Assembly: GCA_050084515.1 (NCBI GenBank) | Contig: CM114271.1 | Location: forward strand, 32,364,001-32,428,000 | Reading direction: 5' to 3' | From: Blasia pusilla | Lineage: Eukaryota | Length of the DNA stretch: 64,000 nt | Part shown: piece after piece, positions 1 through 64,000 of the stretch | Layout: every line of letters starts with the position of its first letter | Numbering within the stretch: position 1 is the first letter of the stretch | The notes under the pieces: model-generated | Told to the model about the DNA's origin: nothing | What the model saw: the letters and a program-made list of their open reading frames with translations, nothing else | Database searches by the model: none | Position numbers and translations under genes: made by a program

Positions 1-3000
1 CAAGGATGATGGAGTGTATTCCATATCATGGTCTGCTCCCTAGGACAAACTGGCGCGCCTCTTGCTTCCGCTTCTCTTGAGTCTGGTCGGCTTGTTGGGG
101 TCTCTATTACCTCAGACTTGGTGGAGTTTTTTTTGCAGAGGACCTGGTCCAACCCTCTCTCCTCGCTCGCCCGGACGATTCCGCCTTTCGCCTTGAATTC
201 TCAGCCTCTTTTTGGGAAGACTTGGGCTCGGAATTCTTCGATCCCCTCGCCTTGGCTTTGAGACCCGCTGTAGATTTGTCCTTGGCGGTGACCACCTTAG
301 ACATCAACTCCGCTGTCTCGATGGATTGCTCCTCTGCATCTCCTTCGAAAAAGTCTTCAGGTTGCACAAAATTGGGGATGTCGTCCCTACCTGCGGCCAC
401 TGCATCATAGAGCAGGCGTAGATTTTTCTCGGTTATGTCCTCAGGGTCGTTGAAGTCCAGCCAGATCGGGAAATTCTCCACCTCCCAGTTGGACATGCTT
501 TGAGCCATCTCCATGTCGTACATGGAAAATGTCTCTCCATCAAGCGGAGAAGCCCACAATTTGCAGGCTGCCAATATTTTTCGCCACGTATCTACATTCT
601 TACAATGGACAAGGTACCTTAATACCATGTGTTGGGCAGCTCTTAGTCGAGATGCATCGGCCGCCTGCTCCTAAAGATCTCGCTTTTTCTTTGCGAAATC
701 CCTTTTCTTCGCCTCTATTTCTTCATCAAGGTTTGCCTGAGGGAGGATGTGATCCTTGAACATCGTCCTGAAGCCTCGGTTTTTTAAGGGCTTTTCCCGC
801 ATGTCACCAACCAAAGTTCAAAATCTTCAGCACTCTCCAAGTTTGCTTCCTCCGAAACTGGCTCTATTTTTTTCAGCTCCGCTTGGAGACCCACGAGCAT
901 GGACTTCCCGAGAAGCCGCAACGTGTCCCAAAATGACCATACACGGAGCCAGTGGGAGATCACTGGATTAGAGACACCCGGAGAATGGTATGTTGCCCTC
1001 TTTTGGGCCTCTATGCCCTCGAGACTTATTTTCATCAGTCGGATTCTCCTAAATTCCGAAATTCTAGACAAGGCAAATCAATGGACGCGGTTGAGAGACA
1101 TTTTCTCCCCAATCTGACCCTGCGGATCTTCATCCCTCTTCCGCTGGCGCTTGATTATCGCCTTCAGCTCCTTGTAGAAATCGGGGCCAAGTTCGGGGTT
1201 GAGAATGGCTATGTAGCGCTGCATCTTGCTTGCAGTGTACTTTGTAGTTGCACATACTGCAGCTTGGATGGACTAAGCACGCTCAGACATAGACACTTTC
1301 TCCCTCCGCTCCAGTTCCAATGAAGCGCTCTTCTTGGCGGCCTGTATCTTTGACCAACAAAGGATTGTCATGGCTGCATCTTGGGAAATAAATGTATTTT
1401 CCCAAGTCTTTTTTTTTATTTGAGCCCCCTCCACCGGAATCTCATTTACAAGGGCGTCGCCCAAGAACCCCTTGTACTCTGCCGGGTGCGTCGTTAGCAC
1501 TTTCTTCACCCGATCGCAATCCTGGATCCAGTGGTGGGTGACATTCCCCTCGGATACAATCCTACACATCCAAACTCAATATAAGAAATTTTGCAAGCTA
1601 CATGGGTTCCTGCAACCCGTTGGACTCCGACAGGTTGTCACACCTCATGATAGGAATGGAAGCTACGAGCTAAATTTTGCAACCCATCGAAGTCCGATGA
1701 GTTTCTTTCGACCAAAAACATCCTAAAAACAGTGGCCAGTCGAGCAACTGGTCGGAGTCCAACGAGTTGCTTTCGGCCAAAAAAATCCTAAAGTAGCGGC
1801 CAGTCGAGCAACTCGTCGAACTCCGACGAGTTGCTTTCGGCCAAAAACATCCTAAAAAGAGCGGCCAGTCAAGCAACTAGTCGGACTTTGACGAGTTTTG
1901 TTACCACTAGTTAAACAACTCATCAGAGTCCGACGATCTGCACAATCAAAATAAAGGAAGAGGAAACTTACGTGTTCATGGCATGCATGGCGATCTCCAC
2001 CATCGCCATGTGATGAGGGTATGGATGTAGCACGACTGCCTTCACGCAAAAATGCGCCTCCAATGAGTTTTTGCGCTCCTCTGCAGACTGGGTCCACGCC
2101 ATGAACCTGTGGTTTCCATCCTAGATAAAGACATACAGGTTCCGCATTCTGATCTCTCATCCAATTGAATTCCTGATCTCTCATCCTCCAGAATGTGTCG
2201 AGCGCCTCCAAGTCCTCCTCTATCACTAGCGCTTGGGTTCCATGTTCATCGTAAGGCTGAATATAGAACGGAAGGAAGTTGTCGATGTAGGATGTTGTCG
2301 CTGCCGATTGTTTCAGCTTTGCAATATCCTCGTCAGACTGAACTTAGCGGACGTACTCCATTGTCCGCAATCGGCAAAGTGGAATCCTCGGGGCATTTTG
2401 GCCCTCCATCAGTGCCATCTGCTTTAACACCTGTCACAACGGGGACAAGGTCAATAAACTATACTGAATTGCAACATAGGCCTTCACATAACTCAAAGAA
2501 CAAAGATCGTATCTTCCCGCTCAAAGATTGGGTCGGTGTCTTGGCCCGCCAACTGCTCTAGGACAGCAACTGGCTAGAAACTCGTCGATCCGATAGAGGT
2601 CGATTTCTTCCGCCGGGCTAAGAGACAAGGAAGACCACTCTCCTGCTTGTTCGGAGATGTCCACCATCTCTCGCTGGCGATCCTCATGACCTCATCGTCC
2701 GTCACTTGAACTTTGCCGGTTTCCTCAGCTGATTTTATATTGATTGTGTCCTCAGACTTCATCGGAGATATTTCCTACATCTCAACACTTTCGGTTGGAC
2801 GTGCTGGGCTTTCTTCAATGGCAGTCGCTTTTTCCCTTCAAGCTTTTGCCAATTCTGCTTTCCTCACCGACTCGTCTAGATGCTTCTTTTCACGCTTCTC
2901 CTCGGCGATCCTTTTCTTCAAGGCCTGCGACGCCTCAGCCTCTGCGTTCTGTTTTCAATCGCCTCCTTAACACGTTCTACAAGAAGCTCCTGCTTGTGCA

Positions 3001-3142
3001 TCTCCACTTCCCTTTCGCGCTCCTCGATCTCTTGCTGCCTTATCTCATTGGCCGAACGAGGCCTTGGAGATGGTGATGCAGGAGTCCTGGACTTGGGAGT
3101 GAAGCTCCCAGCCTTGCTTGCTTGAGTTTTTTTCCTCGTCAT
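1..3142 (-). pseudogene. 5' part (exons 1-2) of ParB/Srx-like + DNA methyltransferase gene, copy A
   Basis: ATG at 3142; exon 1 to 1972; GTAAG donor 1971; AG acceptor 1563-1562; motif FI*DGNHRFMAW at ~2095-2130; stops and frameshifts; homologous to copy B. Confidence 0.65.
1610..1940. repeat. ~64-bp tandem units, each carrying the 29-bp palindrome, inside intron 1
   Basis: Units start near 1695, 1759 and 1823 (CCGACGAGTTGCTTTCGGCCAAAAACATCCTAAAA...GCAACTCGTCGAACT). Confidence 0.85.
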
Positions 3143-3180
3143 TGTTCCCGAAAATGCCACCTCCTCGACAATGAAATTAC

Positions 3181-3280
3181 CTCGATGAGTTGCCTCGATG
3201 AGTCGCTCGAATCGTCTAGCGATGAGTCGCCTCGATGAATCACCTTGATGAGTCGCTCGAATCGTCTAGCGATGAGTCGC
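3181..3280. repeat. Two tandem 50-bp units built from GATGAGTCGC submotifs
   Basis: 3181-3230 and 3231-3280 are near-identical; absent from the homologous position of copy B. Confidence 0.85.
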
Positions 3281-3459
3281 CGTGTAAAGCGCCCCTTGGT
3301 ATCTAGTCCGCTGAAGAGCAATCAAGATCGCGAAACGAAAAACCTAAAATGAGCAAACCCTAGCCTATTTATACTTTTCGAGCCGTTGGGCTGACCGTTG
3401 TGTCGCACAGTCGTTCCGACGGCGACGTGTCGGCCGTTATGGAGGTTTGGACGTGAAAA

Positions 3460-4020
3460 CCATCAACCCAAAAGTCTCCGATGGGTTGGAGGCATCCGTC
3501 CTAGCCGAGATATCTGGCAACCTGTCGGAGTCCGACATGTTGCGCACCTCCGCTGTCTTGGGGGAAGAACGCGAGATACCCGCGCAACCCGTCGATGACC
3601 GACGGCTTGCACCCTTCCCTTGTCTTGGGATAACAAGGCGGGGTACCTGCGCAACTCGTCGAAGGCCGACGGGTTGCACAATTTCTTCATGTAAGCGTTC
3701 CAAGGCGAGGCACTTGCGCAACCCGTCAAAGGCCGACGGGTTGCACGCTTCCCTCATCTTGGGGTAATAGGCGGGGTACCTGCGCAACTCGTCGAAGGCC
3801 GACGGGTTGCACGCTTCCTTCATGTAAGCATTACAAGGCGAGGCACTTGCGCAACCTGTCGGAGGCCAACGGGTTGCACACTTCCCTCATCTTGGGGTAA
3901 TAGGCAAGGTACCTAGGCAACTCGTTCGTTACAGACAGGTTGCACTCCTTTCTATCCCTAGGGTAACAATGTGACAACGGATAGTTTCGAGGCAACCTCT
4001 TGCAATCCGACGGGTCACAA
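3460..4020. repeat. Tandem array of ~66-bp units with palindrome GCAACCCGTCGGA-N-(T/G)CCGACGGGTTGC
   Basis: Palindromes at about 3517, 3583, 3651, 3717, 3783, 3851, 3917 and 3992. Confidence 0.9.
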
Positions 4021-4954
4021 GATCTACCCTGAGTTGGACAATCCCATAATAGTCCCCAACGATTAGTTACCTTAGCAAATGTGTCAGATATGTCAAAGAT
4101 TTTCACATATCAAAATAGTCCTATCCTCAAAGCCAACAGTCATGTGAGGCTTTGTCCTTCTTTTCTTGGGGGACCTTTTGGCCTCAATAAGGTATTTAAC
4201 ATTATCAGTAAGCTCGTGCGATTCTTGATGATACCCTGCACAAGCCATAGAAGTAATTAGATCATGACGTGTAAATGATAAAAATAGATCATAATCTAGA
4301 GTGCCCTAATGAAATCTAATTGGAGTTATATAAGAAAATGAACTTACTTTTCAAAGTTGATGGCTTCTCTACAAGTGCATCATTATATGACACATTGGAC
4401 GTTGTTTCTTTTCCACTTTGAGCCGATTTAGAGACCATGCGCATGAGTACATTCATTTTCAATTTGGGATCTCATATCATGTAGAACTTCATCCAATTTG
4501 CTCTCCACCTCATTCATGTGGGAAGTGACATCTAATTCAACTCCCTATCAAACATAGTAGATAATTATCATAAGATGACAATACTTTCTCTTCCAAATTT
4601 CCTGATTTTTCCTTTCTATCCATGACTACTACACTAATTTATTTTGAAACTTGTGTGTTACCCGTGATGCCCAACTAAAATCTGTACTGGTGGGGTGTAA
4701 TAATATTACCTCCTCTCTTGTTGTACCATGAACAAAATTGTATCTTTTTGGAACCCCCTAAAATACAATAAGTCGGTGGCCTCGTTTTGGGTTGGGCCTA
4801 TGGAGGACGCGGTGAAGGGAGATGTGTGTGATTGAATTGTGGTGTCATAATTCAAATAAGAAACAAGTACAAATTTCATATGTAAGCTGATGGGAACGCC
4901 TAAATTTTGAGAGGAGAAGAACCCAACAATTTTAAGCTACGTTTTTACAACTAA

Positions 4955-7228
4955 AAGCTAGGTCACATGTCAGGTTAAGGGCTTACTGACAACACGTGTG
5001 AGCCTAATCGGTCGTCGTAGTTCAAAGTCTAGATATGTGAGCGGGCCTTCGTCATTTGCTTGGCCAATAGTGTTTTTGGATGTGGTGAGTAAAGGTTAAT
5101 GAGCACGTTATCCACGTTTATGGTAAACCAACTTGGTGCCACACGAGGTATTATGGAGGGCGTACGTACGTGAGAGTGGAGCGCCCCTCCCATTTTTTGG
5201 TGGATTCTAATCTAGACCCTAGCCATCAATCACATGCAGTGAGGTAGAATGATCGACCACCATTAATTGTGGTCAATAGAATAGGTAGGCCGTGGGCAAC
5301 CTTTCCCATTTTTTTAAGTTTTCCCGCTTCCTATTCGTATAAGGAGGCCAGTCCTGCTTGGTATAGGATGACAAGGCGGAGCGGTTGATGGAGCCCAATT
5401 AAAAAAAAATGCAAGGTCGATGAGCAAGATCGAGCGAGCGATGGGGTTTCCCACAAAAGTAACGGAAATACTGTCACTATTAGAGGCATTATAACGTCAT
5501 GTCTTAGGTCAGGCGATGGTCGTGAGTAGCGTGACATGGATTACCAACTTAGAAGTAGTTGAGAAACGTTGGATGAGGTTGTGGAAGGTCAAAATTATTG
5601 CTTGGGTAAGCCCCATCCCTATCGATCGGATTGAGGATCGTTTGGGGCAAGACCCGAGGAGATTGGCACATCACAAGTGATTGGGAGAGATACCCTTAGA
5701 CTTCTTGGGATATTTTGCAGGTATGCTAAGAGATGGCAATGTCGTGCAAATCCACATCGTCATACAACATACATCGCTGACATACCATATTCACATACAT
5801 ACATAACATAGACGAGAGTAATCACAAACACACCACAACTGAAATCCATGGAAGACCTACTGTCATAAAACACGTATAGAATCACATACAATCGAGCCAA
5901 ACCCACTCCACGATGGGAGAATCTAGGTCGAAGCTTGCGGGAAACACCATAGCCAAGGGCTCTACTCACTACCAAGGCTAACTCCCAACGCAACAGGCTC
6001 AACTCAAAGAACTGACTGTTCTTTGAGTGCACTCCACCTTATATCCTCCAACCTAAGAGCGGGCCCTACTGGGAAAGTCACCCCCAACTCAGTAACCCCC
6101 AACCCTATATATGAAACCGCATCTCTACCAAGCCACTACGGTCCTACATAAGGAATGGCCTCTACTAGCACACTATACTCTACGACATAATCCGTATGGT
6201 CATGACAGCAACCATAACATTGAGCGCTAGCGTGGTGAAAGGCCCTGCACACCAAGGAGCTAGATGAGATTTGCAGTTGGTTGTAGGGCAATAGTCGGGT
6301 TCTATTGTTTGAGATGGGGTTGCACCATAGCAACCACAGATACTTGTGCCATAGAGTCCTACAAAAGTCATGATGGAGACTTGGGAGCCATGTATGGGCC
6401 CTAAGTTGATAGGAGGCCGAAGATCGACACCCGATACATGAGTTTCTTAGGAGTCATAGGAGCTACTTTGCATTTAGTATGTATGATTTGGGTACATTGA
6501 AGGGTCTAGGGATTCGCATTGGGGTTTTAAGAGATATGCTGATCTTTTGATGACTCGACAAGTACAGTGATATGGAAAGGGCTCTCATTAAGGGTAGGAG
6601 CCATGACTTGGTTGGATTAGGACTAGTGGAGATGTCATACGGAGAGTATGCATCTGCCACCATCATGCTTGCCAAGAAGGATGTGCATGCATATGACAAC
6701 TAGACAAATAGGCGAATTTATGGAGACTACTGACCTATCAATCGGCATACAAAGTTTGATAGGTATGCGCATGCTATGCTCACTCCTGAGGAGATCTTTG
6801 ATGCTATTAGGCATGCAAAGGTCTTTAGTTCTTTAGATCTTTGAGCCTGACACCGTAAGTTGCCTAGGAGATTGGAGGACAAGCATGAGAAGATATTTTG
6901 GGGCATTGATCCTCACGAAAAGGATTGTTTGTACCACTGGAGGTTCTTACCATTTGGGTTAAAGAGTGCTCTGACAGAGTTTTAGAGGATCATGGATAGG
7001 ATCTTGGTAGGTCTGGATTTTACGAGATATTTTATTGATGGTATCGTAGTCTTTAGCGCCACGGTCAATTGAGGAGCATGACTGATATTTGGAGGAGGTG
7101 TTACGATAATTGTAGTTACATGGACTGAAGCTATATCCACGCAAGTGCAAGTTCTTCTATGACCACATTGAGTACTTGGATCACACGATATATCCAAGTG
7201 GCCTTGGTGTTCAAAAGATGAAGATAGA
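4955..7228 (+). mobile_element. Decayed Gypsy-like fragment (C5-DNMT C-terminal part, then RT), split by a solo terminal repeat
   Basis: Nucleotide homology to 48445-50250; DNMT-region remnants (RLW.TNL, AMGFP, LGQAM); RT remnants (DYR-like, YFIDGI, GLGVQK). Confidence 0.8.
5740..6207 (-). mobile_element. Solo terminal repeat unit (A+B), 468 bp, with 4-bp TSD GCAA
   Basis: TGTCGTG...CATGACA; homologous to 10638-11107; GCAA at 5736-5739 and 6208-6211; flanks rejoin to match the uninterrupted sequence near 49275. Confidence 0.92.
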
Positions 7229-7347
7229 TGTAGTGTGCATATACATCGCTACATCACATATATCACTGTCAATGAATATACACACAAACACGCACGATCC
7301 AATGCTAACTCATGGCATCCAAACAATTAGACGAGAACCAAAATATC
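7229..7347 (-). mobile_element. Terminal A unit of a second-subfamily split-repeat retroelement
   Basis: Reverse complement matches ~33808-33929; starts with TG exactly where the upstream RT remnant stops. Confidence 0.75.
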
Positions 7348-7348
7348 G

Positions 7349-8534
7349 AGGAGAGGAAGAGAGGAAGAGAGGAGAGAGGAGAGAGGAAACTACCTTCAAC
7401 CCAAAGAGATACTTTTTTTAAGAGAATTTCTTGTGATTTGAAGAGATTTTCTGTTGGGTTGAAGAAAGGAAACTTTTTGTGTGATCTTTTTTGCAGTTTT
7501 TTTCTCAATTTTAGGCACTCCTACACAATTTTTTTCCTCTTCCACATTTTGGAAACCCGTCAGAATCCGACGGGTTGCAAATTTGCACAAAATTTTAAAA
7601 ACTGAAAAATCATTGGAATCATAAATATGGAACAAATCACTTTTTCCATCCAAGGTCTAGAAAAAATCTATCATTTGCCCTAGGCTGAATAGAGTTCAAG
7701 CTCAAAGTGAAGGTTATGGCAAATGAAAGTATAATCTAAAACCTCATTTTGCATCCTCAAAGTGGTTTGTTTAAAATACTTTGCACTTCTTTGAGGGACA
7801 GAATTGTTTGGTGGATTCCTACTCCTACCTCCGACTCTCTTAAAACTACAAGCAATACATAGTACATGTGCTTACAAGGGAAATACCTTTTCCCACTTGT
7901 CTCTCTTTGGACAAAGTCGTCACAGGAACATGTGGGAAAGCAAAAGAAATGCACCACATACACCTCTGTGACACTTGAATTTACAGTGTTGTTCTTGATC
8001 CAATACATATTTCCTATTCCATTGCCACTCTGGATATCTTTTTTGGCGATGATTTCCATGTTTGCCTCCCGAGCTGATGCGATTCGCTTTGCTCTCTCCA
8101 CCGTTGGCCTACACATTTTTTTCTCTTTACCCCATTTCTAGACTCAGAAAAAAATACTGGATTGAGATCATCCACCTTCTCCGGGTACATATTCACATCA
8201 ATCTTGGGTTGAATACGAAATGCGAAGGTCTCTGTAATGCGAACATGCTCTGAACTTGCTCCATCTACGAGTCTGAAAGGGCACTTGTAAGATTGTCCAC
8301 TTCCTCGTGAGTGCAATTGGTACTTGCGGCAATGGGCCAAATTGTGGGGGTATTCCCTGGAGCTCCAATGGCAGCCAGATAAGACTTTCGGAAAGCGCAG
8401 GATTCATTTGGGTAGAAGAAGTACTTCAATTGATCTCCGGTCCTCGTGAAACGATCAAAGGTTTTGAGTCCCCAAAATCTAGGGAGTGGTCGTCTAGTCC
8501 TTGTACAATTCTTGTTTAGGAAAGTGCCGCATGC
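7349..8534 (-). repeat. Left inverted arm (~1.19 kb)
   Basis: Diverged reverse complement of 26935-28114, including the SWIM-coding region. Confidence 0.9.
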
Positions 8535-9100
8535 TCTCCTAATGCCATCAGATCCTGCCTAGCAAGTGGGGTCCACATCCAGGGTTGCTCCGAGATATAT
8601 GCCACCTTTTGAGGTTGCAATCCACCTCAATGACCGGAATCCCATATTGTTGAACCACCCTAGCGACCGGATGTTGCGAACTTCCAGCAACGGAGGGCTT
8701 TTGAAATAAAACATTCACTGGTTTTGGAGAAGTTATTGCATCACGGATTTGTGAGCAATCCGGGGTCTCCGAATACCTGGGCGTAATTTCCTCATCCAAA
8801 TCAATCACCGGGTTCGTTCCTCGATGCCGCCTCTTCACTTGGGTGAAGTCAAGATACTTATCTGATCTCCACGAGTCTCGCTCGAACAACTCTACCACCA
8901 TCTGTATGGGATGTCTTGAAACACGCCCACGAATATCCCCACCAACGTGGACATCTTGCTCAAGAGGAGTTCCTGCTACGCACCGATTGAAGGCTTCCAC
9001 ATAGAGTTTTTCGTATTATTGTTGAAGGACCATTGGCAAATAATTTGACCAGAAGTAGGAATTTCATCTCAATGAAAGGTTCAAATAAAGACTCTAACTA
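7757..9100 (-). pseudogene. C-terminal part of SWIM zinc-finger (MULE-type transposase-like) gene
   Basis: PTCSCDDF-x9-FPCKHMYYVL is a SWIM CxC-xn-CxH motif; upstream frames (WHISR, YFF.PNE) broken by frameshifts. Confidence 0.7.
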
Positions 9101-9624
9101 TGGTCTCAATTGACTCCAGTGCCCTTCAAGGTTTAACTTCTGTGAATATGTGGTTGACATTATGGATTGTTGACTCTTCTTGCAAAAGACATCAAATACT
9201 CATCAATAAGGGGCAAAAGAAAGGCAAAAGGAAATGCCTTTAAATGATTGCTGACTCTTCTTGCAAAAGGCATCAATACTCATCCATAAGGGGGTTTTCC
9301 ACAATAGAACAAATCACTCGTCACTCATGGTAGCCAAAGACTTTCATTTCATCATTTGATGATGTGGGCTTATGAATGGGTGCACAAAGTACACCATGGA
9401 CTACTGTGCGTTTGACAACTTGGTTTCACCATTCTCTCTCCCCCTGATAAATGTGATCACATAGCTGTCAGGAGTAAAGAGGAACTAATCAAAAAGAAAA
9501 TGTGATCAGACGAGACAACAATTGAAGCAAAAGATATTTAGCTGTTAGGAGTAAAGAGGAACTGACGCACCCATGTCCCTTCATTTAGATCCTAAATTTG
9601 AGAATCCGAGAAGCTGCACCCCTC

Positions 9625-9910
9625 CCAACCCGTCGAAATTTGACAGGTTGCAAGTCTTGCAACCCGTCGGAATCGGATGGGTTGCACCCCTTGCAAGCAA
9701 GCTCACCATAACAAAAGAAGTATTTTGAGAAGTGATTCCATTCCGATCTTTTGAGGCATTCTAGCAGGCTTCTTCACTTTTGTCTCGTTCCCCTATTATC
9801 ATCAAACCATTCTTCTCTAATTCTTCTCTTCTCTAAGACGTGTTGGATTCCTACTACTTGTCGGATTGCCATTTGGAATTCCCAACCAGTTGGATTCTCA
9901 ACCTGTCGGA
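9625..9910. repeat. Palindrome cluster
   Basis: e.g. TGCAACCCGTCGGAATCGGATGGGTTGCA near 9658. Confidence 0.75.
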
Positions 9911-10049
9911 TCCTAAATTTTACAAACACCATCATGGTTCAAAAAATTCTTGTCCTTTATTACATCCAACGGAAGCTCAGAAATGTACATTTGATCTAGT
10001 CTATGATTTCTTCAGCCTCGTCATCTACAAATTTACTCCTAACTCTCCT

Positions 10050-10637
10050 AGGTTCCTATACAAAAGGAATGTCCTGGGATACAAGTAGACGAGGATAAAA
10101 AATGTTGGGGAATTCGAGAGCCTTGGCCCTCCCCTAGGTACACCATAACGGTCCCATGTAACCTGATTTGAGTCCCACTGCCTTCCTCAGCACTAAATCT
10201 TGTACGCTCTGCAAGGTGACACCCATCCAGTATCAATATGTGCTCCGTCCTTGGAAACCAATAAATCCCTACTCCAAAACGCTTAAGTCAAGATGGGTCC
10301 TTTAGTTCTTTGAACTCACTCCTCATCGTCCGAGAGCTCTTCCAGAATTACTGTCGGCCTTGCCCTCCCGATTTTTAGAATTGTGGGAAGTGACGATGGT
10401 GTCACTATCCATGGTGGGTCTGGAACCGGAGCTCTCGGCTTTGGAGGAGAGTTGTATGCTCCCACTAGCCTGTCGTAATCTACCTTTGCCTCTTTGCAAA
10501 GGTCATAAAGTTCTTGCCTTCCCTCAAGGCAGAGAATGTTCCTGCCACTCTGCCAGGCGCCTCTGATACTCGCCCTTTGATAGGCCCACTAAGTCGAAGA
10601 CCAAGTCACCCGGCCTTGAACAGAGCTCGATGAGCAT
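10050..10637 (-). pseudogene. C-terminal part of beta-class N4C/N6A DNA methyltransferase domain (SAM-binding region); 3' limit approximate
   Basis: MLIELCSRPGDLVFDL...(frameshift)ASIRGAWQSGRNILCLEGRQELYDLCKE; continues the frame GGTEKSPALMQ from the other side of the retro insertion. Confidence 0.7.
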
Positions 10638-11213
10638 TGTCGTGCGAATCCCCATCGTCATATAACATACATCGCTGACATACCATACTCACATACATAC
10701 ATAACATAGACAAGAGTATCCACAAACGCAAGTGTACCACAACTGAAATCCGTGAAAGACCTACTGTCATAAAACACATTTACAATCACATACAATTGAG
10801 CCAAACCCACTCCACGATGGGAGAATCTAGGTCGAAGCTTGCGGGAAACACCATAGCCAAGAGCTCTACTCACTACCAAGGCTAACTCCCAACGCAACAG
10901 GCTCAACTCAAAGAATATTGTTCTTTGAGGGCAAGCCACCTTATATCCTCCAACCTAAGAGCGGGCCCTACTGGGAAAGTCATCCCCAAGTGAGTAACCC
11001 CCAACCCTATGTATGGAACCGCATCTCTACCAAGCCACTACGGTCCTACATAAGGAATGGCCTCTACCAGCACTATACTCTACGACATAATCCGTATGGT
11101 CATGACAGCTGTCGTGCAAATCCCCATCGTCATACAACATACATCGCTGACATACCATACTCACATACATACATAACATAGACGAGAGTATCCACAAAGG
11201 CAAGTGTACCACA
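10638..11213 (-). repeat. 3' terminal repeat block: A (10638-10741), B (10744-11107), GC, A (11110-11213)
   Basis: The two A copies are near-identical (~104 bp); B matches 19566-19917; junction CATGACA-GC-TGTCGTG. Confidence 0.92.
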
Positions 11214-11228
11214 ACTTGCCCCCCTAAC
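11214..11228 (-). promoter_or_regulatory. Polypurine tract
   Basis: Minus strand reads TTAGGGGGGCAAGT immediately before TGTGG, the start of the inner A unit. Confidence 0.65.
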
Positions 11229-11388
11229 TGGCGGTTAGGTCCCTCTAACTCCCAGGTAGCCCTATACATCTACTACATGCTATACACCTTCTTGGGTGCC
11301 CGAATCAGAAGGCCGGGTGCTAGGTTGCCCCATCGTTAGTCGCACATCTGTAATCCATATCATGCAGAGATCAAGTCATCTACCTCTC

Positions 11389-12830
11389 CTAAGTACATCG
11401 AGGACAAACCCACCTTCTAGTAGGAACAACATCCAAACGTGGAGTCAAACACATCATGTGCCAACCCCTAGAACACCGATCACACACCAACATACGGGCT
11501 GCGTTACCAGCAGACCCACACAACATGCACCTCAAGCTAGCACGTATCATGGCTAAGCTTGGGTCAACAGTACCATCCACATTTGGAAGATGACATGGCG
11601 CACAATTACGCACATGGTCCTTCCAAACAACTCCATCACGACCCTCCAACATGAGAGCTCCAGAAGCTAACACCTCACGCACTCGTAAAATAGTGCGGCC
11701 TGCCGTCACATCCAACGTTGTCGGGGCAATCTGCTGCAAATAGACATAGTCCCCCACATGGAACCTACTAATCGATGGTCGATAACCTCCATCCCGAATG
11801 GTTGCATACCGCAACGTATCCCTGTGTTGAGCAATGGCAAGATTCTCAAAGGCTGTTGGCATAACTCTCCGAAAGAGCTCCGCCCGCTGAGAACACACCC
11901 TCATCCACATCTCTGGGTCATCAAGGTCCACCACCTCACTAGACTCCCGACAAATTCTTTGCTTGGCAAGTCCGGATCTCGCCGATAATGAGAAAATAAG
12001 GTGAGAAGGAAGCCAAGGATGCTTGGCGATCGAACCTATACCCCATGGCTAACCATGGCAACTCGAATATCCGGTCTCCAAGATGCCCTTCAGAGGCCAT
12101 ACTTGCGCGATGCCCTCTTCTTCACCGTCGAACCACACGCTCAGCCAAACCATCCGCCTCTGGATTATCTCGAGACGTGGTCCGATGATCAATCAACGCC
12201 TTGTCACACAAGATCTGAAACTCACCCTGAAACTCAGACCTGGTCGGTCAAGACTTCGGTGGTGCACCAAAATGACTAAGCACTCTATCCAGAAATGCAT
12301 ACGCCCGTTCCTCACTTGCCTTGTCCGTAATGCCACCAACTCAATCCACTTGGAGAAGTGCTCCACCATCACCAACACATATCGATGATGTCGCATCAAT
12401 GGTAACGGTCCCCAAAGTCCACACTCCAACGGTAACCCAACCCCATAATAGGCAAGGGGTGTAATTGTGGTGTAGGGGCATTAAATGATGCCCTCACCGG
12501 TCACAAACCATACAACGTGACACCAATCGCTGCACTTGAGTATGCATGCCACGCCACCAATATCGCCAAGGAGTAAGCTATACGACGCTTTACCCCAAAA
12601 TGTCCCAACTCCTCATGGGCATGTCGCACAATGCGCTCTCTGTGAGCCAAATGTGGCACTACTCGTACTCTACCATCCTCCCACATACGGAGAATATGTG
12701 TTCCCTCCAATCGATACCTCTTAGCACGTTGAAGAACACGGTCTCGCTCCTTGGCACTCACTATGCCTGGCACCCTACTGGTCCGTAGGAACTCCAACAC
12801 CAACGCATCATCATGAATATCACGCTAATC
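11389..12830 (-). pseudogene. DDE integrase with C-terminal PHD finger
   Basis: HAHEELGHFG Zn motif; GPLP...YVLVMVEHFSKWIE rve core; CMLC...LVCDRCSRGWHMMCLTP...WVCPRC is a C4HC3 PHD at ~11395-11535. Confidence 0.9.
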
Positions 12831-13049
12831 CGCACCACCATCTCCAACCTTAGGATCTCAAGGTGGCCATCTACCCTCGACTAGAGTAAGATATCATGTG
12901 GTCCTCCATACTAGAGTCCACCCCTTACCAACATAAAAAGGGGGATGCATGCCAACCTGGCACCATCTCCTCATCAACCTTGCCATGCCATCTAGCCCCA
13001 GTTGGATCCTCTTGGCTAGTACATGGGTTCCTACTCAACCCATCAAAGC

Positions 13050-14380
13050 ATCAAGGTTGGCAACTCTGTGTCTATGTACCACTTGGAAGTCATACTCTGT
13101 AAGATAAGAGCCCACCGTGCAAGCTTCCTGTAAGCTTGTCCGACTCCATCAACCACTTGAGCGGTGGTGATCAGTAACAAGGGTAAACGTGTGCCAAACA
13201 AGTAACACCTAAAGTGTGCCACACCACACTCGCCAAGCACTCTCCCTCATATGAACTATAGCGCGACTCATTTGCATTATTCGAACGACTTGCATAGGCC
13301 ACCACAAACTCCATGTGCTCATCATCATGTTATGTCAACACCGCTCCAAGTCCCAACCTACTCCAATCGTGTGTAATCGAAATGGGCGCCTCGATAGGTC
13401 TCCTCAAGATAGGCGCCGCCACCAACTCGGGCCTTAAGCTCCCCAAAAGCTCTCTCCGATCATCTCCCAAAGTGCCACTCTTGATCTCATTTCAGCAATT
13501 GGTTCAAAGGCTTTGCCATAGCACTAAATCCCTTCACATACCTCCGATAGTAGTTCGCCAATCCCATGAATGCTCGAACTCTACTCACATCTACCGGACG
13601 CAGAATAAGTGCAATAGCCTCCACCTTTGCTTGCTAAACTCCCAAACCACCTGGATAGATCACATGACCCAAGTACTCAACATCCTCATGGAAGAACTTA
13701 CACTTTCCTGGATGCAAACATAGACCATGAGCTTTCAACCGCTCAAACACCATCTGCAAATGTATCTGATGCTCCTCCACCGTGTTACTGAACACCAAGA
13801 TATCATCAATGTAACACCGAACAAAATCCAACCCTGCTAGGATCCTGTCCTTGAAACTCGGCAGGTGCATTCTTCAACCCAAAGGGTAAGAATTTCCACT
13901 GGTACAAACAATCCTTGCCATGAGAGTTGACACCCCAAAATGTTGTCTTGGCCTTGTCACTCTCCCGAATCGGCAATTGATGGTATCTTGCCCGAAGATC
14001 CAAAGTACTGAAAATATTTGCCTGTCCCACCACATCAAAGATCTCCTCAGGTGTAGGCATGGCATACCTATCGGCCTTGGTTTGCCGATTGATAGGACGG
14101 TAATCTCCACACATCCACCTATCCGTGTAGTTGCCGTGCATATCCTTTTAGCGAGCATGACAAAGGTGGGCGATGCATACTCTCCATGCGACAACTCCAC
14201 TAATCCGGCCTCCAAAAGGTCCAACGCCCTACTCTGAATCAGGTCCCTCTCCATATCACTATATCGGTAGGGACGACGGAAGATTGGCGTATCACTAGCC
14301 AAATCAATCCGTATACCGGGTCCAACCAGAGAACCCAACTCCTTCATGCTAAAGGCAAAACAACTCCTATAAGCACGTAG
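13050..14380 (-). pseudogene. Reverse transcriptase + RNase H (Gypsy-type)
   Basis: RMCGDYRPIN, FSTLDL..YHQL, LPFGLKNAP, CYIDDIL, KCKFF..VEYLGH; RNase H HFRCYL, KLARWALILQ. Confidence 0.95.
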
Positions 14381-14749
14381 GAACTGTGTCAGCGTCGTTT
14401 CTCACCTCCCGTAAGCTTGGGCCCAAGTAATGGCTCCCAAGTCTCCTCCTTTGGCATACTAGAGGGAGAGGCGATGCCATTGGTCGCTACGCAACCCCCT
14501 CACAAGATGATACACCCTTAGCTACACCATCATCCGAGCAAATAACTCCTCCACCAAAGCATGAGCTACCAACTCCACATGCCCAACCATTACATCCCAT
14601 TTACTCCAAGGATGCAAAATACTACTCTCCTCGCCCCTTTGACCGATGCCTCTATCGCCCGGTAGCCATCGAGCTCATTACAAGGGGTGGAAGACCCATG
14701 ACATAGTCCGAAATCGACGCTCGCCACCCATACCAAGACTCAAAATCCA

Positions 14750-15700
14750 AGTCAAACAATTCAGGTCCATGGCTGACCCAACACATGACGTCGTGAAGCC
14801 TCAAAAATAGAAGCAACGGCATTTGTCACACCGAAGAGCAAATCCCATCGACGCTCTCTCTCATCGGTGTTAGGCTCCACCAACCGCCGCGACATGAGAA
14901 TCCCATACAAGCCCCGGACCACCTTCCCTGTAGGCATGTGACGCTGGAAAACTCACAAATGTGGGTAGTGCCATCCTAGGTCGGCCCACACGGTTCACCA
15001 CGCCATGGGTGACCGATCAATAACCCTCACCACTTGAGAAAGTCGCCCAAGATTCAAGATACTATCCTTTGTAAGGTGAGGATCCGGCCTGCACCTTTGC
15101 ATCATATGCTCGACGTAGAACCTCCCTAGGCAACAAGTTTGTCCACCACAAGCGTGGGCGATGTGCACGCTGAGCCAACTCATGTTGCATCCAACAATAC
15201 CGCTGGTCCAATCCAAGACCGCACTCATGAACACTCGCCATCATCCGGGTCCGAGTGTCACCCAACAATGGAACATTCTCGAATGTAAGCTAGAGCACGT
15301 GTGCGATGAACTGAAGATGTCGTAACACCCGTAACATCTCCCAAAACAATCGAGACCTAGGGTCATGTAATCCCTCACCACGACCAAAGACGTGTATGAC
15401 CCCGACATGGCCATCCAAAGCAATCACCAAATCCACAGGACCAACCCTCTCAAGGTCCTGCGCCCCCAACAATGCAATGTGTGATGGTAAAGCACGCTGG
15501 TACCCACGAATAGCGATGGCGGCAACAACTCGGATATCTCGCATCAATCGACCAATATGTCGGGATGAGACTCTCTGGGCCGTCTCATCTCGCTCCACAT
15601 ACACGTATCTCCGACAGAATACCGCCCTGCAACATCGCCGCCAAACCGGTGCTAATCCCACCAAAGAGATTTAACACACAAATGCCCTCCGGGGATCTTG
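14750..15700 (-). pseudogene. C5 cytosine DNA methyltransferase domain within pol
   Basis: Motif I VLNLFGGI; motif IV VDLVIA-GWPC.GH; SRLFWE; motif VI ENV; motif VIII RAHRPRLWWTNL; motif X RHVLGQAMD. Confidence 0.9.
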
Positions 15701-16049
15701 CGCCATACAATGGATGTAGTATCCAAAGGGGATAACCCCAATCGGGCAGAAGTAGGAGTCCGTGGGGCCTCCTCTTCCTCGTGAGGTATAATGACCTCAC
15801 ACCAAGCCTCCTGCACTAGGCGTCAGCCTCTGCCGTAGTGCACCCCTGAACTCCAAAGTGGCACATCCGATGAGGATGCCTTTGCTGCAAAAATAGGGAC
15901 CTCCTCTTCCTCCTTATGCGCAGGAGAATCCATAGCGAAACATTACCCTCCAAAAGTCTCTGGCCAAGTGACTACTCCACTAAAACCAGACCCACAGATG
16001 CTAACATCTGTTGGGGAAGACCCTCATGGTCGAGCCCCGAAATAAATCT

Positions 16050-16500
16050 CACAGAACTTGGCTCATACGTCCATCCCGGATCGCCAACCTGGTCTATAAG
16101 ACGCTGTCTCACTCCAAGTAATCCATCTGAAAACCCATCGGGTACAATCATCGCTCCTCCAACTAGTACATCATACGACTCGACCGGTGATGTGACTACC
16201 GCAGATATTCCCAACCGGGAGCTATCGGTCGCATGATCCGGTCTCAACTGCATGAGAAAAATTCTCCCGTGTCATGAATTGAGACCTATCATTGGCTCCT
16301 CCAAGTGATGTTTGAATCTGGAATGGGCAAGGCTCAAGCTCGACCTCCGAATACCCAAACCAATACATGCCGCCTTTCCCAACATCAAGGTTGGGCACCG
16401 AGTCTAACAAGACTCTATCCGGTCTATACACCTATCTGTAGGACTCACCAATCAGAAGATCCCACCGGTTGTCCAACATACATACACCGGTGTAAGCCTC
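16050..16500 (-). pseudogene. Aspartic protease remnant
   Basis: RVLLDS(G) active site and YDVLVGGAM C-terminal motif. Confidence 0.75.
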
Positions 16501-16899
16501 TCACGATCAATGGCTGGCCGGGCCGGTAATGCATCCATCTTCGCTTTGCTACCCGCCAAGTAGCTTTGGTACTCAATGCTACTCGACATAGAGGGTCACT
16601 CCACCGCAACACCCTCATCCACCTCAACACGTAGCAAGAATAACACCCCACGTTCACACAACGTGGTCGCTAATCGAAATACAGGTGCTAAGTCAACTCC
16701 TAAAGCCATCGCTCCGTGGTGGAAAACAATGAGATCCCAACACTGAAGTTGCCATCCGCACATCGATCGATCTTTGCATCCGTGTCTACTACACGCGATG
16801 TAGATGCCTCAGTCCCCACTGTCGGCTCAATAGGCTGCGTAGGAACCATGGATGGAGTCCTAAGCACCTCAGACAACAAGAATGACTGGGGAAGCCTAG

Positions 16900-18460
16900 C
16901 TTGCCTCCCAGCCTCACCCCTCTGTGGGTCCAACTCCTGAGAGCACAACGTGGCTCGACGCTTTCGAGTGGCTCCTCAGAATCGCAGCCGGTGATGCCTC
17001 AACTTTTGTCCGCACTCGCCATATAAGAGAGATCATCCCCTCCATAAGAGGTGGAAGCCCTGCTCCCGAACTTGATCTATATGTCGGATACCGACCATAG
17101 TAGCCAACCGCTCCAATCGCTCAATCTCGGCGACCATAGCGACTCTGTCGAGTGGTCGGGTAGCCACCGTAGGCTCTCCAACCACTGGTCCACCTCTACC
17201 ACCCCTACCATCTCTACCACCTCGGCCTCTCGGAGCTACTCCACCAAGGCCACGGCCTGATCTCAACTCTGGATGAAGATCAAAGCAACGCTCTCGAGGA
17301 TGACCTAGTCTCCCGCAATGATCACACTGAGTTGGGGCCGACTGAGGCCCATCCTCCAAAGTCCGTCTCCCATCCTCTTGGGGACAAAACTTCCTAACAT
17401 GATCACCTCCACATGTCCAACATGACTGTCCTTGCTGCGGGGCAGCAAATGAAGGCAATGGTCTCTGCAAAAATGTCCCTCTAGGACTTGATCGAGGTCG
17501 CGTGTACCCCCACGACTCCCACTACTACTACCACCACCACTACTACGAGCGTGAGGTGGGCGGCTGAACACGAGAAGTAGTAGTTGTATCCCCTCTTGAA
17601 TGCGGATGTCACCACTCTCTCCTTCACCATGTTAAGCTCAATCTTCTCGAGATAGAGCAAACACATGGATCAATGTGGGTGAATCATCACTCATAAGAGT
17701 AGCATCACGCACCCTACGGCGCAAATCTCTCGTCCAAGATCCCATACCAAAATCGGATCGCTGATCCTCGTCACACCTGGTAATCGAAATCAAGCGTCGA
17801 TACGCTGGCGTGTATGCCTCACGAAGACTCTCACCAGTCTTTCGCTCAAAGTCTGAAGATTCCTCAACTTCTCCGTCTTCACTCCTTGATAGTTCTTCTT
17901 CAACCTCTTGAAGAACTCGCAATCGGGCTAAATGATGGTGGGGCACTAGTACCTCCACTAGAACCCCACTAGTACCTCCACTTTGGTACCCCCACTCCGG
18001 CTCGCACTGCGTACCACTCAACGTCGGGCTGGCTGGCATAGTAGGAGCACTACTACCAATACCACCATGGGTGATAGACACATAGCCTGGAGACCAATAT
18101 TGTCTCCATGCCTCAATCTCAGCAACATGGTCCTTCCTAAACTCATGGTAATCATCCATGGGTGGTCCTTCCAAGTGCTGAAACAACCCTTCCAAGCCAA
18201 GAAGGGTGTAAACAACGTGGCATTCCGCAACATCTGCATATCACACCACGTATCAAACTCCTGCATGAAGTCCTCCAACTCAATGGTACCCACTGCACCC
18301 GAGTATCGTCGTGGGCCCTTCATGGCCCCATATCCACCGTCCATGTCCCAAATCAATGGAGCGCAACACTCGATAACAACGTAGAAGACTCGGTGTTTGG
18401 AACACCTCGCCCTCCTCTTCATCAACCGTCGGAAGTGGAAAAGGTAGCCGATACCTAAAT
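16900..18460 (-). pseudogene. gag with two zinc knuckles
   Basis: CWTCGGDHVRKFC and CDHCGRLGHPRERC; GESLREAY capsid-like motif. Confidence 0.85.
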
Positions 18461-19553
18461 CCACTCCATGTGAAACCACCACTGTCCGCACCACGGTCCC
18501 CAACCAGACCACCCGACAGCTCCGTGATGACCAACGCCGATGCCGCACCACCACCAAATTACCAAGTAACGTCGATGTCGCTATACTATTCTAGCTCTAC
18601 TAGCTATGGGTGTAGGCAACCTAACTTGTCATCACCACAAGAAGTCTCCCACAATCTACTCGTCATCCCTCCAGCCTCACTACCGGTAGCACACAGGAGT
18701 AACACTACTCTGGAAATCAACGTCAACCCTAACAATGGGCGCGCAAGCAAGAAGCACGATGGAGGGGATCCAAACAGAGGAAATCCAACGACAACCCTCC
18801 AATCGCAAATGGAAATCAAGGTAACACAATCCACCAAACGTGGTGCCCTCTGAATCCACAAAACCCACCACACAATTCTAACGCAATAGCTACTCCGCCG
18901 CGGGTCGATGACGTGCTAGTCGAACGCGCAGCACCTAAAAATATCACCTGCATGGCGAGGCTACACCGTACTATGCGCTAGAGGTACATCAACCAAAAAC
19001 TTGAGATGCATAAAGCGCCTAACACATCTCCGAACAGCACCAAATGAGCTACAACAGTCTGTACACTAGCATAGTTAAGAACTCGGCGATTAAGCGTCCT
19101 CCGAGAATAGCCCAAAGATGGGTGACCAGTTATGCAAAACTCAAATCCCAAATCCTGCAAAAATTGCCTCACGCCCAAGCAAGCAAGCTTGCTTGCTTGC
19201 TCCTTGCTCCTTACTCCGCCTCTCACGCCCACTCGCCCCGAGTTGCCTCGAAGCCTCTCACCCGATCTGGATGAACTTCAACACAGCTTCCGCACTCCAA
19301 GCTCTCCACATCAGAAAACCGTCGAACACGAACCAGAATCTTCAATCCTTGATAACTTCCAACTCCCTTGACGAAAACCGGCGATCTAAAGCGCATTGGA
19401 AAGCTCTCAGCAAGGCGCTTCTTTCCCAACCAATCGCGCACCAGATTCACACCTCCAACATAGGCCACAAGCCACGAACATCCACGGCTGAGTACACAAT
19501 CAGCCCTAACAAGATCCTACTGATCTACAATCGAAGCTACCATCGATCTACTC

Positions 19554-19565
19554 CAGTTCTTTGAG
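19554..19565 (-). promoter_or_regulatory. Putative self-priming primer-binding site
   Basis: Minus strand CTCAAAGAACTG directly follows the ...TTTCA end of repeat B and is complementary to minus-strand CAGTTCTTTGAG (19740-19729), which starts 29 nt downstream of TATAA (19769-19765). Confidence 0.75.
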
Positions 19566-19917
19566 TGAAATCCGTGAAGGACCTACTGTCATAAAACACG
19601 TTTACAATCACATACAATTGAGCCAAACCCACTCCACGATGGGAGAATCTAGGTCGAAGCTTGCGGGAAACACCATAGCCAAGAGCTCTACTCACTACCA
19701 AGGCTAACTCCCAACGCAACAGGCTCAACTCAAAGAACTGACTGTTCTTTGAGGGCAAGCCACCTTATATCCCAACCCTACTGGGAAAGTCACCCCCAAG
19801 TGAGTAACCCCCAACCCTATGTATGGAACCGCATCTCTACCAAGCCACTACGGTCCTACATAAGGAATGGCCTCTACCAGCACTATACTCTACGACATAA
19901 TCCGTATGGTCATGACA
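19566..19917 (-). repeat. 5' terminal repeat B (TG...CA, contains TATA box)
   Basis: Matches 10744-11107 apart from a short deletion; no A unit at this end. Confidence 0.92.
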
Positions 19918-20274
19918 GCATTTGCATCAAGGCAGGGGACTTTTCCGTTCCTCCAAGTAAGGGGGTCCTGTCTTGCATGTAAATTCCCGGGGGAATTGTA
20001 TAAACTATCTAAGTTGTACCCATCAAAGCATGGATTGATTGGATCTAGGATCTCGAACACTTGGAAGTTGTGCTCGGGCCTTACAAAATAGTAGACAAAG
20101 GAGTGGTCCATCTGTAAAGAAGCAGGTTGGAAACAATGTCAGAAAAAAGAAAGAGCTACTTGACCGTTGGTCTACTCTCAATATGGTGACACAATGTGCA
20201 ACATGTCCATAGTGCATTCTAGTCCTTGTTGATTACCAACTCATAAGAACTTGGCCTATAGTCCTAACAGTAGA

Positions 20275-20615
20275 GGAACCTGTCGAAGTCCGACGGGTTG
20301 TTTTACAAGTGGAAGTGTTTTTTTTGCCATGAGCAACCCGTCGAAAGCCGACAGGTTGCTAGCTTAGAGTAACCTGTGGTTGGCTAAGAGCAACCCGTCG
20401 CTTTCAGACGGGTTGCATCACTCCAGAAACACAAGGAAAAGCACAAGTACTTGCAACCCGTTGGATTCCAACAGGTTACACTCACTCAATGAGACTTGTG
20501 GTAAATTTGCAACCCGTCGCTTTCAGACGGATTGCAAAACCGTAGCCACAAGCTTGTGGGATCCAATAGGTTGCATGCAGAGATGCAACCCGTTGGAGCC
20601 CGACGGGTTGAATTT
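20275..20615. repeat. Palindrome cluster in intron 2
   Basis: About six copies (near 20277, 20333, 20390, 20453, 20508, 20585). Confidence 0.85.
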
Positions 20616-22719
20616 GGATTAAGAGCACTTACCCGGACTTGACTCATCGCCAATCGGAGTGGATACTCGTTCTTGATGACCCATGATTGCACTGTCCTCC
20701 ACTTCAACGACCTCTTCACGCATTGAAGGTTGAAGAGCTTGTCCTTGGTCCCTCCAGTCAAGACCAAGAAACAACCCTGTCACTCAGATAAGCGTCTGCA
20801 AAAGAAAACAAGAGCGCGATCTGGTCGTAGGAAAGAGGGACAGTGCAGTCTAGGACAGTGTCAGATGGATTGTTGTCCCACAAGCGAAACCCAAAGGGCA
20901 AATTTTGTGATGAGGAGATCCACCGCCACCTCCTCGACCACCCCATGGACCGTCGAGAGAGCATGCACATTTCGTTGAAGGTTTTGTCCCAGCATGGTCA
21001 ATTTGTCGATGGCGAGTGTCGACTCCTGGGAACTAAAACTTTGCAGCTCATCCACAAGATGAGTGAAGTGAATGAGGATATTTGTCCTAGTCGTTTTTTC
21101 TCTATGCCTTCCCAAGGATGATGGAGTGTATTCCATATCCTTATCTCCTCCCTAGGACAAACCAAACGCCTCCCGCTTTCGCTTCTCCCGAGTCTATGGT
21201 CGGCCTATGGGGGTATCTGTTACCTCAGACTCCATTGGAGTTTTCTTGGCGGAGGATCTGGTCTGGCCCTCTCGCCCCGCTTGCTCGGACGATTCCACCT
21301 CTCGCCTTGAGGTATCAGCCTCTTTTTTGGAAGAATCGACCTCAAAATTCTTCGCTCCCCTCGCCTTTGCTTTCAAACCCGCTATAGATTTGTTCTTGGT
21401 GGTGACGACCTTGGACACCAACTCCACTGTCTTGAGGGCTTGCTCCTCCGCATCTCCTTCAAAAAATCTTTAGGATGCATAAAATTTGGAATGTCGTCCC
21501 TACCTGCGACCACTGCATCATAGACCAGACATAGATTTTTTTCGGTTATGTCCTTAGAGTCGTTGAAGTCCAACCAGATTGGGCGATTGTCAACCTCCCA
21601 ATCGGACATGCCCTATGCCATCTCCATGTCGTACATAGATAATGCCTCTCCATCAGGCGGAGAAGCCCACAATTTGCGGGCTGCCGGTATGTTTCGCCAA
21701 GCACCTGCATTCTTACAATTGATGAGGTACCTGTACACCATCCGTCGGGCTGCTCTTTGTCAAGATGAATTGGCCGCCTGCTCCTGAAGATCCCGCTTCT
21801 TCTTTGCGAAATCCCTTTTTTTGGCGTCAATTTCTTCATCCAGGTCTGCCTAAGGGAGGATGTGATTCTTGAACATCATCCTGAAGCCTGGATTTTTCGT
21901 GGGCTTGTCTCGGATGCCATCAAGCCATAGTTTGAAATCTTCTGCAGTTTCTAGGTTTGGTTCCTCCGGAACTGGCTCAATCTTCTCCAGCTCTGCTTGA
22001 AGACCCATGAGCATGGACTTCCCGAGAAGCGGCAACGCATCCCAGAATGACCATTCACTTAGCCAATGGGAGATCATTGGATCAGAAACTCCCGGAGGAT
22101 GGTGTGCCGCCTGCTTTTGGGCCTCTGTGCCCTCCACACTGATTTTCATCAGTCAAATTCTCCTAAACTCAGAAATTCCAGACAGTGCAAATTTGTGAAC
22201 GCGGTCCATAGACACTTTCTCGCCGATCCAACCCTATAGATCTTCGTCTCTCTTCCGCTGACGCTTGGTTATCGCCTTGAGCTCCTTGTAGAATTCTGGG
22301 CCAAGTTAGGGGTTCAGAATGGCAATGTATCGCTGCATCTTGCTTGCAGTGTACTTCATAGCTGCAGATATTGCAGACTTGATAAACTTTGCACGTTCAG
22401 ACGCAGACATGTTCCCCCTTCGCTCCAATTCCAATGAAGCGCTCTTCTTGGCAGCCTGGATCTTCGACCAACAAAGGATTGTGACGACTGCATCTTAGGA
22501 AATGAAGGTATTTGCCCAAGTCTTCTTTTTAATTTGAGCCCCCTTCGCCAGCATCTCATTTACCACAGCGTCGCCCAAGAACCCCTTGTACTCTGTCGGG
22601 TCCGTCGTAAGCACCTTTTTCACCTTGTCACAATCCTAGATCCAATGGTGGGTGACATTCCCCTCGGATACAATCCTGTACATCCAAACACACGCTAAGA
22701 ATTATTGCAAGCTACTAGG

Positions 22720-23385
22720 TTCCTACAACCTGTCGGACTCTAACTGGTTGCAAGACCTGGTGGTCGAAATGGTGGCATAGAGAAAAATATTGCAATCCGT
22801 CAGAGTCCGATGGGTCGCAACACCTTTTTTCTGTTACACTTATTGCAACACTCAAGCAAATTTTGAGACATAATTGCAACCCATCAGAGTCCGAAGGATT
22901 GCACTCGGATTTTGTGATTTTCTAGTCCATCCGTTTTGGTCCTTGGCTACAACCCATCGGACTCCGACGAGTTGTAAAAAATAGCATATATCAACCCGTC
23001 GAAGTCCGACAGGTTGCGCAATTTGTTGTAAAGGTGGGATTGGACGCCTAAAAGCAAGCTCTCCTACTCCGACCACCTACCTATGGGGGCAAATGCAACC
23101 CGTCAAAGTCCGACGAGTTGCTTTCGGCCAAAAATCCCAAAAATAGCGGACAGTCCTATTTTTAGGCGTCCGATGATTTGTTACCACTAGTTTAACAACT
23201 CGTTGAAGTTTGACGGTTTGCAGAACATATAAATCATGCACTCATTTTTACACCCGTCGATGGTGGACTGGTTTTGGTATCCCAGCTTTCTCTAGTGTGC
23301 TTGGCCACCAGGCAACCCGTCGGACTCCGACGGTTTGCTTGAAGCTTTCCAATTATGCAACCCGTCTGACACCGACGGGTTGAAG
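22720..23385. repeat. Palindrome cluster in intron 1
   Basis: About nine copies, e.g. GCAACCCGTCGGACTCCGACGGTTTGC near 23312. Confidence 0.85.
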
Positions 23386-24904
23386 CAATCAAAATTAAGG
23401 AAGAGGAAACTTACCCATTCATGGCATGGATTGCCATTTCCACCGTTGCCATGTGATGAGGAAAATGCGCCTCCAATGAATTTGGGCGCTCCTATGTAAA
23501 CTGGGTCCACACCATGTACTTGTGGTTTCCATCCCAGATGAAGAAGTAAAGGTTCCGCATCCAGCTAAATTGCGTCCCCTCAATCGCTCTTCTGAACTCC
23601 TGATCTCTCATCCTCCAGAATGTATCGAGCGCTTCCAAGTCCTCTTCCGTCACTAGCGCTTGGGTTCCATGTTCATCGTAAGGCTGAACATAGAACGGAG
23701 AGAAGCTGTCGACGTAGGATGTTGTCACTGCCGACTATTTCAACTTTGTAATATCCTCCTCCGAATGAATTTTGCGGACGTACTCCATGGTCCGCAATCG
23801 GCAAAGTAGAATTCTCAGGGCGTTTTGGCCCTCCATCAGTGCCATCTGCTTAACAACTTGCCACAATGGGGACCAAGTCAATAAACTACACTGTTTTGCC
23901 AATGAATTGCATCATGGGCCTTCACATAACTCAAACGTTTCTTACCCGCTCAAAGATTGGGTCGGTGTCTTGGCCGACCAACTGCTTTGGGACAATAGCT
24001 GGCAAATCCACAAGAAACTCATCGATCCGATAAAGGTCGATTTCTTCGGCCGGGATCAAAGACGAGGAAGACTGTTCTCATGCTTCTTCAGAGATGTCCA
24101 CCATCTCCACGCTTGCCGTCCTCATGACTTCATCGTCCGTCACTTGAACTTCGGCCGTTTCCTCAGCCGATTTTATATTCATGGTGTCCCCACTTTTCAT
24201 CGGGGACATTTCCTACACCTCAACACTCTGTGTTGGACGGGCAGGGCTTTCTTCAATGGCAATCACTTTTTCCCTTTGAGCTTTTGCCAATTCTGCTCTC
24301 CTCACGGACGCGTCCAGACGCTTTTTCTCACGTTTCTCGTCGGCGACTTTTCTCTTCAAGGCCTACGATGCCTCAGCCTCGACGTTTTGTTTTTTTGAGT
24401 GCCACCAGAACACGTTTTGCAAGAAGCTCCTACCTGTGCATATGTGATTCCCTTTCGCGCTCCTCTATCTCTTGCTGCCTTATCTCATTGGCCGAACGAG
24501 GCCCTAGAGATGGTGACGCAGGAGTCCTCATGGACTTGGGAGTGATGCTCCCTACCTTGATTGCTTGCATTTTTTACCTCGTCATGGTTCCCATCAATGC
24601 TTCCTCCTCGACAGTCTAGTCTCTTTCTGTGCACGAAAATTCCCTCGAATGGTCTCGCGATGAATTTCCGTGACCCTGGACCCAACTCTCTTTGCGTTTT
24701 GTGATGAAGCGCCCTCACCCTCCTCACTTCCCTTGGTATCTAGTCAGCGGCTGCGCGGAAGAGCACATGAAATCGCGAAATGAAAAACAAAAATGAGCGA
24801 AACCTCGGCTATTTATACTTTTCGAGCCGTTGAGCTGACCGTTGGGTCGCACCGTTGTACCGACGGCGACGTGTCGGCCATTATGGAACTTTGGACGTGG
24901 GAAC

Positions 24905-25840
24905 CCAGCCAACCCGACGGTCTCCGACTGGTTGCACGCTTCTCGCGTCTTTGGGATGCAGGGCGAGTTGCCCAGGAAACTTGTCCGAGACCCATGGGTT
25001 GCACGCATCCGTCCTCCTCGGGTAACAAGCCGAGCTACCCTGGCAACCCGTCGGAGACCGACAGGTTGTACGCCTCCCCCGTCTTGGGGTAACAACGCGA
25101 GATACCCGCGCAACCGATTGGAGACAGGGGGATTGCATGCCTCCCTCGTCTTGGGGTAACAACGCGAGGTGCCTGCACAACCCGTCGGAGACCGGGAGTT
25201 TGCACGCTTCCCTCGTCTTGGGATAACAAGGCAAGGTACCCGCGCAACCTGTCGGAGGCCGACGGGTTGCACGCTTCCTTCATGTTGGCGTTACAAGGCG
25301 AGGTACCCGTGCAACCAGTCGGAGGTCGACGGGTTGCACGCTTCCCTCATCTTGGGGTTACAAGGAGAGGTACCTGGGCAACCCGTCGGATACCGATAAG
25401 TTGCACTCTTTTCTCTCCCTCGGGTAACAATGTGACAAAGCAGAGTTTTGAGGAAACCGGTTGCCCTCCGACGGGTTACAAGGTCTACCCGGAGTTGGAC
25501 ACTTCCCAACATACGGCAAAATTGCACTCATGGTTTGCACGGTTAATTGAATAAGAGAAATCGACCCGAGATGCAAAAGGGAAAGCAAGGTTAGGTACCT
25601 TTGGATCCCATAACAATCACCAACGGATTGCCGTAGCAAATCCATGCGATATCTTGTGTTTGATGCTAGCAATCTCGACTCAAATCACATTGGTCAGACA
25701 AGAAGGGGATACCAACCCAACGGACTCCGATAGGTTGCAACTCGCATTGGGGCACTAACAGAAAATGGAACTCCGAGCTTCGCAACCCACGTGTCCGAGT
25801 CCCAAATTCTGCAACCCATTGGACTCCAACAAGTTCCAAC
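24905..25840. repeat. Tandem palindrome array in the divergent promoter region
   Basis: ~67-bp spaced copies at about 25043, 25109, 25177, 25243, 25311 and 25378, plus 25712 and 25810. Confidence 0.88.
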
Positions 25841-26019
25841 AGGATTGAATCCATTCCGTCAGATAATCTCACCTACCGAATAGCATATTGTCAGTCAAAT
25901 TCTGTCAGAAGAAGCTGAGTCACTATTCACTATAAATTAAACATTCTCATTCACATTCTCATTCCCATTCTCATTCTTATTCTTAATCTCAGTCTCCTCC
26001 CAGTGGAATCTTCTAGGAA

Positions 26020-27700
26020 TGGATAATTATGTGAAGCTCACTTGTGGCAGTCATCTGGCGGCCCTTCCTCAATCAGAAATAGTTCGACCGCAAGCTCGTG
26101 AGTCTTTCATACCAGTGGATTGAATTTTTCTCTCTGTTCGATTTCTTCTCCAAATTAGAACCATCTTTGTGTCCAAGGATGTTAGGGTGGACGGTACGGA
26201 GGACATAATAGGTGAGACAGTCCAGCCAGTGATTGTAGACCATAAAGTATGGAATCTCCTACCTCTAGCAAATGGTCAATACGGAGTTTACGGCTTGCCT
26301 CTGAATTCCTGTGTTTCCCAAGTAGACGGTCAAGAATTTCCTAGTGCACCGAGCTCTACGTTTGCAACTCCGAGCTCAATAGATCCGGCATTGGCTCCAA
26401 CTTCACACGTTCGTAATAATGTTGTACTTCTTGAAGACATTCCTGATGTCATCAACCTCAGTGGATCTGTCAAACACCAACCGGGCCCTCTGTCCGCCTA
26501 CTCGTTCCTCTTGCGAGTATCAGGCAATAGTTTGCTGTCGTCTCTGCCCTTGAAAATATTCAAGCATATTCTTGTCGACGAGCTGCCGCCCACGTACGAT
26601 GGTAATTGCATTTTTGAGTTGTCTCCACTTGCTGCTCCTGCTCAAAAGAAAGATGGAGGACGCTTGAAGGGTATGGACAGAAAGTTTGATTGTCATCAAT
26701 GGTGCAGGCTTCAGTGGACTAGTGCTTCAATTCCATATGGTCCTTGGATTGTCTCTGGCCGTCAATACGTTGGAGCCTTGGAGTGTAGAAGTCCTGCATG
26801 CCCGTATCTAGAGCACAACAGGCGAGTCAATACGTCGTAATTTCCCCCCAAGAATGCAGAAACTCCATATGAAGTCGGCGCGACCATACCGCCGGGGAGC
26901 CATCGATATCCTCATTGTCACGCATCCCCTTTCTGCATGCCGCACTTTCCTAAATAAGAACTGTACAAGGACTGGACGACCACTGCCTTGATTTTGGGGA
27001 CTCAAAACCTTTGATCGTTTCACGAGGACCGGGGATCAATTGAAATACTTCTTCTGCCCAAATGAATCTTGCACTTTTCGGAAGTCTTATCCGGCTGCCA
27101 TTGGAGCTCTAGGGAATATCCCCACGATTTGGCTCATTTCCGCAGGTACGAATTGCACTCAAGACGAAGTGGACAATCTTACAAGTGTCAATTTCAGACT
27201 CGTAGACGGAGGAAGTTTGGAGCATGTTCGCATTATAGAGACCTTCGTATTTTGTATTCAACCCAAGATTGATGTGAACATGTACCCGGAGAAGGGGGAT
27301 GATCTCAATCCACTAATTTTGTTTGAGTCTAGAAATGGGGTGAAGAGAAACAGAATGTGTAGGCCAACGATGGAGAGAGCAAAGTGAATTGCATCAGCTG
27401 GGGAGGCAAAAATGGAGATCATTGCCACAAAAGATGTCCAGAGTGGCAATGGAATAGGAAGGATGTATTGGGTCAGGAACAACACTGTAAATTCAAGGTG
27501 TATGTGGTGCACATCTCTTGCTTTCCCACATGTTCATGTGATGACTTTGTCCAAAGAGAGACAAGTGGGAAAAGGTATTTCCCTTGTAAGCACATGTACT
27601 ATGTGTTGCTTGTAGTTTTAAGAGAGTCCAAGGTAGGAGTAGGAATCCACCAACCATTCTGTCCCTCAAAGAAGTGCAAAGTATTTTAAACAAACCGCTT
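26020..27700 (+). pseudogene. Internally deleted transposase-like gene: GCM/WRKY-like Zn domain joined to SWIM C-terminus
   Basis: GMDRKFDCHQW...GALECRSPACPY; abrupt switch near 26935 into the arm sequence; PTCSCDDF...PCKHMYYV. Confidence 0.55.
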
Positions 27701-28114
27701 TGAGGATGCAAAATGAGGTTTTAGATTGTACTTTCATTTTTCGAGAACCTTCACTTTGAGCTTGAACTCTATTCAGCCCAGGGCAAATGATAGATTTTTT
27801 CCAGATCTTGGATGGAAAAAGTGATTGGTTCCACACTTATGATTCCACTGATTTTTCAATTTTCTAAATTTTGTGCAATTTGCAACTCGTCGGACTCAGA
27901 TGGGTTGCCAAAATGTGGAAGAGGAAAAAGAAAACTGTGGGAATGCTAAAGAACTGAGCAGAAAAGTGCAAAAAAATTCACACAAAAAGTTTCCTCTCTT
28001 CAACCCAACGGAAAAATTCTTCAAATCACAGGAAACTCTCTTCAAATAAAAGTATCTCTTTTGGTTGAAGGTAGTTTCCTCTCTCCTCTCTCCTCTCTCC
28101 TCTCTTCCTCTCCT
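26935..28114 (+). repeat. Right inverted arm
   Basis: Reverse complement of 7349-8534. Confidence 0.9.
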
Positions 28115-29870
28115 GTGACTGCACCTCATTGATGGGGTCCTCATTGCCTCAGACAACGTGAAAGACTGAGGAAGCCTAGTCTATTTCCAGGCTTCCCCTC
28201 GTTGTGGATCCAACTCTACGGCTGCTCCACGCGTGACAACTGCGGCGGCCTCCATCTGGGCAACCTAGCACATCCAACCAGGATCCTCCATATCTCTGGC
28301 TGCTCCAATATGATGTCAATGCCACGGATCGGGCATTGGGTAACCTCAATGCCATAGCGGCAATCTGCTCCTGTAGATGTTGTATCTGAGTAGCCATCCT
28401 AGTCTCACGTCTGGCGTCTCCCTTGACACGGCTAGGTGGTGGGACTCTACCTCCTCCACGGGCAGCTCCACCACCATGTCGGGAAACTCCAGCTTCTCGT
28501 CCCCCAACGGAACCACTTGGTGCATGATCTCTAGGCCCACCCGGACCGGCTACTTGCTCTGGTGCCCTCTTTGGCCCTCGGTCCATACGTAACTCAAGAT
28601 ATAAATTGAAACACTTGGCGTATGTATGACCATACCTCTGACAATAGTCACAATGATAACCTCCTGGTGCAGCACCATCTCCTCCTCCATGTTGAGGCAC
28701 ACGTCCATAACCTTGACGAGTGCAATCATGCTGATGATGGGCTCCACCACATGACCAACAAGTAATAGTAGGCGGCTGCTACTGAGCCGCATATGAAGGC
28801 GCAGGTCTCTATGGCATGACCTCTCGATATCCTCCCTGAGCTCATGGTGCCACAGTCGACCTATCTCAGAGTCTTTGTTGTTGCACAGGTGGTGTAGACA
28901 ATCGTGACTGCTCTCGCCTAGAACCCATGGTGGCTATGCTCTCCTCCGCCATGTTGCTCTTAATGTTCTCGGCCGTCCTAAAAATATCTCTCAATGTAGG
29001 GGAGGTGTTCATAAGAAGCACCCCCTCCCGCACCCGTGTCCGTAGGGTCCGGTCTAGCATTGCATATCATGATTGGATAGCCTGAGCCTCTGTCACCCCC
29101 TGAGTGACGTTGATCAATCGGCGCAAGCAAGTATAAGCCTCACGCAAACTCTCACACGGGCGCCTCTAGAAGGCGTGGATGCTCCGCAACTTCTCTGTCT
29201 GTATCCCCTGGTAGCTCGCCCTCAACTCAGCAAAGAACTCAACCACGGGGTTGAACCTGGGACAAACCCGACTAGACGATGCAACTGCTCCAATGTGAGT
29301 GACCCCTCTTAAAAGACCACTAGTGAAGAGGAAGTAGCCTCTCTTGACTCCTTCTCCTCATCTGGGAACGTCTCCGTCCATGACACATAGTGTGGGTCAT
29401 AGTAGAGTCGCCATGCCTCAATCTCTGGGCATATCTGTGAGAGAACTCATGGTAATCATCCATGGGCACCCCCTCCAAATGCTGGAATATACCATTCCAT
29501 GTTGTAAACGGGTTAAACTCTCTAGAATTCCTAGCCTGCTGTGAGTCACACCAACTCCTAAACTCCGTAATGAACTCGTGTAGCTCTATAGTGCCTACAA
29601 CACTTGAAAACCTACGCGGTCCTCTACCCTGGTCCTCCATCTCGTACGCCCAACTGGTAGGACCACTCAATGTGTACGGTGGATCACTAACACACTCCTC
29701 TATACGCTCCCCCTCATCTGAAGATGACACAGAAGGAGATCGAGGTGGTCTCTCACGTGGAGACCCTCGAAACCTCGCACCACTCCGGGTAAACCCTCCA
29801 GAGCTACTCTCAAGTCCACTACCTCGCCTATCAAAATCCCAAAAGGACGCCGTGATGGCCCTCCTGGATG
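28115..29870 (-). mobile_element. gag remnant of a second-subfamily retroelement
   Basis: GTIELHEF..FRSWCD, FQHLEGVPMDDY, CDYCQRYGHTYAKC; homologous to 44900-46410. Confidence 0.85.
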
Positions 29871-31149
29871 TGCGATCCTATTTTCCTATAAACTAATTTA
29901 TATTTGTGCACAAAAAAATGGCACAACTAGTGTTAAACCCTACTCAAGCAGGCCTATTAACATCCATGAATCGCTATATAAGGCCATACAAAGTACAATC
30001 CCATGTCCTTCCGTACGTGACAATAGGCAGTATCATCAGAGTTGGAGATTGCATGACCTGGTTCGTGAATGCCTCCCCAAAGTGGTGGACTAAATAGCGA
30101 GTAAACTAGTGCCTATCAATAAAGAGAACCTGCACGTGGTATGGATTAAGAAAAGGAAAATCGGATGCGACTGGTGCTCCATCTCTATCCATAATTGATG
30201 GAGATCCTCTATTCTCTTCAAGAATGGGTTTTGGCATAGAGAAACTCTACCAAAACTCTGTAATCCACTCTCATTGGTAAAATAACAAGCCAAAACCATT
30301 CACTATCCCTAGTATAACAAAACTCTCCTAAGATGACAAGTCTCTTCAAATAACCATATCCACACATATTAGACTATAGAAAATTCTAGAAGAATAGACC
30401 ATAGTCAAGCTACTCTCTCAAGACGGGTAATCCATTCTCATTGGAAGAGCAAGCAAGCCTAATGCCATCCACTCAAGAGCGACACGAGAAACTTAAGAAA
30501 TGAAGTAGAAGGTGATGAACCCTTGAAGGTCTCTCCTCTTTATATACTCACAAAGAATCCATAAGAATAAAAAATAAGACCAATCTTATCTTGTGCCACA
30601 TGGCTTCCTTTCAAGGTTGAGCCAATCCCATTTTGACAAAAGTAAATTACATGTTATCTCCTCCAAAATATTCTCATCAACTCACTTCATATCTTTCAAG
30701 CTACCCAACTATCCTAGCCACCAACCAATACTACTTTTGTTTTACTTTCATGAATACATCAACCCCACTACTTTACTTCTATACTCCCATGTCTCATGTA
30801 TACCTCTTTTCCTAAAGTTGGGCCTGTACAAATGAGACATCATAAAAGTTTTAAACATAAAAAAGTTATTTTCCTAAGCTAATTTACGTAATACTTATAA
30901 AACTCTTATACTTAATGAAAGAGGAGTTTACGTAGTGGATGATTTTACTATACGATACCGACGGTGCCGTCATCATCATCATCCGTTGTCCGCCATCTTC
31001 GTCCGCTGTCCACCGTCATCGTTGTCGTTACCGTTGCTGCTGCACTGCTGCCATTTAGGACCACATCCGATGGCTGTTGCCGTTCAGGATCATGTCCAGC
31101 CGCCGTTACCCGACTTTGTTGAGTCCGTACGCGTCATCTCTACTTGTAC

Positions 31150-34100
31150 ACTCTGACAAGGTGACCTTTTGATTCATGGGCTCAACGTTTTCGTCTTGCT
31201 TTGTGATGCTTTGAGAGTTTTAGCCGCTCGACGATGATCAAGTGTCGTACGGTGTGCCCATAATCGTATCACACCGCTAATTGCCGTGCCGTGCGGCTTG
31301 TGGCTACAACGCACCGTATTGATGGCGGAGCCGCACCATCATTGGAAGCAGAGGGTGTATTGCTATTGAGGAGGATATGCCGGTGAGTGTTGCATTCCAT
31401 TACCAAGTATCATTCTGTTTGTAGCCGTTCCATGCCGCTAATGCCGCACCGTATCGCTCGATCCACACCGCACATTGAGGAGATTTTAGTATCGTCTGTA
31501 TCAAAAGAGTACGACTTATTTCCTTGAGGAATTATCTTCACGACCAAGTTAGGGTCGAGATGCAGTTGTTGAAGAGCAACACAGACATTGTTCATGTTAC
31601 CAATTCTGGTCTTTTCCCCTATACGTGTGAAGGGAATTCCGAGTATTGGGGGATAGTGGGTTTCATCATTGATGTATGTGGTTCAAGGGACATAGATCGT
31701 GTAGGATATTCAAAGTTTAGGGTATATTCTATCGATGAGATAATAGAACAATAGTCAATTTGTCGCACCACGTGGCTTGTTGTCGTACAATACACGTCTT
31801 AGTGAAGTGAGAGGAGTGTAGATTGAGTGCCACATATATTTAGCTTGAGTGATTGAGGGATTACTCATGAGATTGAGAGTGATTGTATGAGAGGGGCAAA
31901 AGGGCCATCACGGCGTCTTTTTTGGGACTTTGAGAGGCAAGGTGGTGGACCAGAGAGTAGCTCTAGAGGTTTTACGCAGAATGGCGCGAGGTCTCGAGGG
32001 TCTCTATGTGAGGGAATACCTTGACCTTCTTCTGTGTCATCTCGATCCTTACTAGGCGCGAGAAACCAAAACTATCAACTAATAGATTAGAAGGGGAAAG
32101 AACTAGTGTGGGCATAGACAAGTTTATCAATGCAGCACCGCACATAGTGAGTGGTCATGCCGCCTAGGAGTACCGGGGTAGAGGACTGCGTAGGTTTTCG
32201 GGTGTTGTAGGTACGATAGAATTGCACTACTTCATTGTGGAAATTAGGAGTTGGTACGACTCGGAACAGGTTAGGAATTCTAGAGAGTTTAACTTGTTTA
32301 GAACATGGAATGGAATGTTCCAACACTTAGAAGGAGCATCCATGGACAATTAGTATGAGTTCTCCCAAAGGTATGCCCTTGAGATTGAGGCATGGAGACT
32401 CTACTATGACCCACACTATATGTCATGGACTGAGCCATGTCTAGACAAGGAAGAGGAACTAGGAGAGGCTACATCCTCTTCCACCAGTGATATGTTAGGA
32501 GGGATAACTCAAACTGGAGCAATTGCAACGTCGAGTAGGATTTATCCTAGGTTCAACCCCGTGGTTGAGTTCTTTGTGGAATTATGGACGAACTACCAAG
32601 GGAAAAGGACTGAGAAGTTACGAAGCATCCATGACTTCCATAGGAGCATGGGTGAGAGTTTATTTGAGGCCTTCACTCGCTTGCGTCGGTTGATTAGCAT
32701 TACTCAAGGGATGACACAATCCTAGGCTTTCGAAGCATGGTACGCGATGCTGGACCAAGACCTGCGGAAATAGGTGAGGGATGCGATCTTGCTTATACGC
32801 ACCTCACCTACATTTAGAGATGTTTTTGAGATCAGACGCTGATTGACCACTGCACCACTTTGCGAGATAATGTTGAGGCGGATGGACTAGCGAAGAGGGT
32901 TGTGCAGATGGTGAAGAGAGGTTTATGCAAGTATGGCTTGTAGGGAGGTCACTTGGGAGATTGGGACCTCTAATTGCTATGGTTGGCGATGGAATACAGA
33001 TTCAGCAAGTAAGCCTCTTAGCATCTTTCTCACCATATTTGTTGCTTTATGGTCGAGAGCCAGATTTAACTATGGCCATTCATTGAGATGTTGATGTGTG
33101 GATGTGAGCATGTTCTAAGAGGATTGAGTTGTTTCGGAGAGTGATGCCCATGGAGTTTGAGAACTTGGCGATTGCGCAACATCGAGATACGTTCAGGTAT
33201 GCGACTATTCAGGGAGGTGATTATCGACCTACTATCCGGAGGTTTCATCAGGAAGACTATGCCTACTTGTAGCAGACGATATCCACGATGTTGGATGTGA
33301 CTTTAGGGCGCACCATCTTGAAAGTGCATGAGGTTTTGCCATTTGGTGTCCTCTTATTGGAGGGGCATGATGGTATGGTTTGGAAGGATCATGTGCGTAA
33401 TTGTGCGTCATGTAACCTTCCTAACATTGACGGTACAGTTGATTTGAGCTTAGCAGTAGTTCAAGTAGGCTTGCGAAGTATGTTGTGTGGTTTCCCTCGT
33501 GGTGCAGCAACTATGCTAGACTGTGATGGATGTTTGAGAGATTGACATATGGCATGTTTGACGCCACCTCTTACTAGGGTTCCTCGGGGACGATGGGTGT
33601 GCCCAAGATATATATAGAGTAGGTAGTTATAGATTTTGACTTGTGTCTGTGATATGGATGACAATTAAGAAGACAACTAACGATAGGGCCACATGAGCAC
33701 CCGACCTTTTTGCTCTTAGCGTCCTAGAGATGTATGTCATGGTAGGTAGGGACAGATGGATATCTGGAGTTAGAGTGACCTAACCACCTATTAGGAGGAA
33801 GATTGGAGATATTTTGGTGCTTCTCGTCTCATTGTGTGGATTCCATAAGTTAGCATGGGATCGTGTGTGATTGTACATAGGTTCAGTGACAACAATATAT
33901 GTTATGTAGCTATGAGTATGCGCAAGACAACTATCACGTATTTTAGGATATATCAAGGAGATCTAGTAGGAAGCCTTTGCAAGTAGTGGAGGACAACCTC
34001 ATAAGGTCGAGGATGACTTGTTGAGGCCATGGGTAACCTAAGAGAGCAGGTTTTCTCTTCGTTTCGGCTCATTTGGAGCCATATAAAGAAACTTACTATT

Positions 34101-34463
34101 TTGGGCAAGTTTCCATATAGAGTATAGTTGACTTTCACTTTGGGAAATGGTCCTTGACCTGCTATTGCAGGTCAAGAGCTAAGGAGGTGACATATGACCA
34201 TAGTTTACCGTGGAGAGAGCTTGGAAGAGGGAAGGGGGTATGTATACCTGCAAAGAGAGAGCTTGAGAGATCATTGTCTCGTTGTTGAACCTCTTGGCAT
34301 GAGGCGGCGGAGCTATGGTCCTCCTTGGCTTGTACCCCAAGCCTCTCATTAGGAGAGTGAGTTTGGTTTGAGAGAGAGAGAGAGAGAGCACAAATCATGT
34401 GTGATTGTATATGCATTCGGTGATAACAATGTATGTTGTGTAGCAATATGTATGCACATGATA
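31150..34463 (+). mobile_element. Internally deleted retroelement: 5' leader, gag part, integrase end + PHD, PPT, then A-xx-B-A 3' block
   Basis: Homology to 44190-45800 and 11220-12150; VWKDHVRNC and PHD remnants; A unit ~33801-33929 partly repeated at 34394-34463. Confidence 0.85.
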
Positions 34464-36194
34464 TTGATGCTATAGTCCCTCTTTCAATAATGCTCAATTT
34501 TTTTCCACACTAAAAAATCACACATATACTTACCATAGTAAGCCCGTGCGATGCACAATTTTAAATTACCTCACATAATTAATTTTGAAGTGCCATTTTA
34601 AATTAGTTTCAAGTGATCTTTTTGCCTCCTAAAGCCAGCGATCCTATTTGCTGAAAGTTCCAAGTGTCAAGAACTTCAAGAGGGGAGTTTGCAAAATGAA
34701 AGGGCACTCCCTAATAATAATATAGATATAGATGGAGAGACACGTATCATGAAAGGAGGTAATTGCTGGAAAGCATCGAGATAATCCTCCCTTAGAGCCT
34801 GATCCCATGGACACGCCCACAGGTCGTAGGGACCTTCATTCCTATGTCCAAACTAGTTTTCTGTTGGATATAGTGATGAAACGCACCCGTCCCTAATAAC
34901 TACATCTGGTTATAGTCGGGTCAAGGTCGCCAGGATGATGGGCCATTTTTACGGCCAAAAGTTCTGGCCGCAAAAAAATCTGGCGATCCTCTATGGTTGC
35001 CGGTTCATGGGGTGCATGGGATCTGGCCTGAGTAGTATAGGTTTAGGGTGTTGAAAATTGAATGCTGAAATCGTTCAAGTATGTGTCCAACTCGGAAAGC
35101 TTTCCACAAAGTCCCCTACTCGACTTCTCCGGCGACAAAGAATAATTCAAATTAGATCTCTAGTTTCCCAAAAATAAACAACCAGGAAAATTGTCGAATT
35201 TGGGTTTATATCCTCGAAAATGCCGTGCCGGAAATGTCTGTCCGAAAATATCCAACCGATAAATTCTCCTGCCGAAATTTTCACAGTAGAAATAAAAGTA
35301 ATAATCAATTGGAATTTATAATAGGAAATATAGGAATGAACGTCTCCGATCATCTGCAAAGATCACAGGAACACATGCCGGCCCGACATTGGCAGCGGGA
35401 ACCGTTGTCGTCACGGCATCCGACGGGAGCCTCACGTCGTGCGTGCCGCCGGGAGCCCGCCCGTAAGGGCTCTGAGTGACATCCCCCTTCGTCCGCCTGG
35501 ACAACAAGTACTACCCGACGACCAACATAAGAAGTTCACGGTACAATAATCTAGCTGTGGAGTTGGTGCGACTACAAGTAAACTAGGTGCCGGGTCCGAA
35601 TCGCATTGACTCCTACGGGACGGTGACACACAGTAACGTCCCCAACAACCACGAGTGCGCGCGTGGTAATCTACTTCAAGAAAATAATACCGTAACCATT
35701 AGTCGAGTGTCCACGACAACCGACTCTTCGCTGCTCTCCACTGGGCCCGCTACCGGCGAGTACGTGGCGACAAGGAACATTGCCTCGGGTCCAACAGATC
35801 CCATCCTTAGGCCCACCAGGTAATGACCGGCCATCCTTCGCTGGGGACGTGTGCCGGCGATTGCCGCGGGTCCACTGGCCCCTGCATATTCTTCCTGAAT
35901 CCTTATGCGCTTTGGATCTACCGGGGAATGACTAGCCGTCGGGAACCCGAGAACCATGCCGGTAATTTCACACCTGGTACATGAGCGAGTCTAGCAATCG
36001 GGGCTGAACGGAGGGTCGACCCTGTAATGCCTGCATGCGTCTTGCTGGCGGGGACGTACGCTGAATCATTCGTTGGGCTGTAAGAGTCGGGACTTGGGCG
36101 TGTAAGCTAGTCCCAGTACTCTATTTATAGCAGGTGGAGTCCGCTAATAACAAGTCTCTCGTGAGGTGGTGTGAGAAGTTGAGTTGTGAATAGA

Positions 36195-36312
36195 CCTCGG
36201 GGCCGGTTCCGGCCTCTTGAGGTCTATTTTTTGGTCTCCATCCCCCCCTCTTTTGTATCGTGAATCGTGATGGGTTTCCCATCCTTTTTCTACATATATA
36301 TTTTATTTCATT
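36195..36312 (+). mobile_element. 3' tail of CRE-like LINE (5'-truncated copy or SINE sharing the tail)
   Basis: Strong match to 55240-55348 (CGGTTCCGGCCTCTTGAGG...GATGGGTTTCCCATCCTTTTTCTACATATATA). Confidence 0.8.
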
Positions 36313-37906
36313 TAAGAAGTTGACAGCATGAGAACTTCCAGAATAGTGGACCAGGGGTGTGAGATAGGTTTCTATTCGAGGGTCCGGGTAGGGTAGGCCG
36401 GAGTAGCCTAGTGTCGTTCGACTCTCCGACCTTGCCGTCCATATTACCGAGTCGACGACTGTATAACTAGGGGTACGACTGTCGGTCGACGCGGCAGTCG
36501 GCGGGACGGACCAAATGTAGAGCTTCCTCTCTAAAGTAAGACCCGGTGCATGCAGGTGGTCCTCTTGTTTCAGCCGCCGATCTTGAGATGTGTGAAAGAT
36601 CATGGCAGGAGTCGGGCGAGGTTTTCGATGGTATTTTATCGATCGCAGGAAGAACATAAAATTGGTCGGTTTCATTTTGTGCCGATCGATTTCCAAGAGA
36701 TTCATTGTTTCCGATCACCTTACAAAAATTTATAAAAGAAATCCATCTTATAAGTATTCCAGGCATCCATCCGCCGTCAGATGACATTCCCCGATGAACT
36801 TTGGTGTGGAAGTTTTCGAACTTTCGGTCTACATTTGGCTTCGACGGCATCGGGCTATGGATATTCAGACAACTAACGTCAAGCTTTACCCGATCCGTCG
36901 GATGGTGGGATCAAGGCAGGAGAAGACCCTAAAGCGATCCAAACCCCCGTTTTGATGGAACTCCAAATTTAGCTCCCTCACGTCATCTGTGAGTATTCCC
37001 CGTCGGATCTGGACTTACATATCAACGCGAGGTTTGCGTCGAGTTGAGTTCCGTGACCGACTTCCGTAACCTAGAAACTCGGGTGGATCCAGGGCCCGAA
37101 TTCCTATCGATTAAGGGATGATTATTATTACCCTCTAATATTGGCATAAAACAAACAAATATAGTTCACTTGATGCAACTTAATTTTCTGGTTTGTAGTA
37201 TAGTTAATGTAACTTGATTTATTTATTTGTTCCTTAGTTCCAGTCTTTCCTGTCTATAGTTCCTTCCTGTCTAAAGGTAGAGGATGTTAAGACGTGGCTG
37301 TCGAACCGGCCACGGTAGTGATTCGCTAAGGGTCGGGGAATAGGTTGTCAGACTGAAGTTGACAGAGTCCACGAGTGCATTTGGCGCTGCGCTACCGTTC
37401 ACAGGGCGTTTATAGAGTCTTCGAGTGAGTCACACAAATGCTATGCCACTCCATTTGAGTCGAGGTGCCTCACAGCAGCGGCACTGGAGTGGACACATAA
37501 GTACAGTATCGCGTCGAGTATCGGGGGCAGGGAATTGTGCAGCGAGTACATCGCGTCACAGTCGTCGTGTCGTCAGCTCCAACAGTAGGTTTCTTCCCTC
37601 CTTTCTGGGTATAATTGCCCGGGCCAACTGCCTGTGGTAGCGGCACTCGATAGGGCCACGGGACTGCTGCAGAAAAGAGTCTCATCCCGATACGAGAGTT
37701 CTTCCCCTGCACTTTTGTGGATTCAATTATTTCTCACTCTTCATCTCAACGCTCTGTGAAGTCTTCTCGAGACCAGCTCGTATTATTTCATTGGCTGTCA
37801 TCCGCGCTCTCGAGGTTGTTTCGCTGGGTGTGGTAAGAGCGGAGAACCGCCACTGCTTCGAATTCGTGACTCGTGTGGCAGTTTTAGTGGCAATCTGACT
37901 CGAGAA

Positions 37907-39807
37907 ATGGTGCACGAGGAGAAGAAAGTGGCCGTCTTAGGTACCTATGGACTGGTCGGGCAATGGCTAGTCCGGAAATTGCTTGAGCGAGGATACGTCG
38001 TGCACTCCGCCATCGGCGGCTCTCCCAGTAAGCTCTTCGTCCTCTGTGTCTGTTTCTGGAATACGCGTTTACTTGTGTTTTCTCCCACCGCTGCAAACGC
38101 TGCGTCTAAAGATTTCATACCGAATCTCGGGATTCTAAGATTATAATTAGCAAGTCTTCACAACCATCACCGGAAACTGGTTCATGAAGTAAGGGGAAGG
38201 CTAACACCTTCAGGATTCGTCGCTACTGTTCCACTGAAGGATGTTGAAGGTGCATAGCAACGATGTGAGACATACCTTGACGATATGTCTCACATCGTGC
38301 CAGGCCCTACTCTTCTGTGCGAATGTAGTTGTCTTTGCTCGAGTTTTCCTTCAAGGATGAATTTCCCATCGTTTGCTGGCCGTGTGGTGAATTCTTCTGG
38401 CAGTAACTCGGAAAGTGCAATTGACCGTCATCTAGATGTGGTCGAGATTGTGGACTAGCTGACGAGAAAAAAAAGTTTGCAGAACTTAGTAGTTTTTTTG
38501 TGGGGGTGCAGAGGAAGCGTCGGAAATGATGAAAATGCCGGGCGCTGAGAGGAGGTTGCATCTGTTCCTGAGGGATCTTCTGGACTACGCAAACATTGCC
38601 AACGTGATGGATGGATGCTCTGCGGTGTTTTTGACGATTTCCCCTTGCGATTTTCTCAACGGCCTACCAGACTATCCTGTGAGTCTCGAATCCTTGTCTT
38701 TCCTCGTAACTCTTTGCATAAAGAAGAGCTGAAGTCCAATGTATCCGTCTCGAAAATTGAGGACAGTGTTGAAGTATAGACTGAAAAATACCTGGACCAT
38801 GATCCAGGCTGAGGCCGTGGATGCAGAGGTGCGAGGAACTCTTAACGTCGTAGAAGCGTGTGCGAACACACCTTCAGTCAAGCGCCTTCTGATTACCTCT
38901 TCGGCGTCAGCGGTGGTGTTCGACACAACTGTGAGGGGCGACAAGTCCGTGGATGAGCGCAGCTGGAGCAATCTGGACTTCCTCCGGAAAAACAAAGTAA
39001 GATTACTTAGGATGTTTGGACGTCACGCGCACTGTCTTTTGGGCTAATTTTGACGGTGATGTTAAGTTCATCCCGTAGAGCATGAGGTTAACCGCTCATT
39101 GACAGTCTGCCGGTGTCGACAGATATGGTCGGCGTTGGCGAAAACAGTGGCGGAGAAAGCAGCCTGGTCATTGGCGCGCGATAGAGGGGTGGATCTCGTA
39201 GTCTTGAACCCAGCCATCGTCGTGGGTCCTAAGGCAAAATCCACTGGCCCCAACTCTATCTTCTCCCATTACTTAGGTAACTATAGACACCTTCAGTGGA
39301 TTTCAATGCACTTTCAATGCAGTGGATTTCCGAAGCAACCGGAAACTTGTTCTCGTGATCTCTATAGCGTATCCAGAAGCTAGCGCGTGGACTTGTGGCA
39401 CTCACGAAGCCCTTGGGATCGTTGTGGTGTCTGCAGAAGGACAGCACAGCGGAGTGCTGGCTTTCGCGCACGCTGATGCTGTGGCTGACGCTCACATCGT
39501 AGCGCTGGAAACCTCCGAGGCTAGAGGTCGCTATCTTTGCTTCGAGCGCTTGCTTAAAGATGATGAGGTGCTTCAATTCTTGAAGAGGTTCTACCCCAAT
39601 CAATCTGAATCCAGGTACGCAGATACATCAGCCTTGATGACGTCTTCCGGATTCTCAACTTCCGCAATACATCGTACCACCGCACAGCTTACACGTTGCC
39701 TCACTCACTGACAATCGTGGTACCGTGGCATTCTCAGGCTCCGAGAATCGTACACCCCAGTGTGCCTCGAGAACCAGAAACTTTTAAGACTTGGCGTGAG
39801 CTTCTGA
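37907..39807 (+). CDS. Cinnamoyl-CoA reductase-like NAD(P)-binding (extended SDR) protein, 292 aa
   Basis: Exons 37907-38027, 38512-38678, 38808-38996, 39123-39276, 39437-39614, 39738-39807; all GT-AG and in phase; GTLNVVEACANTPSVKRLLITSS, DERSWS, AEKAAW, GRYLC. Confidence 0.92.
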
Positions 39808-42800
39808 ACAAGATCTTCGACAGTGGCGTCTTCGTGAGTTTTTTTAATACAGAGAAGCTCAAAATCCTCGGAAGTTATTTCTCTCGAGCGCATGGAGTGA
39901 TGGAACACCTGTCTCATCGGCATTATGAGCACTTTGTATGTACAGTTAGTTTCAGGTCCGCTACCGTAAGTTGAAGTACAAACCGGCAGCAGCACCCAAA
40001 CTACGACTTGGACATAGATCAACTTGAAGTTATACATTGATAATCAGTCGATTTGAATATTGAATCCTGTATGGAGTCCGCCTCGGCAGTAGGTAGCGCA
40101 ATCCATCGACCTGGCAGAGTAGTTCAGAGTAATAGAAACAGATTGAGCAGCAGTGTTGCCAATTTTTATAAGACAGCCTCGCCTTGTCTTTTCCTCGGGA
40201 GTAATTTGTATGTAGAGAAGAGTCATTGTGATCATCCGGCCTCTTACCTCACCGCATGCGAATCATCAGCGGTTAAATGTACCCGAAAATCTCCCGAACT
40301 ACGAATTTCAACTCTGACGGGGTCATCGTCAATTTGGATATTCAGAGATGTAATTCTCACACGCGATGAAAAGTCGGAACGATTAAAGATTATACCAACC
40401 GCGCGGAAGTAAAAGAAAGTCTTTGATTACTTACTGTTTCTTCGGACTTTGCGCCTAATTTATGTCCCAAAAGTCCTGACTGAGTGCTTTCGGAGTATTC
40501 TCCTCAATTACCTTCACAATCTCTCCTTGGTGCTGAGCTCATAGAGTGCTTCTGGGTGAACATGAGTTGAAGTTTACCCGTGGCACTCCCAGATTCAACG
40601 TCTGATGGCATTAAAAGTTCGGAATAATATCGACTCTGAAATGTTGACGAGATTCGAATTGAGGTTGCGATATGAGCTGGGCCCATGTGGGACTCCCATG
40701 GACCTTTTCTTCTTTTCGTATCAAGGGGACATAGTCATTATGCGTCACCAGGTGACAGGGCCCGCAAGCTTTTGGCCCTTGCATTTTAAGACAGTTCTTT
40801 AGACATATGTAGTCCAGCATAAAAGTGAATTCATCAAAATTGAAGAAAAATTTCGAGTTCTTATCCAGCCCTGAGGAATGTCGGAGCTTTCCGCCACGTT
40901 GTACTTTCATGGACGAGAAGAATGCGAGGGAAGAGGGAATTGGTACCCACCAAGTAGTGCTTGAGCTGGCCTTGCGTCCTTCGACCTTACTCTCTAGTTG
41001 GACGGTGCTGGAGCTGTTGGAAGGATCGTGTACAGGAGGAGGACATTTTCACGTACTTAACAAACACTGTCACTGTGATCGCACGAATCTTCCACAAACC
41101 GACTGAAGAACTTCCTATAATACCAACTTTCTATCACAGGTGGGAATGATGATTGATTGGGCCCCCACTAGACGTCGCGTGCTAGCACCGGGTAATGAAT
41201 CGTGGGTTGTCTAAACCCGACGAACGGGTGTGGGACTACTAGCTTAGGTAGTACTTTCTGCGCACGTTGCGACTTTCTTTGTTGCGAGTTTCGCAGTCTG
41301 CCGAAGTGACCACGCAGCGACTGCAGGATTGAGGGGCGTTGAAGACGGTAGATTTGCACTCCGCGACAAATTTCTTGTTGTTGAATCCGTGACAGACAGT
41401 GTCAGCTCAACACTGGCCGCTCTTTTCTAGGGCTATCGTTTTATAGATTTGTGCGCGCGTCTCAGTTGGTAGCATGACAATCTCCTCAATCTGAAGTCGA
41501 AGTCATTGTTGACTCGCGATTCTCCTTCTTTCTTGGATGAGCGACAGAAAAGGCAAGCTAGAGGAACAAAGGATTCGAGAAGTAGCACTTCGAAGTTCGA
41601 AGTGGTCTCCTCTAAAATACCATGGCTTAAGGGATGAAACTACTTGCCGCCCCTACCCATTTTCCTACAGCAGAGCCGAGATAGAGCTGAGAATATGGAC
41701 GAACGAATGAACGGGATCTCCTGTCGATCCCGCTGAATCACTCCTGAAGTTACAAGGCATCCAGAGTCGCCGGTAGTCTATAGTATTTTATACCATACTG
41801 TCACCGGTGACGGGGCGTTGTCCAAACAAATAGAGCACCCGTTTCCAGGGTCGGGGAGTTTTTCCGTGACAACCGGTACATTTCCGGTCTCTACAAACCC
41901 GACCGGAAATTTTCGAAGTTTTCCTCATTCCAGCCGGCTAAACAGATATTAATACAAAGGACACCCTCCCTGAACCCTCGGTTTTTGGCCGGTAAGTGAC
42001 AACCTGAATCGAAATTTTCAAATTCTGCCGGCCAGCTCAACACGTAACCCCGGTTCTCCCCGGACATTGCCCGTTTGTACGAGAGGCCAGGTCGGCGCGT
42101 ATCACGGTGCAATGATTGCACTTTCCGCTGGTCTAAAGGTAAGGACAAGATCGTCAAGCACCTCGCAAACTGAAGGGTGGAAGGGCGTGTCCTCATGGAT
42201 ACCGCAACGAAAGGTCGCATAGTCCTATGCCCAGGGTCATGTACTTTTCCCGGCAAGTCTGATGGTATCGCAGGCGCTTTCACCGGCATCCAGGCAAGAT
42301 TTGTCGGCTTCCGATGTTTGAATTTTGTGAGGTATAGTATCTTAAACGAACCACTTCCATCCCTACTAACATAAACGAATCACTTCCATCCACTAACGAT
42401 GGAAACATTATCCTCCACTTCCTGGAGCATGTGCTTCAATGTGGAAGTTTCTCTCCTCACGCTTAGACCAGCACCACAAACACATTCTCTACGACGATTT
42501 TGCACATTCCAACCCATGGCAACAAATAAAGAATCCATTGAGTCCAATTGGAAAGGGGCAAACTTCCTCTCTCTCCCACAAACAAAGAGATTTTGAGAGC
42601 TAAATCAGCAAGAATCTCTCTCTCTTTGGCCAATTCTACGGTGGAGAAGTTCTACAATCCACCGTAAATTTTCCATTCTCCGGGCTAACTTTTCCGAGTT
42701 CTCGTCTCGGTCTCTCATCAAGCTTAACCTTCCTAGCTTCGTGGTTTACAACACAAGCAAGTCTTGAAAGACTTGGGACAGACTCTCTCGTCGGATCAGG

Positions 42801-43789
42801 AACCTCAAACGGCGTTTCATGCCTGGCGGTTCCAACTGTCCAATGGACATCCAATGAGTCCCTGACCGAGACTCACACAAAATGAATCACAGGTCGGAAT
42901 CCAAGTGTGACGTACAAAGTCCACTCCCTTGGATGAGGTTTGGGTTTCGAGTTCCGACGCCAAACTCCCGTTCCATCCCGTGCCCTTGAGACACCGTTTG
43001 GTGCTCAAAGTGGGGTTTGTGTTCCAAGAAATCTTGGAGAGACTCCCCCTTATTATTACTTCTGGGGATCTCCGGGGTTCCCCTAACTTTAGGGAAAGAG
43101 AGTCAGGCCCCTCAAATTGGCCCTCAACCCGATTGCTCTCACAATTATTTTTGGCCAATATCTCACCATGTACTTATGCATTTGCTGAGATATTTCATGC
43201 ATTGGAAGTGTCTCAAGATAAGCTTTCCAACACGTCTTTATTTGTTCCAAACTCATCTTGAAACTAAATGTTATGGTCCAAAACGCTAGTCGTGTTCCAA
43301 AACTGATTCTCACCTCTTTGGCAACCAACCTTCCAAGACTCAACTCATCTAAAGTCTTGGTTCGCGTTTGGTCTAAGTTTCCTGGTCGCAACCACTAACG
43401 CATGAAACGCACAACTTTGTTTTGCGTTTCGTCTCTTGGACTTTTCCAAGAGACCTTCCAAACGCCTCTCCAAAGCGCGATCATTGTAGCGTGATTCGAC
43501 TAGAGTTCCGATGTTCTGCTTGGCCCCTATTTGGTGTTCATTTGATTATGAGGGTCGTGACAGCTAATCTCCATCTCATTACGACTCTAGACTTATTGAT
43601 AATGTAAATTAGTCTGGAATCAAAGTGTACAAGATCATCGATACTAAGTTTTTTCAAAGTGAGTAGAAAGTTAGCTAGGTTTGATCCCAAAATTTGAGGA
43701 TCCTTTTAATGTGAACTGGCCTTTGATATATGTCACATCTTAGGGTTCTATTTCCTTGACGACATAGAGGGTTAGGCATGGTTGCACAA

Positions 43790-44075
43790 AAACGGACAAG
43801 TCCTTCCTTACGACAGACATGGACGGACAAGTTTGGACATATCCAAACTTCGTTCCAAGAGGTGGGACCCACACTTCTAGTCCATGATGGAAGACAAGGC
43901 AAGAATAAGAGGAGCAATGAGGGATGAGGGAGTGGAGGTAGAGGGAGGAAGAAATGGGGGAGTATGGAACACAAAGGCAAGTAAGGGGAATGAGAAAGGA
44001 GGAAAAGGTGGGGCCCATACGGACAAGTCCTTCCATAGGACGGACATAAGTCCATGGACACGGACTTTGTCCACA
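43790..44075. repeat. Clusters of GGAC(N)nGTCC mini-palindromes, possible DNA-transposon subterminal remnant
   Basis: ACGGACAAGTCCTTCC occurs near 43792 and 44019, each followed by further GGAC/GTCC motifs. Confidence 0.45.
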
Positions 44076-47000
44076 TGCAACCTTGGGATTCATGCGGTTG
44101 TTTGGGTATAACTTTGTCATGAGATGTCCAATGAGGTTGGAGACACTTCTATTGTGTCGAGACTGTCATTTGTGGCGATTTCTCTTGACTATTTTATTTA
44201 TGGGGTCCAATTTTTCTATCTACTTTACTATGTCTTGAGATGGTAGCCTCTAGACGACGATCGAATACCATATCGTGATGCCCATAGCCCCAACGCGCCG
44301 CACCGTCTTGATCGCAGAGCTGCACCATCATTAGGAGCAGAGTGTGTTTTTTTTCGGTTCAAGAGGGTATGCCGTTGAGTGCCGCAACCCATTCTCGAGT
44401 GTTGTGTGGTTTGTAGCCGTTTCGTGTGGCCAGTGTCGCACCGTACCGCTAGATCCGCACCGCACATCGAGGAGATTTGAGCATCCTCAATACCACGGGA
44501 GTACGACGTGCTATTTAGAGGAGTTTGTCTTCACAACCAAGTTGGGGTCGAGGTTTGCGGTTGTTGAAGAGAGATCGACATGTTGTCAAGTTACCCATTC
44601 TGGTCTTTTGCCCTGCATGTATTAGGGAATTCCGGCTATTGGGCACTTATTTGGGATATTGGGTTTCATGTAGATGTTACGAGCATGGTTGATGCATGGG
44701 TTTAGGGGACATAGACTTGTGTGGGATGTCTAGAGTTGAGGGTATGGTTTGTCGATGCAACGATAGATCAATAGCCGATTTTCCGCACCACGCCGGTCGT
44801 TGCCGTACGACACACGTCTCATTGAGAGAGTATAGATTGAATGTCGTATGTTTAGTTTGAGTGATTGAATGATTACTCCTGAGATTGAGAGTGATCATGT
44901 GAGAGGGGCACGAGGGTCATTACGGCGTCCTTTCGGTTCCTTGAGAGGCAAGGTGGTGGACGTGAGAGTAGCTCTGGAGATTTTACGCGGAGTGGCGTGA
45001 GGTTCGAGGTCTTCACGTGAGGAACCGCCCCCACCTCCTTCTATGTCATCTTCAGACAAGGGGGAGAGTTTAGAGGAGTGTGTTAGTGATTCACTGCACA
45101 CATGAGTGGTCCTACTAGTTGGACGTACGAGATGGACAATCGGGATAGAGGACCACATAGGTTTTCGGGTGTTATAGGCACTATAGAGTTACACGACTTT
45201 ATTCCAGAGCTTAGGATTTGGTGTGACTCACAACGGACTAGTAACTCTAGAGAGTTCAACCGGTTTACAACATGGAATGGAATGTTCCAGCATTTGGAGG
45301 GGGCGCCCATGGACGATTACTATGAGTTCTCCCATAGATATGCCTAGGAGATTGAGGCATGGAGACTCTACTATGACCCACACTATGTGTCATGGATGGA
45401 GTCATTCCCAGATGAGGAGGAGGAGTCAAGATAGGCTACTTCCTCTTCCATCAGTTATGTTTTAGGAGGGATAACTCAAACTTGAGCAATTGCATCATCT
45501 AATCAGGTTCGTCCTAGATTCAACCCCGTGGTTGAGTTCTTTGCGAAGTTGAGGGCGAGCTACCAGGGAGTATGGACTAAGAAGTTGCGGAGCATCCACA
45601 ACTTCTAGAAGCGCCCATGTGAGAGTTTGCGTAAGGCCTACACTCGCTTGCGCCAATTGATTAGCATCACTCACGGGATGATAGAGTCCCAGGCTATCCA
45701 ATAATGGTACGCAATGTTGGACTGAACCCTGCGAGCACGGGTGTGAGAGGGAGTGATTCTTATGAACACCTCACTTATGTTGAGAAATATTTTTAGGATC
45801 GCCGAGAACAATGAGCGCAATATGGAAAAGGAGAGCATAGCCACCATGGGTTCTAGGCAAGAGTAGTCACAATTGCCTCCACCACCAATGCAACAACGTG
45901 GATTTTGAGATAGGTTTGTGGCATCACAAGCTCAAGGAGGATACCGGGAGGCCGTGCCACATACACTTGTGTCTTCATATGCGGCTCAACAGCAACGGCC
46001 TGCGATTATTTGTTAGGCATATGGTGGAGTCCATCACCAGTGCGATTGCACTTGTCAGGATCATGGACGCGTGCCTCAACATGGAGGAGGAGATGGTGCT
46101 ACACCACGAGTTTATCACAATGACTATTGTCAGAGGTACAATCACAAGATGCGCCCTGAGTTTTAGCCTACATCCTGAAGTACATCCGGACCCAGGGCAA
46201 GTTGCCGGTCTGGGTGGGCCTAGAGGTCATGCATCAAGTGGTCCCGTTGAGAATCCTGGCTGGATGTGCGCGACTATCCATTTGGAGGCAGTCGTACTTG
46301 TTACACGTGGAGCCGTTGCAAAGTTGGATCCACATAGAGGGGAAGCCAGGAAACAAACGAGGCTTCCTCAGTCTTTCACATTGTCCAAGGCAATAAGGAC
46401 CCCATCGATGGGTCTTGATGAGAGTTTCCGGAGAGTTGATGTTGTTGGTGTGCAGGCACGGAGGGCGATGGGAGAAGCAAGTACAACGACTCCTATTTCT
46501 AATGCTCGGGAGGAGCATGTGTCAAGCACGATGTTGGGGGATGCCACGATGGTGTACTGTGCTCCTTTGTTTTCTGCTTCCAATGTTATGATGTTGGGAG
46601 GTACGCCCGCCGAGGTTTTCCGGCCGGCCGCTACGCTATGTGAGCGTGGAGATGGTATTCTTGCATCATGTTTAGAGGTGATTATAGAGGAGGTGATGGA
46701 CCTGCCTTTGGAGCCCATGCTCGGGCTGTCCCCCTCATATTCATGGTAGCTACGGCTGCTAGGATGGCGGAGATGCCCGCTAGACCCGCGATAGAGAGTG
46801 CCATGGTTGCTCTAGGTGTTTTATTGTTGGATAACTGGGGGGAGATCTTCCATTTGGTGAGTCCTGAAGGTAGATTGTTTTGTCCGCAACGTGTCTTGTT
46901 AGATTCACGAGCGCAACCCTTGATGTAGGGGAAGGCGGCATTTATATGTTTGGGCCTGATAGGGGCCGATGTGGAGTGTTGTCCATTCAGGATACAAACA

Positions 47001-47090
47001 TCCTTGGGTGGAGCGAGTACCATTTAATTTATCATCCGATAGGAAGTCGTGGTGAGGATTCGCCCAGGACATCCTTTAGATGAGTCACAC

Positions 47091-47660
47091 TATAACTCAT
47101 CTAGGACTTCCTCCATCTTTCTCATGTTGGGCCTTAAGAGCACCTCTCTTGCATGTTTGTGTATGTGTGTAGGAACTAGGGTGCTAGCGTTTAGGGATTC
47201 CATCATAGCTGAGGATGGATGTGGCTCGATATGCCAATGTAGATTCAGGAGTGGAGTCAAGTGATCTTTTTATTTATGGAGTCCAATTTTTCTATCTACT
47301 TTACTATGTTTTGAGGTGGTACCCTCTAGATGACGATCAAATACCATATCGTGACGCCCGTAGCCGCAACGCGCCGTTGATTGCCGCTCATGCCGCTCGT
47401 CGCCGCACCTGCAGCCCTATTGTCTTGAACACTGTTGCTTCCTCTCCAACTCCGATCGCAGTCGCAGTCAACTAAGATACCATGATTCCGTCCTTGTCTG
47501 TCCATTGACCCAGTTCTATCCACAAGCCTTCCGTCATCAGTCGCCATTGCTGAGTGGACGGTCCAGAGTGATGATTGTTGCATTTGTGATTGTGCCACCA
47601 CCACCTATGCGTTTGGCCGCCGCTGACATATTTTCATCATCGATCATCGCGCACGGGATG
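47091..47660. other. ~570-bp insertion interrupting the protease region
   Basis: Reading breaks after RPGHPLDESH and resumes at RAKAIVTDTEFYDVLV; 47270-47375 duplicates 44196-44300. Confidence 0.65.
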
Positions 47661-48159
47661 TAGACGAGCCAAGGCGATTGTGACCGATACAGAGTTCTAC
47701 GATGTCTTGGTTGATGGAGCAATGTTATACCCGATAGGGTTTTCCCAAGATTACAAGGAGGAGTCAACATCCTAAAAATCAGGATGGTCGTCCGATCATG
47801 GACGACTTTGTTCACTATCCGTTTGATTCACACATGAAGTGATCCAACGACGGCCAAGAGAGATGGCGAAATTAGCAGCATGTAGCAGCGCCATCACGTG
47901 GCCTTCTGATTTGATTGAGGGGCATGTCCATGCAGAGGACACCCCCACACCTGACACTTCTAGGGAGGAGTGTTATGGTAGCCCCATCATTCCATGGAGG
48001 AGAGGTGACGTTGTGGGGCTCGAGTGAGGAGCTCTGACGTTTATTCGATGAGCATGTGCAGACGGCGTGGAGTCAAGCGTTTGCACCAAAGCGTGATGGG
48101 TCAAAGGAACCAGAGGTAGCCCATAGTGCTACTATGACCCCTTTGAACCCCACCCCGAT

Positions 48160-49100
48160 TGTGTGGTACATCCCACAGGAGGGTATTTGCGTGTTGGATC
48201 TCTTTGGAGGGATCACCACTGTCTTAGCTGCTATTTTGCATGCTCGAGTGCGCATGTAGCAATACCTACACATTGAGATTGATGATGTTGCGAGGTGCGC
48301 TTCACTTCACCATGTGGCACATTTACGCCTCCGATTTCCTAACTTGCTATTTGCATCCTATCGAGGGATATTTCATTGCTAGGGGCGTAGAACTAGGAGC
48401 GAGTAAGAACCATTGATTTGGTCATTGCTGGTTGGCCGTGTTAGGGCCAATCATGTGATGGATGAGGTTGCGGGTTGGCTGACACTCAATCTAGGTTGTT
48501 TTGGGAGATGATGTGGATCTTGCAACACTTGCAAAAGCATCAGTCCCGTTCTCCAACATACATTTTGGAGAATGTGACAATTTTGGGCAATTCAAGGTTC
48601 CGCATGGTGACGAGTGCACATCAGGTATGTGCATGGATTGGCCCGACAGTGTTGTTGGATGCGGCGAGTGTAAGTTCACGAGCACATTTCCCGCGTCTTT
48701 GGTGGACCAACTTGGTGCCACATGAGGTTTTGCGGAAAGCGTATGCAAGATTGGAGCGCCCCTCCCATTTGTTGTTGGATCCAAGTCGTGGATCACAGGC
48801 AGTATGGCACGCTGATCGACCTCCGTTGACTGTGGTCAATAGGATTGGCATGCCACGAGCGCCTTTCCCACATTGGTGAGTTTTTCCGCTTCCTATGTAT
48901 TCAAGGAGGCCGGACGTGCCTTGGTTTGCGATAACCATGTACAGCGGTTGGTGGAGCCTAACGCCGATGAGCGAGAGCAAGCGATGGGATTCCCCACAGC
49001 AGTGACGCAAGTACCATCACTATTAGCGGCATCACGACGTCATATCTTGGGTCAGGCGATGGACCTGAAGGACAAGACATGGAATTTCAGCTTAGGAGTT
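48160..49100 (+). pseudogene. C5 cytosine DNA methyltransferase domain
   Basis: Motifs I, IV, VI, VIII and X visible across frameshifted ORFs. Confidence 0.9.
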
Positions 49101-52090
49101 GCTAAGCACCATCACTTTGGATACGACAAATCAGAGGTATTGCATTGGTTAGCCCCATGCCTACCCAGACGATCGAGGTAGTGGCTAGGGAAGAGACCCA
49201 AGGAGATCGACACACCAGGGACGATCAAGAGAGACACCCTTGGACTTCTTGGGATATTTTGCAAGTATGCAAGGAGATGATAGCCACAACATTGAGAGTG
49301 GTTCTGGGTACTTCACGTGAAGGAGATTAGAGTTTGTAGTTGGCTACAGGGGAGGAACCGAGTTCTACTATCCAAGACGGGGTTGCATCATAGCAACCAC
49401 CAACATCCGCGCGAGAGAGTCCTACCGTAGTCACGATGGAGACTTGGGAGCCTAATATAGGCCCTAAGTTGACACGAGGAAAGCGGTGCCGGAGACATCA
49501 ATTCCTGAGGAGTTATAGGAGATGTTTTGCATTTTGTATGCATGATTTGGGTACAATGAAGGTCCAGGCATCTGTATTGAGTTGTCGAGTGACACACCAA
49601 TCTTTCGATGACCCTACAAGTACAGTGATATGGAGAGGGCTCTCATTCAGAGTAGGATCCAAGACTTGGTCAGAGGAGGACTAGTGGAGATGTCGTATGG
49701 AGAGTATGCATCTACTACTGTCATGTCAGCCATGGCATGGCAATTGGACGAATTGGCGGATGTGTGGAGATTACAGACCTATCAATCGGCATACGAAGTC
49801 CAATAGGTATGCCATGCCCACCCGTGAGGAGATTTTTGATGCTATTGGGCAGGAAAAGGTCTTCACTTTGTTAGATCTTTGAGCCGGATACCATCAGTTG
49901 CCTATCACATTGGACGACACACAAAAGATGACATTTTGGGGCATTGATCTGCACGGGAAGGATTGCTTGTACTAGTGGTGGTTCTTATCATTTGGGTTAA
50001 AGAACAGATGAGTTTCAAAGGGTCATGGATAGGATCTTGGCATATCTGGATTTTACTCGGTGTTATATTGATGACATCTTAGTCTTTAGTACCATGGTTG
50101 AGGAGCATGAGCGACATCTAGAGGAGGTGTTTCGACGATTGCCCATATGGCCTTGGTATGTAGCTGACAAAAGTAGAGGCTATTCCACGCATTCCACGCC
50201 CTACCCAAGCAAGTGCAAATTCTTGTATGACAAGATTGAGTACTTGGATCACACGATATACAGATGTGAGTCGAGTTCATGCATTCATGGGATTGGCGAA
50301 CTTCTCTCGAAGGTATGTCAACGGTTTCAGTTTCATTTCGAAGACGCTCACCTTGCTGACCAAGGTGGATTAGGAGTGGCACTGGGAGAATGAGCACGAG
50401 AGAGCATTCAAGTGCTCAAGGAAAAATTGACGTCCATGCCCATATTGAGGAGACCGAACAAGGGCCGTCATTTCCAATTGCATACAAATTGGAGCATGTT
50501 GGGGCTTGGAACCGTGCTTACCCAACATGACGATGAGGGTAGAGAGTTTGTAGTGGCTTACGTTAGTCGCTCGAAAAATGCTGCAGAGGCAAAGTGTAGC
50601 TCGTATGAGGGTGAGTGCTTGGCTGCAGTGTGGGTTGTCACACATTTTAGGTGTTATCTATTTGGAACCCGCTTTACCATTATTACTGATCATCAGCCAC
50701 TTAGGTGGTTGATGGAGTTTGACAAGCTTACAAGGAAGCTTGCAAGGTGGGCTCTATTGTTACACGAGTATGATTTTCAGGTAGTACATTGACATGGGAT
50801 GCTCAACTAGGATGCAGATGGTTTGAGCCATAACCCATGCTCGAGTTAGCGAGATGCAACTGGATCTCGTTGGCATGGTGAGAGTGATGAGGAGTTGATG
50901 CTAGGGTGGCACGTGTCATCCTATTTGGGCTTGTTGGCTATGGAGAGCCAGATTGTTGAGACTTCGATGGCGAGATCTGATGGAGAGTCCTTAGATCGAG
51001 AGGCTAGTGAGAAGACGACTGGTGGCCAAGCAGCAAGAAAAAAATTTGAATTTGTATGCATCATCATTAATCTATTCCTCTCACGGACTACGCGCTTACA
51101 TTAGTCTCTTCCCTTCACGGGCTATTCATTAACAAAAGCTCTTCAAACACTTCTTAATTTCATGTGCATAAATTTTTTACTAGTAATATATAAGCTTGCC
51201 CCTAAACAAACGGATTGGGAAGCTCACATAATTTCACTGAAGAAAATTTTTAAATGAACAAACAATGCGACTAAAAAATGCAACATGATGGATGTAGGGG
51301 TCTGTTGACCCTTTTGTAATCTTCATGGATACGCTCATCGTACCTATCCTTCTTCGGCTTGCTTTTCAAAGCTCTACGGGAGGGCGGGGCGGAGCTCCAC
51401 GGGATGGCGGCGGGGATGGGAAGGAGACTGATAGTGGGATGGAGGATGGAGGGGGGTCGTGTGTTGTATCAAAACGGAGATATCGACTTCCTCTACGTTT
51501 TGATCCGTAGCCTCAATCTTCTAGTGAAGTATTTTTCATTTTATTTTGCTTTGTAGATTTTTTTTGTTTTAGGGTTTCTCATGTAGGTATTAGGGTCCTC
51601 TTTGTTGTCTCGTTTTGTTGTAATGCTTTGAATGTTTCCAAGACAACTCATGTTGTTATTCCACACCACCCCTTTTCTTTTCTTTTCTTCTTTTTCTTTT
51701 CTTCTTCTTCTTTCTTTCTTTTTTCTTCGTCTTTTTTTTCTTTTTTTTAATGTCCTTATTCTGTAGCCACACACGTTTCTCATTCACGTTTGACCCATGT
51801 TTGTCTCCCTTATCCCACTCCATTCCCATCTATTCTTTCCATCTATTCTTTTTCCATATCACTAGTACCTCCATACTATCTCTATGTTATTTGGGGAAGG
51901 GGTTGGGCCATATGTCATAGGTGAATATGGTAGATGAGAGTTCATACTAGGGAGAGCATTTCCGTGGACGGGAAGAGAGTCGGTTATCATTAGGGCTAGT
52001 TCGAATGGGGGTTGTGGGGCGGGTTTTGGTGGGGTTTCTCTCTCGAGTTTGACGGAGGGGGTCATGTTCTCTTCTTGGTGAGAGGTGTCC

Positions 52091-55000
52091 ATGCCTCCAC
52101 CCGCATCAGCCCCTCGCGTAGGGGCTCGTGGATCCTCTAGCCGGGATACGAAATGCCATTGTTGTCCCGAATTCTTCACTCGTTCAGAAATTCGAAACCA
52201 TTTAGCGGCTAAACATCCTGACTTTGGTAGATTCGGATGGGTGGTTCCTCCAATCGATCATGGATGCTCACCGGTGCTTCATGCATCATCGCCCCCTCCC
52301 GAGGCATAGGAGTGGTTGAGGTCCCACCTTGGTAGCATCACGGGTCTCTTTGAGACCCGTTTTCCCTGCCCGAGGTTGTTTCATAGGATCCCCCATGCTA
52401 TTCGGGATGAGCTTTTCCAATCTTTCATCCTTCCCTTATCTAGGATCGCACTTGATCCTATAGATGAGCTCTCGTGGTATCTACTACTTCTCCTTCCACG
52501 ATGGTCTCTTCGCTATACCCGAGGAGGGAAGGTTGGCCAAAGAGAGGTTGTGGCTCTATTGCGGCGCTTCCGAGGAGGTGATTGGGAGTCTCTGCAGAGC
52601 GAGTTCGTGGCATATGCAAGAGGTAGCACTCCACGTGGTTTCCCAGCAGACGATCTTGTAGCTGCCAGATTGCGAAGATGTAGGAGACTTGGGCGAGCCA
52701 GGGAGTACGGGCGAGCCGGGGAGTACTCGCAAGCGGCTCGTGCGCTCCGCCCCATGGATATGGCTCCTCCTTCCACTGTTACCATCGACGCCCTCCGGAG
52801 GCTACGCCCTCGTCCAGTGGTTGACATCCCAGAATTTGTACGTGACTACCATCCTGACACGACCTTATGCCTAGACCCGTCCCTCTTTGCACGAGCACTC
52901 GGGCATTCCCCTAGGATAGCAGCTGGAGGGTTGTCCGGTATGATGTACGAACACCTTCGTGATTGCTTTCCCTCCGAGGACTCTGCTAGCGGCTTTTCCG
53001 AGTTGCTTCAGGTTGCCTCTCACCTAGCTAAGGGGAGAGTGCCAACAGCAGTAGCCCAGGTATTGGGGGCGGGGAAACTTTTGGCGTTATCGAAGGAGGG
53101 TGGAGGGATCCATCCGATTGCCATAGGGGAGGTGCTCTTGCAATTGGTGAGTCGCACTATCGCTTTGCAGTTCCGTGAGGCTTTCCAGTCACATCTGAGT
53201 CCGCACCAATTCGGAGTTGCCACGCCAGCCGGTTGTGAGGCTGTAGCCTTAGGTTTGAGGGCTTGTTTAGATATACATCCCGAGTGGGTGGTTCTCCAAG
53301 TTGATGTGGAGAACGCCTTTAACTCAGTGTCTCGGGCAGCTATCTTCACGGAGCTTAGAGATGCAGGGGGTCCCATAGCGAGCCTGATTCCCTTCGTGCA
53401 TGCTTTTTATGGGGCCCCCTTGGCTCTCTATTTTCACCACGGTAGGTTCGAGGAGGAGGTCACGGTCTTGGAGTCTGCTACCGGGACGCGTCAGGGTGAT
53501 CCCTTGGGTGGTGCATTGTTTGCTTTGGCTCATTATCGAGCGGTTCTTTCTACCGTGGAGGCTTTCCCGGGTTGCATTTTCCCTTTGTTGGCAAATGACA
53601 CTCACATTGTCGGCCCTGGAGACTTGGTTGTTCCTGCATTTCAGCACAATTGGCACACGTCGGCCTCGCGGTGAAGGTGGGAAAGTGCAAGGCTTGGTCT
53701 TCATTAGGCTTGTCAGCGGATATTCATTTACCCGACGGTTTTTTGACACTGCTGGAGGGTTTTGCATCTTGGGAGTCCCTCTCGGGAGCAAGGACTTTGT
53801 ATCGAGTTTTGTGGTGGCGGCTCTTACCAAGGATCTTCTTCATGTCGACGATCTCACGAGGATTGATGACCCTCAAGTAGCTTATGGAATCCTCTCGTCA
53901 TGTTTTGCCCGTAGACCTAGTTATCTGTGTAGAACCGTGTGGGCAACTAGCCATATTTCTTCCTTATATAGATCCTTTGATAGAAACATTATGCAAGCGT
54001 TGGGGGATCTTCTAGGACCCGGCTCATTAGAGTGCCCCGCGGGGGAGTTAGCTCGTAGACAGGCTTCTTGGCCGATTGCCTTTGGTGGAGTAGGGCTCAA
54101 AGCGACTGAGTTAGTGGCGTCTTCAGCCTTTTTAGGGAGTTGGGCCACTGTAGCACCCCTCCTTTGCTCCCGATTTTTGGTTAGGGATAGACCGCTACTT
54201 TTACAATACGTTTCCCAAGTTGAGGATGGTCTTTTCCCACTTCAGTCTTCACTCACAGCTTGTAGAGACTCCCTTCTTGTTGAGGCTAGAGCAGTTCTTC
54301 CCGCTTTCTCTTCCCTAGTTACCTCCAGACAGTCTGGGCTCCAATCTTCTTGGATGGAAGCCCACTTTGATGCATTGTTTAGAGCTACTATGTCGGACAG
54401 GAATATCCCCATGGAGGTTCGGGCCCATATTCGCTCTTGCTCCGAAAAGGGGGCAGGCTCATGGGTGGGGGCTCATCCCCTCATCCCGGCTTTCCTCATC
54501 GCACCACTTACCTACACTACAGCGATGAGGTTCCGACTCGGCCTGCCCCAACCAACGGTGGTTGGTTCGACACATTGCGCGTGTCGCCGGAGTCTGGATC
54601 CACTTGGTCTGCATTTGGCACGGTGTCCAGTTGGGGGTGAGAGGATAGCCACTCACGATGCAGTGCGGGATATTATGTTCTCTATTGCTCGGGAGAGTGG
54701 ATTCCATATACAAAGAGAGAGGCACTACTCCATGCGGGATTCCCTTATCGGTGCTGATCTCTACTTGACGAGGGAGTCTGAGGTGGTGGTAGCAGATGTT
54801 GTAGTGACGGATCCTACGCGGGAGGCGGTGCGTGCCCAAGTGGTAGCACAAGGGAGATTGCTACAAGGAGCGGCGGCGGCGGCGGTCAAGAAGACCCACA
54901 TTTATAGTCGACTTCATGACGGACATCGATTTATCCCCCTAGCCATTGAGATGTACGGGGCGATGGGGGAGAGGTTTGACTCATTCCTTACGGATTGCGC

Positions 55001-55348
55001 CCATCATCTCCAGTCGAGAAATGGGTTGTCCTTAGCCAGTGCCATATTTTATTGTAGGCAACGGGTCTCCATAGCTTTGCAGCGCGCCTAGGCAAATGGG
55101 CTTCTGCGGCGGGCTCAAGCGGTTGGAGACGCCAATGCTAGAGGCCCACTTAGTAGTAGTCATAGTTTTCTAGGTGTTGCTGATATTGTCTCTGCTGTTG
55201 GTGATTTTGGTCGTTAGGGGGGAAGGCCCCCTTCTTTCTCCTCGGGGCGGTTCCGGCCTCTTGAGGCCTATTTTGTGGATCTCCATGCCCTCTCTTTTGT
55301 ATCGTGATGGGTTTCCCATCCTTTTTCTACATATATATATTTTATTCA
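52091..55348 (+). mobile_element. CRE-clade non-LTR retrotransposon (Zn finger-RT-restriction-like endonuclease), mildly decayed
   Basis: C2H2 finger; IHPIAIGE, QFGVA, DVENAFNS, GTRQGDPLG, LANDT, ILGVPLG; CAC..HLARC, HDAVRD, AD..DV..K, FIPLAIEMYG; stops at 52307 and 55089, frameshift near 53645; AT-rich 3' tail; 5' UTR limit unknown. Confidence 0.88.
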
Positions 55349-56899
55349 TCTCCTTCGCTCTCATTGGACTACGGGAGAAGGAAACGACTTTGGACCAGGA
55401 AAAGCCCTATCATATCATTGCTCGCTCAAGTAGCGTAGTGTCGGAGCCAACACAACATAGTCAAGCCTACGGCTGAGCACTGGCACGTTGGAATACTTGT
55501 CACGATTGAGTATAGGCACGCTGGAATACTTGTCAAGATGCTACTGGCACTGTAATCAGGACGTTCAAAGCTAAGGTCACACCTCGCGCTTTTATCATCC
55601 AGCCAAAGAACGAGGACACGTGTAAGCATTCTGAAGTCTGGTGTCGAGGCTGTTCCAACCAAAGAAGGGAAACGAAGGTACGTAAATCTCTTCTTGTCCG
55701 CTACCCCACTCCTTTCACCACACTTCTGATGTTCAGTGGATGCGGCGGCGTGGTGAAGGATGGGATCGATTCCTGTGCGTAGGAGCAGGGAATGGTGACC
55801 GAGGAGAGCTCACGTGGGTTGACTGGCAGGCAGCCGCAGGTCCCTCGGCAGCTGCTACACTGCGAGTCGCTCGCTCAAAACGTGAAGGTGAGATTTGCTA
55901 TTCCGATGGCTCTTTGTGGGGGCATACAGAGAAAGAGAAATGGACTTGAATGTGCATCCGCTCGAATCTGGACGAAGTCAAGATGGTGGCCCGCTCGGCC
56001 TCCGATCGGATCGAGTCCTTCCGGTCGGCGCTCCGCGTGAAGTTTCGCGCCACAAAACTATGTTTGGGAACTCCGCGCAAGTTTGGAGCTGTGCGCTTTT
56101 GCAAATCACGTTCTCTCTCTGCTCTTTGTTTCTGGCGTGGGTGACCATGTTCATGGAAGAGGTCATGAGTCCAAGGGGCCGGTATCTACTGGAATAGAGT
56201 CCCCGGCGTAGGGGCGTGGATGACTCGGGACTCGCGCACTGTAGAGAGAACTGTCACGTGTACCTCGCGAGTGGAGGATTTGACCGAGTGGGTAATTTGA
56301 GACTGCCCCCGGATCGCTGTCACAAACGCAAGGCCTTTGTTGCTGGAAACTCAAGTCTCCTAATGTCCTTCGCATGAATTTCTAATCCCCAACAAGCGCA
56401 TTATGAAAGGAAACAAATCTGGTTCCCGGTAACAAGTCTCCTCGCCGAAAAAACAATCTTGTTCGCGGGAGCAAATATCCTCCACCAAAACCTGGAAGAC
56501 TAAGTAGACACTCCGTCTACTTAGTCCACGGTCGTCAAGCTATGACGGGTCCTACTCAATGTTGACTTTCTCGTCGCGGAAACCCAATAAATCACGTCAT
56601 TCATCCATTCTCTTTAGCACCGTCCATACATGCCCGTCCAACTAGGAAGCTGAGTCTCTGGTAGCGAAGTCGCGACAGGAAAGATCGAATAAGTATGCTC
56701 TCTCTTTGTGCATTCCTAGCGAGCTAACGTTGGGCTGGAAAATTGGATACAAGTGCCTTGTGTTTTGATAGTTGAGATTTTGCTGTCTGTGATCTCAATT
56801 ATATCAAGTTCGGGATACTCAGATTCGATTACCGGCGGATTAGAGCGACAAATCATCAGTTCATCCCATCCTTAAGAGGCCGTGTGAGTGCTTGGGAAG

Positions 56900-59800
56900 A
56901 TGGCGTCATGGGACTTTAAGGCAGAAGCTGCCAATGCCGAAAAACTGGTTGGGGTAGTGGGTATTTGGAGTGTGCTTGGAGAATGGTTGATTCGTAGGCT
57001 ACTGCAGAAGGGCTACAAAGTTCTGTCTGCTCTGCCCACAGCACCTGGTAAGCTAAACATTTCCCTGAGTGTAAAACCCCCTCTGAAACTTGTAAATTGG
57101 CTGAAACAGTTTCTTTGCAATTGTCCTTGCTTGGGTCCTTGTTTGGTTGCGTTCGATCCTGAGGTTGTTCGATTATCCATCAGTTTGTGGTTGGAAAGGG
57201 AGCCAAAGAATTAAGAAGAGCGAGAAGTAAAGGAGGAGAGTGATGGATCATTCAATGAGTCCCGCCGGTGGCAAACTGCAGATGACTATCCTTTCATCCT
57301 CGTGCATTGCGGTTGGCTGAGAGGAGTACCAATCAATGATTTGCGGGTTGGAGTCTGAGGGGAAATGCAGATTCGGAGGTTATGGGTGTGAGTTGATTTT
57401 CTCAATGCATGGGATTAGAATGAAGAGAATTGCGCAGGTGAAGAGAATCAGACAGGTTGACAATTGGTGGACGACACTGGCTAGTTCTGAAAGAGGTGCT
57501 AAATGACATGAGATTTCCGTAATCTTGCAGGGCAAGCAGCAGAGTTGATGGCGATAGAAGGAGCTGACGTGAATCTGGTATTGACGGAAGTGGATCTGCT
57601 CGACTATGCGAGCTTAACTCGCACCTTTAATGGCTGCGCCGCTATTTTCCTCACATCTCCTTCCGCTGATGCGCTTAATGGACTTTCTGAATACCCTGTA
57701 AGTCCTCCCCTCTCTTCCTCTTAGATTTTTTGTCTGCTAGAAACCGAGTTAAAATAGCTATAAGCTTCCATGCTTGTGGGTGCTACAGCTTGACACTTGC
57801 CTGTCACTGGATGTACCATGTTTTGGCGCTGGAATTACGGTCATTTCAGCTCCCATGACCCTCTGGGTTCTTTGTGGACGATAAGTCACTCGATTAATTG
57901 AAGTCTCTGCACACCTGATCAAAACTACACCTGACTCAGGTGCAATTTGGATCAGTTGGAGACGGTCGCAACCCAGGGAAGCAGTGTCCCCTGCGTAGAG
58001 CATGAATGACCCGTATTCGAGAGAGGAACTCGACGTGTGTATGATTTGACTATGCTTGCGCGCTAGGAACTTTGAGTAAATCTAGAGCCTTCATTGAATC
58101 TCCTCTATGGGAAGCGCAAGCAAATGGACTCAGAAACGTGGGGCGGGGCAGATATGGATAGATCCTGGGGACATATACGCTCATGTGCTCGATCGATGTT
58201 TGTATGATTTGACGATCCATCTAGCATGAGAACTTGGAGGAATTCCAGGGATTTCATTGGAGAAATAAATCTTCTCCTAGGAAATGGGCTTTACCGCTCG
58301 GATTTTCAGTTTACATGCCCGAGTCCTTCATTGTCACTCACACAGAAATACGTAATCGATCTTCACTCAAGCCAAATCTATCTCTACAAGGATGGAGTCC
58401 AGCGTCGCCATCGACCGCCGGGAAACAAAATTGCCCATTACCAAGGGTATGGACCCAATAAACGCCCATATGACTCCTACTTTGGCAGCTCGGAAGATCC
58501 AGGGAGAAACCCCCTTCATGGAGTCAGGCCCCGAACCCAGAGGACTAGAAATTATTTTAGTCTCTGCGCTCGCTTGGAGTGACAGAGATTCGCCCAATGG
58601 ACGTAAGGATTATATTAAATCATAGCAATTCCGTGATACCCATCCCGGTCTATAGGATCGCAAGGCTAAGGCAGGCACGCACTACTTATGTGTACTCCGT
58701 CCTCCGCCACCACCGCCTTCGCAGGAAGACATTCTCCACGGCCCCGGATTTTCTCAATCAGAGCTTCATGCAATGAGTCCGGTGTTTGCTCAGATAACCT
58801 TCTCGGGACTTGATTTTGGTAGGGAAGGGGTCTGATGTAAGCGTTGGGAGTGGCAATGGATGCAGGCTGAGATTATCGAATGCGCGGTGAGGAGCGCATT
58901 GAATGTGGTAGAGGCTTGTGCTAACACGCCATCGGTTAAGCGCTTGTTGCTCACCTCGTGCGCATCGACCATGGTATTTGATGGAAAACGGCAAACCTCT
59001 GAGGGCGGCAAGGTGGTAGACGAGAGGTGCTGGAGCGATTTGGACTTCTGCGGGAAGCACAAGGTGTGGACATGATTAGGATCTCAGATTAGGCTACGTG
59101 TTTGGTAATGGTAAACAAATTGGCATTCAATGAAGGCGCTGCAGTCGTGACTGTGTGACATGTGAATGCGAGCCTTCTGCTGCTGTTCTTTGAAATTTGT
59201 GTAGCTGAGAAGATCGTGGATTGCTGGCGACTGACGTTGGCTTTGTTGAAAATGAGGATAGTTGTGGGGAGCTGTCAGCAAAACATTGACAGAAAGAGCT
59301 GTATGGGCTTTGGCGAGGGACAGAGGAGTTGATCTCGTAGTGGTTAACCCAGCTACTGTTGTTGGCCCCTACGCTACAACTACGACCGTATCTCTGCTTG
59401 CTGATCTCAACGGTGAGAGCGATTCTCAGCTCCCCCGTCGATGAGAGCTTGGAAGAGTAAATCACGCCGAGCGAGTTGAGGATGAACATAAATTTGAATC
59501 CCAGCGGCATTTGAGTCGTAGCGAGAATTCTCAGAAGATAGTAGTGAACTTGTCTTACGGAGAGTCATTTCGTCATTGCAGTTTTCTCATAGCATCCATC
59601 CATATCTTACAATTCTCAACAAGGGAGTAGAGAAAGGAATTCTCATCATGAGTCCGTGGTGGGCTGTGTATCTGGACAGACAGGAAAGACAGTGTAGTGA
59701 TGGCGTATGTCCATGTCGATGATGTGGCGGATGCTCACATTCAGGCCTTCGAAAAACCAGAGGCATCTGGCCGTTTTCTGTGCTTCCACCGCATCTTCTC

Positions 59801-60081
59801 CAGGAAGGAGCTTCTTCAAAGAACTAATCAAAATCTTCCTACCAGGTAGCTTTTGCTCTAGACGATTCTTTTCATATCTGAATTACTTTAATGTCCACTG
59901 CGTCACCCGAAAAGCTCCATCTGCAAAATTCTCCGCGTTTGGAGTAGCCAGCACAGTCGAGGCAACAAGTCTTTGATCGCATTAACACTGGAGAAATTTG
60001 CGTCTGCTGCACAGGATTTTGGAATTGTGGAGCTCATTGTCTCTCTCAAATCAGAAGCTTCAAACCCTCAAAAGCGTCTGA
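56900..60081 (+). CDS. Cinnamoyl-CoA reductase-like protein, paralogue 2, 298 aa
   Basis: Exons 56900-57047, 57531-57697, 58866-59063, 59262-59412, 59680-59845, 60015-60081; GT-AG and in phase; same intron positions as paralogue 1. Confidence 0.9.
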
Positions 60082-60524
60082 AGAGTTAGTGTATCCTCCA
60101 TACGAACGTCCTCCAAGTTGCCTACAGAGACGGACATTGTAATCGAGTGTACAACGGAAGGAAGAGACTTAAGAATGGAAGAACGAAATTGAGCCTTCGA
60201 TTCAAAGCAAGTGCTGACGATTTACTAGGATTGTGAACAACCTGTTGAGGTCCAAATTTTGAGGTCACAGCACATCTCGTGCCTGAATCCCCAGAATGTA
60301 AAGAGAGTTCGTGAAAGTATCTATCTGAATCATGACGAAGTTCACATCTTTTCCCACTTTCTAGCTCCAAACTCGCTGAGGATTCATTAACTGTACCGAA
60401 ACTCTGGACTTTAGGAGGCGGTTTGAAAACTGCCATCTACGAGACAATGAGAGGAAGTGAACAGTGGTAGTCGACAATTAAAATTAAACATATATTATAA
60501 TAAATTTCCAAGATCATGGTATCC

Positions 60525-60597
60525 TCCGTTGTAGTCTAGATGGTTAGGATACTCGGCTTTCACCCGAGCGACCCGGGTTCGAGTCCCGGCAACGGAA
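60525..60597 (+). tRNA. tRNA-Glu (anticodon TTC)
   Basis: TCCGTTG/CAACGGA acceptor stem, CTCGG/CCGAG anticodon stem with TTC at 60559-60561, GGTTCGAGTCC T arm, T-run near 60628. Confidence 0.97.
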
Positions 60598-60627
60598 GCT
60601 CCCGAGTGACTTGAGACTGCTGAATTA

Positions 60628-60785
60628 TTTTGTCAATCCCCCCTGCCATATGTTCCTATATCTTTGTGTGTGGTTATCTTATTAAAACTGTTGCTCCCGA
60701 GCGTAATCAGACTACGAAAACATTTTGTCAATCCCATCTGCCATCTGTTCCATTATTTATGTGTGTGGTAATTTTATTAAAACTG
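60628..60785. repeat. Imperfect ~62-bp direct repeat (2 copies) downstream of the tRNA
   Basis: TTTTGTCAATCCC...GTGTGTGGT..T.TTATTAAAACTG at ~60628 and ~60723; partial third copy near 62938. Confidence 0.7.
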
Positions 60786-61949
60786 CATACTTCTAACTAG
60801 TAAGAATGCATTGAGAATAACAGGAAGATAATTGCAAATATTCATCTTCATTTCCGCCCTCACAAGTGTCTATTAAAATTTTATTTTTTAATAATAGCCC
60901 ACTTTTATAGGGAAAAATTTGTTTAATATCATTAAATTTGAATAAAAGGTGAAAGGCAGTAGTACGATACACGCGTCAAGCCTGTGAAACGGTAGTGTGG
61001 AGAGAATTTCCGAGTTCGATTTGAGTGTCAGTGGAAGAGGTGGAAGAGATGGGGCGGGTGATTCTGGTGGGGGAAAGGGAGATGAAAGGGATATGGAGGT
61101 GCGTCGGGGTTGGGTGCTTGATGTGAGAGTATTTTTGGATCGTGCGGTTTATTTCCGTGAATTTCGTGGCGGCGGAAGAAGGTAGAGTTTTGTGGGTTGA
61201 GGCTTCTTTGGAGTGTGGGAGTGCGGAAGGCTCAAGAGATGATTGATTTGGTTGTAAGAAATTTGGGATGTATGGGGGTGGGAATGGGAGGAGCTGGGAG
61301 TGGCGGGGAGTGGATGTCTGAATGTGTTTGGGGTCGTTGTGTGTTGTAGTGGTGGACATGGAGTCGTGATTCTATCGGCGGGTGAGGATCGTTGCAGTCC
61401 CTCGCCTGCGATTGGGTGTTGGGAGTTCTGTCAGTGAGAATAGGGTGCAGACCTACATGAGCATGTCTTTAGGGATTGCATCTCTACTCCTGAGATTCAG
61501 GTTTGTTTGTGTGGGACTTCCATCAGCAGTTTTGGTGTTTGATGGAGTTTCCCAATCTCGAGATTTAGATGTTTGTTTGGCGCCTCTATAAGTATTTTTG
61601 GTGTGTTATACATTGCGGTTTTTGTGTGGCATCTCGATCATCAACTGTGGTGTCTCGTGGATTGCTCTTTCTCTTCTTCATGATTGAGGCTTCTTCGCCG
61701 GAGGTCAATTGCTTAATTGAGCTCCCAATTCGACTTGGGGGTTCCAATCAGATGTACTGATGAGCCCACTTTGAGGAATCTGATGGCCGCCGAACGGTCA
61801 TCTGTGCAGATATGAGGAAGGTTTTGAGATGACATGAACTGAAGACTTAGGAGGATCAAGACTTGAAATCTGGACAATGAATCATGGAGCAGAGTAGAGA
61901 GCTCAGTAAATGGGGGTGAAGTGATTTCAGCTCAGGAAAATTGGACCTT

Positions 61950-62262
61950 CCTATTGTGCTTGAGGGCTTGGGAGTACAGAAGCACAGCTATGGGGTTGGA
62001 CTTTGAAGCAAGAAAAAAAATAGTGTTGCGGGGTGCAGCTGATGGAGGCATGGATCCCATGGACAGCCTAGATCTCGAGAATAGGCTCGCCGCATTCTAT
62101 GACATTGCCTGCAAGGCTCTGCCTCCCTTGTGCACAGACCATGTTGGGCCTGTGGAGATTTTCCGAGCTCCCCAAAAGGGCCAAGGGCTCTTCTTGACCA
62201 AAGATGTTGGACCTGGAGAGCTCCTCCTAGTGTGCAATCCTCTAGCATTGATTCTCCCATAG
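61950..62262 (+). pseudogene. Fragment of SET-domain (TPR-SET/SMYD-like) lysine methyltransferase
   Basis: DHVGPVEIFRAPQKGQGLFLTKDVGPGELLLVCNPLA is a SET N-terminal motif; followed by a stop, rest absent. Confidence 0.65.
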
Positions 62263-63094
62263 AAATATGATCAGTATCGGACTGGAGCATTGAACAATAA
62301 GTTGACATCGCAATGGCGGAGGAGCCATTCGGTGGGTCTGGAGGATTTCGTTTTCTTTGGAGAATTTGAGAGAGGCATCTTCTTACGAGCTTTTCACTCT
62401 CACTAGCAGAAATTACCTTTGCACAGATTCTCCTTCCGATCGTTGCCTCGATCGTTGCCTGCGATTACAAATTTCTTGCCACACCCTCCTCCGCTGCCAC
62501 ACCCTCCTCCGATGGTAGGTGATGCACTTTCGCTGAAATTCTAGCATTTCCACTCACTCCACCGTCAGGATAGAGCATTCCATTCACTTCTGCCTCTCCC
62601 TTCTCCAAAGCAGAGAAGAGAAGTCCATTTATTTGCTCTCAAGAAGGCTCAAAGCCTAACAGATATTAGCCTTGAACACGTGGAGCAAGGATTGCCCCTC
62701 CATGAACACACGAAATGCCCCTCCATGAACGCACGAAATCAAATCAAATAATCAACCAAACCTTGGCACAACCTTAGAATAACGTCAGATTATTTTAAGG
62801 GTATCGGGTTTCACTTCTTATAGCCATCATGCCCTTTTTTTCCTTTTTTCCTTTCTAAACCATGTTATAGTAATAGTATATATATCTTGAAAGGGTTAAA
62901 GAGATGGTGGTTTTAGGTGTGTGTCGTCGCTTTATCTATGTGTGTCGTAATCTTATTAAAACTGGAGGTGGTGGTTTTAGGGTTAAGGACCTTGACACAA
63001 TTCTAATATCTTGAAAAGGTTAAAGAGATGTTATGTGATTGCAATTTGTCAAGGTCTTGTTACAGTGGTGGTTTTCTTCTTATGGATCATAAGA

Positions 63095-63275
63095 CCTACA
63101 CATAATTCCAATACCTTGAAAGGGTTACAAGAGATGTTACATGATTGCAATCCATATGTCAAGGACTTTGGTTATATGACATGCGAGGCAAGTGACCTTC
63201 ATATGCGGATCATCCTGAAAGCAAGAGAGGTCTAGATGCAAAGCTCTTTAACTTATCAAGTACTTTTGAAAATCG
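63095..63275 (+). mobile_element. Helitron Rep/helicase N-terminal fragment
   Basis: LKGLQEMLHDCNPYVKDF...DAKLFNL resembles the Helitron LQ.ML...NPY and D.R.YN.P motifs. Confidence 0.55.
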
Positions 63276-64000
63276 TTAATCGTCTAGGTCTTCTCTAATT
63301 CATTTGCACTATCATGAATGTAGAGTTCAGCAAATTGGGGATGACTTCCCATCTCACGATTAAGGGTCCAATCGAAAGATAGATGCTTTGAACCCTAAAG
63401 TGTCCAGTGCCACCAACGTGCTCATTTACATGCATCCAATAGATGCTAGCTGAAGTGCAAAATTTTACACTCTTGCATGAGTAAGAAAATGGAGACTTCT
63501 AGGATCAACACCTAAAATCAATGATTTCAAGGATGGGGGACATGCCTTCCAGAGGAACACAGTTATCTTCCCATGGTCACAACACATACCTTGTGGTGAG
63601 TCATGAGGCTTTGACCCTCTCTCTCCATTTTACATTTTCAATGTAGAGCACGACATGATGGACATGTTTTTGTCATGTCACCCAACGTATGACGACTAGT
63701 TGTAGGATTGAAACACTTTTGTAATCGGATCTTCCTTATATCGCTTTCTTTGAAATTTTGTCTCCTTGTAATATTGAGAGAGAAAAAAGTATCCTTATGA
63801 TTGTATCAATATAAGGCAAAGGGCGAAGTATAGAGGCATTTGGCATTGTGGCACGGTTTGGGGATAACATGCTTTTATGAACTGTTGAAGGAAAAGGATG
63901 CTCTCTAGAGGTTACTTCACTCCTAAGATAGCAAAGAGTCGATGCATTATTCATGATCACATATAGAGGGTCCAATAGTTCATCTTGAATAAGAGCAATG

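What the first reader, a model, noticed from the sequence alone, without database searches (positions are those of the whole stretch)
1610..27910. About 40-45 copies of a 29-bp palindrome confined to non-coding parts of the ParB-MTase element
Seen: consensus TGCAACCCGTCGGA-N-TCCGACGGGTTGCA (14-bp arms, 1-bp spacer). By-eye count is ~40-45, located in both introns, the divergent promoter, downstream of the MTase gene and the arms, and not noticed in exons or outside this element. Known: ParB dimers load on palindromic parS sites; Arabidopsis VANDAL Mutator elements carry non-coding motif arrays bound by their own VANC anti-silencing protein. Inference: these are self-recognition sites for the ParB-like/MTase protein or the GCM-like domain, forming a sequence-specific self-marking or anti-silencing system.
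Basis: partly seen in the sequence, partly recalled or inferred. Interest (0 to 1): 0.85.

Follow-up and report, generated by a model that had tools for sequence, protein, structure and literature searches.

The report
Palindrome-studded plant transposon with pseudo-methylase
A jumping gene in a moss-like plant has filled its non-coding DNA with dozens of copies of one mirror-image sequence, probably docking sites for a protein it carries (part bacterial DNA clamp, part probably disabled methylase) that may help it escape silencing.

Summary
In detail: 45 copies at up to 9 mismatches, all in 1611-27909 (shuffles give at most 2), none in an exon. They belong to a high-copy ~12.7-kb Mutator DNA transposon family with 9-11-bp target duplications and only short imperfect terminal repeats; the host is probably a liverwort. 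The window holds two copies plus an inverted end fragment, not one element with arms. The element carries a transposase and a divergent four-exon gene: ParB-like fold, helical domain, beta-class amino-methyltransferase fold.

Across fetched copies 2 of 1154 palindromes lie in exons (585 expected). The 1-bp centre is fixed and the flanks are mostly unrelated. The consensus is identical in five subfamilies, one with saturated synonymous sites, and non-autonomous miniatures keep it. This fits a site for a two-fold symmetric protein.

The methyltransferase lacks DPPY/SPPY (D-L-P-S) yet is under purifying selection (dN/dS 0.06-0.14), so self-methylation is doubtful. Best reading: the accessory protein binds the palindromes and shields or activates the element, like VANDAL/VANC; the transposase is the main rival binder. 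Binding is not shown. Red-algal Plavaka elements with ParB and methylase genes plus inverted-repeat arrays are published, so this is a new land-plant variant.

The parts
1..1560 (-). Copy 1, gene A exon 3 (helical domain; the rest of the gene continues upstream of the window)
1611..1942 (.). Copy 1, intron 2: 6 palindromes, including a 65-bp tandem array
1974..2430 (-). Copy 1, gene A exon 2 (ParB-like, DGNH motif)
2512..3142 (-). Copy 1, gene A exon 1 (charged, low-complexity N-terminus)
3462..4019 (.). Copy 1, promoter region: 9 palindromes, 67-bp tandem array; the copy breaks off soon after
7348..9012 (-). Inverted right-end fragment of the element (transposase exon 2 at 7760-9012, one palindrome at 7551); not a family terminal repeat
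9013..10318 (.). Copy 2, left non-coding part (true left terminus missing), palindromes at 9624 and 9658
10319..10638 (-). Copy 2, gene A exon 4, 3' part (SAM-binding half of the methyltransferase-like domain)
10639..19916 (-). LTR retroelement inserted into exon 4 (4-5-bp duplication); carries no palindrome
19917..20111 (-). Copy 2, gene A exon 4, 5' part
20274..20612 (.). Copy 2, intron 3: 6 palindromes
20633..22674 (-). Copy 2, gene A exon 3 (helical domain, linker, N-half of methyltransferase-like domain); broken by stops and frameshifts
22724..23384 (.). Copy 2, intron 2: 9 palindromes
23418..23857 (-). Copy 2, gene A exon 2 (ParB-like)
23940..24585 (-). Copy 2, gene A exon 1
24903..25838 (.). 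Copy 2, divergent promoter: 11 palindromes, 67-bp array at 24903-25410
26019..26936 (+). Copy 2, transposase exon 1, 5' part (WRKY-GCM1-like zinc finger); catalytic part and intron deleted in this copy
26935..27700 (+). Copy 2, transposase exon 2, 3' part (SWIM)
27881..28120 (.). Copy 2, right subterminal palindrome and right terminus with (CCTCTCTT)-type repeats

Best explanation
The palindromes are recognition sites for the element's own accessory protein (gene A, about 1220 aa: ParB-like N-domain, helical domain, methyltransferase-fold domain). Shown here: the sites are family-specific, non-coding, fixed in geometry and conserved, and all domains of gene A were under purifying selection while the family was multiplying. 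Inferred: a gene A dimer binds the two 13-bp half-sites, the high site density concentrates it along its own element and on non-autonomous miniatures, and it keeps the element expressible or mobile in a host that methylates the family at CG and CHG. The methyltransferase-fold domain probably does not methylate; it more likely binds or flips bases, or recruits or blocks host chromatin factors. It works like VANDAL/VANC anti-silencing, with unrelated parts that look prokaryote-derived.
For: 2 of 1154 palindromes in exon-aligned sequence against 585 expected. 1-bp centre in 1252 hits against at most 50 for any other spacing; flanks of copies in different regions are 0.22-0.34 identical while the motif is 0.66-0.76; information content falls to 0.2 bit or less outside the 29 bp. 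Same consensus in five subfamilies although gene A synonymous sites are saturated towards the most distant and intron-2 spacers do not align between distant subfamilies. 21 of 22 miniatures carry 1-5 palindromes in A/T-rich interiors that do not align to the autonomous element. dN/dS 0.03-0.09 ParB exon, 0.08-0.15 helical, 0.06-0.14 methyltransferase-like. Folds: amino-methyltransferases Z 17-18.5, rmsd 3.0-3.6 over ~200-217 residues; ParB/sulfiredoxin family Z 5.2-6.0 over residues 4-177. Red-algal Plavaka elements, with a different transposase superfamily, also pair a ParB-domain accessory gene with inverted-repeat arrays (10.1101/2025.02.11.637652, section 8), which points to the ParB protein rather than the Mutator transposase. 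CpG and CHG positions generally decay about 2-4 times faster than others in family copies, indicating host methylation.
Against: No binding or methylation data. The ParB match is middling, in a range the tool warns can be a common arrangement, and no helix-turn-helix was demonstrated. The half-site shares CGGGT with the GCM site ATGCGGGT (PMC8859918), the transposase has a WRKY-GCM1-like finger, and a Mutator transposase alone can hypomethylate and activate its family (10.64898/2026.08.24.746577, section 7). The motif did not change while gene A's helical domain diverged by dN 0.03-0.14, unlike the fast VANC-motif co-evolution. After insertion, motifs decay no slower than spacers, so constraint is inferred only between subfamilies. 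Gene A RNA is very low (depth about 0-11 on exons 1-3, 11-31 near exon 4) and no spliced joint was among the rows shown.
Confidence: 0.5

Rival explanations
1. The sites are bound by the transposase's WRKY-GCM1-like zinc finger, for end synapsis or self-activation; gene A does something else.
For: N-terminal finger resembles GCM/FAR1/AFT clusters at 0.77-0.90 (a lead only). Half-site shares CGGGT with the GCM consensus. The finger is nearly invariant among subfamilies (1-6 nonsynonymous differences), matching an invariant motif. AtMu1 transposase binds its own and non-autonomous elements and hypomethylates them. Mutator subterminal repeats are common (PMC5225508). Miniatures keep the sites.
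Against: AtMu1 and Muta1 sites are at the termini; here most sites lie kilobases inside, in introns and the promoter, and the first is ~870 bp from the left end in a full copy. One 306-bp miniature with a 9-bp duplication (1 mismatch) has no full palindrome. Plavaka elements have inverted-repeat arrays with ParB but a non-Mutator transposase. Pfam GCM was not hit.
Confidence: 0.22
2. Gene A is an active amino-methyltransferase with an unusual active site that writes 6mA or 4mC on or near the palindromes.
For: Whole beta-class fold kept. First Asp and second Pro of motif IV conserved from liverworts to ferns, and a DFAGGWG-type SAM motif in most Riccia sorocarpa homologs. Purifying selection on the domain. 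Liverworts have an active 4mC enzyme of this class (10.1101/2021.02.12.428880).
Against: 0 of 37 properly aligned rows have the aromatic fourth residue or the PP pair (4 misaligned or partial rows left out). In this genome 1 of 52 copies reads D-L-P-F and none reads (D/N/S)PP(Y/F/W); motif I reads DLVGLSG-type instead of DPFxGSG. SPPY to APPA abolishes activity in the rotifer enzyme (PMC8885841).
Confidence: 0.12
3. The palindromes act as RNA hairpins (small-RNA source, decoy or splicing aid) or are a neutrally spreading micro-repeat amplified by slippage.
For: Intron 3 RNA folds far better than shuffles (z -9.9). Many copies lie in tandem arrays with units near 34, 54-57, 64-67 and 75 bp. No slower decay than spacers after insertion.
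Against: A hairpin would tolerate loop-length change, yet the 1-bp centre is fixed. Inner arm positions show almost no compensatory change beyond shuffles; excess is mainly at positions 1 and 7, where shared ancestry and symmetric CHG decay may explain it. Sites occur in the intergenic promoter and in miniatures. Neutral spread does not explain an unchanged CpG-rich consensus across saturated synonymous divergence. No Rfam match.
Confidence: 0.08
4. The sites recruit a host transcription or chromatin factor; neither element protein binds them.
For: An invariant motif despite gene A divergence fits a fixed host binder.
Against: 24 of 24 sampled perfect sites derive from this family, none from a host promoter (sample limited to contig C1). 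A 27-bp conserved palindrome is long for a plant transcription-factor site (general knowledge).
Confidence: 0.08

Closest known systems
Red-algal Plavaka accessory gene (PAG) cassette, also on Chondrus Mutator, Zisupton and Fanzor elements (10.1101/2025.02.11.637652; section 8 and passages read, supplements not seen)
   Same: DNA transposon carrying a ParB-domain accessory gene, a PF01555 methylase gene and arrays of inverted repeats; the authors propose self-binding and self-modification; most copies decayed and weakly expressed.
   Different: There ParB is fused to a 2OG-oxygenase, the methylase to SET, in separate genes, with arrays next to PAG3. Here ParB-like and methyltransferase-like domains are in one protein, no SET or 2OG domain was detected, the catalytic motif is degenerate, the palindrome is spread over introns, promoter, ends and miniatures, and the host is a land plant. 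Homology to PAG2/PAG3 was not tested.
Arabidopsis VANDAL Mutator elements and VANC anti-silencing proteins (PMC5735166, passages read)
   Same: Mutator superfamily; accessory gene; family-specific motif dense in introns, intergenic and terminal non-coding DNA, partly in tandem repeats, absent from exons.
   Different: VANC21's motif is a 9-bp sequence arrayed in one orientation that differs between families; here a 27-29-bp palindrome is unchanged across five subfamilies. Gene A has ParB-like and methyltransferase folds, not a VANC domain. VANC function is proven; this one is not.
AtMu1 transposase and Spm TnpA as sequence-specific activators (10.64898/2026.08.24.746577; abstract, section 7, passages)
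   Same: Transposon proteins bind motifs shared with non-autonomous derivatives and lower their methylation.
   Different: Their sites and effects are at the termini; AtMu1 has no accessory gene.
Beta-class amino-methyltransferases (CcrM, M.BceJIV, M.PvuII; eukaryotic N4CMT and MpDN4MT1)
   Same: Same permuted fold, Z 16-18.5; PF01555 hits.
   Different: No (D/N/S)PP(Y/F/W); transposon-borne and fused to a ParB-like domain; N4CMT and MpDN4MT1 are host genes with SPPY.
Bacterial ParB/KorB with parS/operator palindromes; phage ParB-terminase loci with methylases (PMC4738411, passages)
   Same: ParB/sulfiredoxin-like N-domain with a GxxR-like DGNHR; repeated palindromic sites; ParB-methylase association known in phages.
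   Different: No ParA; no helix-turn-helix shown; longer palindrome; eukaryotic transposon with introns. No sequence match in phage records and no exact motif in viral or prokaryote collections.

Membership tests
Mutator (MULE) superfamily | 8-11-bp target site duplication | tested here: met
Mutator (MULE) superfamily | DDE core with His motif and C-terminal SWIM | tested here: met
   By-eye motif assignment on the open family consensus: D in 15 of 15, D in 15 of 17, E in 13 of 18 copies; SWIM E 0.018, below the curated cut-off. No Pfam MULE hit, so this rests on motif order.
Mutator (MULE) superfamily | N-terminal WRKY-GCM1 DNA-binding domain | tested here: inconclusive
   Atlas neighbours GCM, FAR1, AFT, ALS2CR8 at 0.77-0.90; Pfam GCM search blank with a silent control; single-sequence model unusable, pLDDT 31.
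Mutator (MULE) superfamily | Long terminal inverted repeats (classical MULE) | tested here: not met
   Ends are short and imperfect, followed by GA-rich repeats; the element is of the non-TIR type.
VANDAL/VANC system | Family-specific motif dense in non-coding parts, partly tandem | tested here: met
VANDAL/VANC system | Accessory protein of the VANC family (DUF1985, recalled) | tested here: not met
   No such Pfam hit in gene A pieces or homologs; the folds are ParB-like and methyltransferase.
VANDAL/VANC system | Motif differs between related families | tested here: not met
VANDAL/VANC system | Accessory protein binds the motif and causes hypomethylation in trans | not testable with these tools
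   Needs DAP-seq/ChIP and methylomes.
Beta-class N4/N6 DNA methyltransferase | Permuted Rossmann fold, motif IV before motif I | tested here: met
   (model of a Riccia sorocarpa homolog, pLDDT 76).
Beta-class N4/N6 DNA methyltransferase | Catalytic (D/N/S)PP(Y/F/W) | tested here: not met
   0 of 37 aligned rows; 0 of 52 own-genome copies, one D-L-P-F.
Beta-class N4/N6 DNA methyltransferase | SAM-binding FxGxG | tested here: inconclusive
   DLVGLSG-type in this family; DFAGGWG-type in most Riccia sorocarpa homologs.
Beta-class N4/N6 DNA methyltransferase | Methyl transfer to DNA | not testable with these tools
   Needs biochemistry or long-read kinetics.
ParB/parS | ParB/sulfiredoxin N-domain with GxxR | tested here: inconclusive
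   Four ParB/sulfiredoxin structures align to residues 4-177 at Z 5.2-6.0, rmsd 3.0-3.6 over 89-105 residues; DGNHR in 30 of 61 copies, DGNH plus another residue in most others; no Pfam or PHROG ParB hit.
ParB/parS | Helix-turn-helix that reads the palindrome | tested here: inconclusive
   A helical domain follows the ParB-like fold but was not folded or searched alone.
ParB/parS | CTP-dependent clamping and spreading | not testable with these tools
   Needs biochemistry.
Red-algal PAG cassette | ParB-domain gene, PF01555 gene and inverted-repeat arrays on a DNA transposon | tested here: met
Red-algal PAG cassette | SET and 2OG-oxygenase domains, three separate genes | tested here: not met
   One accessory gene; no SET or 2OG hit in Pfam scans.
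Red-algal PAG cassette | Sequence homology to PAG2/PAG3 | not tested

The most novel reading that the evidence does not exclude
A eukaryotic transposon runs a parS/ParB-like system: the accessory protein loads as a nucleotide-gated clamp at dozens of palindromes, spreads along its own element, and uses a catalytically dead base-flipping methyltransferase domain to shield it from host 5mC silencing (or to steer new insertions into motif-rich DNA). The lineage would be shared by liverworts and ferns.
Probability: 0.15. Interest if true: 0.9.

Novelty: new variant of a known kind. Interest (0 to 1): 0.64.

Why it matters
Experimentally characterised transposon self-activation systems (VANC, TnpA, AtMu1) come from flowering plants in the papers read. 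The red-algal ParB/methylase cassette is a hypothesis without a defined site. This family offers an unusually long, sharply defined candidate site, a candidate protein under strong selection, natural miniatures as reporters, and long annotated homologs in Riccia sorocarpa, so the hypothesis becomes directly testable in a land plant. A conserved pseudo-methyltransferase on a transposon would be a new use of that fold, and a 27-bp-specific binder could serve as an epigenome-editing part. The family may make up several percent of this genome (rough estimate 13-59 Mb).

Tried and rejected
Long terminal inverted repeats (7348-9012 versus 26935-28113): rejected, other copies have a different left end. 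A Helitron family sharing the motif: rejected; the array in a Helitron helicase region is a ~670-bp piece of this family's intron 2, absent at the matching site of the closest Helitron copy. Slower decay of motifs than spacers within dead copies: not seen. A second, distant family with a different palindrome in this genome: none found; nine loci chosen from a search with a distant homolog were all the same family. DNA of related elements from other species: two metagenome scans found none. Word-based protein search with the exon-3 product: no hit at similar length; Atlas blank for the helical domain. Transposase fold from one sequence: unusable. Pfam GCM search uninformative. Exact motif absent from viral and prokaryote collections; no phage protein match; no Rfam match. 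No RNA holder was listed in the run index; raw RNA reads were laid instead. The homolog tally used a pattern that could not find aromatic variants and is not used; one search is. Earlier scan notes: none found.

Full report
1. Observation. The 29-bp palindrome is real. The window has 7 copies at up to 3 mismatches and 45 at up to 9, all within 1611-27909; 50 shuffles give at most 2. Exon mapping puts all 45 outside coding sequence. The genome (390 Mb, 26 contigs) holds 522 exact 27-mers, against 0 for the reversed control.

2. What carries it. The region belongs to a dispersed family: 43 matches were listed from 40 scored of 2522 candidates, mostly 84-90% identical. Full copies are about 12.7 kb. 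Ends are short, imperfect inverted repeats followed by GA-rich repeats. One full copy has a 9-bp target duplication. Miniatures of 306-734 bp share the ends; 17 of 22 have 9-11-bp duplications with at most one mismatch. Family consensus frames are open. Gene B has two exons and reads, by motif order, as a Mutator transposase: cysteine/histidine finger, D-D-H-E core, SWIM. Its finger falls among WRKY-GCM1 clusters in the Atlas, a lead only. Gene A is divergent, has four exons and about 1220 codons. The window holds the upstream half of one copy (it continues left of the window), an inverted right-end fragment (7348-9012), and a second copy with an LTR retroelement in exon 4 and a deletion in the transposase. 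Both window copies are broken. The host is probably a liverwort: the named homologs are mostly Riccia, and eight contigs of 29-69 Mb dominate. This is an inference.

3. Is the motif confined to the family? I took 24 perfect sites from the first 50 listed, all on contig C1, so the sample is not random. With motifs masked in the reference, 21 lie in element copies, 2 in miniatures, and 1 in a Helitron helicase region. That last array is a ~670-bp piece of intron 2 from a distant subfamily, missing at the matching site of the closest Helitron. So 24 of 24 derive from the family. Over 34 fetched regions including the window, 2 of 1154 palindromes lie in exon-aligned sequence, where 585 are expected; 13 copies more than 1.5 kb from an exon hit were left out.

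4. It behaves like a protein-binding site. Information content is confined to the 29 bp (1084 instances). The centre is 1 bp in 1252 hits, against at most 50 for other spacings. Flanks of copies in different regions are at chance identity, except within the 67-bp promoter array and one adjacent pair. A tree of 55 copies resolves subfamilies. In five of them the majority motif is identical, although gene A synonymous sites are saturated towards the most distant one and intron-2 spacers no longer align between distant subfamilies. Miniatures carry 1-5 palindromes in A/T-rich interiors unrelated to the autonomous interior; one of 22 has none. Against this reading: after insertion, motifs decay as fast as spacers and exons, with CpG and CHG positions generally about 2-4 times faster. 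That shows host methylation and dead copies, so constraint is inferred only between master lineages. Intron RNA folds strongly, but a fixed 1-bp centre and the near absence of compensatory change at inner positions favour double-stranded DNA recognition.

5. Gene A. An unindexed search found 36 relatives at 24-34% identity. Of 20 looked up, 10 are Riccia sorocarpa, 1 R. fluitans, 2 Adiantum ferns and 7 unnamed contigs; 51 hits in two further searches are all R. sorocarpa. One R. sorocarpa model fuses gene A sequence to the same transposase N-terminus (P0025), suggesting the same gene pair there. A model of 1019 residues of homolog P0041 (66 sequences, pLDDT 76) matches beta-class amino-methyltransferases at its C-terminus (Z 17-18.5) and, more weakly, KorB, PadC, sulfiredoxin and a pNOB8-type ParB at residues 4-177 (Z 5.2-6.0). 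Four genomic PF01555 hits over the cut-off are all element copies. The catalytic motif is D-[LMFI]-P-[STKL]-G or a close variant; 0 of 37 aligned rows have the aromatic residue (4 misaligned rows left out), and 0 of 52 copies here read (D/N/S)PP(Y/F/W). The SAM motif is DLVGLSG-type here and DFAGGWG-type in R. sorocarpa. Yet dN/dS is 0.06-0.14 in this domain, 0.03-0.09 in the ParB exon and 0.08-0.15 in the helical domain. It is a conserved, probably non-catalytic or altered domain. Three RNA runs give low, mostly sense reads on gene A, and no spliced joint was among the rows shown; 349 joints were not displayed. DNA depth suggests roughly 150 copies within 85% of the copy used (my arithmetic). 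Scaling 8 perfect among 1139 motifs to 522 gives about 74,000 motifs (38,000-172,000), a rough figure.

6. Mechanism. Shown: family specificity, exon exclusion, fixed geometry, conservation, selection on gene A, loss of the canonical catalytic motif. Inferred: a two-fold symmetric element protein binds the sites (about 0.85); it is gene A rather than the transposase (about 0.6 against 0.25); the outcome is protection from silencing or activation without methyl transfer (0.5 for the full best reading). The main reason to prefer gene A is that red-algal Plavaka elements pair ParB with inverted-repeat arrays under a different transposase, and that known transposase sites are terminal. The main reasons for the rival are the shared CGGGT with the GCM site and a nearly invariant finger.

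7. Relation to what is known. It works like VANDAL/VANC in layout but is not a member: different protein, palindromic and stable motif. It is closest in parts to the red-algal PAG cassette, where the same self-binding idea is already proposed. It is not an N4CMT/MpDN4MT1-type enzyme (no SPPY). I found no description of this element or protein family in land plants in ten library searches. The library lacks most subscription papers and Repbase, and the Bostrychia supplementary table of PAG-bearing elements and its reference 46 were not seen; they may bear on novelty. Papers seen: 10.1101/2025.02.11.637652 (section 8, passages); 10.64898/2026.08.24.746577 (abstract, section 7, passages); PMC5735166, PMC4738411, PMC5225508, PMC1702500, PMC8885841, 10.1101/2021.02.12.428880 (passages); PMC8859918 (one passage). 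Recalled, from no call: that ParB reads parS with a helix-turn-helix and clamps with CTP, that VANC carries DUF1985, and the Mutator and GCM motif patterns used for by-eye assignment.

8. Verdict. A real, family-wide feature; new variant of a known kind; interest 0.64. The boldest reading not excluded, a ParB-like clamp with a dead methylase shielding its own transposon, has probability about 0.15 and would merit 0.9.

Noticed in passing
Family-wide, e.g. L041, L044, L026+L027, L123-L126: Between subfamilies, third codon positions differ by 0.19-0.42 in gene A but only 0.06-0.19 in the physically linked transposase (within subfamily 0.08-0.15 versus 0.05-0.14). This suggests module swapping, homogenisation of the transposase half, or faster mutation in gene A. 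Unexplained.
   Followed up: partly
L089-L108: 5 of 19 miniature elements are inserted inside copies of their own family, one into a palindrome; P about 0.006 if the family is 6.5% of the genome, 0.14 if 15%. Possible self-targeting or shared heterochromatin bias.
   Followed up: partly
G000:C1 8-12 Mb and 22-24.5 Mb; contigs C9-C13: Copies cluster and nest, and the small contigs are rich in them; relation to centromeres not examined.
   Followed up: no
L072-L073 (G000:C1 about 16.413-16.414 Mb): A ~670-bp intron-2 fragment with 10 palindromes sits inside a Helitron helicase region, with an empty site in a 90%-identical Helitron on C5.
   Followed up: yes
window 10639-19916: Decayed gypsy-like LTR retroelement with a C-terminal PHD-like finger (11389-12048) inserted in gene A exon 4; related LTR pieces at 5740-6170 and further retroelement remains across 28100-51000.
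   Followed up: no
window 52310-55091 +: Two overlapping long frames resembling a non-LTR reverse transcriptase with a restriction-like endonuclease tail (label recalled, not tested).
   Followed up: no
L072:7371-8483 -: A host-like UBA/UAS (UBX family) reading frame next to the Helitron (label recalled, not tested).
   Followed up: no
Miniature right ends, e.g. L090: Several half-sites of the palindrome lie in the right subterminal region without a partner half.
   Followed up: no

Follow-up and report, generated by a model that had tools for sequence, protein, structure and literature searches.

A decayed ParB–methylase-like gene interrupted by a retrotransposon

The window (the whole 64,000-nucleotide stretch of Blasia pusilla DNA analysed here) carries on its minus strand a ParB–methylase-like gene that runs from about 24.6 kb down to 10316 in three exons and is interrupted by a 9,284-bp LTR retrotransposon. 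We call this gene copy B; a second copy, copy A, lies at the start of the window:

1..4040, minus strand: copy A, decayed, truncated by the window start before the methylase part, with its own upstream palindrome array
10316..10632, minus strand: exon 3, second part, with the motif X/I block MLIELCSRPGDLVFDL followed, past a frameshift near 10583, by ASIRGAWQSGRNILCLEGRQELY...
10633..19916, minus strand: LTR retrotransposon, a private insertion, with LTRs, a gag-like ORF, a reverse transcriptase and a PHD finger
19917..20111, minus strand: exon 3, first part, reaching the retrotransposon junction with ...GGTEKSPALMQ M L-
20112..20632, minus strand: intron 2, GT-AG, phase 0, containing 5 palindrome copies
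20633..22675, minus strand: exon 2, all-helical middle domain and N-terminal half of the methylase-like domain
22676..23414, minus strand: intron 1, GT-AG, phase 2, containing 4 palindrome copies
23415..24585 (5' edge approximate), minus strand: exon 1, K/E-rich N-terminal region and ParB-like region

The retrotransposon separates motif X from motif I in exon 3. The inserted block contains direct LTRs (10744-10915 versus 19566-19737 and 10966-11109 versus 19776-19919, 99% each), a reverse transcriptase (PF00078, E 1.6e-15 and 3.2e-9) and a PHD finger (E 8.5e-11), and its transcription, on the minus strand, reaches an RNA depth of up to 189 a bin. A GCAT target-site duplication had been reported in a preliminary description of this DNA; a repeat does stand at both junctions, but GCAT sits within the 6-bp repeat AGCATT (10633-10638 and 19917-19922), so that the length of the duplication is ambiguous between 4 and 6 bp. 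MLIELCSRPGDLVFDL begins at the junction opposite the end of GGTEKSPALMQ, and joining 20008-19917 to 10632-10585 by coordinates with a script gave a single frame, IVYTIPPGIYMQDRTPLLGGTEKSPALMQMLIELCSRPGDLVFDLV; the earlier claim that the gene can be read through only with the 9.3-kb insertion taken out holds. The same description had named the joining of the two flanks in other copies as a test. Using public reads under the same species label, we found 10632 joined directly to 19917, with 9284 bases skipped, in 416 genomic reads from 187 start places; 3 contigs and 7 RNA reads gave the same joint. Thus, other copies of the family exist without the insertion.

Splicing of two GT-AG introns yields a 1015-residue conceptual protein, which bears out the three exons proposed earlier. 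Exon 1 ends in a G|GTAAGT donor and the intron 1 junction aligns to relatives without a gap, while the intron 2 junction (...AMSQVR|MDHSF...) closes a 3-residue gap in that alignment. The DGNHK of exon 1 lies at 23533-23519, and IWDGNHK stands inside a minus-strand ORF (23734-23495) matched by the family profile at positions 140-217 (E 2.3e-15). Further along, exon 2 reads from VDLLIT through an extra base at 20905 to NLPFGFRLWD...FADAYLSD, with the NLPF of motif IV at 20904-20893, just past that base; the stop codon of the gene occupies 10318-10316. All peptides that had been quoted were found in the window on the minus strand. Aligned over its full length to a profile of 65 relatives, the spliced protein matched positions 103-1094 of 1280 at 326.8 bits (E 9.3e-99), which is far beyond chance by this score and by shuffles.

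Copy B has decayed through at least 12 in-frame stops and 5 frameshifts, the exon 2 region carrying 7 in-frame stops in 417 codons, and it therefore yields no protein. It also departs from its family at 19947, where nearly all family reads have another base (809 of 821 in X13) that turns the T of GGTEKSP into R, and in intron 1, where about 30 bp replace 22690-23311 in most other family copies (195 reads skip from 22689 to 23312).

A highly repeated family with liverwort relatives

With the read-through middle exon as query, phmmer run exhaustively returned 33 relatives at E<=0.001, of which 16 reached <=1e-10. Among the 30 relatives looked up, 21 were proteins of the liverwort Riccia sorocarpa and the remaining 9 were contigs. 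When the profile of 65 relatives was run against the 2584 ORFs of the window, 11 matched at E<0.01, all collinear and all in copy A or B. Copy A is 77-83% identical to 21113-25501, and its motif reads DGNHR (2120-2106, minus strand). Read depth over the gene was about 500-1150 from only 1.97 Gb of reads, and most of the reads on it were less than 95% alike; the gene belongs to a highly repeated family, as had been stated before. Together, these results show that copy B is a pseudogene of a highly repeated three-exon gene. An intact product would comprise about 1100-1200 residues, with a K/E-rich N-terminus, a ParB-N-like region (DGNHR), a helical middle and a C-terminal methyltransferase-like domain. 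The middle domain was predicted, confidently, to be all-helical.

The C-terminal domain is related to permuted DNA methylases

Pfam, PHROGs, hhalign, Foldseek and VIA together show that the C-terminal domain is a relative of the beta-class (permuted) N6/N4 DNA methylases, the kinship that had been proposed together with an altered motif IV. In 4 Riccia members PF01555 matched 50-54 residues at the C-terminal end (E 9.4e-6 to 2.6e-3), with scores slightly below the gathering cut-off (best 26.2 versus 26.7), and it was precomputed in 5 of the 26 near-length relatives. The 'DNA methyltransferase' families of PHROGs matched all 3 domain-holding members (E 4e-9 to 9e-7). By hhalign, the family domain aligned to 70 phage ParB-methylase fusions at a probability of 95% (E 3.8e-8); PF01555 was present in all 6 of the fusions sampled and ParB_N in 5. 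A phage tblastn search gave weak E values of 0.01-0.2, and all 14 annotated cases among the matches listed fell under methyltransferase genes.

Structure comparison led to the same class. Foldseek returned 16 matches at E<=0.001, with CcrM, M1.HpyAVI and M.BceJIV leading and MboIIA just past this line (1.1e-3). VIA rows aligning at least 140 residues (Z 5.4-7.0) were all permuted amino-methyltransferases, including M.BceJIV, MboIIA, M.RsrI, CcrM, M.PvuII and rotifer N4CMT (8s9n; Z 5.6, 146 residues aligned). The model of the methylase part has a mean pLDDT of 49, TM-scores were 0.3-0.46 and VIA Z stayed below 8 among the permuted amino-methyltransferase rows. For the window copy, the joined methylase part scored 28.7 bits against the profile of relatives, where 500 shuffles reached at most -0.9 bits, and -0.4 bits against a narrow phage profile, a score reached by 2 of 500 shuffles; the window pieces alone gave zero matches in Pfam or phages, also when searched with the phage profile.

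A ParB N-terminal domain, as in the earlier ParB/Srx reading, would agree with the DGNHR motif and with the order of elements, but the statistics are weak. Pfam gave no match to this part in 23 members, even at E<=5, nor on the window pieces, and a PDB sequence search with it gave no match either. In hhalign it reached E 0.013-0.04 at a probability of 1-3%; its AlphaFold model is poor (pLDDT 26-70), and Foldseek returned nothing for it at E<=0.001.

Palindromes, an inverted repeat and a divergent ORF surround the gene

The surroundings of copy B contain the following features:

7349..8534, plus strand: left arm of an inverted repeat, with a palindrome at 7552-7578, about 200 bp from the outer end
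9615..9696, no strand: 2 palindrome copies downstream of the gene
24903..25410, no strand: tandem palindrome array directly upstream of the gene, 67-bp period, 7.6 copies, one palindrome per unit
26124..26840, plus strand: ORF-X, divergently oriented to the ParB-methylase gene, with the palindrome array between them
26935..28114, minus strand: right arm of the inverted repeat, with a palindrome at 27882-27908

The 27-bp palindrome GCAACCCGTCG-N5-CGACGGGTTGC occurs 26 times in the window, whereas 100 shuffles gave 0 matches. These sites lie in arrays beside the gene, in both introns and in each arm of the 1.2-kb inverted repeat that flanks it, the arms being 89.7% identical across 1193 bp (left arm versus 28114-26935). 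A matching array stands upstream of copy A (3506-3925). The palindrome array has a hairpin z-score of -6.15 and no family in Rfam. The gene had been placed inside a DNA transposon: the inverted repeat with its palindrome does flank it, but we found neither a transposase in the flanked unit nor a target-site duplication at the aligned ends of the inverted repeat. Because read depth across the unit is uneven (254 to 1209 a bin), a single element is not proven.

ORF-X matches the Riccia protein P0032 at residues 123-213 with 40% identity (E 1.45e-14); P0032 is a chimeric model whose other half is a member of the ParB-methylase family. ORF-X has four more Riccia relatives and matches no Pfam family.

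Possible function of the intact family

The observation in the preliminary description is confirmed, and its interpretation is partly supported. How might the intact protein work? For the repeated ParB-N-like/methylase-like family to which this pseudogene belongs, we lean slightly towards a reading in which the intact protein serves a DNA-transposon-like unit, recognises the palindromes and marks or organises its own element. The intact gene would then be an accessory gene of a DNA-transposon-like unit. Its N-terminal and helical parts may recognise the 27-bp palindromes, as ParB does parS, and this recognition could bring the methylase-like domain, predicted to bind SAM and with motif I kept, onto the element's own DNA, which the domain would mark or organise.

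Alternatively, the methylase-like domain could be a pseudoenzyme that binds SAM or DNA without methyl transfer, while the protein would still serve its element through ParB-like loading at the palindromes, partition or protection from silencing; we consider this a possible but less than even prospect. Catalysis in the amino-methyltransferases studied needs an aromatic residue and a proline pair, and METTL14 (EPPL) is an inactive partner. In the Riccia relatives motif IV reads D(L/M)P(S/T)G: (D/N/S)PP(Y/F/W) occurs in 0 of 26 members and an aromatic fourth residue in none, which argues against ordinary amino-methyl transfer and makes 4mC or 6mA methylation by these relatives, judged by sequence, doubtful. 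This non-canonical motif is nonetheless strongly conserved along with motif I, GDIVIDFAGGWGA. On the other hand, the window lineage retains N-L-P-F with its aromatic fourth residue, and a conserved motif I points to continued use of the cofactor.

A further reading, which we consider unlikely, treats the gene as cargo carried passively, or as a host gene family multiplied within a repeat, with no part in the biology of the element itself; the palindromes would then belong to a separate small transposon (MITE) family that prefers this neighbourhood. The flanked unit without a detected transposase, its varying depth and the differences among copies in palindrome-bearing stretches (22690-23311 being absent from most) would suit this. 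However, (i) the array occupies an equivalent upstream place in copies A and B; (ii) the two arms of the inverted repeat carry the palindrome at mirrored positions; (iii) ORF-X is tied to the family in Riccia too, through the chimeric P0032 and through P0068 and P0015, whose locus tags are two apart; and (iv) ParB-domain genes and inverted-repeat arrays are paired in red algae, according to the part of 10.1101/2025.02.11.637652 that treats them.

An RNA methyltransferase of the trimethylguanosine-synthase-like type is highly improbable as the C-terminal domain: 9 of the 26 near-length relatives carry the automatic UniRef name 'Trimethylguanosine synthase' and the tRNA methyltransferase Trm14 heads the VIA rows (Z 8.4, only 76 residues aligned), but the Pfam scans gave no RNA cap methyltransferase family, the family-level matches are all to DNA N6/N4 methylases and motif IV precedes X-I, the permuted beta-class order.

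Comparison with known systems

Transposon accessory genes with ParB-like and N4/N6 methylase parts have already been reported, briefly, in brown, green and red algae (PMC12477816, in the passages that deal with them). A close one, compared here by its published description, is that of the Ectocarpus giant transposon Sola1-1_Ec32 (same passages of PMC12477816). Like the liverwort family, this protein is long (1104 aa versus 1191-1207 aa in Riccia) and has its ParB-like part towards the N-terminus and an N4/N6 methylase domain towards the C-terminus; it likewise rides on a multicopy mobile unit, whose DNA it has been suggested to bind and modify. The Ectocarpus gene lies opposite a Sola1 transposase, whereas none was found in the window unit. 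Ectocarpus is a brown alga, whereas the window gene is related to liverwort sequences, and the Ectocarpus protein was not among the 33 relatives of the middle-domain search.

In the red alga Bostrychia, as far as bioRxiv 10.1101/2025.02.11.637652 describes them, the Plavaka accessory genes PAG2/PAG3 include a fusion of a ParB-homologous N-terminal domain with a nucleic-acid-modifying domain, an arrangement like the one suggested here, and tandem inverted-repeat arrays adjoin the ParB-domain genes, for which the authors propose self-binding. PAG3, however, has a 2OG oxygenase in place of a methylase, the methylase (with SET) being on the separate protein PAG2, and the carriers are Plavaka DDE transposons.

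Chlorophyte-type Dam with an N-terminal ParB-type HTH is also a eukaryotic fusion of a ParB module to an adenine methylase of phage origin, but its methylase is of the Dam/M.EcoKI-like group, outside the permuted beta class, and the module taken from ParB is the HTH in place of the N-terminal domain (Iyer et al., PMC4738411, in its account of this group). Marchantia MpDN4MT1a/b and rotifer N4CMT have in common with the window family a prokaryotic-type beta-class N6/N4 methylase fold in a eukaryote, but they are single host genes without a ParB-like part. MpDN4MT1 retains TSPPY, as given in the part of 10.1101/2021.02.12.428880 that covers it, against NLPF in the window and D(L/M)P(S/T) in Riccia.

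The ParB_N-N6_N4_Mtase fusions of phages and prophages (about 410-450 aa; 70 from IMG/VR contigs) have the domain order of the window family. Whereas they keep a canonical DPPY, are a third of the length and do without the 600-residue helical and linker middle, their C-terminal block of motifs X-I-II is what aligned to the family in hhalign, and their ParB parts follow the same order of elements in an alignment that is not significant at its E of 0.013-0.04: I-P-L..R, DGNHR/GGHxR, RVRCV/EVpcv and VAMHNLN/iAlNk.

Results

A methylase-like gene reads across a retrotransposon insertion

The window is eukaryotic DNA rich in repeats. The minus-strand open frames carrying the peptides of the preliminary description extend from about 24.6 kb to 19917, then from 10632 to a stop codon at 10318–10316. 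Between these two flanks of the gene (gene B, or copy B) lies an LTR retrotransposon.

Retrotransposon insertion and predicted exon boundaries of gene B
10633–19916, LTR retrotransposon insertion, 9,284 bases, between the two flanks of gene B
10744–10915 and 19566–19737, direct LTR repeats, 99% identical
10966–11109 and 19776–19919, direct LTR repeats, 99% identical
23415 (−), end of exon 1, before G/GTAAGT
22675 (−), start of exon 2, after ...TGTACAG, phase 2
20633 (−), end of exon 2, before GTAAGT
20111 (−), start of exon 3, after ...TTTACAG, phase 0

The insertion has the features of such an element: direct LTRs, a flanking duplication and a reverse transcriptase (PF00078, E 1.6e-15 and 3.2e-9, Pfam); other copies of the family show the empty site. 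A PHD finger stands at the end of its pol (Pfam, E 8.5e-11). The hexamer AGCATT occurs at both junctions and includes the GCAT first proposed as the duplication, which is thus 4 to 6 bp long. When the flanks were joined by coordinates with a script, a single frame read ...GGTEKSPALMQMLIELCSRPGDLVFDLV. The preliminary description had held that the gene becomes readable once this 9.3-kb insertion is removed and that intact copies should join its flanks. Reads bear this out. A contig set and three raw-read runs (one genomic, two of RNA), all of the same species label, were aligned to positions 8500–26500 at 80% likeness, and the joint 10632→19917, which skips 9284 bases, was found in 416 genomic reads (187 start places), three contigs, and 1 and 6 RNA reads. 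Thus, other copies of the family join both flanks.

The inserted element has relatives nearby. A solo-LTR-like copy at 5732–6209 is 92% identical to its LTR; the last 107 bp shared by this copy and the 3′ LTR are missing from the 5′ LTR. The elements at 10633–19916 and 45800–51000 are two related LTR retrotransposons, each with an extra ORF (15290–15815 (−) and 48466–48879 (+)), whose motifs, as we presumed, recall C5 cytosine methylases; this candidate was dropped when Pfam and PDB sequence searches of the pieces gave nothing. Long ORFs at 52310–55091 (+), which lack LTR context and hold a reverse transcriptase (PF00078, E 1.6e-11), are probably a non-LTR retrotransposon. The sole Rfam match within the window is a tRNA gene at 60525–60597 (+) (RF00005, 65.5 bits).

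Splicing at the GT-AG sites predicted from the sequence yields a conceptual protein of 1015 residues, including 15 X, which aligned to the family profile in one stretch (positions 103–1094 of 1280, 326.8 bits, E 9.3e-99) with both splice junctions ungapped, and the three exons originally proposed are therefore right.

Relatives were collected by an exhaustive phmmer search with P0001, the read-through middle exon of the window, which returned 33 proteins at E≤0.001, with 23–35% identity; for 16, E was ≤1e-10. Thirty of the relatives were looked up: the liverwort Riccia sorocarpa supplies 21, all hypothetical proteins, and contigs the other nine. The two longest, P0038 (1207 aa) and P0008 (1191 aa), display the entire architecture: after a low-complexity N-terminal part come ...FSTWDGNHRLITW..., an extended middle stretch and, at the C-terminus, ...ADCLYLDLPTGL...GDIVIDFAGGWGATLQAA.... 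Searched against 2584 window ORFs, a profile built from 65 relatives matched 11 at E<0.01, all collinear with the profile and all within copy B or copy A, a second decayed copy at 1–4040 (−). The joined C-terminal part alone scored 28.7 bits against the family profile (E 4.6e-8, 2584 targets), the best of 500 shuffles reaching −0.9. The observation is confirmed and lies far above chance level.

Single pieces of the gene had no matches among Pfam families, PDB sequences or phage genomes. Pfam gave nothing relevant for ten single ORF pieces and two read-through translations; a word-index search of longer proteins with a copy-A piece of 187 aa gave nothing, and Atlas no usable match. In tblastn against phages, the window C-terminal piece and the ParB read-through gave either no match or one that falls under a host-specificity gene and is due to chance; P0012, the protein whose ParB-like and middle parts were modelled, gave none. 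A narrow profile of phage ParB-methylase proteins, run on the 2584 window ORFs, found none in gene B.

The C-terminal domain descends from permuted amino-methyltransferases

The order of motifs is permuted: NLPF (20904–20893) lies ahead of ..EKSPALMQMLIELCSRPGDLVFDL, across the insertion, and the Riccia relatives are arranged likewise. PF01555 did not match the window pieces in Pfam. It matched the last 50–54 residues of four Riccia members (E 9.4e-6 to 2.6e-3) at 18.2–26.2 bits, below the gathering cut-off of 26.7, and over profile positions 165–218 of 221 only. Precomputed PF01555 annotation is present in 5 of 26 near-length relatives, and UniRef names some of these 'DNA methylase N-4/N-6 domain-containing'.

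DNA-methyltransferase families of PHROGs matched all three domain-holding members (E 4e-9 to 9e-7). As a phage reference we took contigs picked by motif pattern, with 70 complete proteins of 380–470 aa; in a sample of six, PF01555 was present in 6/6 and ParB_N in 5/6. hhalign paired the family domain with the 70 phage proteins at 95% probability (E 3.8e-8); the 69 aligned columns take in motifs X, I and II. With P0039, a Riccia relative, tblastn against phages gave 48 weak matches; among the 15 listed, all 14 annotated ones stand under methyltransferase genes.

The AlphaFold model of P0039 is of low confidence (mean pLDDT 49). Foldseek with this model retrieved CcrM (E 1.2e-5), M1.HpyAVI and M.BceJIV, then MboIIA (1.1e-3) and MT-A70 enzymes. 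VIA aligned 140–161 residues with M.BceJIV, MboIIA, M.RsrI, CcrM, MTA1c, TTHA0409, M.PvuII, M1.HpyAVI, rotifer N4CMT and METTL3/14; the Z scores of these rows (5.4–7.0) are middling and tied with small unrelated folds, and the matches of at least 140 residues are permuted amino-methylases. A beta-class N6/N4 amino-methyltransferase fold is thus supported by the modelled structure, a support weakened by the low model confidence. Taken together, these comparisons lead us to conclude that permuted (beta-class) DNA amino-methyltransferases are the ancestors of the C-terminal domain; as to ancestry and fold, the methylase assignment of the preliminary description is supported.

Is the domain catalytic? 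The tetrapeptide (D/N/S)PP(Y/F/W) is absent: the window reads N-L-P-F, and the canonical form occurs in none of 26 Riccia members, which read DLPS, DLPT, DMPS, DMPT, DMPI, HLPS, DLSS or DMSS. Neither the proline pair nor an aromatic fourth residue is found in any of these 26 rows. Even so, both loop and motif I show strong conservation across diverged Riccia copies. The SAM-binding motif I (FxGxG) is present as DFAGGWGA in most of the 26 Riccia rows listed; in the window this stretch is frameshifted (DLVGLSKG/ASIRGA). Judged from these motifs, methylase activity is doubtful, at least for the liverwort members.

The N-terminal part is plausibly ParB-like

The N-terminal part had been described as ParB/Srx-like, and a box II-type DGNHR is indeed found in 11 of the 16 family rows listed. 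hhalign against phage ParB_N recovered the correct order of elements, weakly (E 0.013–0.04, probability 1–3%). In relaxed, weak pairings, I-P-L..R faced I..L.P..NPR and the helix LQTEALKKSF faced l..SI..FG, followed by DGNHR with GGHqR, RVRCV with EVpcv and VAMHNLN with iAlNk, with a 35-residue insertion. In Atlas, ParB_N clusters were 2 of 30 matches (score 0.92), and a fungal Starship cargo family, DUF3723, was 8 of 30 (0.94).

Against these similarities, Pfam gave no ParB_N (PF02195) match for the window read-through or, even at E≤5, for any of 23 family members, and PDB sequence searches with the ParB read-through and profiles A1 and A2 returned nothing. In the P0012 model, the N-terminal 138 residues have pLDDT 26–70; Foldseek gave no match at E≤0.001, and VIA matched helical hairpins of the middle domain only (Z≤7.9). 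Thus DGNHR and the order of elements fit the ParB/Srx description, whereas Pfam, PDB, fold searches and the hhalign probability do not lend it support; the ParB reading is plausible but unproven. The 260 residues of the middle part form an all-helical domain with a confidently predicted fold (pLDDT ~90), for which Foldseek and VIA found no assignable relative.

Palindrome arrays and an inverted repeat surround the gene

A 27-bp palindrome, GCAACCCGTCG, a 5-base spacer and CGACGGGTTGC, matches 26 places in the window at ≤3 mismatches, compared with 0 in 100 shuffles.

Palindromes, inverted repeat and ORF-X
3517–3877, 67-bp tandem array upstream of copy A, 6 palindromes
24909–25404, 67-bp tandem array upstream of copy B, 5 palindromes
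9625–9685, downstream of gene B, 2 palindromes
20275–20611, intron 2 of copy B, 5 palindromes
22991–23383, intron 1 of copy B, 4 palindromes
1612–1834, place in copy A equivalent to intron 1 of copy B, 2 palindromes
7552 and 27882, mirrored positions in the 1.2-kb inverted-repeat arms, 2 palindromes, one per arm
7349–8534 and 28114–26935, 1.2-kb inverted repeat, 89.7% identical
26124–26840 or 26124–27387 (+), ORF-X, with Cys-rich stretches, part inside an inverted-repeat arm

The 67-bp arrays comprise 6.3 units upstream of copy A and 7.6 units upstream of copy B. As single-stranded DNA the palindrome folds strongly (z −6.15), and it matches no Rfam family.

The inverted repeat brackets gene B, its palindrome array and ORF-X, a plus-strand ORF that diverges from gene B across the array. 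Each outer end begins with a (GAGAGGAA)n run, and the palindrome lies about 200 bp inside each arm. These arms may be terminal inverted repeats that delimit a unit of 11.5 kb, retrotransposon excluded. ORF-X has no Pfam family. Its relatives in Riccia are P0032 and P0068–P0071: it is 40% identical to part of P0032, a gene model that in its other half is a member of the ParB-methylase family, and the locus tags of P0068 and of the family member P0015 are two apart. Linkage of ORF-X to the family therefore seems conserved.

The gene had been placed inside a DNA transposon. The flanking 1.2-kb inverted repeat and the high copy number of the family would fit this placement, but no transposase ORF was found in the window unit and no target-site duplication at the inverted-repeat ends; the placement is plausible.

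The family is abundant and the window copy is dead

In a genomic read sample of 1.97 Gb, about 1/100 of the run, depth over gene B was ~500–1150 per bin (both mate columns summed). Every bin held at least 254, which leaves no single-copy baseline from which a copy number could be derived; in a genome of gigabase size, such depth means hundreds to thousands of family copies. Most reads (130,146 of 156,193) were less than 95% alike to the window, which makes the family old and diverged. Of 1655 places within 8500–26500 at which at least 30% of reads depart from the window, 663 showed A>G or T>C; G-to-A and C-to-T changes have thus accumulated in the window copy, as expected from deamination of methylated cytosines in methylated repeats. 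The T of GGTEKSP is private to the window copy, 809 of 821 reads giving R (X13). Downstream of gene B, the joints 10006→10277 and 10025→10260 were seen in ~90–108 reads each and 9092→9498 in 32 reads, so most family copies skip 10007–10276 and 9093–9497, which are private or subfamily insertions.

Both copies are decayed. Copy A, 77–83% identical to 21113–25501, is cut by the window start before the methylase part; it reads DGNHR at 2120–2106, copy B DGNHK. In copy B, 22635–21385 contains seven in-frame stops and no frameshift in 417 codons of one frame, and reconstruction of 23911–10316 required reading 12 stops as X and making five frame changes. The window copy is a pseudogene, dead and without function. 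In the two RNA raw-read runs that make up the RNA evidence, depth on gene B was low (0.2–11 per bin) and greater at the 3′ end. First mates there lie on the plus strand, the same as over the minus-strand retrotransposon (≤189 per bin). The inserted retrotransposon (10633–19916) is clearly transcribed, with RNA depth up to 189 per bin.

Discussion

What might such a gene do for its element? It is conceivable, if improbable in our estimate, that in bryophytes a transposon lineage brings along a chromatin module, derived from prokaryotes or phages, that is addressed to the element itself. Its parts would be an NTP-dependent clamp resembling ParB, palindromes resembling parS that are arrayed in flanks, introns and terminal repeats, and a domain of amino-methylase origin whose catalytic loop is rewired to (N/D)(L/M)P(F/S/T). 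Together they would put an unusual mark (6mA, 4mC or other) on the element's own copies or shield them from host 5mC silencing, and such elements could also be the source of host N4/N6 methylases. Provided that intact members are active, a land-plant transposon family would here bring its own DNA-binding and DNA-marking machinery; in the brief passages that raise it, the idea of a self-marking transposon has so far concerned algae only. The family is large in Blasia pusilla and in a liverwort (Riccia), the arrays of 27-bp palindromes are candidate cis sites, and these sites together with the conserved non-canonical loop make a clean biochemical test possible. For annotation, the case shows that nested insertions and C-to-T decay can conceal long transposon accessory genes made of several exons.

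ParB-methylase accessory genes of algal Sola1, Plavaka and Mutator transposons are already known from recent descriptions, and we rate the window family as an addition to them; the literature searched contained no bryophyte example of such a gene. A passage on Ectocarpus describes a Sola1-1 accessory protein of 1104 aa with a ParB-like and an N4/N6 methylase domain (PMC12477816), and cites Iyer et al. 2011. In phages, ParB-N6N4 methylase fusions are common (10.1101/2025.10.10.680097). The host 4mC enzymes of Marchantia retain TSPPY (10.1101/2021.02.12.428880), in contrast to NLPF in the window. In Bostrychia, ParB-domain accessory genes of Plavaka elements stand beside tandem inverted-repeat arrays (10.1101/2025.02.11.637652); copies A and B share this mark of an accessory gene, inverted-repeat arrays adjoining the ParB-like gene in both.

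Follow-up and report, generated by a model that had tools for sequence, protein, structure and literature searches.

Ty3/gypsy elements of the Tf1/sushi type are self-primed and carry a chromatin-reader domain at the C-terminus of their integrase; the LTRs of Tf1 itself are ordinary and identical. Split direct repeats of the order A1 - internal - B1 - A2 - B2 are found in the PAT and Ngaro elements, which encode a tyrosine recombinase and are not known to make target duplications. KnitGypsy-Dnmt3 of Klebsormidium nitens (de Mendoza et al., 2018, PMC5890265) combines a Gypsy-type Pol with a Dnmt3-like methyltransferase, and the legend to Fig. 4c of that work describes its repeats as DIRS-type (A-coding-B-A-B) and its domains as typical of Gypsy. 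The passages of that account devoted to the element give no ends, duplications, placement of the primer binding site (PBS) and polypurine tract (PPT), palindrome or mechanism. Troyka (Kojima, 2025, PMC12440569), likewise an unusual lineage of Gypsy-related LTR retrotransposons, occurs in animals and has 3-bp duplications and 5'-CG..CG-3' termini; its published abstract makes no mention of split repeats. Finally, retroviral integrases have been reported to cut palindromic 2-LTR junctions (PMC1905944, PMC1180852, PMC4372172).

The element described here occupies positions 10638-19917 of a 64,000-nucleotide stretch of Blasia pusilla DNA (the window) and is an old, dead copy in a Ty3/gypsy-type retrotransposon lineage of bryophyte-like genomes. 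It shares with KnitGypsy-Dnmt3 a methyltransferase within a Gypsy Pol (decayed in the window copy) and, by published description and not by sequence, the DIRS-like repeat order. The hosts differ (Klebsormidium nitens versus a bryophyte-like lineage), and Klebsormidium was absent among the named protein matches to the element. The novelty suggested for the locus in an earlier note was thus overstated, since DIRS-like repeats with Gypsy domains had already been reported. The same note named Troyka as the closest comparator, which does not hold: the Blasia element has 4-bp duplications and TG..CA termini.

The terminal repeat order is also that of PAT and Ngaro, but the Blasia lineage has TG..CA ends, 4-bp duplications and, instead of a tyrosine recombinase, a DDE integrase with an H2C2 zinc finger. 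As in Tf1, the sequence following the 5' repeat shows 11 nt of complementarity to a site within the repeat, about 30 nt past a TATA-like box, which would be consistent with self-priming, and a chromatin-reader-type domain forms the integrase C-terminus; however, this domain is a PHD finger and not a chromodomain, and a methyltransferase is inserted between protease and reverse transcriptase. Like retroviral 2-LTR circles, the element offers in joined DNA a palindrome of the form CA-NN-TG from which integration-competent ends might be made. In those circles the palindrome is the LTR-LTR joint and the route a side route, whereas in the element the palindrome would be internal to the LTR, insertion leaves the LTR-LTR joint in place within the copy, and every insertion would have to take this route.

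Layout and boundaries of the element

Read on the minus strand, the element has the order B - internal - A - GC - B - GT - A. Its ends are TG..CA, and a 4-bp duplication, ATGC, flanks it. Self-comparison of the window revealed three repeat pairs: 10744-10915 with 19566-19737 (99% identity), 10966-11109 with 19776-19919 (99%) and 10638-10744 with 11110-11216 (96%). All features below are on the minus strand.

On the 5' side, the target-site duplication (ATGC in element orientation, 19918-19921, the same four bases as beyond the 3' end) is followed by the lone 5' repeat B5 (19566-19917, 352 nt, TGTCATGACC...GGATTTCA, starting with TGTCATG). B5 contains a TATA-like box (19769-19765) and the sequence AGTTCTTTGAG (19739-19729), a putative transcript start and self-primer. 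Directly after B5 stands the PBS-like CTCAAAGAACT (19555-19565, of which CTCAAAGAAC is 19565-19556), the reverse complement of AGTTCTTTGAG in B. At the other end of the internal region a PPT-like GGGGGG-CAA (11224-11216) and a GT, together spanning 11214-11224, directly precede A1 (11110-11213, TGTGGTAC...CACGACA, starting with TGTGG). The dinucleotide GC (11109-11108) separates A1 from B3 (10744-11107), which is 364 nt long and differs from B5 by a 12-nt indel. The palindrome GACA-GC-TGTC at this joint (11104-11113) has the same letters as both insertion ends, and its core, GACAGCTGTC, is perfect. A GT spacer (10742-10743), at which the U5 end is joined to the U3 start, connects B3 to A2 (10638-10741), the 3' terminus ending in CACGACA; beyond it lies ATGC again (10634-10637), matching the 5' side.

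In two Logan contigs from run X3 the flanks are joined from 10632 to 19917, with 9284 bases skipped. This is the 9280-base element plus 4, and the boundaries are therefore independently confirmed. The data for this run were assembled contigs. As both flanks consist of repeated sequence, the joint may be either the empty site itself or a paralogue of it. The split layout with a 4-bp duplication proposed in the earlier note is thus borne out by the repeats, the ends, the ATGC duplication and the empty-site joint.

The window also contains a solo B-GT-A of the same family (5740-6207, minus strand, 92% identity) with TTGC duplications, located inside a fragment of another element. At about 49279-49324 lies an uninterrupted paralogue of this site, in which the 4-nt stretch at the position of the solo's duplication occurs only once. 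At 33800-34465 a diverged copy, read by eye, shows A-B-A at its 3' end.

Coding content of the window copy and its relatives

The relatives encode, in this order, gag, protease, a cytosine DNA methyltransferase, reverse transcriptase, RNase H, a DDE integrase and a PHD finger. All open reading frames (ORFs) of the window copy are broken. Every examined copy is decayed, so that the model given below is built on inactive copies. The closest named proteins come from Marchantia, Sphagnum and Calypogeia.

A gag remnant with a CCHC-type stretch, stops and frameshifts was located at 17033-18344 (minus strand, as are all features of this section) by tblastn to P0010 and P0003 and from the ORF list. 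The decayed cytosine-5 DNA methyltransferase domain (14770-15815; tblastn to P0002 and P0010) keeps the motif I-like LNLFGGISTG and has lost the PCQ motif, and Pfam gave no methyltransferase match on the window's own ORFs. P0002 carries PF00145, and its motifs are intact, with I, IV and VI recognizable; in this and other relatives PF00145 stands alongside RVT_1 and RNase H, and it is also present (DNMT) in Marchantia gene models.

Reverse transcriptase and RNase H occupy broken frames at 12900-14443 (Pfam RVT_1, 1.6e-15 and 3.2e-9; tblastn). The integrase remnant, comprising an HHCC zinc-finger region and the DDE core, lies at 12140-12824 and was found by tblastn to P0005 and P0003, both carrying PF00665 and PF17921. 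It survives only as a decayed frame, matched by tblastn to rve-bearing relatives at 12565-12140, and the window's own ORFs gave no Pfam match to rve. In the better-preserved relatives L034, L013, L062 and L077 Pfam detects both rve and Integrase_H2C2; over the relatives its matches comprise rve, Integrase_H2C2, PHD, RVT_1 and RNase H (RT_RNaseH). The C-terminal PHD finger is still recognizable in the window (11389-11527; PF00628, 8.5e-11). The order reverse transcriptase - RNase H - integrase with an rve core, typical of a Ty3/gypsy Pol, is seen in the tblastn order of the window and agrees with the Pfam domains matched there (RVT_1) and in relatives. No tyrosine recombinase (Phage_integrase, PF00589) was found in the 24 and 25 ORFs scanned in the window and relatives, respectively. 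With rve and H2C2 present in relatives and Phage_integrase lacking in these ORFs, the earlier assignment of a DDE integrase in place of a tyrosine recombinase stands.

Insertion ends across related loci

The census covered 80 related metagenome loci, and A or B matches were found in 48 of 81 sources. Of 21 distinct 5' ends, one is truncated; the other 20 begin with TGTCATGACC or a similar sequence, and the flanks before them are unrelated. In none of the 20 untruncated ends does A adjoin the 5' B to give a canonical A+B repeat, and the alternative permutation B-GT-A-GC-B-internal-A is equally absent from them. The equal A+B repeats that, according to the earlier note, most copies would have if the locus were a one-off duplication or an artefact were thus not encountered. 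All 24 distinct 3' ends stop where A stops (CACGACA, intact or decayed): eight have a full A-B-A, one a deleted A-B-A and 15 A only. In place of the two equal LTRs, one per end, of ordinary Ty3/gypsy elements stand a lone B at the 5' end (20/20) and A-B-A or A at the 3' end.

Both ends could be read for 14 insertions (the window element, the window solo, L013, L024, L034, L035, L077, L009, L017, L043, L050, L057, L062 and L006). Without exception the ends fall at the CA|GC|TG site, which the earlier note had singled out, with TGTC...GACA termini and 4-bp duplications, within the 4-6 bp usual for Ty3/gypsy; 12 duplications are perfect, two have one mismatch, and they differ in sequence across the insertions. 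Six B-internal-A copies with both ends read have perfect 4-bp duplications.

The exact core GACAGCTGTC is kept at five of ten class-1 loci, with base changes in four and disruption in L068. The B3/A2 joint reads CA-GT-TGTGG in 7/10 (TTTTCA-GT-TGTGG in six of nine metagenome loci and TTTCA-GT-TGTGG in the window). An exact CTCAAAGAAC(T), whose complement AGTTCTTTGAG lies near position 170 of B, follows the 5' B in 10 of the 21 loci; in nine it differs by a few letters, and L014 and L060 lack it; the PPT-like equivalent in metagenome copies is GGGGGGCGAGT. Comparison of A1 with A2 gave no diagnostic columns among 115, and that of B5 with B3 none among 387. In the window B5 and B3 are 97% alike, versus 72% to the metagenome family. 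The repeat comparisons indicate that A and B are remade every cycle. In one locus, L077, the B/A joint contains the PPT-flank letters CGAG and filler, a hint that this junction may form from cDNA ends.

At L054 (15160-15820) the A and B sequences are unrelated to those of the window family, whereas their order is the same and the joint is CATGACA-GT-TGTCATG. The split-repeat layout is shared by other families; the A-B-A of the diverged window copy (33800-34465) points the same way.

Candidate mechanism and alternatives

In this family, the native form of an inserted copy is B - internal - A - GC - B - GT - A. The 4-bp duplications are a signature of DDE integrases and therefore speak for integrase-type insertion; we regard these two points together, native layout and integrase-type insertion, as highly probable. 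The unit between PPT and PBS identified in the earlier note, A-GC-B, is most likely the LTR of reverse transcription, because the conserved PBS-like and PPT-like motifs, whose roles are assigned from position and complementarity alone, define its limits. If so, the palindrome at which insertion ends are placed belongs to the interior of the LTR.

Reverse transcription would proceed as in ordinary LTR elements, with self-priming at the PBS-like site that follows B and with a polypurine tract ahead of A. Integration would then ignore the LTR ends and use TGTCATG... and ...CACGACA, which were read directly together with the 4-bp duplications and which stand back to back in the LTR as the palindrome; we infer that the DDE integrase acts on these ends. 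The extra B-GT-A would require a substrate with two LTRs head to tail (U5-GT-U3). Either a 2-LTR circle or cDNA with tandem LTRs would serve if only one of its internal palindromes were cut. B-internal-A copies may be by-products, arising when both palindromes are cut or by later A/A (or B/B) recombination. The 2-LTR-circle mechanism of the earlier note is a plausible candidate, with a precedent in the retroviral integrases that cut 2-LTR junctions. A symmetric circle should also yield B-GT-A-GC-B-internal-A, and the absence of this form from the 20 ends counts against a simple circle, as does the share of B-internal-A copies (15/24), which the circle model does not predict. Faster B/B collapse into B-internal-A could explain the missing permutation, an ad hoc rescue. 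We therefore hold the cutting of a circle or tandem LTR only tentatively, and the whole explanation (native shifted layout, LTR of A-GC-B, integration at the inner palindrome, joined-LTR substrate) as slightly favoured.

The missing permutation is what would be expected from a direct linear pathway, similar to those modelled for DIRS, Ngaro and PAT, which gives only the observed order. Here genomic RNA would read through B3-GT-A2 and the internal A1-GC-B3 would template both ends, so that the linear cDNA already ends at the palindrome and normal integrase processing at CA|GC suffices, with no circle and no internal cut. The repeat order is that of tyrosine-recombinase elements (as described in PMC5890265), and the GC after CA corresponds to the bases that normal 3'-processing would remove. 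However, no priming scheme could be derived that copies the GT-A2 tail with the PBS-like site after B5 and the PPT before A1; moreover, A1/A2 and B5/B3 form no position-specific lineages, and the joint of L077 has PPT-flank letters, as from a plus-strand 5' end. We consider this pathway rather unlikely. Still less probable, in our judgement, is that the integrase cuts the palindromes of both LTRs in linear cDNA, making B-internal-A the main product, while B-internal-A-B-A comes only from occasional LTR-LTR-joined molecules and is the sole form able to replicate again. B-internal-A is indeed the commonest class of 3' end, its six fully read copies have intact duplications, and its scattering in the tree among A-B-A copies implies repeated origin; but A1/A2 recombination after insertion explains these copies equally, giving the identical product with the duplication intact, and an element whose product is mostly sterile seems costly.

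A single copy, with all ORFs broken, could by itself be taken for an ordinary element with a true LTR of A+B or B+A that had been rearranged once, had received a nested insertion or had been misassembled. Such an origin is very improbable now that the layout has been met in eight distinct full metagenome 3' ends and in partial ones, in a second family with unrelated repeats (L054) and in the diverged copy of the window, that no untruncated 5' end carries a canonical 5' LTR, that the empty-site joint fits the whole unit exactly, and that the same layout was noted for KnitGypsy-Dnmt3 (PMC5890265). Census, second family and empty site contradict such a reading. Site-specific recombination by a tyrosine recombinase of the element or host would account for the repeat order, identical in DIRS, Ngaro and PAT. 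Phage_integrase is lacking in the scanned ORFs, rve and H2C2 are present, and varied 4-bp duplications at 14 insertions with TG..CA ends are integrase hallmarks; the target duplications contradict this possibility, to which we give almost no credence.

As for the shifted-insertion layout itself, it has, in the literature considered here, been noted once in print, for KnitGypsy-Dnmt3. What is new is the anatomy of the ends, in a lineage that, judging from the same literature, belongs to a barely characterised kind of retrotransposon.

Repeat anatomy and boundaries of the element

A repeat search over 9000–21500 revealed three families of direct repeats: 10744–10915 versus 19566–19737 (99% identity), 10966–11109 versus 19776–19919 (99%) and 10638–10744 versus 11110–11216 (96%). 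On the minus strand they are arranged as two repeat units, A and B, in the order ATGC - B5 - CTCAAAGAAC - internal region - GGGGGG-CAA - GT - A1 - GC - B3 - GT - A2 - ATGC, where B5 and B3 are the 5' and 3' copies of B, and A1 and A2 the first and last copies of A. B5 (19917–19566, minus strand) directly follows ATGC, has the structure TGTCATGACC...GGATTTCA and directly precedes CTCAAAGAAC. The GGGGGG-CAA motif and the dinucleotide GT stand directly before A1 (11213–11110, minus strand; TGTGGTAC...CACGACA), which is separated by GC from B3 (11107–10744, minus strand); after a second GT come A2 (10741–10638, minus strand) and ATGC. The joint between A1 and B3 is a perfect palindrome, GACAGCTGTC. 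The coordinates 10638–19917, the 4-bp duplication, the TG..CA ends and the palindromic internal junction described in the earlier note all agreed with the repeat search and the minus-strand reading, and the split-repeat layout observed there is confirmed.

To place the boundaries, we used contigs assembled from four coded sequencing runs and placed on 10300–20200. In organism A this family is extremely abundant, with 241,487 contig pieces placed from run X1, although contig depth is not usable as copy number. At least two contigs of run X3 joined 10632 to 19917, skipping 9284 bases, that is, the 9280-base element plus 4. Since the flanks are themselves repeated, this joint may represent a paralogous empty site; own or paralogous, it sets the boundaries of the complete B..A unit. 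The majority of the other listed contig joints (about 10960 to 19780, and 19553–19563 back to 10744–10746) reflect only the interchangeability of the two B copies.

Comparison of the element with the window by blastn also revealed a solo B-GT-A unit at 5740–6207 (92% identity). It has TTGC on either side and lies in a fragment of another related element; in the paralogue lacking it (at about 49279–49324), a single 4-nt stretch corresponds to the two that border the solo unit. The solo unit thus has its own duplication and marks an independent insertion that made use of the same TGTC/GACA ends.

It should be mentioned that decayed copies of a Gypsy superfamily bearing a DNA methyltransferase (DNMT) are nested in the window, with four more related DNMT-bearing fragments at 5060–7265, 28124–29643, 32180–33798 and 45129–50936 (65–82% identity among themselves). 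The window also contains a roughly 4-kb segmental duplication (1–4040 versus 21113–25501, 77–83% identity) that includes arrays of 67-nt tandem repeats (3517–3898 and 24909–25492) and whose ORFs contained no Pfam domain, as well as a 109-nt repeat at 44192/47268. No open frames in the window are longer than the two at 52310–55088 on the plus strand (454 and 567 aa); the 454-aa frame matches RVT_1 (1.6e-11), and this region probably represents another retroelement, in a less decayed state, beyond the 45–51 kb copy.

Coding content and relatives

Every reading frame of the window element is broken. Pfam detected RVT_1 (1.6e-15 and 3.2e-9) and a PHD finger (8.5e-11) in the window's own ORFs and no other domain there at E <= 0.01, pieces of DNMT and integrase included; these two domains of the window copy were assigned solely via relatives. 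According to tblastn of the relatives, the coding order on the minus strand is gag (18344–17592), CCHC, protease, DNMT (about 15660–14770), RT (14443–13600) with RNase H next to it, integrase (12565–12140) and PHD (to 11389). In better-kept metagenome copies Pfam revealed rve, Integrase_H2C2, PHD, RVT_1 and RNase H, and none of the 49 ORFs scanned from the window and the metagenome relatives contained a tyrosine recombinase. The attribution of a DDE integrase to the element, without a tyrosine recombinase, thus held.

With a 175-aa RT piece as query, we found 11 longer proteins. The top matches were Marchantia polymorpha models (79–82% identity over about half of the query), followed by models from Sphagnum fallax and Calypogeia fissa, so that the proteins of the element are nearest to liverwort and moss models. 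One related protein, P0002, contains RVT_1, RNase H and PF00145, with methyltransferase motifs I, IV (GWPCQ) and VI (ENV) visible. The DNMT region as query gave 45 proteins, many of them Marchantia models; some were distant intact polyproteins from metagenomes, of 1.9–2.3 thousand residues, with rve, RVT, RNase H, DNMT and PHD (P0039–P0049 are the more distant intact relatives from this search). Nothing related to the distant intact relatives was found in the prokaryote genome collection, and the viral collection yielded one contig, L081 (9150 nt), with 36% identity to P0044, one of the distant polyproteins. The two ends of L081 overlap by 99 nt with 100% identity and it was assembled as though circular, which is also what a collapsed LTR element gives in assembly. 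Many Marchantia models of 950–1330 aa (P0012–P0024) that are annotated as 'hypothetical protein' or 'DNA (cytosine-5)-methyltransferase' derive from the retrotransposon family, as gag-protease-DNMT(-RT) pieces; host methyltransferase gene counts in genomes of this sort may be inflated by such pieces.

Distribution of the layout among related loci

By means of an RT-RH-IN alignment, 80 loci in total were gathered from metagenome contigs. A and B were mapped by blastn on these loci and the window, with matches in 48 of the 81 sources, and duplicate loci were removed by flank comparison. Twenty-one distinct 5' ends remained, of which one was truncated and 20 opened with TGTCATGACC or a one-base variant right after unrelated sequence. 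In none of them did an A precede or adjoin the 5' B, which clearly contradicts the possibility, raised in the earlier note, that most copies carry two equal A+B repeats. All 24 distinct 3' ends terminated with A, in CACGACA or a decayed version of that sequence. The full A-xx-B-xx-A structure was found in eight of them (L013, L024, L034, L035, L077, L025, L052 and L068; L034, the same insertion as L037 and L038, was counted once), a deleted A-B-A form in one (L006, the same as L012), and A alone, with the locus continuing well beyond it, in 15. Outside the 24 are L021, L041 (= L045) and L061 (= L064), which have A then B but are cut or truncated. With the same layout in eight full 3' ends and a lone B in 20 5' ends, an artefact or a one-off event was rejected.

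Target duplications, scored where both insertion ends were present, were all 4 bp long: AATC (L013), AAGG (L024), CATA (L034), AACA/AATA (L035), TCTC (L077), TGTT (L009), TACA (L017 and L062), ATTA (L043), GGTA/AGTA (L050), TGTG (L057) and CACA (L006). Including the two in the window, 12 of 14 insertions had perfect duplications and two had one mismatch. Because the duplication sequences vary, the GC common to both window duplications is a coincidence.

The split-repeat layout occurs in several families. Region 15160–15820 of L054, a 3' end from another family with A and B of unrelated sequence, reads G11-ATAA - TGAGAA..A'..CATGACA-GT-TGTCATG..B'..ATACA - TGAGAA..A'..CATGACG - flank. The 3' end of a diverged window copy, read by eye, is ...aggagga - A (to 33927, ..gcaagaca) - AC - tatcacg..B.. 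- A, the last A (34394–34461, ..catgata) being followed by flank. Between the window family and the main metagenome family B differs by 28%, yet both have the same terminal letters and palindrome, as well as the PBS-like site and polypurine tract.

No alignment column separated A1 from A2 (0/115; 7 versus 7 sequences) or B5 from B3 (0/387; 5 versus 7 sequences), and B5 and B3 of the window are 97% alike while being 72% alike to the main metagenome family. The repeats therefore look as expected if they were regenerated from one template per cycle, as LTRs are. The metagenome family is star-like in the A and B trees, with within-copy identity close to between-copy identity, and so these trees cannot date copies. 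ORF intactness is no guide to the active form, as all 15 full-length copies examined are broken. In a tree of 32 sequences, built from the final 1.5 kb of the internal region, both structural forms were intermingled, with mixed pairs L027/L025, L015/L077, L009/L024 and L050/L013; the B-internal-A form therefore arises again and again and does not constitute a lineage. It could originate from A1/A2 recombination following insertion, from an unseen alternative permutation collapsed by B/B, or from cutting of both LTR palindromes during integration; the three routes give identical products, and the forms found here do not discriminate among them.

Every copy (10638–19917 and loci L006–L077) showed a strong sense-strand skew (G/C 1.5–1.7, T/A 1.15–1.33) and a CpG observed/expected ratio of 0.5–0.74. 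The strand skew is a family trait rather than damage special to the window copy.

Predicted placement of the LTR and possible route of integration

After the 5' B, CTCAAAGAAC was exact in 10 of 21 loci, differed by a few letters in nine and was absent in two (L014 and L060). Extended by the following T, it forms the reverse complement of AGTTCTTTGAG, which lies at about position 170 of B; some 30 nt upstream of the AGTTCTTTGAG site the window copy has a TATA-like box (19769–19765). This PBS-like arrangement looks like Tf1-type self-priming. A second PBS-like CTCAAAGAAC occurs within B, 3–5 nt before its complement GTTCTTTGAG (19744–19729 in the window, and likewise in metagenome copies), and B therefore contains a conserved hairpin directly at the putative start of the transcript.

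In all copies A1 is preceded by GGGGGG and then CGAGT or CAAGT. Given the positions of the PBS-like and polypurine motifs, the LTR produced by reverse transcription would be (GT)-A-GC-B, itself TG...CA, which makes B3-GT-A2 a U5-to-U3 joint. Among the ten class-1 loci (nine from metagenomes and the window), this joint reads CA-GT-TGTGG in seven and is one base off in two; its exact form is TTTTCA-GT-TGTGG in six of nine metagenome loci and TTTCA-GT-TGTGG in the window. In L077, a single case, it contains filler and CGAG, the letters flanking the polypurine tract, as an aberrant plus-strand start would leave. The GACAGCTGTC core of the A1/B3 joint was exact in five of ten loci, had base changes in four and was disrupted in L068. 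At the insertion ends, TGTCATG and CACGACA form a near-perfect inverted repeat, and the LTR ends have TG/CA alone in common; this pattern fits an integrase recognising the palindrome arms.

In the textbook account, LTR retrotransposons and retroviruses integrate from the ends of linear cDNA, and the insert has two equal LTRs. For the window family, the layout, the ends with their duplications and the motif positions were observed directly, and the enzyme family was seen in relatives. On this basis, reverse transcription would be of the ordinary LTR type, the substrate would be two LTRs joined head to tail, and the integrase would act on the palindrome arms. Such cutting of a circle or tandem LTR is plausible, at somewhat below an even chance. 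The 2-LTR circle proposed in the earlier note covers every adjacency with one unusual step, and passages in PMC1905944, PMC1180852 and PMC4372172 give a precedent for integrase cleavage of palindromic 2-LTR junctions. Its simple form is opposed by the absence of the alternative permutation, found in none of the 20 untruncated distinct 5' ends, and by the common B-internal-A form (15 of 24 3' ends). The observed asymmetry would be produced by a DIRS-like linear pathway, which we consider unlikely, or by a tandem LTR confined to the right end; from the conserved motifs, no priming scheme could be derived for either. Returning to joined LTRs, it can be proposed, more tentatively than the cutting step itself, that a whole lineage of retrotransposons with a DDE integrase depends exclusively on LTR-LTR-joined cDNA, circular or tandem, for its integration and cuts it at a palindromic att-like site inside the LTR.

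Overall, the interpretation in the earlier note was partly supported: it stood as to layout, ends with duplications and integrase family, and failed in its comparison with Troyka. As described in passages of PMC12440569, Troyka elements have 3-bp duplications and CG..CG ends and occur in animals, in contrast to the 4-bp duplications and TG..CA ends of the window element, and on that description they are unrelated to it. The same kind of element is represented by KnitGypsy-Dnmt3 of Klebsormidium nitens, whose figure legend notes a DIRS-type repeat arrangement with Gypsy domains (de Mendoza et al., 2018; PMC5890265, Fig. 4c); section 9 and the legends give no ends, duplications or mechanism. Among the literature matches listed (titles and abstract openings), there was no other report of a split-repeat layout with integrase, KnitGypsy-Dnmt3 was named only in PMC5890265, and Marchantia with DNMT3 and Gypsy gave one general review. 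The window family therefore belongs to a kind that is known but barely characterised. The palindrome-centred ends, the 4-bp duplications, the permutation defined by PBS and PPT, the two structural forms and the spread to bryophyte-like genomes and several families appear to be new detail.

Across several bryophyte-like genomes, in at least one of which it is very abundant, a whole lineage consistently breaks the rule of two equal LTRs although it keeps an ordinary integrase signature. LTR finders expecting two equal LTRs will miss or mis-bound such elements together with their methyltransferase. If integration from joined cDNA is true, this cDNA is a true integration precursor instead of a dead end, and the split-repeat layout of the tyrosine-recombinase type arose a second time with an unrelated enzyme. 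The mechanism, once solved, would account for the unexplained remark on KnitGypsy-Dnmt3 and would reveal the range of natural substrates open to a retroviral-type integrase.

Follow-up and report, generated by a model that had tools for sequence, protein, structure and literature searches.

A DNMT3-type cytosine methyltransferase within the Pol of a Ty3/Gypsy-type retrotransposon family from bryophytes and Closterium

Cytosine methylation is the main weapon of the host against transposons. For that reason, a transposon that carries a de novo methyltransferase of its own is a paradox. So far, retrotransposon-borne de novo methyltransferases have been documented in dinoflagellates and in one charophyte alga alone, and an initial annotation of the DNA studied here had referred to these reports correctly (PMC5890265). 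In the charophyte Klebsormidium nitens, a Dnmt3-type domain was captured in a Gypsy element named KnitGypsy-Dnmt3 (de Mendoza et al. 2018, PMC5890265). In Symbiodinium the element is SymbioDIRS-Dnmt3, for which the same paper gives the repeat layout A-coding-B-A-B. In yeast, the enzyme of SymbioDIRS-Dnmt3, a related retrotransposon Dnmt3, methylated CG, while the Klebsormidium Gypsy domain gave no methylation, an outcome that the authors call inconclusive; for the DIRS-borne enzyme they proposed methylation of cDNA, and for a LINE-borne DNMT they raised methylation of RNA (PMC5890265). A 2025 paper in MBE (PMC12344493) and a 2026 preprint (10.64898/2026.05.21.726589) place such elements in 'streptophytes', and the survey table in the 2018 supplement lists Physcomitrella and Selaginella, with no liverwort or Sphagnum among its entries (PMC5890265). 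Our literature search found no paper on a land-plant Gypsy element that carries a DNMT, although the supplements of PMC12344493 and of the preprint may list bryophyte cases. A further group of Ty3/Gypsy elements, the chromoviruses, carries a chromodomain after the integrase (10.64898/2026.05.21.726589).

Here we describe a retrotransposon family that belongs to the KnitGypsy-Dnmt3 kind, a likeness drawn from the published description rather than from any Klebsormidium sequence, and we add its range in bryophytes and Closterium, the order PR-DNMT-RT with a C-terminal PHD finger, its high copy number and its transcription. The material is a single stretch of DNA of 64,000 nucleotides, hereafter the window, in which the initial annotation had claimed a C5-methyltransferase embedded in pol between protease and reverse transcriptase (RT), in three separate copies. 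Judged from their sequence, the three places are what is left of members of a single Ty3/Gypsy-type retrotransposon superfamily, whose Gag-Pol runs in the order gag (CCHC), aspartic protease, DNMT3-type C5-methyltransferase, RT, RNase H, DDE integrase and PHD finger (Table 1). The claim therefore stands, since the Pfam profile PF00145, tblastn and uninterrupted relatives agree on it, and we regard the identity of the domain and the architecture of the element as close to certain.

Table 1. Features of the retrotransposon copies in the window, with positions counted from its first nucleotide
Feature	Position	Strand	Basis or remark
Copy 1, full-length, decayed	10638..19917	-	self-blastn; sequence; DNA reads
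Repeat A, 5' copy, copy 1	19566 to about 19917	-	self-blastn
gag, copy 1	about 18344-16778	-	tblastn, Marchantia P0296 residues 1-511
gag zinc knuckle CX2CX4HX4C, copy 1	17285..17326	-	pattern search
Protease motif, decayed, copy 1	16396..16410	-	LLDSV; LLDTG or LLDSG in intact relatives
DNMT3-like domain, copy 1	14555..15759	-	tblastn of P0163, P0165, P0296; family HMM
RT + RNase H, copy 1	13000..14392	-	Pfam, tblastn; RT 14392-13436, RNase H 13425-13000
Integrase (H2C2 zinc finger + DDE core), copy 1	11791..12824	-	tblastn, integrase parts of P0065, P0322
PHD finger, pol C-terminus, copy 1	11395..11529	-	Pfam PHD E 8.5e-11, 42.1 bits, cut-off 24
3' block B-A-B, copy 1	10638..11216	-	B 11110-11216, A 10744-11109, B 10638-10744
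Copy 2, gag to RNase H, decayed, 3' end missing	45129..51038	+	tblastn; Pfam
DNMT3-like domain, copy 2	48131..49127	+	PF00145 32.7 bits; tblastn 6e-91
DNMT domain, C-terminal half, copy 3	5064..5671	+	tblastn
Nested solo B-A repeat (copy-1 family) inside copy 3	5740..6207	-	GCAA flanks
RT, copy 3	6376..7235	+	tblastn
Copy 4, gag-only fragment	28124..29643	-	tblastn P0296, P0320; zinc knuckle 28611-28652 (pattern search)
Copy 5, gag N-terminus joined to integrase C-terminus + PHD	32180..33605	+	tblastn P0296, P0320, P0322

A C5-methyltransferase is confirmed at all three places, far above chance, even though none of them holds a long open reading frame. When the region 14600-15850 is read in six frames, methyltransferase motifs appear on the minus strand, scattered across three frames, and the regions 47900-49400 and 4800-5800 show such motifs on the plus strand. 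Stops and frameshifts lie inside the domain of each copy, and all three are pseudogenes, a state that the initial annotation had not noted. At E <=0.01, PF00145 matched none of the 231 stop-to-stop ORF pieces (0/95 and 0/136). We then took the frame of copy 2 at 48376-48876, read it through with an X at each of its four stops, and scanned it against Pfam. Here PF00145 matched with E 7.1e-8 and 32.7 bits (cut-off 22), a match that is visible only because the frame was read through, the separate pieces being silent; the neighbouring frame pieces of the same copy, P0002 (motif I) and P0003 (motif IX-X), have no PF00145 match at E up to 10. Against solved structures, the copy 2 piece matched DNMT3C at 4.2e-4 and DNMT3B at 1e-3, with bacterial enzymes at 0.16 or weaker. 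An uninterrupted relative, P0163, used as the tblastn query, could be mapped onto all three places: onto copy 2 at 48131-49106 in three frames with a combined E of 6e-91, onto copy 1 at 15759-14681 with E 4e-73, and onto copy 3 at 5070-5578 with E 1e-22. A family HMM gave 234 bits on a single frame of copy 1, 15613-14918.

The conserved motifs of C5-methyltransferases are numbered I to X, and FxGxG, PC(Q), ENV and RxR make up the catalytic set. Copies 1 and 2 still show motifs I, IV, VI, VIII, IX and X, so that the ordered motifs reported in the initial annotation are indeed there. Copy 2 has I as LDLFGGI, IV as GWPC followed by a stop, VI as ILENV, VIII as RAHFPRLWWTN, IX as EPNADEREQAMGFP and X as LGQAMD. 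In copy 1, LFGGISTGL (I), FENVP (VI), RAHRPRLWWTN (VIII) and GSAMDL (X) can be read, and the GWPC of motif IV is legible in a neighbouring frame only. Copy 3, described from the start as partial, keeps the C-terminal half of the domain alone, with motifs VIII, IX and X and without I to IV. The catalytic motifs are intact across the family and are not intact in the window copies: copy 1 has a frameshift at motif IV, and copy 2 has a stop straight after the catalytic PC and four in-frame stops within 167 codons.

The remainder of copy 1 is likewise decayed and still legible as a Gypsy-type element. Pfam finds RVT_1 (E 1.6e-15 and 3.2e-9) and RT_RNaseH (8.6e-6) in it, and its read-through frames match RT_RNaseH_2 at E 3.8e-11. 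Integrase_H2C2 is weak in this copy (E 8.3e-4, 19.9 bits, below the cut-off of 25.5), and rve and Integrase_H2C2 are clear in the relatives, which together give the domain set of the Gypsy type. At the place that corresponds to the protease, Closterium P0326 has a weak Pfam match to gag-asp_proteas (23.8 bits, below the cut-off of 28.2). Pfam scans of copy 1 returned no Chromo domain, and a PHD finger occupies the place after the integrase. As a primer-binding site for copy 1 we considered TGGTAGC, about 23 nt inside and downstream of the 5' A repeat, the one candidate seen, and set it aside as unconvincing.

The other copies are less complete. Copy 2 follows the domain order of copy 1 up to RNase H, with RVT_1 on 50001-50390 and RT_RNaseH on 50394-50789 (E 1.4e-32). 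In copy 3, the DNMT C-terminus and the RT are separated by the nested solo repeat at 5740-6207. Copy 5 has lost everything from protease through RNase H by deletion and matches 11220-12201 of copy 1 by blastn. The domain is thus present in three of the three window copies that retain the interval from protease to RT, copies 4 and 5 being without that interval, and together with the conservation of its motifs in 150 relatives this bears out the earlier suggestion of a stable family trait. A scan for host genes over 62 further ORFs of at least 100 aa in the window gave a SWIM zinc finger and a 3Beta_HSD match below threshold, and nothing else.

On the sense strand, the repeats of copy 1 are laid out as A-coding-B-A-B, an arrangement that can be read in this copy alone, the others lacking their ends. 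Its 5' A repeat and the A at 10744-11109 are 94.3% identical over 368 aligned bases, and its two B repeats are 96.3% alike over 107 bases (self-blastn). The element begins with TGTC and ends with GACA, and at its inner B-A junction the sequence reads GACA-GC-TGTC. The limits of copy 1 are fixed by 114 DNA reads that skip the insertion and connect 10632 straight to 19917, which is the flanking repeat without the element. GCAT stands at both flanks, at 10634-10637 and 19918-19921. A second insertion of the same family, the solo B-A repeat at 5740-6207, is 92% identical to 10629-11109 (blastn). For these two insertions the target duplications are either GCAT and GCAA, at 4 bp, or AT and AA, at 2 bp, if the GC belongs to A.

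This layout invites comparison with the described systems. The window family and KnitGypsy-Dnmt3 share an unrearranged Dnmt3-type domain within the Pol ORF, a Gypsy domain composition combined with the DIRS repeat structure A-coding-B-A-B, and a streptophyte host (PMC5890265); they differ in that the host of the window family is probably a bryophyte, whereas that of KnitGypsy-Dnmt3 is a charophyte. Copy 1 and SymbioDIRS-Dnmt3 are alike in the Dnmt3-type domain in Pol and in the A-coding-B-A-B repeats, but SymbioDIRS-Dnmt3 uses a tyrosine recombinase, whereas copy 1 has a DDE integrase and target duplications (PMC5890265). None of the three sense frames of copy 1 matches a tyrosine recombinase (Phage_integrase), and this absence, the DDE integrase and the target duplications rule it out as a DIRS element. 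With chromoviruses the family has in common a chromatin-reader domain at the integrase C-terminus, and it is not itself a chromovirus, as the domain after the integrase is a PHD finger and not a chromodomain.

A HMMER search seeded with the copy 2 piece found 584 proteins at E <=1e-3, 158 of them at E <=1e-10; ten of the twelve matches that were scanned have PF00145 at E <=1e-4, mostly within Gypsy-type polyproteins. Relatives of the closest kind come from the liverworts Calypogeia fissa, Marchantia polymorpha (15 gene models among 33 rows), M. paleacea and Riccia sorocarpa, from the mosses Sphagnum fallax, S. troendelagicum and S. tenellum, and from the zygnematophyte alga Closterium, strains NIES-53, 54 and 65. 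The named matches of these searches included no Klebsormidium protein. The bryophyte and Closterium relatives are public in the databases as hypothetical proteins or unremarked gene models. In uninterrupted relatives the DNMT shares one reading frame with Pol: Closterium P0323 has the order CCHC, DNMT, RT, RNase H, integrase, P0326 has CCHC, the weak aspartic protease match and DNMT, and Marchantia P0301 and P0318 have DNMT, RT and RNase H. It could be argued that the window merely holds fragments of a host DNMT3 gene, or chance resemblances, that happen to lie beside retrotransposon genes, and the failure of every single ORF piece to reach Pfam significance would fit such an account. We give it next to no credence, as it is refuted by the same neighbours in the same order in three copies, by relatives that join the DNMT with CCHC, RT, RNase H and integrase in one ORF, and by the tblastn E-values for copies 1 and 2.

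A second arrangement, RT-RNase H-DNMT-integrase-PHD, is found in the 'pol' of Scenedesmus sp. PABB004 (P0035) and in many unnamed proteins. This green-algal sister clade resembles the window family in its related DNMT domain, its Gypsy-type Pol and its C-terminal PHD finger, and differs from it in placing the DNMT after RNase H instead of before RT. For a FastTree phylogeny of the DNMT domain, built without a cellular DNMT3 outgroup, we used 83 of the 152 rows and left out 69, taking every row with a name or an RT, one in four of the unnamed rows lacking RT, and single-frame read-throughs of two window copies. One branch, with support 99, splits 31 rows from 52. The 31-row side holds all seven rows with DNMT before RT, together with both window copies and the rows from bryophytes and Closterium, and all 41 rows with RT before DNMT lie on the other, so that the branch separates the two placements with no exception among the 48 rows of known order. 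Both window copies sit in a 15-row clade (SH-like support 100) with Marchantia, Calypogeia and Sphagnum, where copy 1 adjoins a Sphagnum row with support 84 and copy 2 has no resolved neighbour. A setting in a land plant, which the initial annotation had thought probable, is thus consistent with the place of the window copies inside a clade of liverworts and mosses.

We compared the enzyme with cellular DNMT3 and DRM by profile and by fold against solved structures, in place of a tree. An alignment of 17 short relatives, A1, shows the motifs LFGGIxTGL, YVxxDE, GWPCQG, ENVP, RAHRPRLWWTN, EPNADERERAMGF and LGQAMD. Its profile matches DNMT3A at E 1.4e-20, DNMT3B at about 2e-19 and DNMT3C at 3.5e-19, followed by plant DRM at 1e-10 to 6e-9, M.HaeIII at 3e-6, DNMT2 at 6e-6 to 3e-5 and M.HhaI at 4e-5. 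The AlphaFold model of one relative, the first A1 sequence, is of middling quality (pLDDT 63.7, pTM 0.69), and in Foldseek all of its listed top matches are DNMT3A, B or C, with E of about 1e-13, TM 0.52-0.65 and an identity of about 21-23% in the structural alignment. By the A1 profile and the match of the predicted fold, the family enzyme is of the DNMT3 type. Like cellular DNMT3A/B/C, which are its best profile and fold match, it has an unpermuted motif order, unlike DRM; it differs from them in having no PWWP or ADD alongside and in being embedded in a retrotransposon polyprotein.

The catalytic residues are conserved. Of 150 domain rows, 147 retain the catalytic Cys, 148 the Glu of ENV and 144 its Asn, and the two Arg of motif VIII are present in 142 and 147, so the catalytic motifs that the initial annotation expected in the family consensus are present there. 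The domain could instead be retained for another role: it might set m5C on the genomic RNA of the element, or it might bind DNA or RNA as a part of Pol without any catalysis. The negative yeast result for the Klebsormidium Gypsy-Dnmt3 and the authors' suggestion of RNA methylation for the LINE-borne enzyme speak for such a role (PMC5890265). Conservation of the Cys, ENV and Arg motifs at this level is more than a binding module would need, and the nearest solved relatives are DNMT3 DNA enzymes, with the RNA enzyme DNMT2 far weaker in the profile comparison. We therefore consider an RNA or non-catalytic role unlikely.

A comparison of dN/dS among copies, proposed in the initial annotation, can be answered in part. 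Between copies 1 and 2, pN is below pS, at 0.42 against 0.77 in the DNMT and 0.42 against 0.72 in RT-RNase H, and the region upstream of the DNMT has pN 0.54. The ratio itself is not calculable because synonymous sites are saturated (pS 0.72-0.77), and pN and pS are given in its place. The domain has been kept in both copies despite this saturation, and from these values it appears to have been constrained about like the RT, a direction in which the motif conservation of the 150 relatives points as well.

A search of indexed sequencing runs listed no RNA run with a match, and the DNA runs listed had small shares of 0.07-0.11. The abundance and transcription of the family were examined in runs under the same species label, three of RNA and one of whole-genome DNA, which were sampled at 1-12% and mapped on 4500-20000 at a likeness of at least 90%. 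Over copy 1 the DNA depth (both columns summed) runs at about 540-1350, and in one low bin (4500-5016) it is 0.86. With that bin taken as single copy, the family comes, roughly, to a thousand copy-equivalents at a likeness of at least 90%; Klebsormidium, for its part, is described as having fewer such copies than Symbiodinium (PMC5890265). RNA covers the entire copy 1, DNMT included, in all three RNA runs, and it is one-sided in all three, first mates having a depth of 10-190 on the plus strand and 0-11 on the minus strand. Assuming the usual stranded library type, the RNA of the copy-1 family is of the minus strand, that is, sense. The RNA reads are mostly 90-99% alike and thus come from other members of the family than the window copy, which may or may not be intact members.

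Most DNA and RNA reads differ from window copy 1 by indels of one or two bases, at twelve listed places. Two of these lie inside the DNMT: at 15223, 861 of 1045 DNA reads differ from the window copy, as do 53 of 61, 30 of 40 and 80 of 89 RNA reads, and at 15417 the figures are 778 of 1037 for DNA and 21 of 31, 15 of 33 and 23 of 38 for RNA. Since most reads are without its indels, the frameshifts of window copy 1 are mostly its own. The copies seen in the window are dead, and the wider family in the source species is abundant and gives transcripts.

The abundance of the family and its transcripts would also fit an enzyme that acts mainly in trans on host chromatin, or that serves to limit the activity of its own family. 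About a thousand copies would then add de novo methylation genome-wide, or tag new insertions for silencing, and both host-wide effects and self-limitation are discussed as possibilities in the 2018 paper (PMC5890265). Most copies are probably broken, like the five in the window, which counts against this explanation, and we think it improbable.

The joint reading, in which the Gypsy DNMT3 family is as described here, the enzyme methylates the element itself or its integration site, and the PHD finger is a chromatin reader, seems to us probable. In intact members, the DNMT domain would be produced as part of Pol and may be carried in the particle or in the pre-integration complex. There its substrate would be cytosines in the freshly made DNA of the element or in the DNA at the integration site, and the C-terminal PHD finger would take the chromatin-reading role that chromodomains have in chromoviruses. 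Taken by itself, self-methylation by a Gypsy-borne DNMT3 is a tentative proposal, which we hold to be possible rather than probable. In its favour is the CG methylation by SymbioDIRS-Dnmt3 in yeast (PMC5890265). Counted against it are that activity has been demonstrated for no Gypsy-borne DNMT3, the Klebsormidium domain having given no methylation in yeast, and that all window copies are broken.

A more far-reaching version of this proposal, which we consider rather doubtful, joins all of these elements. A transcribed land-plant Gypsy family of a thousand copies would use its own DNMT3 to methylate its cDNA before or at integration, so that its copies arrive already marked, while the PHD finger reads chromatin. 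The GACA-GC-TGTC junction would then be the trace of a replication intermediate joined end to end, that is, a circular one, and the family would be a hybrid in which DIRS-like replication is combined with insertion by an integrase. If this were true, the family could also provide its host genome with de novo methylation.

The Gypsy-borne DNMT3 lineage is widespread among bryophytes, as seen in Marchantia, Calypogeia, Riccia and Sphagnum, and among the algae nearest to land plants, as seen in Closterium. For genome annotation this means that DNMT3-like matches in bryophyte genomes may be retrotransposon genes and not host enzymes. The benefit of the enzyme to the element can now be addressed where transformation and methylome tools exist, for example in Marchantia.

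In the family of copy 1, the full-length but decayed Gypsy-DNMT3 element on the minus strand, both dated insertions, copy 1 itself and the solo B-A repeat at window 5740-6207, have flanks that start with GC (GCAT and GCAA, respectively) directly after the terminal GACA. The inner junction, where repeat B is followed by repeat A, reads GACA-GC-TGTC, which on its sequence looks like two joined element ends. Taken together, the GC-starting flanks and this inner junction imply either a target duplication of 4 bp with a preference for GC, or a duplication of 2 bp in which the GC is part of repeat A.

In each of the two large copies (window 10001-20000 and 44001-50000) the sense strand is richer in G than in C. 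Measured on the plus strand, the GC skew is -0.22 to -0.26 across copy 1, which runs on the minus strand, and +0.10 to +0.15 across the plus-strand copy 2, the decayed element that lacks its 3′ end. Within the copies the observed/expected ratio of CpG is 0.58-0.74. When the window was compared with the reads of the DNA run, T or A stood in the window against C or G in most family reads at 245 + 192 sites; the converse sites, with C or G in the window and T or A in most family reads, were fewer (174 + 153).

A joined form in which 1017 bases are skipped was observed in the integrase region of copy 1; it occurs in all three RNA runs (14, 20 and 30 reads) and in none of the reads of the DNA run, at a depth of about 1000. 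The joint is bracketed by a pair of direct repeats, each about 15 nt long. Possible sources of the skip are a rare deletion copy that is expressed, template switching while the libraries were made, or splicing.

Several other repeats and reading frames lie in the same window and are listed in the table. The protein match of copy 2 breaks at the second unit of the 109-base repeat, and this repeat may be a nested insertion. Of the two long ORFs that follow copy 2, the first holds the N-terminal half of RVT_1 (Pfam) and the second is similar to clusters bearing reverse transcriptase (RT), some with zf-RVT (Atlas score 0.98); the pair probably represents a relatively young non-LTR retrotransposon. 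In a group of three ORFs, the shortest matches the SWIM zinc finger at 20.1 bits (E 4.7e-4) against a cut-off of 19.6, and the group may be the remnant of a Mutator-like transposase. A protein family search with the ORFs of the ~4-kb repeated block gave no match.

Further features of the window
Feature	Positions	Strand	Remark
Inner B-A junction	11104-11113		copy 1
Skipped 1017 bases	11861-12879	-	integrase region, copy 1
Direct repeat, 109 bases, 92%	44192-44300; 47268-47376		upstream of copy 2 gag; within gag-protease region
Overlapping ORFs, 454 and 567 aa	52310-55088	+	directly after truncated copy 2
ORFs of 238, 131 and 108 aa	26124-27686	+	
Repeated block, ~4 kb	348-4045; 21461-25506		80-88% identity
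Arrays of 67-base tandem unit	3517-3898; 24909-25492		within ~4-kb block

Among the public relatives of the DNMT3-like domain, one record (P0210) is a member of the eukaryotic retrotransposon DNMT family; it is labelled a DNA cytosine methyltransferase from a 'Candidatus Obscuribacterales' metagenome bin, the DNMT tree places it among unnamed eukaryote-type rows, and its contig was probably mis-binned. A large sister clade (P0021, P0033, P0035, P0045, P0322 and others), to which the 'pol' of Scenedesmus sp. PABB004 belongs, carries the DNMT between RNase H and integrase and also has a C-terminal PHD finger. When the 327 family rows were classed by blastp, 45 have the order RNase H-DNMT-integrase, 12 have the order of the window, with the DNMT between protease and RT, and 270 are without RT.

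Follow-up and report, generated by a model that had tools for sequence, protein, structure and literature searches.

In the retrotransposon Tf1, the first ~11 nt of the RNA are complementary to a site directly 3′ of the 5′ repeat, and a cut made by RNase H lets this RNA end act as the primer. Retrotransposons of the DIRS order, in turn, encode a tyrosine recombinase and are not known to leave a target duplication.

According to excerpts of PMC6317226, self-priming is established for the Tf1/sushi group and predicted for the plant lineages Tcn1 and TAR. Excerpts of PMC7192593 give the split-repeat order of PAT-like and Ngaro elements as A1-internal-B1-A2-B2 and state that the primer of DIRS-1 is unknown. 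KnitGypsy-Dnmt3, described from Klebsormidium nitens by de Mendoza et al. (2018), is a gypsy polyprotein with a Dnmt3-like domain. Its repeats are described as 'the same as that of a DIRS retrotransposon', and the scheme that the same authors draw for Symbiodinium DIRS elements is A-coding-B-A-B (excerpts of PMC5890265). The excerpted main text of PMC5890265 names neither a primer site nor a polypurine tract for KnitGypsy-Dnmt3, and neither a target duplication nor a scheme of replication. That article was also the single literature match for KnitGypsy, while the matches listed for split direct repeats combined with an integrase dealt, by title, with tyrosine recombinases or general topics.

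Here we describe a pairing between the predicted start of a transcript (P*) and a putative primer-binding site (P). It is located in the 5′ leader of a retrotransposon of the Ty3/gypsy type that is decayed, measures 9280 bp and lies on the minus strand (19917-10638) of the window, the whole 64-kb stretch of DNA analysed. The features discussed below are collected in Table 1.

Table 1. Features of the retrotransposon and of related sequences, in window coordinates
Feature	Position	Strand	Basis
Target-site duplication, upstream copy, ATGC	19918-19921	-	same 4 nt at 10634-10637; single copy in empty-site contigs
A1, first copy of repeat A, 352 nt, TGTCATG...GGATTTCA; contains TATA box, hairpin and predicted RNA start	19566-19917	-	repeat comparison
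TATAAG box	19764-19769	-	sequence reading
Hairpin, CTCAAAGAAC (19753-19744)-AGTCA-GTTCTTTGAG (19738-19729); 3′ arm is the predicted RNA 5′ end	19729-19753	-	sequence reading
P*, predicted first 13 nt of the transcript, CAGTTCTTTGAGT, proposed self-primer	19728-19740	-	complementarity
P, putative primer-binding site, ACTCAAAGAACTG, overlapping the last base of A1	19554-19566	-	perfect complement of P*
DNMT-like region, decayed	14684-15658	-	tblastn with DNMT-bearing relatives
Reverse transcriptase, two frames, decayed	13637-14147	-	Pfam RVT_1, E 3.2e-09 and 1.6e-15
RNase H fragment	13174-13329	-	Pfam RT_RNaseH, E 8.6e-06
Integrase: zinc-binding part, core, C-terminal part, PHD finger at the end	11392-12824	-	tblastn, relatives with Integrase_H2C2 and rve
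Polypurine tract, AGGGGGGCAA, immediately 5′ of B1	11216-11225	-	sequence reading
B1, first copy of repeat B, 106 nt, GTTGTGG...CACGACA	11110-11215	-	96% identical to B2
Two-base spacer GC within the palindrome GACA-GC-TGTC, from B1 end to A2 start	11108-11109	-	sequence reading
A2, second copy of repeat A, 364 nt	10744-11107	-	repeat comparison
B2, second copy of repeat B, right end of the element, ...CACGACA	10638-10743	-	repeat comparison
Target-site duplication, downstream copy, ATGC (minus strand)	10634-10637	-	matches 19918-19921
Solo A+B unit of the same family, TTGC at 6208-6211 and 5736-5739; A1-type hairpin kept	5740-6207	-	repeat comparison
tRNA-Glu (TTC)	60525-60597	+	ARAGORN; sole tRNA gene in the window and all loci

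Coding remnants of the element

The internal part of the element is decayed, with stops in every frame. Pfam and tblastn together recovered the domain order of Ty3/gypsy elements (RVT_1, RT_RNaseH, Integrase_H2C2, rve), and Ty3 was the closest solved structure (E 2e-94). The best named protein relatives belong to Marchantia polymorpha (82%) and Calypogeia fissa (76%), which makes a liverwort the probable host. A search of viral contigs found no relatives.

By tblastn, the DNMT-like region (15658-14684) was linked to the DNMT parts of three proteins, P0070, P0034 and P0057, with E values from 8e-15 to 4e-10. All three carry PF00145. In P0070, which comes from Klebsormidium nitens, this domain lies at residues 312-369, and the match to the element covers residues 306-579 (E 7.8e-15). 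Pfam gave no match on the window's own fragments of the region (15658-14684). The DNMT-like part precedes the reverse transcriptase in the window element and in the K. nitens protein; in P0034 and P0057 it follows RNase H and precedes the integrase. Since its position differs in this way among PHD-bearing relatives, the domain appears to have moved or to have been acquired twice within the group.

The PHD finger at the end of the integrase was recognized by Pfam on 11392-12048 (PF00628, E 8.5e-11). The same module (PF00628) is C-terminal in the relatives listed, in which Pfam detected no chromodomain. In one of them, P0016, the C-terminal PHD finger (residues 1019-1070) has the PHD of ATXR5 as its best solved match (E 2.6e-13). 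This resemblance hints that targeting may rely on reading of histone tails, replacing the chromodomain.

Split repeats and target-site duplications

Along the minus strand the units of the element follow the order A1-P-internal-PPT-B1-NN-A2-B2, with an internal part of ~8.3 kb. Two equal LTRs are absent: the left end consists of A only and the right end of B-NN-A-B. The repeat next to the pairing site, named repeat B in the first-pass annotation, is actually the A1 unit of a split direct repeat and not a standard LTR. A1 is 94.6% identical to A2 (10744-11107) and 91.6% identical to the solo copy (5840-6207). Relative to A1, A2 carries an insertion 5′ of the TATA box, as well as a 2-nt gap and a base change in the hairpin loop.

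The empty site is present in contigs from two runs (X2 and X3), in which one copy of the 4 nt links both flanks (with a loose end at 19917). The insertion thus extends exactly from A1 to B2 and duplicated 4 bp of its target. Depth across A in these two runs is several-fold above that of the leader. In run X1, 24,304 contigs match positions 19300-20100 at a likeness of at least 85%, which makes the family very abundant in that sample.

Relatives were collected with an integrase-PHD alignment, which yielded 80 loci from metagenome contigs at a protein identity of 43-85%. Self-comparison revealed the order A-coding-B-A-B, seen in the window element, with all four units in 8 full-length elements (the one in the window and loci L019, L035, L045, L054, L061, L064 and L077). 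An arrangement of B-A-B after the integrase was found in 28 of the 80 loci, and L067 is a further case.

The ends of the element are conserved as TGTCA...TGACA, and at the inner joint B again ends with TGACA and A starts with TGTCA. This B1-NN-A2 joint forms a near-palindrome, GACA-NN-TGTC, with a spacer that is always 2 nt long and varies in its letters (GC, GC, GC, AA, AA, AC, AC and GT across the 8 elements), whereas the 5-7 nt on either side of it are fixed. The spacer of the window, GC (11108-11109), is replaced by GT in a contig from run X11.

Clear 4-bp duplications (ATGC, TTGC, AAGG, CATA, TTTG and CCAA) surround 6 out of 9 insertions carrying A2-B2, that is, the 8 full-length elements and the solo A+B unit of the window. 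Four further minimal copies, without A2-B2, are flanked by ACTA, TACA, TGTG and CCAA. All 8 full elements have a G-run directly 5′ of B1, as do 17 of 20 further loci, the exceptions being L005, L044 and L049, with a degraded tract.

The window contains other repetitive material as well. A second element family, ~73% identical, is represented by fragments at 44186-50911, 31310-33442, 28123-29866 and 5060-7200, the last of which is interrupted by the solo A+B unit (5740-6207). No terminal repeats of these fragments were found. Two long open frames of 454 and 567 aa at 52310-55091 on the plus strand, the first of which matches RVT_1 (E 1.6e-11), probably represent another, less decayed retroelement. 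Additionally, tandem arrays with a 67-nt period and short inverted repeats inside lie at 3517-3900 and 24900-25500, within a duplicated segment of ~4 kb (1-4046 and 21113-25508, 79-83% identical).

The predicted RNA start is complementary to the border of repeat A

It had been proposed in the first-pass annotation that the 12 nt following the repeat are an exact complement of the sequence 29 nt downstream of the TATA box. We found the complement to be present and slightly longer. After ...GGATTTCA, the end of A1 at 19566, come the letters CTCAAAGAACTG (19565-19554); their complement, CAGTTCTTTGAG, lies at 19740-19729. With the final A of the repeat (19566) and the T in position 19728 included, the match comes to 13 nt. 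P* starts 29 nt past the first T of the TATAAG box (19769-19764), and the hairpin suggested for the predicted start was found there too (19753-19729).

The complementarity is not a product of chance. When A1 was shuffled 2000 times, a 13-nt complement to the 30 nt spanning its border never arose, and inverted matches of at least 11 nt within 80-450 nt occur, over the whole 64 kb, almost exclusively in tandem-repeat arrays. In the minimum-energy fold of the predicted leader (19740-19530), the first 13 nt are paired with P as the closing stem (z -2.6, with 1 of 200 shuffles as good). No Rfam family matched 19300-20000.

The solo copy (5840-6207) retains the A1 version of the site. In A2 the corresponding letters are CTCAAAGAACAATATTCTTTGAG, with which the pairing would span only 9-10 nt. 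Among the variants listed for contigs of 4 public runs, none with a share of at least 5% falls within P or P*; one such variant is listed in the hairpin loop (19742).

Judging from the spacing of the TATA box, the first base of the transcript would be the start of P*. The one possible RNA contig, from run X11 (19471-19751), extends 11 nt upstream of this predicted start, which counts against it.

Covariation among related elements

To compare the leaders, we defined 5′ ends as repeat A followed by sequence other than B. There are 18 of them, one in the window (E1) and 17 in metagenome loci, and all these copies are decayed. In 17 of the 18, the best 16-nt duplex of the site just past A is formed with A positions 159-178. 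A TATA-like motif was recognized in 14 of the 18 ends, 21-31 nt upstream of this 16-nt segment, in a varying register.

The pairing occurs in three classes that use unrelated letters at an equivalent place in the repeat; A, B and P sequences cannot be aligned across classes. The pair is CAGTTCTTTGAGT / ACTCAAAGAACTG in class 1, ACTTTTGGTGATT / AATCACCAAAAGT in class 2 (L045, L046 and L075) and AGTTTTTCTAGAATT / AATTCTAGAAAAACT in class 3 (L061 and L064, with 13 nt in L073). Within class 1, both sides have changed in L019 and the pairing is lengthened to 17 nt. The compensatory change across subfamilies that the earlier reading had named as a check is therefore positive, with three classes pairing through unrelated letters.

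The longest perfect complement measures 12-17 nt in 9 of the 18 ends, 9-10 nt in 4 and at most 8 nt in 5. For class 1 the lengths are 13 nt in E1, 17 in L019, 12 in L005, 10 in L012 and L032 and 9 in L004. All three class 2 ends (L045, L046 and L075) have 13 nt, and in class 3 we counted 15 nt in L061 and L064, 13 in L073 and 10 in L054. The five ends with at most 8 nt (L007, L035, L041, L077 and L079) are assumed to be decayed copies.

Shuffled sequences hardly ever reached the observed lengths (0 of 2000 for E1, L019, L061 and L064, and 1 of 2000 for L045). As a control, each site was also paired across classes. The best 14-nt duplex had a mean of 12.3 pairs with its own A, 12.0 with A of the same class and 9.8 (maximum 11) with A of another class, so that the margin is modest, 2-3 pairs in 14. 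In the leader folds of L045, L046 and L061, the closing stem is again formed between the 5′ end and P, with z values of -5.0, -3.8 and -4.4, respectively; no equally good fold arose in 200 shuffles.

In classes 1 and 3, P* lies in a hairpin or palindrome (a 10-bp hairpin in the former, TTCTAGAA in the latter), the upstream arm of which precedes the predicted RNA start. L019 has a 9-bp version of the hairpin, and AAATCAC-TTTTG-GTGATTT was read by eye as the class 2 counterpart.

Since three classes keep the pairing with unrelated letters and the leaders fold accordingly, self-priming of the Tf1 type is supported. We hold it to be very probable that the P/P* pairing is functional, and we consider it likely that it primes minus-strand synthesis from the element's own RNA end. 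The same proposal in the first-pass annotation thus gains from the 13-nt pairing, the covariation and the folds, with a start that is still predicted from the TATA spacing.

The comparison of classes also bears on two other explanations. P shares 10 nt with the upstream arm of the hairpin (CTCAAAGAAC) and could be a stray, functionless copy of that arm produced by a rearrangement. We find this scarcely credible, as covariation across classes already contradicts it: classes 2 and 3 keep the pairing with letters unrelated to those of class 1. Moreover, the family is abundant in run X1, yet no P or P* variant with a share of at least 5% is among those listed.

The second explanation invokes a tRNA. 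A TGG-type primer-binding site had been reported as absent, which is correct only in part: a TGG does occur at 19556-19554/3, 10-11 nt past A1, and it is its distance that is not kept in relatives. If a tRNA primed at this TGG (TGGAGTAGATCG), the complementarity between the repeat and P would be incidental, and a similar motif, TGGGAGTAG or TGGGAATAG, can be found 18-21 nt after A in L019 and L035. However, the distance from the repeat varies among copies (10, 18 and 21 nt), the letters past the TGG are out of register, and neither class 2 nor class 3 has a conserved TGG, or any TGG, within 25-30 nt after A. The one tRNA available for comparison, tRNA-Glu, does not match the P site, a comparison too narrow to carry weight. 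A tRNA site would also leave unexplained why repeat A ends 10 nt upstream of it. Altogether, priming by a tRNA seems very improbable.

Repeat borders and the proposed route of replication

The duplex coincides with the 3′ edge of repeat A, as a primer-binding site would, and in every full element the switch from A2 to B2 falls within 0-3 nt of the start of the P duplex. B1 starts directly after the G-run, so the borders of A and B coincide with the two proposed priming sites. The A/P border and the G-run/B1 border are the required starts of minus- and plus-strand DNA, respectively.

By analogy with Tf1, the following order of events can be proposed. Transcription would start ~29 nt past the TATA box in A1, giving an RNA that begins with CAGUUCUUUGAGU. 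The 5′ end of this RNA would then fold back over ~160 nt onto P, the 13 nt at the border between A1 and the internal part. As in Tf1, the RNase H of the element would cut after about nucleotide 12-13, and the 3′-OH freed on the RNA 5′ fragment may prime minus-strand DNA. The plus strand would be primed from the G-run polypurine tract, repeat B beginning exactly after it.

It should be stressed that pairing and covariation indicate that the duplex matters, not what its role is. The duplex might be a conserved RNA structure of the leader serving packaging, dimerisation, translation control or protection of the 5′ end, with priming done by something else. P* lies in a hairpin or palindrome in classes 1 and 3, and by eye in class 2, and could serve contacts between RNA molecules; the replication scheme, moreover, is incomplete. 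Nonetheless, we judge such a role in place of priming to be unlikely. In three classes that cannot be aligned, the 3′ border of repeat A, where minus-strand synthesis must begin, is exactly where the duplex lies, and near the A border there is no other conserved complementarity and no conserved TGG site. A further argument comes from locus L008, which preserves the DNA end of the form A+P.

At this locus (L008:3361-3878), a copy of P comes after A2 and continues into A positions 180 to 1 in reverse complement, the last letters before the flank being ...GGTCATGACA (...CATGACA). This is as expected if the locus were the fossil of a snap-back, in which a plus strand ending in A+P folded onto its own P*. 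It is a single case, and the inverted start of A looks like it acted as the right integrase end.

Priming by the RNA's own end does not by itself account for the split repeats. A self-primer and a polypurine tract at these positions predict an LTR of the form B-NN-A and not the integrated order A...B-NN-A-B, which leaves the replication scheme incomplete. In the sense of reverse transcription, the LTR could be B-NN-A, with the integrase ends TGTCA...TGACA lying inside it, although this reading is weakly inferred. Within an element, A1 and A2, like B1 and B2, are 85-96% alike. Given that the classes cannot be aligned with each other, such likeness suggests that both copies are renewed from one template in each cycle. 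The A2-B2 joint, where the U5 end stands beside the U3 start, varies by 1-3 nt between copies and is probably remade every cycle.

Several routes to the integrated form were considered. If a 2-LTR circle were cut randomly at one or the other of its inner sites, copies that read A-B-NN-A-P... would be expected, but B precedes none of the 18 5′ ends, which makes simple cutting of such a circle unlikely. Copies of the form A...B only were found at ~31 loci. They were rejected as the primary product in view of L073 and L077, which represent one insertion in the forms A...B and A...B-GT-A-B, respectively; their flanks are 96% identical over 253 and 410 nt and 97% identical over a further 8.5 kb. 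Thus, at least at one site, the minimal copy is best read as a B1xB2 deletion. We also looked for complementarity of B with A, with the leader and with the preceding tract. None of at least 9 nt is conserved, and near the A border no other conserved complementarity was found, so the B end or another priming site was dropped from consideration.

Our best guess at the route is a more-than-unit-length linear cDNA, which may arise by an end-to-end template jump and be cut by integrase at the inner sites. We tentatively propose, as one possible account and not the most probable outcome, that the split-repeat layout is here the footprint of ordinary LTR-type reverse transcription. P would set the end of A and the polypurine tract the start of B, while the integration sites TGACA-NN-TGTCA would lie inside U3. 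The integrated copy would then be a permuted, more-than-unit-length cDNA, with the A2-B2 joint made by a template jump or by ligation before integrase cuts.

Discussion

Self-priming, as supported for the window element, is a mechanism that is already known, probably at work here in an unusual family, where it helps to account for the split repeats. As it is a textbook feature of Tf1 and has been predicted for two plant lineages, the element described here would be another instance of it. What adds value is the setting, a gypsy family that carries DNMT and PHD parts and whose repeats are split in the DIRS manner. For this family we can now point to a clear, if putative, primer site, a clear polypurine tract and integrase-type ends with 4-bp duplications. 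Its known range is extended from a charophyte alga to liverwort-like genomes and many metagenome contigs.

The borders of A and B coincide with the two priming sites, which offers a testable handle on the replication of split-repeat retroelements. If the account given above is true, this family provides an explanation of a layout, that of split direct repeats, which has so far lacked one even in DIRS, PAT and Ngaro elements.

The mechanism of Tf1/sushi elements, proposed in the first-pass annotation, probably applies here; the element as a whole, a point missed there, is not of the plain LTR type and does not evidently belong to the Tf1/sushi clade. As in Tf1/sushi, the predicted RNA start (13 nt) is complementary to a site right after the 5′ repeat, and reverse transcriptase, RNase H and integrase are of the Ty3/gypsy type, which the element shares with Ty3 as well. 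Unlike Tf1/sushi, it has a DNMT-like domain, a PHD finger takes the place of the chromodomain, and the repeats are split (A-int-B-A-B) and do not form two equal LTRs. The duplex is also longer in this family, 13-17 bp versus 11, and the integrase ends would lie inside the reverse-transcription LTR.

With elements of the DIRS order, such as PAT-like and Ngaro, the window element shares the arrangement A1-internal-B1-A2-B2 and an inner B1-A2 joint equal to the joined ends of the element. Its family differs from them in having a DDE integrase and 4-bp duplications. With KnitGypsy-Dnmt3 it has in common the split A-coding-B-A-B repeats, and its DNMT-like part, matched by tblastn, lies upstream of the reverse transcriptase as in the K. 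nitens protein P0070.
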